A stretch of DNA of 32,000 nucleotides from Promethearchaeota archaeon (lineage in GTDB: Archaea > Asgardarchaeota > Hermodarchaeia > Hermodarchaeales > Hermodarchaeaceae). Location of the stretch: the NCBI GenBank assembly GCA_048938295.1, contig JBHLMI010000005.1:30001-62000 (forward strand). The letters are read 5' to 3'. The position numbers were made by a program, and so were the translations under genes. The notes under the pieces were generated by a model. That model did no database searches and had not been told where the DNA came from. It saw only the letters and a program-made list of their open reading frames with translations. Positions 1 through 32,000 of this stretch are shown here, piece after piece; within the stretch, counting starts at the first letter, position 1, and the number at the start of each line of letters is the position of its first letter.

Positions 1-6
1 CAACCT

Positions 7-933
7 GTGCGTCCACCGTGCGAAATTATGGTAAATCAGGTATTACCCGCACTCCGAGCCCTTATTAGCCATCATCTGATTGAAGACTTCGGGTTCACTC
101 AAACTCAGATAGCAAAAGTACTTGGTATAACACAGGCTAGCGTATCACGGGGACTTAAGCAACTGAGCAGGTTCGAATCGTATTTCTCTCCTGGAGTAAA
201 AAAAGCTGCAAGGGAATTTGCGGAAACACTAGCACAAGAAAGACAATCCTTGGACGAAAGTATCGAACGGCTTTGTATATTCTGCCAAAATCAAAAAATT
301 GGAGGCCTATTGTGCCGATTGCATCGCAGAGAAAATCCCGAATTAGAGACCTGTGAGGTGTGTATCCGAGGTGTTGCACCGAATCTGCGAGCAGGTATTT
401 TAGAGAACCTGTTGCACGGGATGGACATTCTGCGGGAATCCTCAACATTTCCTCATGTAATCCCACAGGTTCAATCCCAACTGGTAATGAGCCTTCCTGA
501 AGCTACCAACGTGGATGAAGTGGCAGGATTCCCTAGCCGAATCGGGATTCACAACAATCAAGCTCATACATTCACTGGACCCGAATTTGGAGCCTCAAAA
601 CACTTAGCCGCTATCCTTCTCCAAGTTCAACAGTCCAATACTGAAAAACAAGCTGCCATTGTCATTAAGTACTTGGAAGGGATGGAAAAAGAATTCACTC
701 AGCATAATTTACGATACCTTACTGTCACCCGAGAAGGAGTTACAACTAATGCAGATACAGACAAAGCGCTCCTAGTTGCTATCAAAAAAGCAATTGCCAA
801 ACGAAAACTGTTTGATGTAATTATTGACAAAGGATTCTTCGGAATCGAACCGGTTGCATATATCTTCGCTGATACGGCTGAGCTTGCGGCAACTAGGGCA
901 GATGCTGTAAGCCGGACCATATTTGAGTTATAG
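7..933 (+). CDS. thiR: ThiR-like transcriptional regulator (N-terminal XRE-type HTH fused to a thiamine-phosphate synthase ThiN-like domain)
   Basis: N-terminus MRPPCEIMVNQVLPALRALI..FTQTQIAKVLGITQASVSR is an archaeal HTH. Cys/His-rich linker LCIFC..LCRLH..CEVC. C-terminal ThiN-like motifs VIPQVQSQL, DEVAGFPSRI, PEFGASKHLA, DVIIDKGFFGIEP. HTH+ThiN is the known ThiR architecture. Confidence 0.8.
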   Translation: MRPPCEIMVNQVLPALRALISHHLIEDFGFTQTQIAKVLGITQASVSRGLKQLSRFESYFSPGVKKAAREFAETLAQERQSLDESIERLCIFCQNQKIGGLLCRLHRRENPELETCEVCIRGVAPNLRAGILENLLHGMDILRESSTFPHVIPQVQSQLVMSLPEATNVDEVAGFPSRIGIHNNQAHTFTGPEFGASKHLAAILLQVQQSNTEKQAAIVIKYLEGMEKEFTQHNLRYLTVTREGVTTNADTDKALLVAIKKAIAKRKLFDVIIDKGFFGIEPVAYIFADTAELAATRADAVSRTIFEL

Positions 934-1003
934 ATGAAGGTTGAACACCTTATGGAAAAGGAAAAGTTCAATAGGATAAGCATCCTTCTTCACGCGAATT
1001 CAT

Positions 1004-2134
1004 ATGATTGGACAGCCAGATTGGGAAAATATTGCTAAATTCGTGCAAGACGGGCAACTGCCCTTTCCACATTCTTGTGTAAAGGAACAAGTACGTAAGA
1101 GTACACTCGAATGGGAGGAAGTCCCTGGACCAATTCCGACGAATGAACACCCATTTGATATTATTCGAGCCTCGATTAAACGAACAGTTGCCAGATACAA
1201 TATCAAGAGAGTGGGAGTCTGGCTAAGCGGCGGAATCGACAGTAGCTTGATGACAGCACTAACCGCTGAGGTATTAGGACCCAAAAATGTAACTGCCTAT
1301 ACTTTGCGATTTGAAGGTAGTGATGAAAGTCCTAACGCCAAAGTAACTGTTGATCACGTTGGCTGTAATTGGAAAGTTGAGGACATGACGTTAGATGATC
1401 ATTGTAGATTGCTTCGAGCTACGATTCGAAATGCCCTAGCGCCCGTTGGATTTACTACTCACAAACTTCGAATAGCACAGATAAGCAACGAAGAAGAGCA
1501 TGTTTTTTCGGCTCTTGGACTTGATGAATTATGTGGTGGATATCATGCACACGTTTGGGCTTCTGATGATGAGTTTGCTGAGGTTGAAAGACAAAAGTTT
1601 GAGGAGGCCAGTTACAACTTCGTTTGGATCAACGCACAAGAGAGTAAACAGGCTCGATTTAAACTCCATTATCCTTACCTCGACCCTGAGGTAATCGGAA
1701 AGTTCAGATCGTTCCCCCGAGAGTTAAAGACCCATGGTGACGAAACAAAGGTGATGATACGTAAAGAACTTCAAGAAAGTACTATTCTTCCCCCCTCAAC
1801 TATCGAACTGGGAAGAGTTGCTGGGACAAAGGGTGGATTTCTTCCCAATATCCTCACCTGGTGGAATCAGGGTTATGGTAAATGGGCACTTTCACAAGCT
1901 AAAGAAGGACAGCGCCTGTTGGATGAGAATCTCCCGGATAATCCGGTCAATATGGGAAGCGGAATGATGATTCGATTAGAGACTTTTGTACGTAGTTCAT
2001 CCACTCTAACACGCTTAGCGCGACAGGTGTTTCGGCGAAGAGGCGGAACTTTAGGCGGACGCTCGAACCTGTGGATTATCGCACGACTTGCATCAATACC
2101 GATACTCATCGATATCCTTGAAAAAGGAGAATAA
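1004..2134 (+). CDS. Asparagine synthetase-like ATP-dependent amide ligase, synthetase domain only (no N-terminal glutaminase domain)
   Basis: PP-loop VWLSGGIDSS, ALGLDELCGGY (cf. GEGADELFGGY), YPYLD, KVMIR, KGGF..W. About 55 aa precede the synthetase domain and the upstream gap is only 70 bp. Confidence 0.8.
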   Translation: MIGQPDWENIAKFVQDGQLPFPHSCVKEQVRKSTLEWEEVPGPIPTNEHPFDIIRASIKRTVARYNIKRVGVWLSGGIDSSLMTALTAEVLGPKNVTAYTLRFEGSDESPNAKVTVDHVGCNWKVEDMTLDDHCRLLRATIRNALAPVGFTTHKLRIAQISNEEEHVFSALGLDELCGGYHAHVWASDDEFAEVERQKFEEASYNFVWINAQESKQARFKLHYPYLDPEVIGKFRSFPRELKTHGDETKVMIRKELQESTILPPSTIELGRVAGTKGGFLPNILTWWNQGYGKWALSQAKEGQRLLDENLPDNPVNMGSGMMIRLETFVRSSSTLTRLARQVFRRRGGTLGGRSNLWIIARLASIPILIDILEKGE

Positions 2135-2142
2135 ACTAGGGA

Positions 2143-3264
2143 TCATCTCTTTGACTGCGCAGCCTTATAGGCTTGCTCTAATTGTCCACCATAGTGGGAC
2201 CATAAGAGAAAGCGTTGGGCTACCTTACGCACCCTTAATTTTTCTTTATTCCAGCTATCTACATCAGCAAAGTAATTGCGTGTGAGTTGTTGAATTCTTG
2301 TCTTCAATTCACCAATCGATGCCCAAGACCAGCCCACATCATGCTCCTTACAAAACTCGACTTCGGTGGGTTTGGTAGTGGGAACAATGGATTTCAAGCC
2401 TGCATGAAGAAATAGTGAAAACCGATTTTGTATGGAATAAACTGGACGGCGCGTCCACTTTCCTAATAACGCTGCATCACATGTACTGAAGACTTGAAGC
2501 ATCTTTTGGTGAGTTACATAACCGACATTGATGACTTCCTCTGTGTGTATCACGGGATATCCGATAAACACTAAAGAGGCACCGAAGCGATTCTGAAGCC
2601 AGAGTTCGAGGGTTTTTTTATCTGGGCGTTGGTTCAAAGGCAATTGATCTCGAGACACGATTGCGATTCGAAATTCGTCGTCAATGTTCTCGTTAGGGGG
2701 TATTAGTTCAACCTCTTGCTGAGTTGGCACATTGGGTATGACGTACACAAGCTGGTTTTTCCGCCGATATAGTTGTGCAAATTGTTTGCTTACGGTAATA
2801 ATCGGAGATGACTGTATAAGCTGTGCATCCCATTTTCGCCAGTTGTAAAAGGCAAACCTCGTTGCAAGGCGACGAGTAATAGTGCGATTTCGTTTAATCA
2901 CATCTGAACCCTGATAGGTAATTCGAGAACCCCAAATTTCATGGTCATCGTAAACGAATGGGTGTCCTACATCCAAAGCGACCTTAGCAGCAAAGAGGTC
3001 ATGAGCATGGATGAGATCGGGTTCTTCTTCTCGGATGAGCCACCGAAGCCAATCCCGTATTTTATGCAAAGTTCCAAAGAAGCCAGTTTTTTCATACGGT
3101 CCCCAATGCCGATAGTAGACTTTTTCAAACACACCAAAAATTTGATTTTGCGGAGGTCTCCCTCCAGCGAACACAACATCCCAACCTTTCATCTTTGAAT
3201 AGAGAGCGGCACGCTCAACCCGTGTATCGGGCAACCCAACATCAGAAAAATGTAGAATCTTCAT
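2143..3264 (-). CDS. Glycosyltransferase, GT-B fold, GT4-like
   Basis: DTRVERAA, PDLIHAHD, FVYDDHEIW, IITVS, YVIPNVP and YSIQNRFSLFLHAGL (cf. YSLPNKLFEYMAAGL) are GT4-type motifs. Confidence 0.7.
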   Translation of the reverse strand: MKILHFSDVGLPDTRVERAALYSKMKGWDVVFAGGRPPQNQIFGVFEKVYYRHWGPYEKTGFFGTLHKIRDWLRWLIREEEPDLIHAHDLFAAKVALDVGHPFVYDDHEIWGSRITYQGSDVIKRNRTITRRLATRFAFYNWRKWDAQLIQSSPIITVSKQFAQLYRRKNQLVYVIPNVPTQQEVELIPPNENIDDEFRIAIVSRDQLPLNQRPDKKTLELWLQNRFGASLVFIGYPVIHTEEVINVGYVTHQKMLQVFSTCDAALLGKWTRRPVYSIQNRFSLFLHAGLKSIVPTTKPTEVEFCKEHDVGWSWASIGELKTRIQQLTRNYFADVDSWNKEKLRVRKVAQRFLLWSHYGGQLEQAYKAAQSKR

Positions 3265-3329
3265 CCCACAATGCTCCGATAACTCAAGACTATAGTAAAA
3301 CAGGGTGTCGTGCGTATCAAGGCTTCTTC

Positions 3330-3353
3330 AATTCATGAATTTATAAATCGATT
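3330..3353 (-). promoter_or_regulatory. Putative TATA box for the glycosyltransferase gene with adjacent palindromes
   Basis: TTTATAAA at 3340-3347, about 75 bp upstream of the ATG at 3264. It is flanked by perfect palindromes AATTCATGAATT (3330-3341) and AATCGATT (3346-3353). Confidence 0.45.
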
Positions 3354-3375
3354 GTACTCGGATATAACAAACTAG

Positions 3376-4509
3376 TCATGTAATGGCTTTCATGAATTTT
3401 TGTTTAATGTCGATCGGTGAAAGGGAAATTAGAGGTACATCGGCGTTGCCTGCAAGAGCAAGTACATGGATAAAGTTAGGACCGTGGTTCAAGTTTGAAA
3501 TGATTTCCACCAATTCATTCGCATCGTTAGTTTGAAAGACTTGTTCAATCCCCAAACCTAAAGCAACGCGAGCCAGGTCAACAACATTAACGGACGCTGT
3601 TAATTGATTGCCAGTTGAACCATGTACGCCATTATCGATGGCTATGATGGTCAGGTTACGAGAGGCGGTGCTGGCAATTGAGGCTAGAGCACCCAAATTG
3701 GACAACAAGCTACCATCACCATCAATCACTATAACTTGCCGTTTGGTAGAGACAGAAAGCCCTAGCCCGATGGAGGATGCAAGACCTAAACTCCCTAACA
3801 TGTAAAAATTCTCAGGTCGATGTCTGATGTAGTATAGTTCCCGTGATGGGAAACCGATATTGCTCACCACTATTTCATCTTTCAGAATAGATCCAATTGC
3901 TTCGAGCATTTGATAACGGGAAAAATTCCGATTCCACTGTGACCGATCAATCTCTTGGGAATGGGGTGTTGTATAGGAAACAGATGGTGTTTCAATAAGA
4001 GGCGGGCTTTTTTCATGCTGCCAGAGTTCAGGACTGATTAAGACTACTTGCAGGGAGTTTTGAGAGTAGCATTCTTTGATAATTACTGGAAGAGTTGTCA
4101 AATCCGTAGGATTTGCTATTTTTGTATACGAAATTCCTACGGCATCCAAGATCGCCGGTAATCGCTCACCGAGAGGAATTTGCGCAGGAATCGTTTCATT
4201 AAACACCCCACGCCAACTTGCTAAAACGAGTAAGGGAAATTGATAGGTTATGGTCAACGAGCACAGGGCATTGATCATATTTCCTAGCCCTGTACTTTGA
4301 ATTAACATAGCAGGTTTTTTTCCCCCAAGTGCTACACCCGCACAGATTCCGACACCTTCCTCTTCCTTGGTAAGACCAAGGCTTGGAAAGGTTTCACGAA
4401 CCAAATTGTAGAGCCGCTGGAATTTTGCACAGGGATAGGTGGCGACGAAATTTACCCCACCATTTTGTAGAATTTCAACTATAGATTCGGAGAGGTTTAC
4501 CATGATCAT
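3376..4509 (-). CDS. comDE: Sulfopyruvate decarboxylase, fused alpha/beta subunits (ThDP-dependent)
   Basis: Alpha part: ATYPCAK, TKEEEGVGICAG, LIQSTGLGN, SWRG. Beta part: VSNIGFPSRELY, NFYMLGSLGLASSIGLG, ThDP motif DGDGSLL..IDNGVHGSTGNQ. Lies next to cysteate synthase, as in Methanosarcinales. Confidence 0.88.
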   Translation of the reverse strand: MIMVNLSESIVEILQNGGVNFVATYPCAKFQRLYNLVRETFPSLGLTKEEEGVGICAGVALGGKKPAMLIQSTGLGNMINALCSLTITYQFPLLVLASWRGVFNETIPAQIPLGERLPAILDAVGISYTKIANPTDLTTLPVIIKECYSQNSLQVVLISPELWQHEKSPPLIETPSVSYTTPHSQEIDRSQWNRNFSRYQMLEAIGSILKDEIVVSNIGFPSRELYYIRHRPENFYMLGSLGLASSIGLGLSVSTKRQVIVIDGDGSLLSNLGALASIASTASRNLTIIAIDNGVHGSTGNQLTASVNVVDLARVALGLGIEQVFQTNDANELVEIISNLNHGPNFIHVLALAGNADVPLISLSPIDIKQKFMKAIT

Positions 4510-4533
4510 TCATCAACTAAAAGGCTCTAGATT

Positions 4534-5754
4534 TTAAAGAAATAAATCTTCCATCGAAGCGTGAGGTGATATATGCTGCTCTGGTATGATTTTATGAAAA
4601 CCAAAATCCCGTTCCAACCCCTTTAGACCGCCCCCAGTGACATTAAGGAGCGTATAATCAGTGTTCCCAATTCTTTCAAGTTCTATTGCCTGAAAGAGAG
4701 AAGCCACAGCCACTTCTGCAGCGGGAAGGATATCAATCCCTTCAAGAGATTCAAACTTCTTTCCGGCTTGTTGCGCTTCTTTATTAGTAACAGAATACAT
4801 TTGCCCATGCGTACTTGTTAATGCATCATAGACGCCTCCCTCAATGGAATAGGGAGGAGAACGATTCGATAATACTAATGCATGCATCTCCTTAATACAC
4901 TGCTGGGGATTGGGCATATCTTCAGGTAATATTTGGCGACGACCTGCTTGCCATGCATTGTAGATAGGAATAAACGGAGCGTTTTGAGATAAATGAAGAA
5001 TTGGGTCTCCCCTCCAATCGTGATTTTGAAGGCGCACGGCCATTTCCCAAGAAGCTATGGCTCCGGTTCCGGAACCAATTGCTTGGAAGTAATGGTCTGG
5101 TAATCGTTTCATCATAAAAGCAGCATCAAGCATCACTGTTCCCATACCATCTCGGCGAGCAACGTTTTTCGCACCACCTTCAGGTACCACCTTTCTAATT
5201 TGACTAAACCTGTTGGCAGTGTTGATTGCATCGCAGTAATCACCACTTACCGCTAGAAGGTGAATATGATCAGTGGGAGGTTCGGGTGTCCAGAGCATAT
5301 CTAGTCCTGACTCGGGGACAACCAGATACACATCAAATTGTGTTTGGTTGGCAAGGTGACCAAATGCTCTTGCTGTGTTGCCAACTGACGCGATTACGAT
5401 GCCTGTAACTCCGTTCTCTTTTGCCCGGGCAATAGTAGGATTTGATTCCAAATCCTTAAACGATCCAGTGAGATTCCATGCTTCACGGTCAGGCCAATAC
5501 CCAGTAAACGCTATGAAGAGGTTTTTCAATCCTAGTTCCTTTGCTAATCCATTGCTTCGAAAGGTTATAGACCCCGCCTTTGTTGATAGAGGCTGCGAGC
5601 AGGGTAACCAGTCAATGAACCTCCAGAGTCCGGGAAATGGTTTAAGCTTAAGAGAATTAGAATATTCAGTTTTTAGAAGAGAGGAACAGTGGCAAGAAAG
5701 GGCATATCCCTTAAATTCCCTCTTACAGCTTGGACATATTATCCGGTAACCCAT
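4534..5754 (-). CDS. Cysteate synthase (PLP-dependent, threonine-synthase fold)
   Basis: N-terminal CPSC..CHC Zn ribbon, LWRFIDWLP, FTGYWPDR, GSFKDLE (PLP Lys), ASVGNTARAF, EGGAKNVARRDGMGTVM, YFQAIGSGTG, VLSNRSPPY. Strong SD AGGAGTGA before the ATG. Confidence 0.9.
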   Translation of the reverse strand: MGYRIICPSCKREFKGYALSCHCSSLLKTEYSNSLKLKPFPGLWRFIDWLPCSQPLSTKAGSITFRSNGLAKELGLKNLFIAFTGYWPDREAWNLTGSFKDLESNPTIARAKENGVTGIVIASVGNTARAFGHLANQTQFDVYLVVPESGLDMLWTPEPPTDHIHLLAVSGDYCDAINTANRFSQIRKVVPEGGAKNVARRDGMGTVMLDAAFMMKRLPDHYFQAIGSGTGAIASWEMAVRLQNHDWRGDPILHLSQNAPFIPIYNAWQAGRRQILPEDMPNPQQCIKEMHALVLSNRSPPYSIEGGVYDALTSTHGQMYSVTNKEAQQAGKKFESLEGIDILPAAEVAVASLFQAIELERIGNTDYTLLNVTGGGLKGLERDFGFHKIIPEQHISPHASMEDLFL

Positions 5755-6449
5755 ATTTCACTCCTGGGTTCTGTCTTGCCCGAATCTGTTTTTTTATGCA
5801 TTGTATGAATGCCACATTCCCCCCCACATTTACTTGTCCCCTGCCACCGACCCGCTCTTTCAGTTTCCTCATCCGAAACTAGTTTAGTACAAGGAGCGCA
5901 ACCCAAGCTTCGATATCCTTGCCGATATGCTGGATTTACTGGTACATCAAAAATCGCAGTATAACGCCAAATATCAGTCTCGGTCCAGTCAAGAATAGGA
6001 TTAACCTTCATTGTTCCGTTACAGACCTCAAAGGGCTCAAAATCAGTTCTTGTTCGCCCCTCAGTTCGACGCAGTCCAGTTATCCAGGCATCCAAATTCT
6101 TGATTGCTCGAAGAGTGGGTTCGACCTTAAATATTTGGCAACATCGATCGGGATCGGAGATCCAGAGCCCCTCTATGGGTTCTTGATCTGACATAAAGAC
6201 TGTCAAGTTCAAATTCCATTTCTTTACAACCTGATCCTTGAACTCAAAGGTTTCGGAGGGTTTCATTGGAGTCATGATAGCAAAAACCGAAATATCCGGT
6301 TTTATTTGGCGGGCAAGAGATACCACGACCATGCTATCTTTGCCAAAACTACAGGCTACAGCAGTACGCGGATATTCCGAAAGTGCTTTTGCGATGATTT
6401 GTTTACTTTGTTCGATTTTGTCGAGTAGTGTACTGGGTTCGCTGTTCAT
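5739..6449 (-). CDS. cysH: Assimilatory APS reductase (CysH/PAPS-reductase family, [4Fe-4S]-binding type)
   Basis: SFGKDS PP-motif, RCCQIFKVEP, WITGLRRTEG.TR, KVNPILDWT, GYRSLGCAPCT, ERAGRW, C-terminal ECGIH. CC...CxxC is the APS-reductase iron-sulfur signature. Overlaps the cysteate synthase start by 16 nt. Confidence 0.88.
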   Translation of the reverse strand: MNSEPSTLLDKIEQSKQIIAKALSEYPRTAVACSFGKDSMVVVSLARQIKPDISVFAIMTPMKPSETFEFKDQVVKKWNLNLTVFMSDQEPIEGLWISDPDRCCQIFKVEPTLRAIKNLDAWITGLRRTEGRTRTDFEPFEVCNGTMKVNPILDWTETDIWRYTAIFDVPVNPAYRQGYRSLGCAPCTKLVSDEETERAGRWQGTSKCGGECGIHTMHKKTDSGKTEPRSEIWVTG

Positions 6450-6462
6450 TCGTTACCACCAT

Positions 6463-6618
6463 TAGAGATACCTTCACCTAGAGTTTTAATATAAAAAAAC
6501 TTCTGATTAAATCACCTTATTTTCTAGCGTTTTATTGCAGCGGATAGGTAGAGATACGTTAATATAACTAGAGTTGTATTCCCGTTTGCGAAATAAAAAG
6601 CGGGAAAAATCTCGCAAA
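6463..6618. promoter_or_regulatory. Divergent promoter region with repeated and inverted motifs (putative Lrp operators)
   Basis: TTAATATAA at 6486-6494 and 6559-6567. TAGAG(A/T)T at 6463, 6479, 6549 and 6569. Inverted repeats AATATAACT/AGTTGTATT (6561-6580), TTCCCGTTT/AAGCGGGAA (6579-6606) and TTTGCGA/TCGCAAA (6585-6618). Confidence 0.55.
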
Positions 6619-6634
6619 ATGATGTGAGTCCATT

Positions 6635-7132
6635 ATGGTTCAGAAAACCGAGTTATCTGATATCCAACTCAAACTGATTGGCCTTCTTTCACAAAATGCA
6701 CGAGCCCCAATTCGCCGAATTGCAAGTATAATGAAATTAAGTGAGGCTACAGTACGATACCATATTTCAAAACTTGAAGAGAGTGGAGTCATCAAAGGGT
6801 ATTCTGTTATTATTGATCCCACTAAGTTCCAGCTTCCAGTGTTCATCACAATTGGAGTTCAATGCGAACCTTCTTTAACAAGCCGTGTGGCAGAGACTCT
6901 CGCTAGTTCACCCTATTTTTATCTGGTTTGGGTCGTGACAGGTGCACACAACATTCATGCAAAAGCCGCTTTTCCCTCCGCTGAAGAAATGCAACGCGTT
7001 GTAGGAGAAGTAATGAGGCAAACCACGGGGATACTGAGCTATCATCTCTCTTTAAGGTTTGAAGCCATAAAAGACCCCTACCTCTTACCCCATGAATTGC
7101 TAGCTATCTCCCATAATAAGAAATCGAAGTAG
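6635..7132 (+). CDS. Lrp/AsnC family transcriptional regulator
   Basis: LSDIQLKLIGLLSQNARAPIRRIASIMKLSEATVRYHISKLEESGVIKGYSVIIDP is a classic Lrp HTH, followed by a RAM domain with VTGAHNI. Confidence 0.92.
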   Translation: MVQKTELSDIQLKLIGLLSQNARAPIRRIASIMKLSEATVRYHISKLEESGVIKGYSVIIDPTKFQLPVFITIGVQCEPSLTSRVAETLASSPYFYLVWVVTGAHNIHAKAAFPSAEEMQRVVGEVMRQTTGILSYHLSLRFEAIKDPYLLPHELLAISHNKKSK

Positions 7133-7211
7133 TCTGAAACGCAGAGATGAGTATAGCCAATGACAAAAAGAAGCTTGAAATAAAGGATACAAGTTGCTAG
7201 GGTTGATGATA

Positions 7212-8267
7212 ATGAAGAAACTCAAGATCCTTCTCACCGCTTGTGGGTGCCCTGGTGCGGCAACACTGATCCGAATGTTAAAGGAAAACGGTGAACGACC
7301 GGTTGAAATCATTGGAACTGACATGGATACTGAACCGATCGGAAAATACCTAACAGATGGCTTCTACCAGGTCCCTCCTGGGCACTCAGATACTTACATC
7401 CCGAAGATGCTTGAAATTATTGAAAAAGAAAAACCAGATGTGCTATTTCCCGAGTCCAGTTTTGAAGTATATCCCCTCGCCTTAAATAAAAGCCAATTCG
7501 AAGCACTTGGAACACAAGTTCTTGTATCCAATCCCGAATCAATTAAGATGGCTAACAACAAACTACAAATGTATAATGCAATCCAGAAAAACACCGACAT
7601 CCCTTTACCTAAATTTCATTCAGCGAGGTCCTTATCAGAGTTTCACGAGGTCATCGAACAACTTGGATATCCTCGCAACCCCATAGTCTTTAAACCTCAG
7701 GTAGGAAAAGGAAGCCGAGGAGTAAGAATCCTGGATTCAAAGATAGATCGTAAACGCCAATTAATGCAAGAAAAACCTACCAGTAAATACATGTCATTGC
7801 CGGAATTCGACTCTATCTTTGAAAACGTTGAAGCCTTTCCTGAATTATTGGTCATGGAATGGTTAGAGGGGATGGAACTTACCGCGGATACCCTGGCAAT
7901 GGACGGAAGGGAACTCCTTACGACTGTGAAAACCGTCGAACAGGCTCGTTGGGGAGTCATTGTTCGGGGAGAATTGGTCAAGAGGCCCGACTTAGTGGAG
8001 CAGACGCGCAAAATACTAAAAGCGATTCCGTTGAGCTTTTGTGTTAACCTCCAATTTATCGCCGATAGAATAATCGAGATTAATCCGAGAGTCTCGACTT
8101 TTATTTATCAAAAGGATTTAATCGCACCTTACTTAGCAGTTAAATTAGCTATAGGAGAACTCACAGAACAGGAAGTAAGAAAACACCAAACACGTATTGA
8201 CTATGGTCGTCGAATGACACGGTTCATGGATCAGGTGTTTCACAAAGGAGGTAAGCGAGTATTATGA
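7212..8267 (+). CDS. ATP-grasp ligase (carbamoyl-phosphate-synthase-like type found in polysaccharide loci)
   Basis: KILLTACGCPGA, IIGTDMD, NNKLQMY, VFKPQVGKGSRG, VMEWLEGME, EINPRV. The ORF track starts at TTG 7194; ATG 7212 is preferred and ATG 7206 is possible. Confidence 0.8.
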   Translation: MKKLKILLTACGCPGAATLIRMLKENGERPVEIIGTDMDTEPIGKYLTDGFYQVPPGHSDTYIPKMLEIIEKEKPDVLFPESSFEVYPLALNKSQFEALGTQVLVSNPESIKMANNKLQMYNAIQKNTDIPLPKFHSARSLSEFHEVIEQLGYPRNPIVFKPQVGKGSRGVRILDSKIDRKRQLMQEKPTSKYMSLPEFDSIFENVEAFPELLVMEWLEGMELTADTLAMDGRELLTTVKTVEQARWGVIVRGELVKRPDLVEQTRKILKAIPLSFCVNLQFIADRIIEINPRVSTFIYQKDLIAPYLAVKLAIGELTEQEVRKHQTRIDYGRRMTRFMDQVFHKGGKRVL

Positions 8268-8884
8268 ATAAAGATATTTTTCGCACGGTTCTTGTCTTGA
8301 GCCCCCATACCGATGACGGAGAACTAGGGGCCGGAGGCACAATAGCAAGGCTTGTTGAAGGAGGAAGTGACGTTTCTTATTTCGCATTTTCTGCCCCGCA
8401 GAAAATTCTCCGAAAAGAATGTGAAGAAGCCCTTCAAGTTCTAGGTGTGGATAAGTTGACGATTTTTGATTTCAAAGCTAGATATTTTCATCACGCTAGA
8501 CAAGAGATCCTCGAGATACTTTACGATTACAATCAGAAGCATGAACCGCATCTCATTCTTACGCCCTCCACTAATGATTTGCATCAAGATCATCAAACCA
8601 TAACGAACGAAGCGCTGAGAGCATTTAAGTCAAGTTCCATCTTTGGCTATGAACTACCCTGGAATTTGATTGTTTCAAGGGAAAGTGCCTTTGTCTCCCT
8701 TGAAGAACGCCATGTTGTGGCAAAACTTAACTCATGCTGGAAATATCAAAGTCAGATTAAGCAAAAGAGAGCATATTTCGATAAGGATTATTTACGTAGT
8801 CTACTGCGATCGAAAGGTCTTAAGATACAAACCCAATATGCCGAAGCCTTTGAAGCAATCAAGCTGGTATTGAAAGAATTCTGA
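8264..8884 (+). CDS. PIG-L/LmbE family N-deacetylase
   Basis: LSPHTDDGELGAGGTI and DLHQDH metal motifs, FGYELPWN, YAEAF. 4-nt ATGA overlap with the ATP-grasp gene indicates translational coupling. Confidence 0.88.
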   Translation: MNKDIFRTVLVLSPHTDDGELGAGGTIARLVEGGSDVSYFAFSAPQKILRKECEEALQVLGVDKLTIFDFKARYFHHARQEILEILYDYNQKHEPHLILTPSTNDLHQDHQTITNEALRAFKSSSIFGYELPWNLIVSRESAFVSLEERHVVAKLNSCWKYQSQIKQKRAYFDKDYLRSLLRSKGLKIQTQYAEAFEAIKLVLKEF

Positions 8885-8909
8885 GACTCGAATGTAACGG
8901 TTTTGGACC

Positions 8910-10556
8910 TTATTTTGCGAGTCTTCGCATGAGAGAAATTACTCTATCAGTTGCTTTCCCATCGATTTTGTAGAGGTATTTATAAACAAAGTCAGAGCGC
9001 CTTTTAGAGAGTTGCCGATCAGTTTTTCCTTTTGCAAGTACATCCTCAATAACACCTCTGATCTTTTCTGCTTCATAGACTCCTATTGCTGCGCCTTCTT
9101 TGACCCACGGCAGGGGTTCAGTCAGCTTTGATAGATTTACAATAACGACGGGCTTATCCATGATAAGAGCTTCAAGGATAGTAGTCGAGTTCACAGATAG
9201 GAAAACATCACATGCAAAAATTGCTTCAATAGTGTCGGATTTTGGAGGTAAAACTAACACATCAGTTTCAAGTGAGTTCAGTTTTTCACTGAACCATTTT
9301 TCTGATTCATTTGGATGAGGTTTGACAACTATCTGAACTCCATCAATTGGCATTACGCTCTGTATAATATTAACAAAGAACTCCTCACGTAACCGTTCCA
9401 AGTGGAATGGTTGGGTAGCAAGCAAAACGAGTTTCTTCTTTGAATCTAGCTTGTTGCGTTTAAGAAAAACACTTCGATCATAGATTCGATTAGCGAAATA
9501 GAATACATCGTACCGTGGTTGACCAGAAACAACAACCTTTGATTTAGGATACGAACTGATTTTTGTCAGAATATCCTGAAATGATGGCCCAATTACAGAA
9601 GTACAGGACGGAAGCGGACAATAGGGGAAATGACTAAATTCCTGACGACTAATGTCTTCCTTTGCATACAGATAACCTATGTGATCTTTGGTTATTAGTC
9701 CATGCTGTTGGGCTAAGGAAGGAATTTGTTTCTTTTGACAAGCATAGATTAACGCCCGCTCAAAACCAACATATTCATTTTCGACTAACACAAGATCTGG
9801 ATTCTCTTTTTCGAGTAGGTCGAGACTTAACTCATAATATTGAACCATCAAGGGAAGATACACTTTGTAATAGTACTCGAAATCTGCTTGAAAAAGCGTG
9901 AAAACATCCTTCCCATGATACTGGAACGTATGCTTTCGTTTATTGTTTGCTTTCATTTTGGACAATTCAGCTGAAAACAATTCACGAGCTCTAAGGGTTT
10001 GGATTAATGATCTCCCTGTCAGGTACGACTCAAGAGGGGTAAATCGCCCAAGATGACGGCTTATCCGGGCATCCAATGCCATTTTGACAAATGAAAAGAA
10101 TGAGTAACCAAATGGATAGCTTGAAAAGAATTCAACTTCACCGGTTTTGGCTGATAACTTGCGAAGGATAGGGCCAAACAGTGAGTGGCCGCGAAGATAT
10201 TTTCCTGTTTTAATATCTCTGAAGCCTCTCCAATCAACCGTGTTAAAAGTGACAAAGACTTTCTTTTCCGCTCTTTTTCGTTTCACTCTCATTGGAAAAA
10301 AGAGTTTGGAAATAAAAGAGAACAAAATTACTGACAATATATATAATCGGCTTAGCCTCGATAAGATAAACTTACCAAGACTTCGTCTGTATTGTTTTTT
10401 CCCGGATTCAAAAACTATTGATAGGTCAAAAAAGAACCGATAGCGTAAGAACCACCAGAATGCAAGGTTATCATATTTGGTGGTATCAATGAGTGATGTG
10501 TTGGAATACACGTCTTTGTCTTTTAGAGTGTTAACCCATTGCAACAGACTTTGCAT
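8910..10556 (-). CDS. GT-B fold surface-carbohydrate transferase, candidate nonulosonate (CMP-sugar) transferase
   Basis: PDLVLVENE, AQQHG, GQPRYD, LLATQP, VVKPHP (9312-9323), SVNSTTILEALIMDKPV, DGKATDR. Lies beside the flippase and the neu genes. Confidence 0.6.
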   Translation of the reverse strand: MQSLLQWVNTLKDKDVYSNTSLIDTTKYDNLAFWWFLRYRFFFDLSIVFESGKKQYRRSLGKFILSRLSRLYILSVILFSFISKLFFPMRVKRKRAEKKVFVTFNTVDWRGFRDIKTGKYLRGHSLFGPILRKLSAKTGEVEFFSSYPFGYSFFSFVKMALDARISRHLGRFTPLESYLTGRSLIQTLRARELFSAELSKMKANNKRKHTFQYHGKDVFTLFQADFEYYYKVYLPLMVQYYELSLDLLEKENPDLVLVENEYVGFERALIYACQKKQIPSLAQQHGLITKDHIGYLYAKEDISRQEFSHFPYCPLPSCTSVIGPSFQDILTKISSYPKSKVVVSGQPRYDVFYFANRIYDRSVFLKRNKLDSKKKLVLLATQPFHLERLREEFFVNIIQSVMPIDGVQIVVKPHPNESEKWFSEKLNSLETDVLVLPPKSDTIEAIFACDVFLSVNSTTILEALIMDKPVVIVNLSKLTEPLPWVKEGAAIGVYEAEKIRGVIEDVLAKGKTDRQLSKRRSDFVYKYLYKIDGKATDRVISLMRRLAK

Positions 10557-10659
10557 CAGGTAACCACCGAAGAAATGCGAGTGAGTGCTTTTGCTTCGAG
10601 AAATGCCTTAGCAGTTTGTACTTATATAAAATCCCATGCACTTGGCGTCGTTTTTGGTT

Positions 10660-12189
10660 TCAGCCATCAGAAGCGATGATGTCGATATCTTCGCGAGGAT
10701 AGCCACCGATTCTTACGATCAAATCAACGATCCATTTTAACTTAGGTGAAATTACGCTTCTAATTATTATAATATCGTTAGATGGCAGAACCCGTAGTCG
10801 TAAGGCTGCAAAAACTGCTGCGAAAACTGAAACAACTGATAAAATTACGGAAAGAATAATGTCAAAACCTAATAACGTTGAAGCAATGCCCATTGCTAAT
10901 ACAATTAGCATTGGTATGAACAACTTGATCCAAAACAAGCCCAATGAGACTTCTTTTCTGAGATAAATGCCCACAATAAAGGCTAAAAGTAATTCAGAGA
11001 GGAGAACCGCAAAAGCCACTCCAATTAAGCCGAACCCAGCTAGAAGTGTTACAAAAATTAGCTTGAATGCCAACAGGCCACCCCACATGAATGGAACAAT
11101 TCTTGGTTTTCCAGCAGCTTGACGACCAAGTAGTAATAGAATAATGATGAGATCGAAGAAGGATGCGATTGCGAGAATCGTCAGGAGAGGACCAGATCCA
11201 AGATATCTTGGTCCAATGAACAGCAAGGCTAAAGGTTCCCCGAATGCAGCTACAGCGAGATAAATCGGAGCAGATATCACTAGCACAAATCGTAAAACTG
11301 CAGTATGAGCATTATGCATACGTGTAAGACTAATCCCAACAAGCATGCTCAGGATCGCAACAATTCCAGCAATTAAACTCACAGCAAAATCATACAAGCC
11401 CCCTGTAATACGAACTACCAAGAAGTATTGGGCAAGTTCTTCTGGTGTTAACAGAGCTAAGACATATAATTGATCGAAGTACCGACCAAGTAAGCGGATA
11501 ACTGAAGCTCCGAAAATTGATAACCCAAACGTAAGGTAAGTGGCGGTTGGAAGACCATCGGTGAGTCGGGCTCCGGAGAAGTATTTTGTAATTAGAACGA
11601 CCCCGATTACTACAAAGATAGCTGTACTAAGTATCCAACCAAAAATTATCCCAACAAAACTCATTAGGAGGAAGAGTAGGCCCAGAGAGAGGCCCCATGA
11701 CAGATACCGTCTGAGATTAGAAAAGACTACAGCCCTATCTGTTTCAACCATGCTGTTCAATGAGTCTGATTCAGATCGGAGCAATAGCTGAAGGATGATA
11801 TAGGTAACGAGAAGCCCACTCCACATGAAAAGGTTAACGAAGAAGAACGTGTTCAAAACGAAGAAGGACATGAAGGTAAGGACTAGGCTTAATGGGATAC
11901 TCACAGTGTAAAAAACAATCAATCCTTTAGCCAGTATGCCTTTCGCTGCATCAGTTTCCCCTTTACCAATGCTCGAAGAGGTCTTCTGAGTTATCGTGTA
12001 TGTAATACCAAAAATCGCAACTCCTTCAATCACTGTAGATAGTGTCACCAGAGCTGCGATAGTGGCCATCTCTGATTCTAACAGGACATCAGCAAGTATC
12101 CTGCCATAGAAGATATTGATAATAAAACCTACAATTGTGAGGAAAAAGCTGAATGCAGCTGTTCTAGCATAGGTTCGTCGAATTGCCAT
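10660..12189 (-). CDS. Oligosaccharide flippase (Wzx/MOP superfamily)
   Basis: Many hydrophobic segments (roughly 13-14 by eye), N-terminal YARTAAFSFFLTIVGFIINIFYGRIL, FDQLYVLALL.PEELAQYFLV (cf. D..i.g.flg...vG.Y), glycan-locus context. Confidence 0.8.
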   Translation of the reverse strand: MAIRRTYARTAAFSFFLTIVGFIINIFYGRILADVLLESEMATIAALVTLSTVIEGVAIFGITYTITQKTSSSIGKGETDAAKGILAKGLIVFYTVSIPLSLVLTFMSFFVLNTFFFVNLFMWSGLLVTYIILQLLLRSESDSLNSMVETDRAVVFSNLRRYLSWGLSLGLLFLLMSFVGIIFGWILSTAIFVVIGVVLITKYFSGARLTDGLPTATYLTFGLSIFGASVIRLLGRYFDQLYVLALLTPEELAQYFLVVRITGGLYDFAVSLIAGIVAILSMLVGISLTRMHNAHTAVLRFVLVISAPIYLAVAAFGEPLALLFIGPRYLGSGPLLTILAIASFFDLIIILLLLGRQAAGKPRIVPFMWGGLLAFKLIFVTLLAGFGLIGVAFAVLLSELLLAFIVGIYLRKEVSLGLFWIKLFIPMLIVLAMGIASTLLGFDIILSVILSVVSVFAAVFAALRLRVLPSNDIIIIRSVISPKLKWIVDLIVRIGGYPREDIDIIASDG

Positions 12190-12329
12190 CGTAAGTTCAT
12201 CTAATCAACCGAATGCGTAGAGGTCATGGTTTTGACTCTTACGATTCCCACTCTTTTTATTTCTTTATTTCAAGATATTCGAGAAAGCAATGCTTATTAT
12301 TCTGAATGAGAATGAAAACACGCCCTTAA

Positions 12330-12348
12330 TATTTAGAATGTCTAAATA
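12330..12348. promoter_or_regulatory. 8-bp inverted repeat next to a TATA-like element in the flippase/dehydratase divergent region
   Basis: TATTTAGA-ATG-TCTAAATA overlaps the end of TTAATATT (12326-12333), about 45 bp upstream of TTG 12392 (SD GGAGG at 12379-12383). Confidence 0.4.
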
Positions 12349-12391
12349 GGAGAAACCCACTTACTATACTTCCTGATGGGAGGCACTTTCC

Positions 12392-13336
12392 TTGAGTAAA
12401 TCAAAGAAAAAAGCTAAGGAAACTAAACCCGCCATCCTCGTTACGGGTGGAGCAGGTTCGATTGGAGCAGCGTTGACAGAACACTTGGTTAACACCATGG
12501 GTAAAGAATACACGATTCGTGTCTTTGACAACAACGAGTATGGAATCTGGTATCTACGGGAAAAGCTCAAGAATCCGAATCTGCGGTTTCTCGTTGGGAA
12601 TGTTCGAGACTATGCCCGTCTAAAGGAAGCCATGTTTGGGGTTAAGCATGTTTTTCATTGCGCGGCGTTGAAGCATGTGGCTCTTTGTGAGTTCAATCCA
12701 TTTGATGCGGTAGAGACCAATGTTATTGGTACACAGAACACTATCCGTGCCGCCTTCGACACATCAACAGTCGAAAAGTTCCTCTACATCAGTACTGACA
12801 AAGCGGTCAACCCGACCAGCATGATGGGGGCCAGCAAACTCATCGGGGAACGACTTATTCTAGCAGCCAACTACATTAAGGGTGATAGGAACATCATGTT
12901 AAGTTCAGCCCGTTTTCCCAATGTTATGGAAACAGCTGGGAATGTCTTTGAAGCGTGGGATTTCCAGTATCGAACCACAGGCACAATACTTGTGCGAGAT
13001 CCCGAGATGACACGATACTTCATCCACATCGACAGAGCAGTCGACTTTCTTATGGAGTCCTTTAACTTCATGAAAGGTGGAGAAATCTTCTTTCCTGCGC
13101 TCACCAAAAAGGACCAACAACGCATCATTGATGTAGCCAAAGACTGGTTGAAACAAAAGCAGTATGATGATGCAAAGATTGTTTACGGTACACCCGAGTT
13201 CGGAGAGAAGAAAGAGGAGGAACTTCATACCAAACCGGAAACGCCTTACGTGATTAAGGCATCCCCAACTCTCTACGTAATTCGTCCACCCACCTACGAT
13301 TTCTCACAGTGGAAGGCCAAGGACGAATCGAAGTAG
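12392..13336 (+). CDS. Soluble UDP-N-acetylhexosamine 4,6-dehydratase (CapD/PglF/LegB-like)
   Basis: TGGAGSIG, HCAALKHV..CEFNP..AVETNVIGT, STDKAVNP, MGASK, DPEMTRYF. Confidence 0.85.
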   Translation: MSKSKKKAKETKPAILVTGGAGSIGAALTEHLVNTMGKEYTIRVFDNNEYGIWYLREKLKNPNLRFLVGNVRDYARLKEAMFGVKHVFHCAALKHVALCEFNPFDAVETNVIGTQNTIRAAFDTSTVEKFLYISTDKAVNPTSMMGASKLIGERLILAANYIKGDRNIMLSSARFPNVMETAGNVFEAWDFQYRTTGTILVRDPEMTRYFIHIDRAVDFLMESFNFMKGGEIFFPALTKKDQQRIIDVAKDWLKQKQYDDAKIVYGTPEFGEKKEEELHTKPETPYVIKASPTLYVIRPPTYDFSQWKAKDESK

Positions 13337-13386
13337 TTTCAAATCTATGGCATTATTAAGATAACTTATTCAAAGGAGACATTGGA

Positions 13387-14094
13387 ATGAAGATATTAGC
13401 TACAATCTGTGCACGAGGAGGATCCAAAGGAGTTCCTAATAAAAATATCAGAAATCTTGCAGGTAAACCGTTAATCTCATACACAATTTCTGTTTTGAAG
13501 AAATGGGGACAGGCATCGAACATCATCACCTCAACGGATTCGCTTGAAATTGCTCGAGTAGCCAATGCGTATGGTGCAGAAACTCCCTTCTTACGACCAA
13601 AAGAGATGGCAACTGATACAGCACCAAAAATGCCTGCAATCCAACATGCACTAAAATTCTGTGAAGAACATTACAATACAAAATATGATATCGTTGTTGA
13701 TCTTGACCCAACAGCCCCTATACGGACTGTGAATAATTTAACTGAAGCCTTAGGAAAATTCATCCAAACTGAAGCTCAAGTCCTTTATAGTGTCACAGTC
13801 GCGAAAAAGAACCCATATTTCAATATGGTGGAACTTGATGAACATGGCAATGCCCATCTGTCGAAAACCCTTGAATCTGAATACTTCCGAAGGCAAGATG
13901 CACCAATAGTGTATGCGATCAATGGTTCAATCTATGTTTTTGACCGAGACTTTCTAATTGACGCGAAAAGTTTGCATTGTGAGAGAGAGAAAGTCTATAT
14001 TATGGATCAGATTGCATCTGTGGATGTTGACAGAGAAATTGACTTTCAATTCATTGAGTTCCTAATTGAAAGGGGCTATTTTCAATTTGATTAA
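13387..14094 (+). CDS. neuA: CMP-nonulosonic acid synthetase (acylneuraminate cytidylyltransferase)
   Basis: ICARGGSKGVPNKNIR.LAGKPLI, TSTDS, FLRPKEMATD, PTAPIR, INGSIY, SVDVD..IDF. Confidence 0.92.
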   Translation: MKILATICARGGSKGVPNKNIRNLAGKPLISYTISVLKKWGQASNIITSTDSLEIARVANAYGAETPFLRPKEMATDTAPKMPAIQHALKFCEEHYNTKYDIVVDLDPTAPIRTVNNLTEALGKFIQTEAQVLYSVTVAKKNPYFNMVELDEHGNAHLSKTLESEYFRRQDAPIVYAINGSIYVFDRDFLIDAKSLHCEREKVYIMDQIASVDVDREIDFQFIEFLIERGYFQFD

Positions 14095-14114
14095 CCTACA
14101 ATAGTTGGATAAAA

Positions 14115-15164
14115 ATGACTTACAGGATCAAAGTCGGAACAAAATACATCGGCAAAGCTGAACCAGTGTACATCATTGCTGAGGCGGGAGTCAATCACAA
14201 TGGCGATTTTAAGCTAGCAAAACAACTGGTTGATTCAGCAAAGGAAATCGGGGCTGATGCTGTTAAATTTCAAACATTCAAAGCTGACGATTTAGTCACT
14301 AGCAAAGCTGAAATGGCAGACTATCAGAAGAGACACCTCAAGGATGGAGCTAGCCAATATGAGATGATAAAGCGTTTAGAACTCGATTATGATGACTTCC
14401 GCAAGTTAAAGAAATACTGTGATGAAAAGGGAATTCAATTTCTTTCGACACCACACTCTCCCAGTGCCGTAGGCTTTTTAGATCCACTTGTTCCTGTCTT
14501 TAAAATTGCCTCTGGAGATCTAACCAATCTGCCGTTTCTTGAGCTTGTCGCATCATGTAACAAAGCGATTATATTATCCACTGGAATGGCAACTCTCGAT
14601 GAAGTCAGCGAGGCCGTACACGTAATCAGAGACAAAGGTGTCAATCAGCTGGTCTTAATGCACTGCGTAAGCAATTATCCAGCATCATTAGAAACAATCA
14701 ACCTTCGAGCAATGCTGTCACTACAAAAAGCCTTTGGAGTGCTAGTTGGTTACTCGGATCACACAATCGGATTTGAAGCTTCAGTTGCAGCGGTGGCTCT
14801 TGGGGCTTGTGTTATTGAAAAACATTTCACCCTTGATAATAGCTTACCAGGACCTGATCACAAGGCTTCAATGGAACCAAGGCAATTTGCTAAGTTGGTG
14901 CGGATTTTGAGAGGTATTGAAAAAGCATTAGGAGATGGCGTTAAGAAGCCAACAGAATCTGAAATGAAAAACCGGGAAGTTGCTAGAAAAAGCCTCATCG
15001 CTAGGATGGATATCCCAAAGGGTTCAACCATAACCGATAAAATGATTGAAATAAAGCGCCCAGGCACTGGAATTAAACCGAAGCATTTGAAGGACGTACT
15101 TGGGAAGAAGGCGAAAATCACAATAAAACGCGAACAAATACTAAACTGGGAGATGCTTGAGTAA
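14115..15164 (+). CDS. neuB: Nonulosonic acid synthase (NeuB/LegI family) with C-terminal SAF/AFP-like domain
   Basis: IIAEAGVNHNG, GADAVKFQ, FLSTP, KIASGD, LSTGM, HCVSNYP, GYSDHT, IEKHFTLD, GPDH, KRPGTG. Confidence 0.95.
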   Translation: MTYRIKVGTKYIGKAEPVYIIAEAGVNHNGDFKLAKQLVDSAKEIGADAVKFQTFKADDLVTSKAEMADYQKRHLKDGASQYEMIKRLELDYDDFRKLKKYCDEKGIQFLSTPHSPSAVGFLDPLVPVFKIASGDLTNLPFLELVASCNKAIILSTGMATLDEVSEAVHVIRDKGVNQLVLMHCVSNYPASLETINLRAMLSLQKAFGVLVGYSDHTIGFEASVAAVALGACVIEKHFTLDNSLPGPDHKASMEPRQFAKLVRILRGIEKALGDGVKKPTESEMKNREVARKSLIARMDIPKGSTITDKMIEIKRPGTGIKPKHLKDVLGKKAKITIKREQILNWEMLE

Positions 15165-15245
15165 CCATTGATCATCTCAAAAAGAGAATTATAGTGTTTA
15201 ATGGCGTAATTATGTGTCTGCAATTTTGATTGAGGTTACGTTTGA

Positions 15246-16232
15246 ATGAGTTTCAAATCCAAAGATATAAGGAGTTACGAAAGTGGGGATGAGAAAGAGA
15301 TACTAGAATTATTCGAAAGAGTATTTGAAAGAAAAATGTCACTTAATTTTTGGAATTGGAGATTCAGAGATAACCCTTGGGCAAAAGGCATTATAACCTT
15401 AGCATGGGATCAATCTGTCTTAGCTAGTCATTATGCAGTAATGCCAGTTCAAGTCCAGGTCCAAAACACGTTGATTAAAGCCGTTTTCTCAATGACAACT
15501 ATGACCCATCCCGAATATCGTGGGAAGGCCTTGTTTCCTAGATTAGCAAGACGAACCTATGAGACATCGAATGATTTGGGCTATAAACTCGTGTATGGAT
15601 TTCCAAATGCAATTAGCCATGGCGTATTTGTTAAAAAATTACGATGGTATGACCTGGGAAATGTACCGATTTACAGTCTGGACATATCTTGTATCCCTGA
15701 ATTTCTGAAACTTACAGATCCAAGTATCACTTCTGAGAAGATCACATCATTTAATGATGGCGTAGATGAATTATGGAACGCTACTAGAACTAATTTCCCT
15801 ATAGCTGTTCCACGGACCAAAATGTTCTTGAATTGGCGTTTTGCGGACCACCCAGAAATTGAGTACCCCATGTTTCTATTAAAGAATGGAAAAGGAGAAT
15901 TGATAGGCTATTATATTCTAAAGATATTCAAATCTGGCAGAGAAAAAAAAGGACATATAATTGATTACCTTCTCCTCGATACTGTTCTGTTTAGGGATGT
16001 TTTGATTTATGCAAGCGATTTTTTCACCAACTTAGGAATTCAGGATGTGTCTTTTTGGATGAATCAGTCCCTATTTCAAGCTCTAGAACCTGAAATACAA
16101 AAGGTGATTAAAAGGCATTTAATGTCGGAAGTATTTTTTGGAGGTTTATTGTTCGAAAACTTTGAGGGTTCAGAACTTTTCAAGGAATTTCACAATTACT
16201 ATATCACTATGGCTGATTCTGATGTATTCTAA
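15246..16232 (+). CDS. GNAT-family acyltransferase (two-domain)
   Basis: FWNWRFRDNP, TMTHPEYRGKALF (acyl-CoA motif A), LVYGFPN, RTKMFLNWRF.DHP. Confidence 0.8.
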   Translation: MSFKSKDIRSYESGDEKEILELFERVFERKMSLNFWNWRFRDNPWAKGIITLAWDQSVLASHYAVMPVQVQVQNTLIKAVFSMTTMTHPEYRGKALFPRLARRTYETSNDLGYKLVYGFPNAISHGVFVKKLRWYDLGNVPIYSLDISCIPEFLKLTDPSITSEKITSFNDGVDELWNATRTNFPIAVPRTKMFLNWRFADHPEIEYPMFLLKNGKGELIGYYILKIFKSGREKKGHIIDYLLLDTVLFRDVLIYASDFFTNLGIQDVSFWMNQSLFQALEPEIQKVIKRHLMSEVFFGGLLFENFEGSELFKEFHNYYITMADSDVF

Positions 16233-16321
16233 TAGCCAATCCAGCAGAATTCAAAATTCTTTTACTTAGTTGATTTACACATTACCTAGAGTTAGAAACT
16301 AACAGGGAAGAGAGTGTAAAG

Positions 16322-16990
16322 ATGAAGAATGTAATAATCATATCTGCCCATCCAGATGACGAAACTTATGGTGCGGGAGGAACCATTGCCAAACTATGTT
16401 CAAGAGGAGTGCATGTTGAATTAGTGATTTACACGAAAGCGTTTCCTCCTGAGTGGGACGAAGACGAAATAGAAAAACGGAAAAAAGAAGCTTTAGCGGC
16501 GGCAAAGGTTTTGGGAATAAAAGAAGTGCATTTTCTTGGATATTTGACTACTAAGTTGGATGTTACACCTCTTAGAGACTTAATTGACGATTTGAATCAA
16601 ATTCTAAAAACAAGAAATGCAGATACTCTTTTCTTACCATTCATAGGAGACATGCACCAAGATCATAGACGATTATTTGAAGTAGGAGTAAGCGTAGCAA
16701 AACCCACACCAGAGCAAACCCTTAGAAGAATACTGTCATATGAAACTCTATCCTCAACTGAATATGGTACACCGATTTTTGAGACCCCCTTTATTCCGAA
16801 CTACTATGTGAACATCAAAGAGCACTTGGATGATAAAATCTCAGCTGTATCCTGCTATAAATTAGAACTGAGGGAATATCCTCACCCACGGTCAATTGAA
16901 GGCGTAAAAACAAAGGCGAAAGCCCGAGGAATGGAAGTTGGGCTAGAGTTCGCTGAAGCGTTTAAAATATTGAGGTGGGTTTCTGAGTGA
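16322..16990 (+). CDS. PIG-L/LmbE family N-deacetylase
   Basis: SAHPDDETYGAGGTI, DMHQDH, LSYETLSSTE, YPHPRS, AEAF. 4-nt overlap with neuC. Confidence 0.9.
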   Translation: MKNVIIISAHPDDETYGAGGTIAKLCSRGVHVELVIYTKAFPPEWDEDEIEKRKKEALAAAKVLGIKEVHFLGYLTTKLDVTPLRDLIDDLNQILKTRNADTLFLPFIGDMHQDHRRLFEVGVSVAKPTPEQTLRRILSYETLSSTEYGTPIFETPFIPNYYVNIKEHLDDKISAVSCYKLELREYPHPRSIEGVKTKAKARGMEVGLEFAEAFKILRWVSE

Positions 16991-18141
16991 AAAAAATCTG
17001 TGTTATAACAGGTTCAAGAGCAGATTATGGAATAACCAAGATATTGCTCAAGAAAATTCAAGAAAATGCTAAATTGGACTTATCAATCATTGCCACCGGG
17101 ATGCATTTAGATCCAGCCTATGGATATACTGTGAATGATATCAAAAATGATGGATTCACGATAGATTATGAAGTCGATATGTTGTTTGGTGATAGGACCC
17201 GAGCTTCATTAGCGAAATCACTAGGCACTGGCATCATTGGAATCACCCAGTCCCTTGAAAAACTGGAACCTGATTTGGTGATCCTTTTTGGAGATAGGCC
17301 GGAGATGCTCTCTGCGGCAATTGCCTCCGTTTATTTACAAATTTTGACTGCGCACATTCAGGGGGGTGATCATGCTGCGGGATACCACATTGATGATTCT
17401 AACAGACTCGCTATTTCTAAATTAGCGCACATTCATTTCCCGGCCATTGAAGAACATAAGAAGTATTTACTTCAAATCGGTGAAGCCCCAAGCAGGATTC
17501 ATGTTGTGGGAAGCTTGGGATTAGATGAAATTATTCAACTGCAAAGTACTCTCACAGAGAACGAAGAACGAGAAATTGCCAAGAAGTATGAAATTAATTT
17601 CGATAAGCCTTTCATTATTGTCATTAACCATCCCGTGTATACTGAGATGGAAAAAGCTCGAAGCCAAATGAGTACTATCCTAAGGGCTCTTGAAGATTTG
17701 AAAATCGATTCAATAGTGATTTACCCGAGTGGTGACCCTGGAAGCGAAGATATAATTTCAGTTTTAAGCGACTATGAAAACAGAATCTCATGGATTCACT
17801 CCTACAAATCTATTCCACGCAGGGATTTCTTGATATTAATGCATCTAGCTTCCGTTATGGTGGGTAATTCAAGTGCAGGAGTAATTGAAACGGCCTCTGC
17901 TGGGTTGCCTTCAGTAAATATTGGACATCGGCAAGAAGGTAGAATTACACCTCTCAATGTAATCAATGTCGAATACGACGTTGAGAGTATTAAGAGTGCC
18001 ATAAAGAGAGCATTAGATGAGGACTTTAAAGAGCAATCAAAGAAGACGGTTAACCCCTATGGAGATGGTAAGGCTTCAGATAGAATCATCAAAATCTTGC
18101 AAAACCTGAAGGATGCTCAACAATATCTAATAAAATATTAG
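16987..18141 (+). CDS. neuC: Hydrolysing UDP-N-acetylhexosamine 2-epimerase (NeuC/LegG family)
   Basis: ITGSRADYG, TGMHL, GDRPE, AHIQGGD, R.AISKLAHIHF, HPV, GNSSAG..E, NIGHRQEGR, NPYGDG. Confidence 0.92.
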   Translation: MKKICVITGSRADYGITKILLKKIQENAKLDLSIIATGMHLDPAYGYTVNDIKNDGFTIDYEVDMLFGDRTRASLAKSLGTGIIGITQSLEKLEPDLVILFGDRPEMLSAAIASVYLQILTAHIQGGDHAAGYHIDDSNRLAISKLAHIHFPAIEEHKKYLLQIGEAPSRIHVVGSLGLDEIIQLQSTLTENEEREIAKKYEINFDKPFIIVINHPVYTEMEKARSQMSTILRALEDLKIDSIVIYPSGDPGSEDIISVLSDYENRISWIHSYKSIPRRDFLILMHLASVMVGNSSAGVIETASAGLPSVNIGHRQEGRITPLNVINVEYDVESIKSAIKRALDEDFKEQSKKTVNPYGDGKASDRIIKILQNLKDAQQYLIKY

Positions 18142-18175
18142 GCAACATCCGTATAAAGGAACAAAGGTTATTTCG

Positions 18176-18598
18176 ATGTCAGAAGATCGCTTCAAGGATT
18201 GGAAACATCCTGAATTCGATGATAGGGGTCTTACGAAGTGGAATTGGATGTGCCAATATCCCGAGAACCTAGAACTTGGAAAAAATACTGACATAGGTGC
18301 TTTTTCCTACATCAATGCGAGATTCATAGTACAGATTGGAGAAGGAGTAGAAGTAGGATCTCATTGCTCCATCTATTCGCATTCAACTATTGACGACAAG
18401 AAAGGCAAGGTTGTCATAGAACGAAATGTAAAAATAGGAACTCACTCGGTGATTATGCCGGGTGTTACTATAGGAGAAAACACCATCGTTGGCGCATTCA
18501 GTTATGTTACCGAAAGCCTGCCTAAGAATGTGATTGCCTTTGGCGTTCCAGCAAAGGTAATTAGACAACTAGATGAATCAGAGACCAAGGAGAGGTGA
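18176..18598 (+). CDS. Left-handed beta-helix (hexapeptide-repeat) acyltransferase
   Basis: Hexapeptide repeats LGKNTDIG, IGEGVEVG, IERNVKIG..SVIMPGVTIGENTIVGA, and FGVPAK. Confidence 0.85.
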   Translation: MSEDRFKDWKHPEFDDRGLTKWNWMCQYPENLELGKNTDIGAFSYINARFIVQIGEGVEVGSHCSIYSHSTIDDKKGKVVIERNVKIGTHSVIMPGVTIGENTIVGAFSYVTESLPKNVIAFGVPAKVIRQLDESETKER

Positions 18599-18604
18599 AG
18601 CGTT

Positions 18605-19729
18605 TTGGAGATTCCGCTTTTCAAGATACATTGGAGTGAAGAAGATATCAAACGAGTTGAAAAGGTAATTCGCTCAGGCAAGCATTGGTGCATTGGTCCT
18701 GAGATTGAAGAATTCGAAGAAAAAATTGCACATTATTTGGGCTTGAAGGAATGTGTGGTTCTTAATTCAGGAGGAGCGGCATTATTAGCGCTCATGCAAT
18801 CATATGGTTTCTCGAAGGGTGATGAAGTCATCATCCCCTCTTTCACATTCATCGCCACAGCGTATGCTCCTCTGTACGTTGGGGCCAAACCAGTTTTTGC
18901 TGATGTGGAGGAATTGACCTATGGGTTAGATGTATCAGACGTAAAGCAAAGAATCACAGCTAATACGAAGGCAATTATACCTATTCATTATGGCGGAATG
19001 CCGTGTGAAATTGATGCCCTGCAAGAATTAGCAGCGGATCATGATCTAATTCTAATCGAAGATGCAGCTGAATCATTTGGAGCAAAGCTTGGGACAAAGT
19101 TAACAGGAACGTTTGGCGATTCAACAATATTCAGCTTTTGCCAGAATAAGGTTTTTACGACCAGTGAAGGGGGCGCTGTTGTTACTGATAATGGTGACCT
19201 AGCAGAAAAAATCAGGTTATTCAGGTCTTATGGCCGAGTTGTTAGTGGAGATTATTTCTCGGAAAATGGTGACTTGGATTACGTGGAGACTGGGTACAAT
19301 CTTCGAATGTCTACCATTCTTGCAGCCCTTGGTGTCTCTCAGATGGATAGAGTGGACGAGTTGATTTCAATGCGAAGGAAAAATGCGCATTATCTGAACC
19401 AACGACTAAGCGAGATTGAAGAGATCATTCCCCCAACTCCTCCAAGCAAAGAGTACTATTCTGTGTATCAGATGTATACGATTAGAATCAAAGAGGGCAG
19501 GAAAAAACGAGACAAACTAATTCAACACCTAAAGAAGAGAGGAATAAGTTCCAAGGTTTACTTCGACCCAGCACACAAATATTCAGTACTACAGAAGCTT
19601 GGTTTTGGAGGTATCATATTACCTGTAACCGAGCGTCTTTCATCCGAAGTTTTAACTTTGCCAATGTATCCTCATATGACTAATGAGGAGCTTGATTATA
19701 TTTCAGAGGTAGTACACGAATTCTTCTAA
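18605..19729 (+). CDS. DegT/DnrJ/EryC1/StrS sugar aminotransferase (LegC/PglE-like)
   Basis: IGPEIEEFE, NSGGAAL, PSFTFIATA, IEDAAES, FSFCQNKVFTTSEGG (PLP Lys), GYNLRM, LPMYP. TTG start after SD GGAGAGGTGA. Confidence 0.92.
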   Translation: MEIPLFKIHWSEEDIKRVEKVIRSGKHWCIGPEIEEFEEKIAHYLGLKECVVLNSGGAALLALMQSYGFSKGDEVIIPSFTFIATAYAPLYVGAKPVFADVEELTYGLDVSDVKQRITANTKAIIPIHYGGMPCEIDALQELAADHDLILIEDAAESFGAKLGTKLTGTFGDSTIFSFCQNKVFTTSEGGAVVTDNGDLAEKIRLFRSYGRVVSGDYFSENGDLDYVETGYNLRMSTILAALGVSQMDRVDELISMRRKNAHYLNQRLSEIEEIIPPTPPSKEYYSVYQMYTIRIKEGRKKRDKLIQHLKKRGISSKVYFDPAHKYSVLQKLGFGGIILPVTERLSSEVLTLPMYPHMTNEELDYISEVVHEFF

Positions 19730-19825
19730 GTTAGACTGCTCAGGATTGAAAACAAGATGATTTTAGTTAGCAGATGGCTAAGCTTTTGTGAGTATAATGT
19801 AGAGTTTCTATGAGGAAGTTAGTAC

Positions 19826-22800
19826 GTGTCCGCTGAACCTGATGCGAATTCACTGTTTGAAGTTGGGCGTGAATACTATTCGAAGAAGGCTTACAAGGAA
19901 GCCCTGAAAGCCTGGAAAGCAGCTCTTGAGCAATATCAGAAAGAGGGAAAAAAACGGGAAAGTGGCATTGTAAGTGCAGAGATTGGGAAAACCCTGTTAG
20001 CGCTAGGGCAAAAGAAGGAAGCGTTGGTAAGTTGCACACAGGCTGTGCGTATTCTTCGTGAAGTAAATGATCCTCCGGTATTGCGTGCAGCACTTTTGGT
20101 CATGGGCCACGTAATGGATGAGCTGGGATATGTTGAGGAATCGAATCGTGCTTTTATTCAAGCTGTTGAAATACCTGAGGGTGTTGAAGACACCAGATTC
20201 CAAATTAATCTCTTAATAAGAATAGGCAATAGCCTGGCTCGAGTAGGAAATTATCGTGATAGCGCCAATCGATTTGAAGAGGCTATCAGATTATCTTCGA
20301 AGGTGGAGGATGTCGAACTGCGCGGAGAAACTCTAGCGGGGTATGCTCGAATTTTACAGTACCTTGATGAGCATGACCAGGCGGAAGAAATTCTTACCCA
20401 GCTCATTCGCCTTTGGGATGCTTCGAGTAAGCCAGAATTGAGTGCCTATGCATATCTGGGTTTAGCCAGTTCCTATTTGTCAGAAGGGTATCAGGATAAG
20501 GCCTATGCTACAATTCAGCAAGCGCAATCTCTTTTCACAAGCACATCTGATCAAACCGGAATGGCTCTCAGTGAATACCATCAAGCACGTCTTTTCCTTC
20601 AGAGTGGTAAACCGGAAGAAGCATTAGCCCATGGTGAGAGGGCGTTGAAACACTTTGAAAAGGAGAAGAATTACCTAGCTTATGCGGAAACAGCTATTAT
20701 TGTTGCTCAGATTTTAGGACGCCTGGTTCAGGATGTAAGAGCTCTGCGGCTTTTTGACAAAGCAATTGAATTCTTTATTCATTTGAAGGAGGTTGCCCGT
20801 GAAAAACAGACCCATGTGTTGAAAGGGAAAGCGCTCCTACGAATTGGTAAACGAAATCAAGCGGAACAGGAATTTACTCAGGCCATCCGCTATTATCAAG
20901 AACATAATCGTACAGATCGGGAGGCTTTAGTGTATATTGAGGTTGGGGAGATGTTTTTCGAGTTATCCCAATATGCTGAAGCGTTGGCACAAAGTAAATT
21001 AGCATTAACCCTCCTTCAAACCCTAAATGAGGAGAAGCTCGAAATCCGTGGATTCAGACTCCTACAGGATACAGTTAAAAAAACACACCTAATTGAAGAG
21101 GAGCTCCCCTTTATCCAGGAGGGAGTTGGGAGAGCTGAGTCTCAAGGAAAAGCGGTACTTGCCTCAACTCTAAGAGTGATTACCGCACAACTATCACTTG
21201 AGAAACAGCCACCTGAGCAACTAAAAGCCGTTTTCGAAAAGGCGATTCATGACGAACAATTGCCAACGGCGTTACGAGCTGAAGCTGCTGTAAGTCTTGG
21301 GCTAATATTGATGAAAACCGCAGATTATTCAGAAGCAGCGCAATATCTCAGTCAAGCTATCAGGGATTTTGGTGAGGTACCCGGATTCGAGGTTGGTAAG
21401 GCATATCTACAACTAGCTGAATCATACAAAGAACTTGGCAAACCAAGCCTGCAAAGGGAAGCGCTGCAAGGCGCGATTGAAGCGCTAGGTCCACAGGGAG
21501 ATAACAGAACCAAAGCTAAGCTACTCTTTGAACTCGCACCATTGATCGAAGCGGAAGATCCTGTAAAGGCTTTGGAATATTATGAAAAATCCAGCGAAAT
21601 ATTCAGAGATGGTGAATACCTACAGGAATATTATCAAGCCCTTCTCAGGCAAGCGAGCTTACTTGGTGAAACATCGGATTTTGAGTCAGCTAGCCAGATC
21701 ATATCCAAGACAATAGCCTTGGGAAAGGAATTAGATATTCCCCTCAAGTTTGAGGCAGACATGCTACCCCTTCCATGGGAACATGTCAACGCTGCCCTAG
21801 CCGAAGCCATCTTCATTGGCGCGCATCAGTATACCAAACATCAAGAACAGACTATTATCGACCAAATCATTGACTGGTCAGGTCCAAGGAAAGTGGCGTA
21901 TATCCATCCTTTCTTAACTAGTAACCTTGGCTACGAACGCTGTAGCGAGCTATCGAAGTTGCTTACCGAAGAAGCGAAGTTACTGAAACGTGCAAGTGAT
22001 ATTCGACGAGAGCTAAGGCAACTCTTACCCAGAGGGATTCCTGAGGTCGAGTATCAATCTCGCCGAAACGCGCTCCATAGCGAATTATCCGAAATCTTTG
22101 AACAGATCGAGGTGAATCGTAACGTAATTGCAGCTGCCTGTCCTGATCCGGGAAGAGGTATGATTCCTCAGGATTACAAGATGCTCCAGAAATTGTCTGC
22201 GCTTATGCCTCCAGATCGTCGATGGCTCATCATCAATTTTGATCTGCTATTAGAGAAACAAAAACTGTTTGTGACAACCTTAGACCACGTCGGCCGTCAC
22301 AATTTGCACACCATTCCAATTTCTGCCGACCTGCCGTCTGTAATTCAATCATTACAGGCCATGAAGACTTCAAAGGAGTTCCCTTCGATGGCTGACCTAA
22401 AGGATATGGCATCTTTTCTTTATCGCAGTTTAATCCCAACTCGCCTTGAGCGAGAACTCGAGAATAATAAATATGGCTTTCTTCAGTTTGTCACAGATGG
22501 ATTTCTCAACAATGTTCCATTTGAACTCATCTTCGATGGCAAGGAATATTGGGGATTGAAGTATCCCATGGCTTGGGTGCCTGATTTCCAATTCTTTGAA
22601 AGCACCCTCAAGACTAAAGCCCTAGCCCAAGCTAGCTCCTCATCGGTCTTACTAGGTGTCAACGTTGATTCAGAACAACAGCCTTCCCGAAAGGAATTTG
22701 CAGAAGAAATTGCGAACTCATTTCTTGCAGCTGTTCCCACTCGGCAGGGGGTTTCAGAACCGGTTGTGCTTTTTGGACGTGATTTTACTCGTAGTCTGTT

Positions 22801-23245
22801 AAAGGTGAACATCGATTCGCCTCGTTCCCTTCTCTACTTTTCAACGCCCACAACCCTTCACCCCCGAAAGGGAGAAATCGCTCTCCAACATCCTGACACC
22901 CTAAGGGTTATTGAGATTGGGGTAACAACTAATTTCAAAGGCGCTCCAATTCTTATCTTGGATGACTGTGTACGGCCTGAGCCAACGGAGGATGGATTGG
23001 AACTCGCAGGATTTCTCCGCCATTTAGTTTCAGCTGGATCACCTTCTATTGTCTTCACTCGTTGGCGACCTGAGGAACAGCTGCAAGCAGTGTTTACCCA
23101 GGGGATTGTTCGACAACTGTTTGAAGGAGACCCCATTGGCGTTGCGCTGATGCACACCCGACGACGATTAGCTAGCCGAGGACCGTCTCCCCACAGCTGG
23201 TTATGCTACAGTCTTTGCGGAAATCCGTTCCCGACCCTCTTCTAA
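19826..23245 (+). CDS. Large TPR-repeat protein with a C-terminal CHAT (caspase/separase-like) domain; canonical catalytic His not evident
   Basis: About 650 aa of TPR-like helical repeats (e.g. IGNSLARVGNYRDSANRFEEAI). C-terminal CHAT-like motifs TDGFLNNVPFELI, LYFSTPT (cf. LHFATHG), LILDDC (cf. LSAC), AGSPSIV..RW, PHSWLCYSLCGNP. Confidence 0.8.
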   Translation: MSAEPDANSLFEVGREYYSKKAYKEALKAWKAALEQYQKEGKKRESGIVSAEIGKTLLALGQKKEALVSCTQAVRILREVNDPPVLRAALLVMGHVMDELGYVEESNRAFIQAVEIPEGVEDTRFQINLLIRIGNSLARVGNYRDSANRFEEAIRLSSKVEDVELRGETLAGYARILQYLDEHDQAEEILTQLIRLWDASSKPELSAYAYLGLASSYLSEGYQDKAYATIQQAQSLFTSTSDQTGMALSEYHQARLFLQSGKPEEALAHGERALKHFEKEKNYLAYAETAIIVAQILGRLVQDVRALRLFDKAIEFFIHLKEVAREKQTHVLKGKALLRIGKRNQAEQEFTQAIRYYQEHNRTDREALVYIEVGEMFFELSQYAEALAQSKLALTLLQTLNEEKLEIRGFRLLQDTVKKTHLIEEELPFIQEGVGRAESQGKAVLASTLRVITAQLSLEKQPPEQLKAVFEKAIHDEQLPTALRAEAAVSLGLILMKTADYSEAAQYLSQAIRDFGEVPGFEVGKAYLQLAESYKELGKPSLQREALQGAIEALGPQGDNRTKAKLLFELAPLIEAEDPVKALEYYEKSSEIFRDGEYLQEYYQALLRQASLLGETSDFESASQIISKTIALGKELDIPLKFEADMLPLPWEHVNAALAEAIFIGAHQYTKHQEQTIIDQIIDWSGPRKVAYIHPFLTSNLGYERCSELSKLLTEEAKLLKRASDIRRELRQLLPRGIPEVEYQSRRNALHSELSEIFEQIEVNRNVIAAACPDPGRGMIPQDYKMLQKLSALMPPDRRWLIINFDLLLEKQKLFVTTLDHVGRHNLHTIPISADLPSVIQSLQAMKTSKEFPSMADLKDMASFLYRSLIPTRLERELENNKYGFLQFVTDGFLNNVPFELIFDGKEYWGLKYPMAWVPDFQFFESTLKTKALAQASSSSVLLGVNVDSEQQPSRKEFAEEIANSFLAAVPTRQGVSEPVVLFGRDFTRSLLKVNIDSPRSLLYFSTPTTLHPRKGEIALQHPDTLRVIEIGVTTNFKGAPILILDDCVRPEPTEDGLELAGFLRHLVSAGSPSIVFTRWRPEEQLQAVFTQGIVRQLFEGDPIGVALMHTRRRLASRGPSPHSWLCYSLCGNPFPTLF

Positions 23246-23258
23246 GTGATTTGCCTTA

Positions 23259-24083
23259 TTATATGAGGAAGGCATCAAGCAGAATAAGGACGCAATCAAA
23301 GGTGGCATGTGCCGCTATCGGTCCAGCTAGACGTCGACCACGCCATTGGAAGAGTAAACCTAGGAAAATGCCACCGATGGTTTGAAAAACGCCAATTAAG
23401 GGATTAAGATGCGCTAAACCAAAAATGATAGATGCAACAAGTAGTCCGCCGATTCGGCCATAATGAACATCTAATGAATTTTGGATAAACCCGCGAAAGA
23501 AGAATTCCTCTGCTGGTGCAATAACCAGGATCACAGAAAGGCACAGCATTCCAACCCAAAAGAGGTCGGTAGGGGTGGGTAGGGCGGGTGGGGATCCTCC
23601 AGGGGCTAAAAGCTCATAGAGATCTAATAAAAGGGTAACGGGTACAATTGCAGCTCCAACTGTAATACCCAACACCAAGTCCTTCGCTAGTGTCAGACCT
23701 CCACCTGTGGTCACTCCTACTTTGTCTCGCTTCACTTTGAGGCTGGTAGCGTAGGCCCAAGGCATTAGAATGAAGACGAGTTCTGTAAGGGTGAGTAAAA
23801 TCATGAAGGCTGGATTAAACGTAATGGTAATGATGTCAAATAGGGGAATCCCCCAGAAAAAGATGAAATAAAACATGCTTGTTACCGAGAGCAAGAAGAA
23901 AACACCGTAGGTTATGATGGTTATAATATAGGTGGATGTGGGTGTCCAAGGCCATAGTGAAGCTTGGGTTTCCTTAATCGACCAAGCGATTTTTGCACCG
24001 CACGTTTCACAATATCGGGTTGGTGAGGTAATGGGAGTGGCGCAATAAGGACAATACCGTGAGGGATACCATTTCTCAGTCAC
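23259..24083 (-). CDS. CPBP (Rce1/Abi) family intramembrane protease with an N-terminal double zinc ribbon
   Basis: CPYC..CETC at the N-terminus. Catalytic motifs AEEFFFRG, FGLAH and AHATFD. Multiple TM segments. Confidence 0.88.
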   Translation of the reverse strand: MTEKWYPSRYCPYCATPITSPTRYCETCGAKIAWSIKETQASLWPWTPTSTYIITIITYGVFFLLSVTSMFYFIFFWGIPLFDIITITFNPAFMILLTLTELVFILMPWAYATSLKVKRDKVGVTTGGGLTLAKDLVLGITVGAAIVPVTLLLDLYELLAPGGSPPALPTPTDLFWVGMLCLSVILVIAPAEEFFFRGFIQNSLDVHYGRIGGLLVASIIFGLAHLNPLIGVFQTIGGIFLGLLFQWRGRRLAGPIAAHATFDCVLILLDAFLI

Positions 24084-24816
24084 TTGTATTCCCTCCTACG
24101 TATTGTGGAGCCATGAGCTTGTGGCAATTGGGACAGGTCCACTCAATTTGTGCGGAAGATGCTCCTGGTTCAGACGCAGCGATGACAGCTTCCAATCGTT
24201 TATTCCGACATGACCCCCACCGGTGCATGGAGCTTTGACAGTGATTACATTCGATGAAGGCACTCCATCGGATTTGCTTTCCACAAACAGTGCACCAGCG
24301 CTTGAAGGGAGAAATAGCCAACGCGGCAGCAATGGAAAAAGCTCCTGGTGGAAGCGATAATATCCCAACTAGCACCAGTCCTATTCGAATCACAACTAAA
24401 CCCCTTTGTTGTCGAAGATGGAGCGCGATAAGGCTAGTTGTGACTATGGCTACGATTTGTAATGCTGCAAGCGTTTGGGGTACTCCAAGGTACAGGGAGG
24501 AGGCAAAAATGAACAAGATGGCTGCAAGGATTCCCGAAAGTACAATCTGTGCGCCAATCAGTCCATAGGCTAGTCTGGGTACATAAGCTGGCCGGAAGCG
24601 TGGAATCTCTGACTTCTGAGGTGAAACAAGAAGGCTCAAATCGAATTCACAGACAGGACAATGAGTAATCGATTCTGTGGATAACTCAGGAAGCGATTCA
24701 CCACACAAAGGACAGCACTTGATCGAGGTTTTATGTGAATCCTCTTTCGACTGCGCGAGGCCCTCCATACTCCAACAATTTATTGCGACCACAGGAAAAG
24801 GCTTTCCGTTACCCAT
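24076..24816 (-). CDS. Membrane protein with an N-terminal double zinc ribbon and a C-terminal C4HC3 (PHD/prokaryotic RING-like) finger
   Basis: CPLC..CPVC, then about 3-4 hydrophobic segments, then C-x2-C-x11-C-x2-C-x4-H-x4-C-x24-C-x2-C with W-x-C before the last pair. 8-nt overlap with the CPBP gene. Confidence 0.7.
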   Translation of the reverse strand: MGNGKPFPVVAINCWSMEGLAQSKEDSHKTSIKCCPLCGESLPELSTESITHCPVCEFDLSLLVSPQKSEIPRFRPAYVPRLAYGLIGAQIVLSGILAAILFIFASSLYLGVPQTLAALQIVAIVTTSLIALHLRQQRGLVVIRIGLVLVGILSLPPGAFSIAAALAISPFKRWCTVCGKQIRWSAFIECNHCQSSMHRWGSCRNKRLEAVIAASEPGASSAQIEWTCPNCHKLMAPQYVGGNTSD

Positions 24817-24900
24817 TTACTGAATTAGGATAAAAATCCATCAAGACCCGACAGCTTAAAGGGTTGAGTAAATTATGCTTCTGCAAGGTGGATTCTGGTC

Positions 24901-25401
24901 ATGGTTGTTGTAGATCGTAAGACACTACTGAAGTTAATTGCCGAAAAGCAACTTGTCACCAATATGATTGATCCGGAAATCCAGGTTTCTCCTAACGGAA
25001 TCGAATTAACGCTACATGAAGTCTTTAAATTTAAAGGACCTGGGATTATTGATTTCTCAAATAAAGGGCGCCAAATCCCAGAATATGAGAAGGTGGGGTT
25101 GAAGGGAGAGAAGTATGAACTTGACTCGGGAACTTACATTGTCACCTATAATGAAACCATATCTGTTCCAACTGATATGATTGCAATTGGTCGACCACGC
25201 TCATCGTTACTTCGCTCCGGTGTTACTGTTGAATCGGCAGTTTGGGATGCGGGTTATGAAGGGCGATCTCGGGGACTCTTGACCGTGTATAATTCGCATG
25301 GCTTAACTCTGAAACCTAATGCGCGGCTATTACATCTTGTCTTTTTCAAATTGCTCCAAGAAACCCAATCATATGCTGGAGTGTATCAAGGAGAGAGCTA
25401 G
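24901..25401 (+). CDS. dut: Archaeal trimeric dUTPase (dCTP deaminase/dUTPase family)
   Basis: PNGIELTL, RPRSSLLRSG, AVWDAGYEG, C-terminal YAGVYQGE. Confidence 0.85.
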   Translation: MVVVDRKTLLKLIAEKQLVTNMIDPEIQVSPNGIELTLHEVFKFKGPGIIDFSNKGRQIPEYEKVGLKGEKYELDSGTYIVTYNETISVPTDMIAIGRPRSSLLRSGVTVESAVWDAGYEGRSRGLLTVYNSHGLTLKPNARLLHLVFFKLLQETQSYAGVYQGES

Positions 25402-25944
25402 GTGCCATTGCTAAAAGTTAATGTTTTGGTTACAGGACGTCCCGGATGCGGAAAAAGTACTCTCGTAAACCGTCTTATTGAAAAGGCTCGAGCTAAGGGA
25501 ATTATAGTTGGGGGAATCAGTACCCCTGAATTTCGACTATCTACCGGCAAGCGGGGAGGCTTTCTGATTCAAGACATTGCCACTGGTGAGAAGCAAATTA
25601 TGGCATCAGCGAATCATTCTAGCCCCGTTTTGGTTGGTCGCTATGGTGTGGACCTTCAAGCGATTCAGGATGTGGGGGTCAAGGCGATCAATTCAGCAGT
25701 GGCGAAAGCGGATTTGGTTGTCATTGATGAAATAGGGAAAATGGAATTGGCTGTTTCTGAATTCAAATTGAGTGTGGCAGGGGCCTTGAATTCATCGAAA
25801 CCAGTGCTGGGAACAATCGGTATGTGGTTAAAAACCGCCTTTGTCGTTGATATTAAGAACCGGTCAGATGTTACTTTACTTGTCTTGACTCCCGAAACGC
25901 GTGACCAGGTCTACCAAAACATAGTGAACCTGTTTGGACTATAA
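25402..25944 (+). CDS. P-loop nucleoside triphosphatase (THEP1/NTPase_1 family)
   Basis: VTGRPGCGKST, GGISTPE.R, RGGF, VGRYGVD, VIDEIGKME. GTG start abuts the dut stop codon. Confidence 0.9.
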   Translation: MPLLKVNVLVTGRPGCGKSTLVNRLIEKARAKGIIVGGISTPEFRLSTGKRGGFLIQDIATGEKQIMASANHSSPVLVGRYGVDLQAIQDVGVKAINSAVAKADLVVIDEIGKMELAVSEFKLSVAGALNSSKPVLGTIGMWLKTAFVVDIKNRSDVTLLVLTPETRDQVYQNIVNLFGL

Positions 25945-25963
25945 AGAATGAGGGGGACCAAAG

Positions 25964-26788
25964 CTAGCGTGCTTTGGTCGGATGATAGACGAGATATAAG
26001 GAGGTCACAAGGAGGGCGACTGCGAGGACTAATGCCATGATTGCATTGAATAGAATCTCAATCATTGCAGAATTGATGAGATAGACTTGTATGTAGATGG
26101 CTGTATTCGGTAGTATCATTAGCGAGAGGAGGAAACTCAAAAGAAGAGGTAAGCGGCGCATTCGGAAGTGAGGCTGCCGTTTCTGAGATTCTACATAGAT
26201 AATGAGAATGCTACAGACGAGGACAAACCCAAGGGCCGAAAGCAGCAGAGGCATCAAGGTGATGATATCGACATTACGGAGGAATGGGACAATAACCCAC
26301 GCCATTTGATATCCTCCAAATGCTAAACTAAAAATCGCTGAAAACTTGAGAAAAATCGGACCAGTGGTATCAGAGGTTAGTCCATGATCACCAGGAACTA
26401 CCTCTCGTCGAACGAGGAGCGCCTCAATGATAATAATTACACCCATTACTGAGAAGAAGATGGCGCGAGACCAAATAGACCCAAATAAGTCACTTGGACT
26501 ACCAGTGTAGGGCGGAATGAAATAGAAAACTATTCCAATAATTAAGGAGAGGACACCGACACTGAGAAGAAACGCCCAGCCCACATAATCGCGTCCAGGT
26601 TTGAAGACATCATCGAAGATGAGAATTCCTGTGCCGATAATTATTGCCAAGAAGATGGCATAGAGCATGAATTCAGGTGGAGGAAGCCATCGGATGAAAT
26701 ATGTGTACAAGCGATATGCAGCATAGATGAAGAATATGAATGCGGTTATTTGGAGCAGCCGGGAAAGGAGATTGGAATGCTTTGCCAA
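25964..26788 (-). CDS. Polytopic membrane protein of unknown function
   Basis: 274-aa ORF with about 8 hydrophobic segments and no motif I recognise. Fills the gap between the NTPase gene and pheT; TATA-like TTATAATA upstream on the minus strand (26882-26889). Confidence 0.7.
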   Translation of the reverse strand: MAKHSNLLSRLLQITAFIFFIYAAYRLYTYFIRWLPPPEFMLYAIFLAIIIGTGILIFDDVFKPGRDYVGWAFLLSVGVLSLIIGIVFYFIPPYTGSPSDLFGSIWSRAIFFSVMGVIIIIEALLVRREVVPGDHGLTSDTTGPIFLKFSAIFSLAFGGYQMAWVIVPFLRNVDIITLMPLLLSALGFVLVCSILIIYVESQKRQPHFRMRRLPLLLSFLLSLMILPNTAIYIQVYLINSAMIEILFNAIMALVLAVALLVTSLYLVYHPTKAR

Positions 26789-26906
26789 TATTTTGCACCA
26801 CGTTAGGGAATGTTTGTTAGGGAGTCCCTAGGCTAACCATTTAGGACGAGACGAGCCCTTCCATTACTTTTAGATATCTCATATTATAATCTTAGTGGCA
26901 CGCCCT

Positions 26907-28574
26907 TCACGAACCCATTTTTGGAGCCCAATCCGCAAGAATCTCAAATTCGAAGGCAACACAGGGAGCCTCGATTCCGAAATTCGCAAGCACGAGAGGG
27001 TGGATTTCACCAAGCACCCCAAGCCGTTTGGTTCCTATCTGAAGGTTCGCAACACGTCCTTTAATGAACGAAGGATCCGAGGTTTTTATGACCTTTCCTT
27101 TCAGTCCAAGGTTGCTGAGGAGAGTGAACAGTTCGGCTTTCAAAAATGTGATATCGACCCGTGAATTCACGGTTATGGCGGCAAGATGCGAGATAGTGTC
27201 GGTGCAGGTTTCAGCATTCGGATTAATCGTCACAACAGGACCCACTTCAAAGATTCGGTGCGGGAGTTCCTGCGCCGTATTCAGACTTAAGAAATCAAGT
27301 AACCCTGGGAGGAGACTATTCCTGGCAACGTGGTATTCCATCGATTTGGGATTTGCAATTTCAACCACAGTTTGTCTAGAGTGATTCATTTTCTCAAACA
27401 GGGTGCGAGTATTTGTGAGAACGTAGTTTGCTACCTCTTGGTAACCAAGACCCACCATAAGATCACGGATTGTCCTCAGCATCTGTGTCAAGGGTAATTC
27501 TTTGCCCACAGTCATGGTTTGTGGTAGTTCCGGTTCGATTCGATTATACCCATAACCAATCGCGACATCTTCGATGATGTCAACATCATGAAGGATATCG
27601 ACGCGGAACGCAGGGATTTCAACTTGAATCGCTTTTTGATTAGCCTTAGCATCCATTCGCATCCGCTTGAGAGCGCGAGTTACAGCGGGACCGCCAAAAT
27701 CATAACCAATGGTTGCGTTAATTAAATCCAAGGAAACTTCTCGTTTAGCTAACGAGAGATTCGGCAATTGTTCTTGATGGTCAGGGTATACAACTTCTAC
27801 AGCTTCAAGAGAGCCACCTCTCTCAGCCAGTGCGGTGATAATGATGTTGAGAGATTGTAGTGTAGTTTGTTTATGGGTACCCGTAACCTCAACAAAGACA
27901 TCCTTTGTGTCGACTAAAAGTCGCCCAAGGTCATTACTGTTAATTACTGGTGGTAAACTCAAAACATTATCTTTGGCGTCCACAAGAAGAGGATAGCGTG
28001 GAAATGGTTTGATTATGTCTCCAAATTCCTGTCCCTTCGGGTGGTCTCGCAGTATCTGTTTGGCAGTTAACTCCTCATGGAACTCCAATGGAACAAACTT
28101 GATGACATCGGGTGGCGCAGTACGGTAATACACTGGAGGGGTAATAAGATCTAAGACATATAATCCGATGCTCGTTCGTTTTCGATTACGACCAAAGGTT
28201 CCTGTCAATCGTTCCTGTAATTGCATGAATTCAGCAATGAGATCAGTATCTAATGCTAAACCCTTTACAATACCACAAGCTAGGTAGGGTCGCACCTTGG
28301 CAACAGAGGGATCAACAATGGCCTGCCACTTTGACTGCTTTACGGGATATTTCGGTGCACCCGTTTCGATTTCTAAGAATCCGCGTAATGCCCGTGCAAT
28401 TCCTTCAGTAGAGAGCATATCGACACGGTCAGGATTTACCTCAATGGTGGCCACTCCATCAGCTATGCGGTCGATTTCGCATTTAATGAGAAATAAGTTC
28501 TCTTCGAGTTCTTTCAAGGAAAGATTTCGACCAATTAGGTGTAGGAGATCTGAAATACGTACATCTACGTTCAC
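26907..28574 (-). CDS. pheT: Phenylalanine--tRNA ligase beta subunit (archaeal type)
   Basis: NPDRVDMLSTEGIARAL, RPYLAC, QERL..TFGRNRK, LSLPPVINS, PAFRVDILHDVDIIEDVAIGYGYN, PHRIFEVG, GEIHP. Start moved to GTG 28574 because the track's GTG at 28583 lies within the SD GAGGTGA. Confidence 0.96.
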   Translation of the reverse strand: MNVDVRISDLLHLIGRNLSLKELEENLFLIKCEIDRIADGVATIEVNPDRVDMLSTEGIARALRGFLEIETGAPKYPVKQSKWQAIVDPSVAKVRPYLACGIVKGLALDTDLIAEFMQLQERLTGTFGRNRKRTSIGLYVLDLITPPVYYRTAPPDVIKFVPLEFHEELTAKQILRDHPKGQEFGDIIKPFPRYPLLVDAKDNVLSLPPVINSNDLGRLLVDTKDVFVEVTGTHKQTTLQSLNIIITALAERGGSLEAVEVVYPDHQEQLPNLSLAKREVSLDLINATIGYDFGGPAVTRALKRMRMDAKANQKAIQVEIPAFRVDILHDVDIIEDVAIGYGYNRIEPELPQTMTVGKELPLTQMLRTIRDLMVGLGYQEVANYVLTNTRTLFEKMNHSRQTVVEIANPKSMEYHVARNSLLPGLLDFLSLNTAQELPHRIFEVGPVVTINPNAETCTDTISHLAAITVNSRVDITFLKAELFTLLSNLGLKGKVIKTSDPSFIKGRVANLQIGTKRLGVLGEIHPLVLANFGIEAPCVAFEFEILADWAPKMGS

Positions 28575-28587
28575 AAGGTTCACCTCA

Positions 28588-30129
28588 TTAAAATCTCAGA
28601 GACACGCTTCGTAACCAGCCAAGGTCGCGTGTAACAAGTTCGCGAATATCGTTAATGCCTAATGCTGCCATGGCTAGCCGATCAACGCCAATGCCCCAGG
28701 CTAGGACAGGAAAATCAACACCAAGTGGCAAGGTGACTTCAGGGCGAAAAATACCTCCTGGTAAGGCTTCCTTCCAACCTAGCCCTGGAATGTGTATGAA
28801 CCCCTCAATGGATGGCTCTGTGAATGGAAAGAACCCCGGTTTAAATTTAAGTTTCTTTATTCCCACACCTTCGGCAATAGCGCAAAGGTATCCCATTAAA
28901 TCTCGAAGTGTAAGTCCTTTACCTCCGATAATACCCTCACATTGAAGGAATTCAGCTGAATGTGTCGCATCAAATTTCTCTGGACGGAAATTCCGGTCGA
29001 TACTAAACATCCGCAATGGTGCTTGTGGGTGCTGTGTGAGGAAGCGAACGGAAACCGCTGTGGTTTGACTGCGCATGACAAGTTGACGGGCAACATCAAA
29101 GCTATACTTGTACTTCCATCCTGTTGATCCCGTTCTCCATCCATTTTCGTGAGTTTTTGCTACCTGTTCAGCGATGGTTCTATTCAGGAGGGTTCCAGGA
29201 CCCTTTGGGATCCTTATCTGATATGAATCGTGAACTTCGCGAGCCACGTGGTCTTGAGGCATGAAGAGGGCATCATTGTTCCAAAATTCCAATTCAACCA
29301 GTGGTCCGGTGGCTTCTTGAAAACCTAACCCAATGAGGATTCGTCGAACACGATCGATGAATTCAACGTATGGATGTTTCTTACCCGGATAAAGGGGAGG
29401 AGTGGGGGCCTGAAGATTGTAAGGAAGGAAATCACGGTTCTTCCACTGCATAGATTTCAAAAGTCTAGGAGTCAAATCTTGAATCATATCTTTTTGTCGT
29501 CGTGATGCATCCAGTGCCTTGATTCCCTCAGGAGTGATTGTTACAGTAACCGTCCTTCGAGATGAGAGTTGGGCAAGTTGCCGTTTCTCAAAATCTTGTT
29601 GGATACTTTTCCATGTTTTAGGGTCAAAGTCAACTGCGTCCAGAGATAATTCACCTGTTTTCCTGGCAGTATTCAATGCGAGTTGCAGCGGATGTTGGGC
29701 TATTGTGTTCACCGCAGTAGAAGAGATCAGCAGCCAGGTTTCTTCACCACGTTTTGTAACGGAAACCCATCCATTGCGGCGCGCCCATCCAATTGCTAGT
29801 TGCTGTTCAGTAGTATCTAGGAGTTTGTTCTCTTCTAGAGAGGAGACTGAAGCCTCTCCACCCAGTTGTGCCAGTATTTCCACTAATCGGATTTCGGGAA
29901 GACCTTTTTCAGCAAAACGCTGCCCTTCCTGAGTCAGTTGATATGATTGGATCGTCGAAGACTCATGGTCTTCAATGAGTTTCTGGTTGCGAAGACTTTC
30001 TAAGAGGCTCTGAACAGTGTCTTGTTTTAACGATAATGCAGTGGCTATCGCTTCAGGAGATAATGGGCGGGTTGTGGATTGCAGGTAGTTAAGGACTCGT
30101 TGGGCTTTTTCAGATAATCTGTACTTCAT
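28588..30129 (-). CDS. pheS: Phenylalanine--tRNA ligase alpha subunit (archaeal type, N-terminal winged-helix extension)
   Basis: LTQEG..FAEKGLPE, GKKHPY, FWNNDALFMPQDHVARE, MRSQTT, FRPEKFDATHSAEFLQCEG, FFPFTEPS, GIFRPE, AWGIGVDRLAM. SD GGAGG at 30134-30138. Confidence 0.97.
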   Translation of the reverse strand: MKYRLSEKAQRVLNYLQSTTRPLSPEAIATALSLKQDTVQSLLESLRNQKLIEDHESSTIQSYQLTQEGQRFAEKGLPEIRLVEILAQLGGEASVSSLEENKLLDTTEQQLAIGWARRNGWVSVTKRGEETWLLISSTAVNTIAQHPLQLALNTARKTGELSLDAVDFDPKTWKSIQQDFEKRQLAQLSSRRTVTVTITPEGIKALDASRRQKDMIQDLTPRLLKSMQWKNRDFLPYNLQAPTPPLYPGKKHPYVEFIDRVRRILIGLGFQEATGPLVELEFWNNDALFMPQDHVAREVHDSYQIRIPKGPGTLLNRTIAEQVAKTHENGWRTGSTGWKYKYSFDVARQLVMRSQTTAVSVRFLTQHPQAPLRMFSIDRNFRPEKFDATHSAEFLQCEGIIGGKGLTLRDLMGYLCAIAEGVGIKKLKFKPGFFPFTEPSIEGFIHIPGLGWKEALPGGIFRPEVTLPLGVDFPVLAWGIGVDRLAMAALGINDIRELVTRDLGWLRSVSLRF

Positions 30130-30185
30130 TTATCCTCCATCCAGTGATACGAATACTGAGCTTCAGGAGCTGATACAAAATAAAA

Positions 30186-30239
30186 CTAAGGGAACAGTAA
30201 GAACAATACTTGTTCAAGGTAATTGAAATTCCAAGGCAT
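30186..30239 (-). other. Candidate Phe-containing leader peptide ORF (MPWNFNYLEQVLFLLFP) upstream of pheS
   Basis: Hand-translated ATG(30239)...TAG(30186), 17 aa with three TTC codons. Sits between a TATA-like box and the pheS SD. Translation is unproven. Confidence 0.3.
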
Positions 30240-30282
30240 CAGCCCATCCTTGTTTTCAATGGAGCTTCATTACCTAATACAA

Positions 30283-30316
30283 TATTTAAAGTGTCCGATT
30301 AAATCCAGGTGGATTT
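30283..30316 (-). promoter_or_regulatory. Putative pheST promoter: TATA-like box plus upstream palindrome
   Basis: TTTAAATA on the minus strand (30283-30290). Perfect inverted repeat AAATCCA-GG-TGGATTT at 30301-30316, which could alternatively act at the 3' end of the DUF790 transcript. Confidence 0.45.
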
Positions 30317-30325
30317 GAGTCACAT

Positions 30326-31606
30326 TTAGGTAGGTAAGGCTTTCAAAATCTTTCCATAAGGGATTTCGTAGCGATTTCCCCGTGCTCGATAAAAGATCGT
30401 GGGGTAAGGGGCTTTCGTGAATGCCTTTCGATGTTTGGTGTCCACCAATAATATCATCTGTTTCAATCCGTTTTGTTTCAGAAAGGTTAATTGAGCGTGC
30501 TTCTTTTGGGTATATTCCTCTCGCCAGTATCCAATTATTTCGACAAGGACACGAATATTATTCTTGACGAGAGCGAAATCAGGGATAATCACACGCGAGC
30601 CGAATGTAAAAGCTTCGGGTTCTCGTATGATATCCCAACCTCGGAATTTATTATTATGCCAACTCCAGTAGAACTGCTTCTCTACTTTGGAGTCCAGAAA
30701 GGCTTCTGAAGGTCTGGTGGAAGGGGGTGGAAGAAGCGGGGGAAGAGATTCAGAGTCTAGCTTAACAACGTATTGACGGTTCCGCAGAATAACATCTAGG
30801 GAGATGGTCTCGAAGTGGATATCGACATTCGAAGTATCGCGAAAGAGCCCACTGATTACCTGTGCGATATTCCATCCGAAGGAGGAGGCCCGCCCAAAGA
30901 AGATACGGGGCCCAGCTATTGTGGCACGGAGACCAGCATTAGTTGATTCGAGGTCGACCAAAACGCCATATCGTTTCGTATGTTTGAACAAGACCCGAGC
31001 AGTTATACCAAGGCTTGTTCCACTGATAAGGAGTGTTACTAAATCACAATTATAAAACAGTGTTTCTAATATTTCGTAGTTATAACCCTTAATCGCAGTT
31101 TCTGCAGTAGGTGCTGAATTGCTGCGGTGAAGAAGCATCTCATCTTCACGATGGACCGTGAGTAATTTGTTGATGGTTTCAGAGTCTAACCGTAAGATCT
31201 GACCAGCTTTGCTGAGCACTTCGGTGCGTTTCGCACGTGGGTAAAATCCACCATATGCATCTTGGATGTGTTGCCAGAACCATAGACGGAAATCCTCAAG
31301 GGAATCAATGCCTTGTCGTCGTAGCTCAGTCAGTTGTGCATCTTCTAGTAAATCTTTGAGAACACGGGGAGAAAATGAATAATTTCGGCTAAATAAGGTA
31401 GCAAAGAGAGCTTTTACTATTCGATTGTCAGGCGCCCAAGTTAGGGGAGTATCCAGGTCGATTTCTCCCCTTGACTCACCGAGATGAGCTTCAAGATAAT
31501 CAATTAACCGTTGGGGGAGCGCTTGGTCTTTGGGATGATTCAGGAAATAGGGAATAAGGTTTATCCCTCGGATTTGGTATTTGAGGTATTGCAGTCGAAG
31601 CACCAT
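30326..31606 (-). CDS. DUF790 / Bax1-family endonuclease (PD-(D/E)xK fold)
   Basis: YNYEILETL, TIAGPRIFF, FLDSKVEKQF, GWDIIREPE, IPDFAL, VEIIGYWREEY..KK. Confidence 0.85.
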   Translation of the reverse strand: MVLRLQYLKYQIRGINLIPYFLNHPKDQALPQRLIDYLEAHLGESRGEIDLDTPLTWAPDNRIVKALFATLFSRNYSFSPRVLKDLLEDAQLTELRRQGIDSLEDFRLWFWQHIQDAYGGFYPRAKRTEVLSKAGQILRLDSETINKLLTVHREDEMLLHRSNSAPTAETAIKGYNYEILETLFYNCDLVTLLISGTSLGITARVLFKHTKRYGVLVDLESTNAGLRATIAGPRIFFGRASSFGWNIAQVISGLFRDTSNVDIHFETISLDVILRNRQYVVKLDSESLPPLLPPPSTRPSEAFLDSKVEKQFYWSWHNNKFRGWDIIREPEAFTFGSRVIIPDFALVKNNIRVLVEIIGYWREEYTQKKHAQLTFLKQNGLKQMILLVDTKHRKAFTKAPYPTIFYRARGNRYEIPYGKILKALPT

Positions 31607-31629
31607 GAGTAAGTTCCCTATTGATAATG

Positions 31630-31998
31630 TTAGTAGATACCACCATCTAGAAGCGTACCTAACTCAAGGAGACGCAGACCTTGGCCCCCACGGACATAGA
31701 TACGGCTACTACCAGTTGGGTCAGAGTGAATTAATGCAAAGATTCGATACCGATCCTTAAGACTTGGAGGAGGATCAGTCACGCGGAATTGGCCTTTCCC
31801 AAGCTTGACTTGTTCACCTCCTTTGGCTTTTTCCTCTTGTAAGACTCCTTGAATGAGGAGCGCAATATTCCAGGTTAGTTTTCGACTCCGACAAATCAAG
31901 ATGCTTCCCTGTAATAGTACAGTGTCGACACGATCAATGACCGTCAACCAGTCCTGTAAATCTGGGTGTAGCTTGTCAGAGCTGAGACTTTTTTCTGT
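31630..31998 (-). CDS. 3' part of a CDS of unknown function, running off the window end
   Basis: The frame is open from the window edge (TEKSLSSDKLHPDLQDWLTVIDR...), so the TTG at 31947 is probably internal. The other two minus frames hit stops within the first 20 codons. Confidence 0.6.
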   Translation of the reverse strand, partial: TEKSLSSDKLHPDLQDWLTVIDRVDTVLLQGSILICRSRKLTWNIALLIQGVLQEEKAKGGEQVKLGKGQFRVTDPPPSLKDRYRIFALIHSDPTGSSRIYVRGGQGLRLLELGTLLDGGIY

Positions 31999-32000
31999 GA

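Follow-up and report, generated by a model that had tools for sequence, protein, structure and literature searches.

Methanogen-type sulfonate genes in a variable glycan island of Candidatus Hermodarchaeum may serve the decoration of a surface glycan

The stretch of DNA analyzed here (the window; 32,000 nucleotides) belongs to a metagenome-assembled genome (MAG) of the Asgard archaeon Candidatus Hermodarchaeum with a completeness of 91.6%. It contains a variable gene island whose conserved left border is formed by an HTH-ThiN gene (thiN; 7..933, plus strand; PF10120 ThiN, E 5.7e-37), which adjoins ComDE/GT4 in congeners, and whose conserved right border is formed by a gene for a TPR-CHAT protein (19826..23245, plus strand; Pfam), which is syntenic in G011, G012 and L031. 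Searches against Pfam and NCBIfam confirmed every gene originally proposed for positions 1004-19729, with families as described. Logan contigs from two sediment runs, which are possibly the MAG's own source samples, span positions 1-14002 and 3236-20000 with 0-7 differences. Because independent Logan contigs bridge the region, the adjacency of its genes is not an assembly chimera, and the same gene order is seen again in at least five congeneric species or contigs.

The left part of the island carries a string of four minus-strand genes. The first encodes an assimilatory APS/PAPS reductase (CysH; 5739..6449; NF002537, 205 bits, cut-off 154), the likely sulfite source, whose translation contains an Fe-S-type CC...CxxC motif (DRCC, GCAPC, plus ECGIH). 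Its gene overlaps by 16 nt with that of a cysteate synthase (4534..5754; TIGR03844, 516 bits, cut-off 325), which shares 65-80% identity with proteins of that name from Asgard MAGs and, as assigned, converts phosphoserine and sulfite to cysteate. The third product is a fused sulfopyruvate decarboxylase, ComDE (3376..4509), which exceeds the cut-offs of both of its models (TIGR03845, 187 bits, cut-off 148; TIGR03846, 224 bits, cut-off 221.5), and the string ends with a divergent GT4 (GT-B) glycosyltransferase (2143..3264; PF13439, E 1.9e-8), whose approximately 25 homologues at an identity of at least 46% come, where named, from Hermod-/Hodarchaeota or Promethearchaeota MAGs. Neither ATP sulfurylase nor APS kinase was found in the same genome. 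The original prediction had remarked that an aminotransferase and an aldehyde dehydrogenase are missing here, and indeed, for the steps on either side of ComDE, the locus encodes neither an aminotransferase nor an aldehyde dehydrogenase or reductase, and the genome has only distant paralogues of those seen in other loci.

A second string, on the plus strand, starts with a gene for an Lrp/AsnC-family regulator (6635..7132; PF13412 and PF01037). The intervening segment (6450..6634, unstranded) is a putative regulatory region for cysH and lrp, as suggested by an alignment of six orthologous intergenic regions that displays conserved A/T-rich blocks and a mean column identity of 70%. The next gene encodes an ATP-grasp carboxylate-amine ligase (7194..8267; PylC-like N domain and ATPgrasp_Ter in Pfam), the candidate sulfonate ligase, which is rare among Asgard archaea (9 of 400 species genomes). 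Its confident AF2 model (pLDDT 90) adopts a generic ATP-grasp fold that resembles amino-acid ligases, among others; in a Foldseek search, 2pn1 ranks first, and the top matches include RizA, PylC and biotin carboxylases. Overlapping by 4 nt, the third gene encodes a PIG-L/LmbE-family N-acetyl-sugar deacetylase (PIG-L #1; 8264..8884; PF02585, E 1.6e-18). A PIG-L gene lies adjacent or one gene off in all loci read with an ATP-grasp homologue of 53-82% identity, apart from the G016 contig, which is too short to tell. This consistent pairing with a deacetylase implies that a sugar is the amine partner of the ligase.

The remainder of the island is devoted to glycan genes. A 548-aa GT-B surface-carbohydrate protein (8910..10556, minus strand; NF046086, the BFO_1060 family, and TIGR04396, both under cut-off) is a candidate nonulosonate transferase, and its gene is found together with NeuB-type genes in L062, L063 and L074. 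It is followed by a Wzx/MOP-type flippase candidate (10660..12189, minus strand), which has no match in Pfam or NCBIfam, is placed by an Atlas feature search (0.99) with Polysacc_synt/MatE flippase clusters and is replaced at the same position in L031 by a MatE/Polysacc_synt_3 gene. A strain-variable block of eight plus-strand genes (12392..19729) specifies a legionaminic/pseudaminic-type nonulosonate, comprising a 4,6-dehydratase, a CMP-transferase, a NeuB-type synthase, a GNAT protein, a second PIG-L protein (PIG-L #2), a NeuC-type hydrolysing 2-epimerase, a hexapeptide acetyltransferase and a DegT aminotransferase (TIGR03569, 466 bits, cut-off 400; TIGR03568, 419 bits, cut-off 236; all others family-level). 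At the opposite end lies the gene for an Asn-synthetase-fold adenylating enzyme (1004..2134, plus strand; PF00733, residues 68-195 only), which lacks a glutaminase domain, is accessory to the core and has its best PDB matches with AsnB, in the synthetase half.

Comparison of congeners shows a modular island with thiN at one end and the TPR-CHAT gene at the other, framing GT4-ComDE-cysteate synthase-CysH and, diverging from it, Lrp-ATP-grasp-PIG-L. ComDE lies beside thiN in all islands read, and GT4 adjoins it in most of them (exceptions L063 and L064). CysH, cysteate synthase, Lrp, ATP-grasp and PIG-L form a five-gene cassette that is either entirely present (window, L029, G012/L031, G011/L032, P0259 contig) or entirely absent (G010, G006, G014 and L074, each of which keeps ComDE), in a comparison in which the congeners are kin rather than independent samples and several assemblies break at the island. 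Among the 15 genomes of the genus, three contain the ATP-grasp gene and six a cysteate synthase over the cut-off, with a split copy in a seventh (G007), and congeners that have neither cysteate synthase nor ComA nor PEP mutase retain ComDE, mostly with GT4. In fully read islands, the variable part always includes a flippase candidate and further transferases, such as GT4 and MatE in L031 or a GT and a TM508 flippase homologue in L032. Thus, the proposed link between sulfonate and glycan genes is borne out: the former are a conserved, integral part of the glycan island, and in the relatives the sulfonate operon was not found apart from glycan genes. By contrast, the proposed tie to the nonulosonate proved strain-specific, since the G012/L031 and G011/L032 islands combine the cassette with no neu/leg genes, whereas L074 has the same Leg block as the window and neither cysteate synthase nor ATP-grasp. 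Likewise, the Asn-synthetase-like gene does not appear to encode a specific sulfonate ligase, as had been suggested, because it occurs both with cysteate synthase (window, L029) and without it (L062); it is also present in L069, whose contig begins at ComDE and leaves the cassette side out of view.

A known product of such genes is coenzyme M. In the type II (phosphoserine) pathway of the Methanosarcinales, the genes for cysteate synthase (MA3297), ComDE (MA3298) and MMP16 (MA3299) are likewise clustered, and sulfoacetaldehyde and sulfide can yield coenzyme M abiotically (PMC11844431). The window shares with this system a cysteate synthase directly followed by a fused ComDE, both over NCBIfam equivalog cut-offs, and 89 of 400 Asgard genomes contain a ComE over the cut-off, which makes a general cytoplasmic role conceivable. 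The genes might therefore produce coenzyme M or another sulfoacetaldehyde-derived thiol or sulfonate with a cytoplasmic function and lie in a glycan island by chance. However, the window adds an APS reductase upstream and GT4 downstream, its genes lie among glycan genes and are inherited together with them, and its cysteate synthase is only ~53% identical to the Methanosarcina and Methanoperedens proteins. MCR, which would have counted against the original prediction, was not found: its alpha, beta and gamma subunits, MMP16/ComF and the COG1900 sulfurtransferase were all not found in the 91.6% complete genome, nor was MCR alpha in 40 relatives. With neither a known sink nor a final step for coenzyme M detected, this cofactor is an unlikely product. 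A corrinoid methyltransferase context was not found either, the single URO-D gene of the genome having no corrinoid neighbour. Moreover, cysteate synthase is gained and lost jointly with ATP-grasp and PIG-L, unrelated sulfonate supply genes repeatedly adjoin ATP-grasp homologues, and with one ComE per ~3 Mb genome, we estimate chance adjacency at less than ~1% per locus. We thus regard a cytoplasmic role with fortuitous placement as highly improbable. Instead, the position of the genes inside a variable sugar locus, next to a deacetylase-ligase pair, suggests that the sulfonate goes onto a surface glycan and does not serve as a cofactor.

Independent support for sulfonate attachment comes from ATP-grasp homologues (44-66% identical) that lie near sulfonate supply genes in other, mostly Asgard, MAGs. 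In L048 and L053, the homologue is directly adjoined by SsuA-family-like ABC importer genes, and L052 has a permease and an ATPase matching this importer nearby. In G100 and G108, it occurs with an aminotransferase, an XcbC-like lyase (for the underlying chemistry, see PMC9457059), ComA and a PAPS-reductase-family gene. In a specific version of the original prediction, sulfoacetaldehyde is converted to taurine or sulfoacetate. The Asn-synthetase-like enzyme would then join this product by an amide to the carboxylate of the nonulosonate, or the ATP-grasp/PIG-L pair would join it to a nonulosonate or amino sugar that has lost its acetyl group. Every gene named is present in the window, and the adjoining SsuA-like importers fit this scheme. 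L050, with ComD and ComE over cut-off, places a HemL-like class III aminotransferase directly upstream of ATP-grasp-PIG-L and next to ComDE, consistent with taurine, and L036 has an aldehyde dehydrogenase after ComE (SafD model, 463 bits, under cut-off), consistent with sulfoacetate. However, the ATP-grasp of L036 is no orthologue of that of the window, and at 1e-8 it had no match in the Hermodarchaeum genome, where no orthologue was found either of an aminotransferase that would form taurine or of a dehydrogenase acting on sulfoacetaldehyde. In G100 and G108, C3 sulfonates are made by loci that have no decarboxylase close by, and both the independent assortment of Leg block and cassette and the distribution of the Asn-synthetase-like gene further reduce the appeal of this scheme, which we consider improbable as a whole. 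Its simple linear pathway leaves ComDE, usually with GT4, unaccounted for in congeners without cysteate synthase. Taurine and sulfoacetate persist as alternative products, but the co-inherited five-gene unit points at least equally to cysteate. The original prediction is thus partly supported.

BshA and MshA belong to the GT4 family, and BshB and MshB to the PIG-L family. The window shares these two families, and the three-step logic of bacillithiol and mycothiol synthesis, in which BshC or MshC acts as the ligase. Accordingly, GT4, PIG-L and ATP-grasp could glycosylate an aglycone, deacetylate the product and ligate an amino acid to it, generating a soluble or lipid-bound glucosamine conjugate with the sulfonate as aglycone or acyl group, which would act as a redox buffer, osmolyte or glycolipid rather than as a protein or S-layer glycan. 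PIG-L #1 has a weak match to the BshB1 model (49 bits, cut-off 182), GT4 usually adjoins ComDE in the genus, and ATP-grasp, GT4 and PIG-L stand alone in G116 (L049/L051), where neither a flippase nor any further glycan gene lies within 10 kb. In other Asgard families, the operon that contains ComDE also encodes a nucleotidyltransferase and a CDP-alcohol phosphatidyltransferase, suggestive of a phosphodiester or lipid head group. Yet the GT4 of G116 is only 27% identical to that of the window, PIG-L stays far under the BshB cut-offs, the ligase is an ATP-grasp enzyme, and a BshC or MshC homologue is implied by none of the results. The patchy occurrence of the ATP-grasp and cysteate synthase genes within one genus is unlike that of a core thiol or osmolyte, and every occurrence of the module is in a hypervariable island that also has flippase candidates and more transferases, making such a conjugate an improbable product. 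A point against sulfonate attachment itself concerns the acyl donor: ATP-grasp homologues of 62-65% identity have no sulfonate gene within 10 kb in L049/L051 and on the P0236 contig, so that the donor could be an ordinary metabolite.

Sulfonate-bearing surface glycans occur in bacteria and archaea, as exemplified by GalNAcA bearing a taurine amide in the M capsule of Staphylococcus aureus and by sulfoquinovose, a C-sulfonated sugar produced by UDP-sulfoquinovose synthase, in Sulfolobus N-glycans. To our knowledge, an in-locus route via APS reductase, cysteate synthase and ComDE is known for neither of them. Loci for 2-aminoethylphosphonate decoration encode PEP mutase, phosphonopyruvate decarboxylase, AEP transaminase and a cytidylyltransferase. 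They similarly contain a ThDP decarboxylase of the same family within a glycan locus, supplying a small charged C2 substituent. However, the enzyme of the window remains under the phosphonopyruvate decarboxylase cut-off (209 bits, cut-off 312), PEP mutase was not found in the 15 genomes of the genus, attachment must be by an amide or glycoside rather than a phosphonate ester, and the genes inherited together suggest a C3 sulfonate. A mechanistic precedent is the glucuronamide system of the Campylobacter jejuni HS:2 capsule (Cj1437 transaminase, Cj1438 C-terminal ATP-grasp amidoligase, Cj1435 phosphatase), in which Cj1438C, the amidoligase, joins a small amine made by enzymes of the locus to a uronate of the capsule (PMC11800379). 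In both cases, locus-encoded enzymes make a small building block that an ATP-grasp enzyme would link by an amide to a surface-polysaccharide sugar, although the ligase of the window is of the PylC-like/ATPgrasp_Ter type and paired with a deacetylase, and its substituent would be a sulfonate.

Based on the gene neighbourhood, we give a slightly better than even chance to a pathway in which PIG-L exposes the amino group on a sugar of a flipped glycan and a sulfonate produced by the locus is joined to it as an amide. Judging from the family assignments, APS reductase would provide sulfite, from which cysteate synthase would form L-cysteate. The common divergent promoter region would drive expression of Lrp, ATP-grasp and PIG-L; PIG-L would free the amine of an N-acetyl amino sugar, and ATP-grasp would acylate it with a carboxylic acid that bears a sulfonate. 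The most parsimonious choice is cysteate, with sulfoacetate as an alternative and a taurine amide on a sugar carboxylate as a third option. ComDE and an aminotransferase encoded outside the locus may turn part of the cysteate into sulfoacetaldehyde, feeding a second module (ComDE, usually with GT4) that is the least variable in the genus. The Wzx-like protein would then flip the finished lipid-linked glycan, which in this strain may also carry a legionaminic-type nonulosonate specified by an interchangeable block. Collectively, the island is best read as a strain-variable envelope-glycan locus of a non-methanogenic archaeon, in which methanogen-type sulfonate genes appear to have been repurposed to provide a glycan substituent.

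The window corresponds to C38:30001-62000 in a MAG of 2.52 Mb with a completeness of 91.6%. The genes named in the original prediction were all recovered when the window was scanned by six-frame ORF calling combined with Pfam and NCBIfam models. Its sulfonate genes lie in a minus-strand string that consists of a CysH-type APS reductase (5739-6449), whose translation contains the DRCC, GCAPC and ECGIH motifs pointed out previously, a cysteate synthase (4534-5754; 516 bits for the equivalog model TIGR03844, cut-off 325), a fused ComDE protein (3376-4509; 187 bits for TIGR03845, cut-off 148, and 224 bits for TIGR03846, cut-off 221.5) and a divergent GT4 glycosyltransferase assigned at the Pfam family level (2143-3264). 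The reductase gene shares 16 nt with the cysteate synthase gene, and gaps of 24 nt and 111 nt precede ComDE and GT4, respectively. A divergent region of 185 bp separates this string from a second one, which starts with an Lrp gene on the opposite strand (6635-7132) and continues with an ATP-grasp gene (7194-8267; Pfam ATPgrasp_Ter, PylC-like_N and ATP-grasp_3) and a PIG-L deacetylase gene overlapping it by 4 nt (8264-8884). The left side of the locus contains an Asn-synthetase-fold protein lacking a glutaminase domain (1004-2134), while a 548-aa GT-B surface-carbohydrate protein, a Wzx-like flippase candidate and a block of eight legionaminic/pseudaminic-type genes (Leg block, 12392-19729) are found to the right of the PIG-L gene. 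At 15246-16990, the Leg block includes a 328-aa GNAT protein and a second PIG-L protein (90% identical in the related island L074), a second deacetylate-then-reacylate pair that presumably uses acyl-CoA. The conserved right border is formed by a TPR-CHAT protein of 1139 aa (19826-23245); next come a CAAX-protease-like membrane protein (23259-24083) and a 246-aa protein without a family hit. Logan contigs from two sediment runs, which may be the source samples, span positions 1-14002 and 3236-20000 nearly difference-free and thus bridge the locus, which is therefore not chimeric. Four joints in the contig comparison, each seen in a single contig with sides of 20-32 letters, were taken as matches to other organisms, and a bacterial promoter and terminator scan was set aside because the host is an archaeon.

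Orthologous loci gathered by whole-genome searches, exact-protein look-ups and tblastn show that the island between the conserved thiN and TPR-CHAT genes is composed of three kinds of parts. The near-constant part is ComDE, which adjoins thiN in every island read whose contig includes thiN and is itself adjoined by GT4 in most islands, L063 and L064 being the exceptions; ComE was found in 12 of the 14 other genomes of the genus. The second part comprises the reductase, cysteate synthase, Lrp, ATP-grasp and first PIG-L genes, all of which are present in the window, L029, G012 (L031), G011 (L032) and the P0259 contig and all of which are absent from G010, G006, G014 and L074. The reductase and cysteate synthase genes on the one hand and the Lrp, ATP-grasp and PIG-L genes on the other thus behave as one cassette, and ComDE together with its usual GT4 neighbor forms a separate module. 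In G007:C14 (L027/L028), the cassette is decayed, with a cysteate synthase split in two, partial reductase and ComDE genes and no ATP-grasp gene. The third, interchangeable part contains the Leg genes, 548-aa transferase and flippase in the window, a MatE flippase and a second GT4 in G012, a second ATP-grasp, a flippase homolog, a glycosyltransferase and two Phosphodiest-family proteins in G011, a WbuX/HisH/HisF-like set in G014 and epimerases in G010.

This shared anatomy bears directly on the original prediction. Separation of the sulfonate operon from glycan genes in close relatives had been named as an argument against it; the congeners instead have the same island anatomy, and the sulfonate genes do belong to the glycan island. 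The proposed specific ties to the nonulosonate pathway and to the Asn-synthetase-like enzyme did not hold up. L074 shares its Leg block, its flippase and its 548-aa transferase with the window, yet there they are joined straight to GT4-ComDE-thiN without a cassette, and the variable parts of G012 and G011 differ from that of the window. Likewise, the Asn-synthetase-like gene accompanies the cassette in the window and L029 but also occurs in the cassette-free island L062 (in L069, where it is present as well, the contig begins at ComDE and leaves the cassette side out of view). Neither component is therefore specifically linked to the sulfonate genes. Taken as a whole, the earlier interpretation is partly supported.

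The ATP-grasp protein is a clear member of its superfamily, with a conserved nucleotide-binding core and an AF2 model of high confidence (pLDDT 90.3). Foldseek matched this model to 2pn1 (E 6e-19) and to RizA, PylC and biotin carboxylases (~1e-16 to 1e-15), hits that reflect only the generic fold, such that no substrate is inferable from the model. PDB sequence searches with the ATP-grasp, GT4, Asn-synthetase-like and PIG-L proteins similarly returned generic matches or none. The family is narrowly distributed: among 400 Asgard species genomes, just 9 were found to carry a homolog with an E-value below 1e-60, and the named ones among its 409 members in a large protein collection nearly all carry Asgard MAG labels. 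Sulfonate supply genes recur around homologs with 53-66% identity. The ATP-grasp-PIG-L pair of L048 is directly preceded by genes for an SsuA-family-like binding protein, two permeases and an ABC ATPase, and a sulfotransferase, glycosyltransferases and WbpABDE-like genes come after it; L053 (G092) has the same type of importer, and L052 (G119) a permease and an ATPase. In L050, a HemL-like class III aminotransferase precedes the pair, and the opposite strand encodes a GT2 protein, ComE and ComD, with both Com proteins above cut-off. By our own estimate rather than a formal test, which takes each sulfonate gene to be present roughly once in a ~3 Mb genome, this repeated adjacency is far beyond chance. 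No sulfonate gene was found within 10 kb in two contexts, a lone ATP-grasp/GT4/PIG-L trio in G116 and a large polysaccharide locus. All readable loci with an ATP-grasp protein of 53-82% identity have PIG-L next to it or separated from it by a single gene. Sulfotransferase-family genes lie beside the pair in three related islands (L048, L052 and the P0259 contig), whose glycans may also be O-sulfated.

A paralogous ATP-grasp protein (44-45% identical) is found in G108 (L054, G108:C27:84200-89700) and G100 (L055, G100:C1:1196700-1202300), in a string composed of an aminotransferase, the ATP-grasp protein, an argininosuccinate-lyase-like protein and ComA. A PAPS-reductase-family gene lies opposite this string, which has no PIG-L. 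In bacteria, XcbC, which belongs to the family of the argininosuccinate-lyase-like protein, converts the ComA product to sulfoacrylate (PMC9457059). The G100/G108 cluster combines archaeal and bacterial (XcbB/XcbC-like) sulfonate chemistry with a ligase.

Several known systems resemble the island in part. Loci for aminoethylphosphonate decoration are alike in logic only: PEP mutase (TIGR02320) was found in none of 15 genomes of the genus, and ComDE reached 209 bits with the Ppd equivalog TIGR03297, below its cut-off of 312.5. A phosphonate reading was rejected for lack of a PEP mutase. The Leg block, of legionaminic or pseudaminic stereochemistry, encodes the expected NeuB-type synthase, NeuC-type hydrolysing 2-epimerase, CMP-transferase, 4,6-dehydratase, DegT aminotransferase and N-acetyltransferase, with scores of 466 bits for TIGR03569 (cut-off 400) and 419 bits for TIGR03568 (cut-off 236); the other four genes match at the family level, below the PseB, PseC and PseF cut-offs. 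The logic of GT4, PIG-L and a ligase also recurs in bacillithiol and mycothiol synthesis. GT4 and PIG-L match at the family level only (BshB1, 49 bits against a cut-off of 182), and the ligase is an ATP-grasp protein rather than BshC or MshC. A surface glycan is favored by the strain-variable setting of the island and its association with a flippase. A further working parallel is the serinol/ethanolamine glucuronamide system of C. jejuni, in which an ATP-grasp amidoligase acts with supply enzymes encoded in the same locus (PMC11800379). Unlike Cj1438C, a TupA-like enzyme that acts on the carboxylate of a uronate, the ATP-grasp protein of the window is not of the TupA type, and the polarity of the amide is probably opposite; Pfam scans revealed no uronate dehydrogenase gene in the window. 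Attempts to trace the GT4 family did not reach outside the genus.

The cysteate synthase-ComDE pair belongs to the families of type II coenzyme M biosynthesis, and both proteins exceed their equivalog cut-offs, but the defining later features, MMP16 and a coenzyme M-using enzyme, were not found. In M. acetivorans, MMP16 is clustered with cs and comDE (PMC11844431). In the genome of the window, matches to the MMP16/ComF model TIGR03287 were restricted to ferredoxin-part stretches of at most 31 bits, and the possible backup COG1900 (L-ASST; PF01837) had no match. An MCR- or ACR-bearing genome with coenzyme M as the demonstrated product had been named as speaking against the original prediction; no match to MCR alpha, beta or gamma (PF02249, PF02240, PF02241) was obtained in this 91.6% complete genome, and MCR alpha was not found in 40 relatives either. 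Neither this argument nor that of a separate sulfonate operon therefore refutes the prediction. The sole URO-D-family gene of the genome has TFIIB and SfsA as neighbors and no corrinoid protein nearby. The closest homologs of the cysteate synthase derive from MAGs labeled as Hermod-, Hod- or Thorarchaeota (65-80% identity); the Methanosarcina and Methanoperedens enzymes are ~53% identical to the window protein. Of 400 Asgard species genomes, 89 have a ComE above the curated cut-off of TIGR03846 and 201 have a match with an E-value below 1e-30; MCR alpha was not found in the 41 genomes tested. Sulfopyruvate decarboxylase is thus widespread in the phylum. The classical ComA route was rejected for the genus, in which no ComA was found; ComA and PEP mutase are also missing from congeners lacking cysteate synthase. 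Our literature search yielded no paper joining Asgard archaea with cysteate synthase, and the sole one joining them with sulfopyruvate decarboxylase treats gene fusions only.

The consistent PIG-L neighbor points to the sugar as the source of the amine, with a small acid as the acyl donor. If the sulfonate is destined for a glycoconjugate, cysteate is, as a rough estimate, the most plausible substituent, if tentatively so. Its use would explain why the ligase is inherited together with cysteate synthase rather than with ComDE, why the cassette can do without an aminotransferase, why an aminotransferase lies just upstream of the ligase in L050, G100 and G108, which lack cysteate synthase (sulfopyruvate to cysteate), and why the G100/G108 loci have no decarboxylase. 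The amino-acid ligases RizA and PylC are among the structural neighbors of the model, a generic match. Taurine, a possible though doubtful substituent, would suit the importers as well as the class III aminotransferase seen in L050, but leaves PIG-L and the G100/G108 loci unexplained; a literature search for polysaccharides with amide-linked taurine found nothing in the collection searched. Sulfoacetate, which is unlikely, would require an aldehyde dehydrogenase, and such a gene was seen only in L036 (a JGI 3300041074 contig), beside a different ATP-grasp family. We regard any other product as improbable, and a capnine-type sulfonolipid was rejected, there being no acyltransferase of that kind in the locus. 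L036 itself looks like a sulfoacetate-making variant, with PAPS reductase, cysteate synthase, ComD, ComE and the aldehyde dehydrogenase in one string and the different ATP-grasp, four Phosphodiest-family proteins, ATP sulfurylase and APS kinase nearby. L034/L035 and the P0032 contig have succinyl-CoA-ligase-like beta and alpha subunits encoded after cysteate synthase, a class I aminotransferase, ComD and ComE, an arrangement that may convert sulfoacetaldehyde or sulfoacetate into a CoA ester.

The island contains no enzymes for the conversion of cysteate to sulfopyruvate or for steps beyond sulfoacetaldehyde, and the genome has only 27-33% identical paralogs of the L036 aldehyde dehydrogenase and the class I (L034) and class III (L050) aminotransferases. 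About 43 kb downstream on the same contig, L057 (G000:C38:104660-108095) encodes Lrp, a class III aminotransferase and a CoA-acylating MMSDH-like protein, a trio that could supply the omega-amine and aldehyde steps, with nothing tying it to the island. ATP sulfurylase and APS kinase were not found in the 91.6% complete genome; within the genus, ATP sulfurylase was detected only in G007 and as a contig-end fragment in G011, which makes an assembly gap possible. Besides the Fe-S-type APS reductase of the island, the genome has a second PAPS_reduct-domain gene (C47:16761-17294) within a 706-aa open frame.

Collectively, the evidence favors a type of locus in which a non-carbohydrate amide substituent would be made inside a glycan locus, with a real chance of a new ligase activity and of a role beyond cofactor synthesis for the coenzyme M genes of Asgard archaea. 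It is tempting, if rather speculative, to extend this idea to the phylum, such that Asgard archaea, the closest prokaryotic relatives of eukaryotes, would use cysteate synthase, ComDE and ComA for sulfonated envelope molecules rather than for a cofactor. The Hermodarchaeum cassette would then make cysteate from APS, with the ATP-grasp protein as a new kind of cysteate (or sulfo-acid):aminosugar ligase that, together with PIG-L, places it on the flipped glycan, and in other families ComDE, a nucleotidyltransferase and a CDP-alcohol transferase would produce a phosphodiester head group carrying a sulfonate. Two such Asgard families (L066, G129:C1:1775700-1780500, and L067, G024:C3:288900-291600) have ComD and ComE in a common string with genes for a nucleotidyltransferase and a CDP-alcohol phosphatidyltransferase, continuing in G129 with ComA and ComB. 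This arrangement points to a phosphodiester with a sulfonate group, which in MCR-less Asgard archaea would be a lipid head group or a solute; PDB searches with two ComDE neighbors in L066 were uninformative.

If our reading is true, the island would represent the first described case of a glycan locus that itself encodes the de novo synthesis of a surface glycan substituent from inorganic sulfur by way of cysteate, assigning a non-methanogenic function to cysteate synthase and ComDE and defining a new ligase activity. The finding also cautions against taking cs and comDE in metagenomes as markers for coenzyme M or for methane or alkane metabolism. A permanently anionic, phosphate-free decoration of this kind would have consequences for surface charge, for virus recognition and for organic sulfur cycling in marine sediments.

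Follow-up and report, generated by a model that had tools for sequence, protein, structure and literature searches.

A predicted sulfite-to-sulfonate operon in the surface-glycan island of a Hermodarchaeota-like Asgard archaeon

What does an Asgard archaeon make with the front half of coenzyme M (CoM) biosynthesis, joined to a sulfite source and set in a surface-glycan island, when the final CoM enzyme is missing from the genomes searched? The question is raised by three minus-strand genes in a stretch of 32,000 nucleotides, referred to here as the window (Table 1), which encode proteins of 236, 406 and 377 aa: a CysH-type reductase, a cysteate synthase and a fused ComDE. An earlier note on this DNA had described a co-oriented trio with a 16-nt overlap between reductase and synthase and a 24-nt gap before comDE, which the ORF coordinates bear out, and its three enzyme identities were upheld by family models and motifs. 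Identical gene order and spacing recurred in at least 10 further loci, indicating that the operon arrangement is not due to chance, and GC and GC3 of the operon matched the genome values, giving no sign of recent transfer. Named homologues place the host as a probable Hermodarchaeota-like Asgard.

The reductase is the predicted sulfite source. It contains CC at residues 103-104, CxxC at 184-187 and a catalytic ECGIH motif near the C-terminus, all kept among its homologues, and its nearest solved structures are the Fe-S reductases 7lhr (E = 1e-31) and 2goy (E = 2e-26). Its scores on TIGR02055 (155/235) and TIGR02057 (146/254) were both under the cut-off (score pairs throughout are HMM bits/family cut-off), and no APS kinase was found in the host genome. 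The Fe-S signature previously taken to mark APS-specific enzymes is present but does not prove APS specificity, since Fe-S PAPS reductases and bifunctional reductases exist (PMC6286981). The search for a sulfite reductase proposed in the earlier note found no NIR_SIR-family member in the host genome, and assimilation to sulfide was rejected as the role of the reductase. Of 15 genus genomes, 7 carry the reductase, and it is these that also carry cysteate synthase, which supports a dedicated supply of sulfite for C-S bond formation, as had been suggested. The label of a sulfate-to-sulfonate operon is incomplete, since neither ATP sulfurylase (Sat) nor CysD was found in the host genome (91.6% complete), and APS kinase was likewise missing; across the carriers, 5 of 7 yielded no ATP sulfurylase. 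A Sat-less reductase in some carriers, one single-contig genome among them, would imply an unfamiliar APS source. Assimilatory Fe-S APS reductases (CysH) share the CC, CxxC and ECGxH motifs, but here no sulfite reductase lies downstream, no Sat or CysDN was found upstream, and the putative product would pass to a sulfonate synthase. Homologues of the nearby ATP-grasp protein beside CysDN and sulfotransferases raised the idea of a new sulfate-activating enzyme, which was set aside because no support was found; we know of no precedent for such chemistry.

The synthase scored 516 bits on TIGR03844 versus 39 on thrC, its PLP lysine (Lys100) was invariant in the alignment, and it clustered with methanogen cysteate synthases away from thrC-like paralogues in a quick tree whose root is unsure. 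These scores, together with a separate thrC-like paralogue, led us to reject a threonine synthase, and family membership points to cysteate synthase. ComDE scored 187/148 on TIGR03845 and 224/221.5 on TIGR03846, the ComE half clearing its cut-off by only 3 bits, compared to 209/312.5 on the phosphonopyruvate decarboxylase model TIGR03297. Neither PEP mutase nor ComA was found among five genus genomes; a phosphonate pathway and a ComA route to sulfonate were both rejected on these grounds, and the family models favour sulfopyruvate over phosphonopyruvate as the likely substrate.

Cysteate synthase followed by fused ComDE is characteristic of the phosphoserine-dependent CoM pathway of Methanosarcinales and Methanomicrobiales, represented by MA3297 (cysteate synthase), MA3298 (comDE) and MA3299 (MMP16) (PMC11844431, PMC9457059), and the two proteins are about 52% and about 44% identical, respectively, to the Methanosarcina copies. 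This locus differs from the methanogen pathway in having a reductase ahead of the pair and a glycan-island setting with Lrp, ligase and deacetylase. It also differs in what was not found: the step of archaeal type II CoM biosynthesis catalysed by CoM synthase (MMP16/COG1900) was absent from all 19 family genomes searched, with positive controls, as was McrA, which was detected in G135, G136, G140 and controls. Alkyl-CoM reductase metabolism was rejected accordingly. The view that the host is not a methanogen was thus sustained and the CoM-dependent alkane metabolism offered for it was left unsupported, while the alternative in the same note, a non-CoM sulfonate product, became the better reading. 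The expected rarity of the gene order in ordinary methanogens was also confirmed, as reductase-synthase-comDE occurred in 0 of 78 methanogen and bacterial cysteate-synthase loci; the methanogen comparison comprised these loci and five genomes.

The surroundings of the operon point to a cell-surface glycan. A GT4-like gene lies 111 nt past comDE and adjoins it in most genus loci; the asparagine-synthase-like gene next to it, in whose product no glutaminase domain was detected, is also beside GT4 in L036, G002, G006 and the P0014 locus. On the other side, the ATP-grasp ligase was modelled with an ATP-grasp fold (pLDDT 92), and a fold search returned generic ATP-grasp matches only, with no close solved relative and no clue to the substrate. 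The solved relatives of the PIG-L protein are diacetylchitobiose deacetylase and BshB. The remainder of the island encodes a 548-aa GT-like protein, a flippase-like membrane protein, a PseB-like dehydratase, NeuA, NeuB, a GNAT protein, a second PIG-L-like protein, NeuC, and acetyltransferase-like and DegT-like proteins; the labels flippase, second PIG-L, acetyltransferase and DegT come from reading the sequences and from BLAST matches to homologues already annotated, the flippase-like protein having no Pfam match. Nucleotide-sugar enzymes, glycosyltransferases, a flippase-like exporter and variable content at a fixed site identify the region as a glycan island. The operon closes this island, whose content differs among genus members; all genus loci of sufficient length show it inside a variable glycan island.

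Table 1. Features of the operon and its surroundings, in window coordinates.
Feature	Position	Strand	Basis
Asparagine-synthase-like ATP amide ligase domain, alternative candidate ligase	1004..2134	+	PF00733 only
GT4-like GT-B glycosyltransferase	2143..3264	-	PF13439; Atlas look-alikes are glycosyltransferases
Fused ComDE sulfopyruvate decarboxylase (ThDP), predicted	3376..4509	-	TIGR03845 and TIGR03846 passed, TIGR03297 failed
Cysteate synthase (PLP; phosphoserine + sulfite -> L-cysteate), predicted	4534..5754	-	TIGR03844 516/325; Lys100
CysH-type Fe-S APS (possibly APS/PAPS) reductase, predicted sulfite source	5739..6449	-	PF01507; PRK02090 205/154; motifs
TATA-like box and GGTG ribosome-binding motif ahead of reductase, putative	6455..6499	-	conserved alignment columns
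Inverted repeat, 7-bp arms, 20-nt spacer; candidate Lrp operator	6585..6618		partly conserved core
Lrp/AsnC regulator, divergent from operon	6635..7132	+	PF13412 and PF01037
ATP-grasp ligase, candidate sulfonate-to-sugar amide ligase	7194..8267	+	PF21360/PF02655/PF15632
PIG-L de-N-acetylase, 4-nt overlap with ligase	8264..8884	+	PF02585; PHTDD and HQDH motifs
Remainder of variable glycan island	8910..19729		profile matches and homologue BLAST

The front half of CoM biosynthesis and a sulfite source within a glycan island, together with the missing final CoM enzyme, make sulfonation of a surface sugar probable. We put at roughly 55% the probability that the operon makes a C2 sulfonate that decorates a cell-surface glycan through an amide linkage, with sulfoacetate favoured and taurine possible. 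By family membership, the reductase would convert APS to sulfite, the synthase would combine sulfite with phosphoserine to form cysteate, and ComDE would decarboxylate sulfopyruvate, presumably obtained from cysteate by a general aminotransferase, to sulfoacetaldehyde. An unlinked aldehyde oxidoreductase or dehydrogenase could then yield sulfoacetate; PIG-L may deacetylate an N-acetylated sugar, and the ATP-grasp ligase may add sulfoacetate to the freed amine, producing an N-sulfoacetyl sugar. In a variant, sulfoacetaldehyde would be aminated to taurine, which the ATP-grasp or the asparagine-synthase-like ligase would join to a sugar carboxyl. With glycosyltransferases and flippase assembling and exporting the glycan, and supply under Lrp control, the cell surface would become stably anionic, through a sulfur-based equivalent of aminoethylphosphonate tailoring.

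The absence of MMP16/COG1900 and McrA while the glycan setting recurs favours this glycan-sulfonate reading, which is built from gene context, and so do several loci elsewhere. In G109, from another Asgard family, glycosyltransferases, a regulator, comDE, synthase and reductase are followed by a TauABC-like importer, ATP-grasp and a NodB-like deacetylase; in G100, of the same family, the three genes are flanked by glycosyltransferases, and neither MMP16 nor McrA was found in either. The deacetylase partner is exchanged from PIG-L to NodB-like in G002, G005, G006 and G109. In contrast, the MCR-bearing Asgards G135 and G140 keep cysteate synthase-ComDE-HdrCBA-MMP16 without an adjacent reductase or glycan genes. 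Also favouring it, some relatives carry a SafD-like aldehyde dehydrogenase or SucCD/SauCD-like CoA ligase directly after comE, in matches that are under family cut-offs or non-specific; these genes are not in the window, and the known uses of SafD and SauCD are catabolic or excretory (PMC10413351). Importer or ComD/E genes near ligase homologues add to this: of 80 metagenome loci, which are partly redundant, short and counted without a matched background, 20 had such a gene or the reductase close to the ligase homologue (8 of 19 among those >10 kb), namely a Tau/Ssu-type importer in 17, ComD/E in 2 and the reductase in 1. Most ATP-grasp/PIG-L pairs had no visible sulfonate gene; a Bathyarchaeota locus unites ligase, PIG-L, GT2 and comD/E. 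The closest solved relatives of the linked importer are TauA and SsuA (weakly). We tentatively suggest a widespread and so far undescribed system in which an ATP-grasp ligase and a de-N-acetylase add a C2 sulfonate to surface glycans, taken up through a TauABC/SsuABC-type transporter or made de novo by the CoM-pathway front half and a dedicated APS reductase; in some carriers the reductase would operate without Sat.

Other observations count against a glycan product: no oxidising or aminating enzyme is present in the window locus, the genome search for ATP sulfurylase came back empty, SsuABC-type importers also transport CoM (PMC11844431), and the genome encodes potential CoM users. The search for hdr genes that the earlier note called for recovered HdrB above cut-off (TIGR03288, 396/345) and an HdrD/E-like pair, as well as TfrB, likewise above its cut-off (501/385), TfrA and, slightly under its own cut-off, an MtaA-like protein. 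The operon might make CoM to serve Hdr, thiol:fumarate reductase and methyltransferases as a thiol for redox reactions or methyl transfer, with no MCR involved; the last step would be abiotic with sulfide or catalysed by an unfamiliar enzyme, and the place of the operon beside the glycan island would be incidental. In Hermodarchaeota, hdrDE, hdrABC, mtbA and fumarate reductase have been reported and a CoM-CoB cycle left open (PMC8163825); in sulfide medium, an M. acetivorans MMP16 deletion still showed growth of about 70% (PMC11844431). Nearly all genus genomes (13 of 15) have comDE, and in one ANME-1-type locus (L094) MMP16 and cysteate synthase are linked with a reductase related to this one. 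The position of the operon at the island edge may indeed be incidental, since comDE is a fixed boundary gene, is kept in 6 genus genomes without reductase and synthase, and in G014 sits in an unbroken island without ATP-grasp or PIG-L. We nevertheless consider CoM an unlikely product: MMP16 and its possible back-up L-ASST are both COG1900, found in 0 of 19 family genomes, Asgards with CoM-type loci retain MMP16, TfrB is also present in G016 although comDE was not found there (81% complete), and the recurring glycan-gene link in another family would be left unexplained. In many organisms that are not methanogens, Hdr-like enzymes use thiols of other kinds. A motif search turned up a single LeuA/C/B-like set, and hence no evident second set for CoB.

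The sulfonate could instead enter a soluble or lipid product, such as a bacillithiol-like glycoside, a compatible solute (taurine, isethionate, cysteate or sulfoacetate) or a sulfonated lipid head group. GT4, PIG-L and ligase parallel BshA/B/C, other Asgards carry comD/E downstream of a nucleotidyltransferase and a CDP-alcohol transferase, and the SucCD-bearing relatives sit outside glycan loci, which also counts against the glycan reading. PIG-L matches BshB1 weakly, at 49/182, far under the cut-off, and the loci share flippase-like, neu and UDP-sugar dehydrogenase genes and many glycosyltransferases, with content that varies between species like that of surface-antigen loci; such a product thus seems improbable. 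Highly improbable, in our judgement, is that comDE breaks down environmental sulfonates or that the synthase is really a threonine synthase and the decarboxylase one for phosphonopyruvate. The narrow ComE margin, the 6 genus genomes with no supply route and another Asgard family in which 85 of 135 genomes have comDE would suit these options; a sulfite-making reductase next to a C-S forming synthase, with no sulfite reductase found, points to synthesis, and the thrC, PEP mutase and ComA results speak against mis-assignment.

The proposed surface decoration has partial parallels. In aminoethylphosphonate tailoring, the C2 aldehyde for cell-surface decoration comes from a ThDP decarboxylase belonging to the ComDE family (PMC6697681), whereas here the bond would be C-S instead of C-P, PEP mutase was not found, and amide ligation is proposed in place of CMP activation. 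C. difficile type B flagellin bears a sulfonated peptidylamido-glycan, a C2 sulfonate on a surface glycan (PMC5207245), and misaugamycin B carries a 2-sulfoacetyl (N-sulfoacetyl) group, for which a ComA-type supply cassette is predicted; unlike this locus, that cassette includes ACP, acyl-CoA ligase and phosphosulfolactate synthase (PMC9136965). Both systems are bacterial and employ different enzymes, and no cysteate synthase-ComDE or ATP-grasp/PIG-L route is reported there. Our literature search, whose coverage mostly excluded subscription papers, found no account of the cassette or of Asgard sulfonated glycans. If the glycan reading is true, "CoM biosynthesis" genes in non-methanogens, including Asgards, would indicate CoM or alkane metabolism only where MMP16 accompanies them, and the surfaces of Asgard cells would bear an anionic modification of a new kind, whose ligase could be assayed directly; if CoM is the product after all, there would be a CoM-thiol cycle without MCR or MMP16. 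The operon also points to a definite source of the sulfite that cysteate synthase uses, and it gives sharper form to the question of where APS comes from in archaea with the reductase but without ATP sulfurylase (PMC6286981).

What look like frameshifts in G007 fall at N gaps, and its genes were therefore not called pseudogenes. A sigma-70 promoter scan of the DNA, a model ill-suited to an archaeon, gave hits at chance level. The TATA-like box (about 6488-6495) and the GGTG motif (6455-6460) are conserved columns and were assigned promoter and ribosome-binding functions by inference. The Lrp/AsnC gene occupies an identical place in every genus locus extending that far, and the inverted repeat, a candidate operator for it, lies within the 185-nt divergent control region, its TGCGA...TCGCA core partly retained in 8 aligned relatives.

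The three co-oriented minus-strand genes of the earlier note were confirmed, with an overlap of 16 nt and a gap of 24 nt, and each encoded enzyme is a member of a known family. The first gene encodes a CysH-type reductase with CC, CxxC and ECGIH motifs, whose nearest solved structures are Fe-S APS reductases. The CC/CxxC signature behind its designation as APS-specific is thus present, but the APS and PAPS models both scored under their cut-offs, and since Fe-S PAPS-reducing and bifunctional reductases exist (PMC6286981), we leave its preference at either APS or PAPS. In profile searches the second gene scored 516 bits as cysteate synthase (cut-off 325) vs 39 for thrC, while the third, a fused ComDE, passed both sulfopyruvate models and failed the phosphonopyruvate model. 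These scores dispose of the two misassignments against which the earlier note had warned, a threonine synthase and a phosphonopyruvate decarboxylase; the latter was also rejected because PEP mutase was not found in five genus genomes (nor was ComA). The host genome is 2.5 Mb and 91.6% complete, the window being its contig C38. Ca. Hermodarchaeota is the label of the closest named synthase (80%) and of one protein in the cluster to which the reductase belongs, both with identical gene order; because NCBI labels of further close homologues differ (Hodarchaeota, Thorarchaeota, Promethearchaeota), we refer to the host as a Hermodarchaeota-like Asgard.

Locations of features in the window and in compared loci
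Feature	Location	Remark
ComDE	window 3376-4509 (-)	
Cysteate synthase	window 4534-5754 (-)	
Reductase	window 5739-6449 (-)	
Lrp	window 6635-7132 (+)	divergent from operon
ATP-grasp ligase	window 7194-8267 (+)	
PIG-L	window 8264-8884 (+)	overlaps ligase
TPR-CHAT protein, 1139 aa	window 19826-23245	conserved in 17/19 family genomes; far edge of glycan island
HTH regulators, unnamed family	L159:5960-6478, L043:7857-8375, L161:13883-14389, L182:9432-9989, L280:7805-8362	
CysD/CysN-like or sulfotransferase genes by ligase homologues	L249:236-2712, L263:1938-2747, L159:11708-12502	
Reductase-MMP16-synthase	L094:4718-8281	Methanophagales
Synthase-comDE-MMP16	L021:7231-10901	Asgard G020
Hdr/Tfr gene set	L273:4514-6584, L274:1944-5238, L275:807-11886	window genome
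ComA-lyase cluster	L166:8246-13620, L167:6757-12294	G108, G100
CDP-alcohol transferase-comD-comE	L184:5718-10455, L185:7882-10585, L190:5677-11918	

The operon forms one end of a glycan island bounded by the TPR-CHAT gene and a ThiN/small GTPase/radical SAM block. On one side of it lie a GT4-like transferase and an Asn-synthase-like ligase, and on the other Lrp, the ATP-grasp ligase, the de-N-acetylase PIG-L, one GT-like and one flippase-like gene, and sugar genes of the neu type. The 185-nt reductase-Lrp region keeps its length across 8 relatives; its TATA-like box and GGTG motif are conserved there, and an inverted repeat is partly so. Island content varies between genus members. Of 15 genus genomes, 7 have the reductase, and the synthase is found in those same 7. 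In one genome (G004) the comDE-ThiN-GTPase-radical SAM block was seen in two copies on different contigs (L172, L173), probably through strain mixing in the bin.

We slightly favor the reading that the operon supplies a C2 sulfonate to a surface glycan (probability about 0.55). Judged by family membership, the reductase would convert APS to sulfite, the synthase would combine sulfite and phosphoserine into cysteate, and ComDE would turn sulfopyruvate into sulfoacetaldehyde; in methanogens a general aminotransferase is established as filling the cysteate-to-sulfopyruvate gap (PMC9457059), and candidate aminotransferases are present in the window genome. Candidates for oxidizing sulfoacetaldehyde to sulfoacetate are five proteins resembling aldehyde:ferredoxin oxidoreductases and two resembling dehydrogenases, one of which may carry out this step. 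PIG-L would then de-N-acetylate and the ATP-grasp ligase form an amide; alternatively, taurine may be made and amide-linked to a sugar acid. Against the glycan reading, comDE is a fixed boundary gene, present in 13 of 15 genus genomes and retained without the supply genes, and one genus member (G014) keeps it in a continuous island lacking the ligase pair. Sat, CysD and APS kinase were not found in the window genome at its 91.6% completeness, nor Sat in 5 of the 7 genus genomes carrying reductase and synthase or in the single-contig genome G100 of another Asgard family; G109, of that family, has Sat, and a reductase without ATP sulfurylase is noted in methanogens too (PMC6286981). Sat adjoins phosphodiesterase/sulfatase-like genes in G109 and in a sister genus (4/4; L049-L052, L306), where no comDE or cysteate synthase match was found.

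Similar cassettes in other lineages speak for a sulfonated glycan. In G109, glycosyltransferases and a small HTH regulator precede comDE, synthase and reductase in the order of the window operon, followed by a Tau/Ssu-type importer, an ATP-grasp gene and a NodB-like deacetylase; in G100, a divergent reductase, synthase and comDE are flanked by glycosyltransferases. In a quick tree of unsure root, both synthases group apart from that of the window. Two metagenome loci combine ATP-grasp, regulator, (importer), reductase, synthase, comD, comE, aldehyde dehydrogenase and glycosyltransferase, and two further loci, outside glycan genes, also carry a SucCD-like ligase and an aminotransferase; the dehydrogenase and SucCD-like additions point to sulfoacetate. 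Among 80 metagenome loci with ligase homologues, which have no matched background and include non-independent kin, 20 have importer, comD/E or reductase nearby and 57 have PIG-L. A Bathyarchaeota locus unites class III aminotransferase, ligase, PIG-L, GT2 and comD/E. The importer binding protein is nearest, weakly, to TauA and SsuA. An unnamed HTH family of 170-185 aa recurs next to importer, comD/E or three-gene cassette, in the position that Lrp holds in the window, and is a candidate sulfonate sensor. Some ligase homologues have CysD/CysN-like or sulfotransferase genes as neighbors; genes for sulfate-ester decoration and for sulfonate decoration apparently share loci.

The CoM-dependent alkane metabolism raised earlier was not borne out. 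McrA was not found in the window genome or 18 family relatives, as reported for Hermodarchaeota (PMC8163825), and MMP16, the last CoM enzyme, and its COG1900 paralogue were found in 0/19 family genomes while positive controls were detected. The Asgards G135 and G140 encode McrA and a synthase-comDE-hdrCBA-MMP16 locus, whereas Asgard carriers of reductase-synthase-comDE (window genus, G100, G109) are without both McrA and MMP16. That CoM itself is the product, without MCR, is a less likely alternative given the missing MMP16. In its favor, HdrB and TfrB scored above cut-off in the window genome, which also encodes an MtaA-like protein and a pair resembling HdrD/E, and M. acetivorans deleted for MMP16 continues to grow at high sulfide (PMC11844431). 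The window operon shares the synthase-comDE front part of the type II CoM pathway but falls outside it on MMP16. Of 78 loci with a cysteate synthase, taken from methanogens, ANME and bacteria, 49 have ComDE near the synthase, 24 have MMP16 and 3 a reductase; none has reductase and ComDE together, so the order is not the methanogen commonplace that would have removed its novelty, and none has ligase, PIG-L, GT4 or Lrp nearby. A Methanophagales locus ordered reductase-MMP16-synthase indicates that reductase-synthase coupling is not unique to the Hermodarchaeota-like lineage and can serve CoM; a genome search showed a TGA close to the end of its reductase. Our literature search did not find a description of the reductase-synthase-comDE cassette. 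The closest working analogue is aminoethylphosphonate surface tailoring (PMC6697681), and C2 sulfonates made by other routes are known on C. difficile flagellin glycan (PMC5207245) and as the N-acyl group of misaugamycin B (PMC9136965).

Within the window genome, the HdrD/E-like pair adjoins complex-I-like membrane subunits, TfrAB adjoins fumarase-like genes, and hdrCB/hdrA/mvh genes lie near gcvH. G020 (87% complete), in which McrA was not found, has a complete-looking CoM operon whose MMP16 scores 502 on TIGR03287 (cut-off 364). ComD/E homologues occur in 131/400 Asgard genomes, 85/135 in one family in which cysteate synthase was not found and the comD/E neighborhood is conserved, non-glycan and adjoins a JAB-domain gene (L186-L189, L191). 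Two loci cluster an aminotransferase, an ATP-grasp homologue (45%), an argininosuccinate-lyase-like gene, ComA and a second APS-reductase-like gene, the ComA and lyase recalling steps one and two of the bacterial route to CoM. In three others, a nucleotidyltransferase and a CDP-alcohol transferase directly precede comD and comE, with comA and a comB-like gene after comE in two; this arrangement is a possible sign of a sulfonated lipid; alternatively, the two transferases may together form a di-inositol-phosphate synthase with no relation to it.
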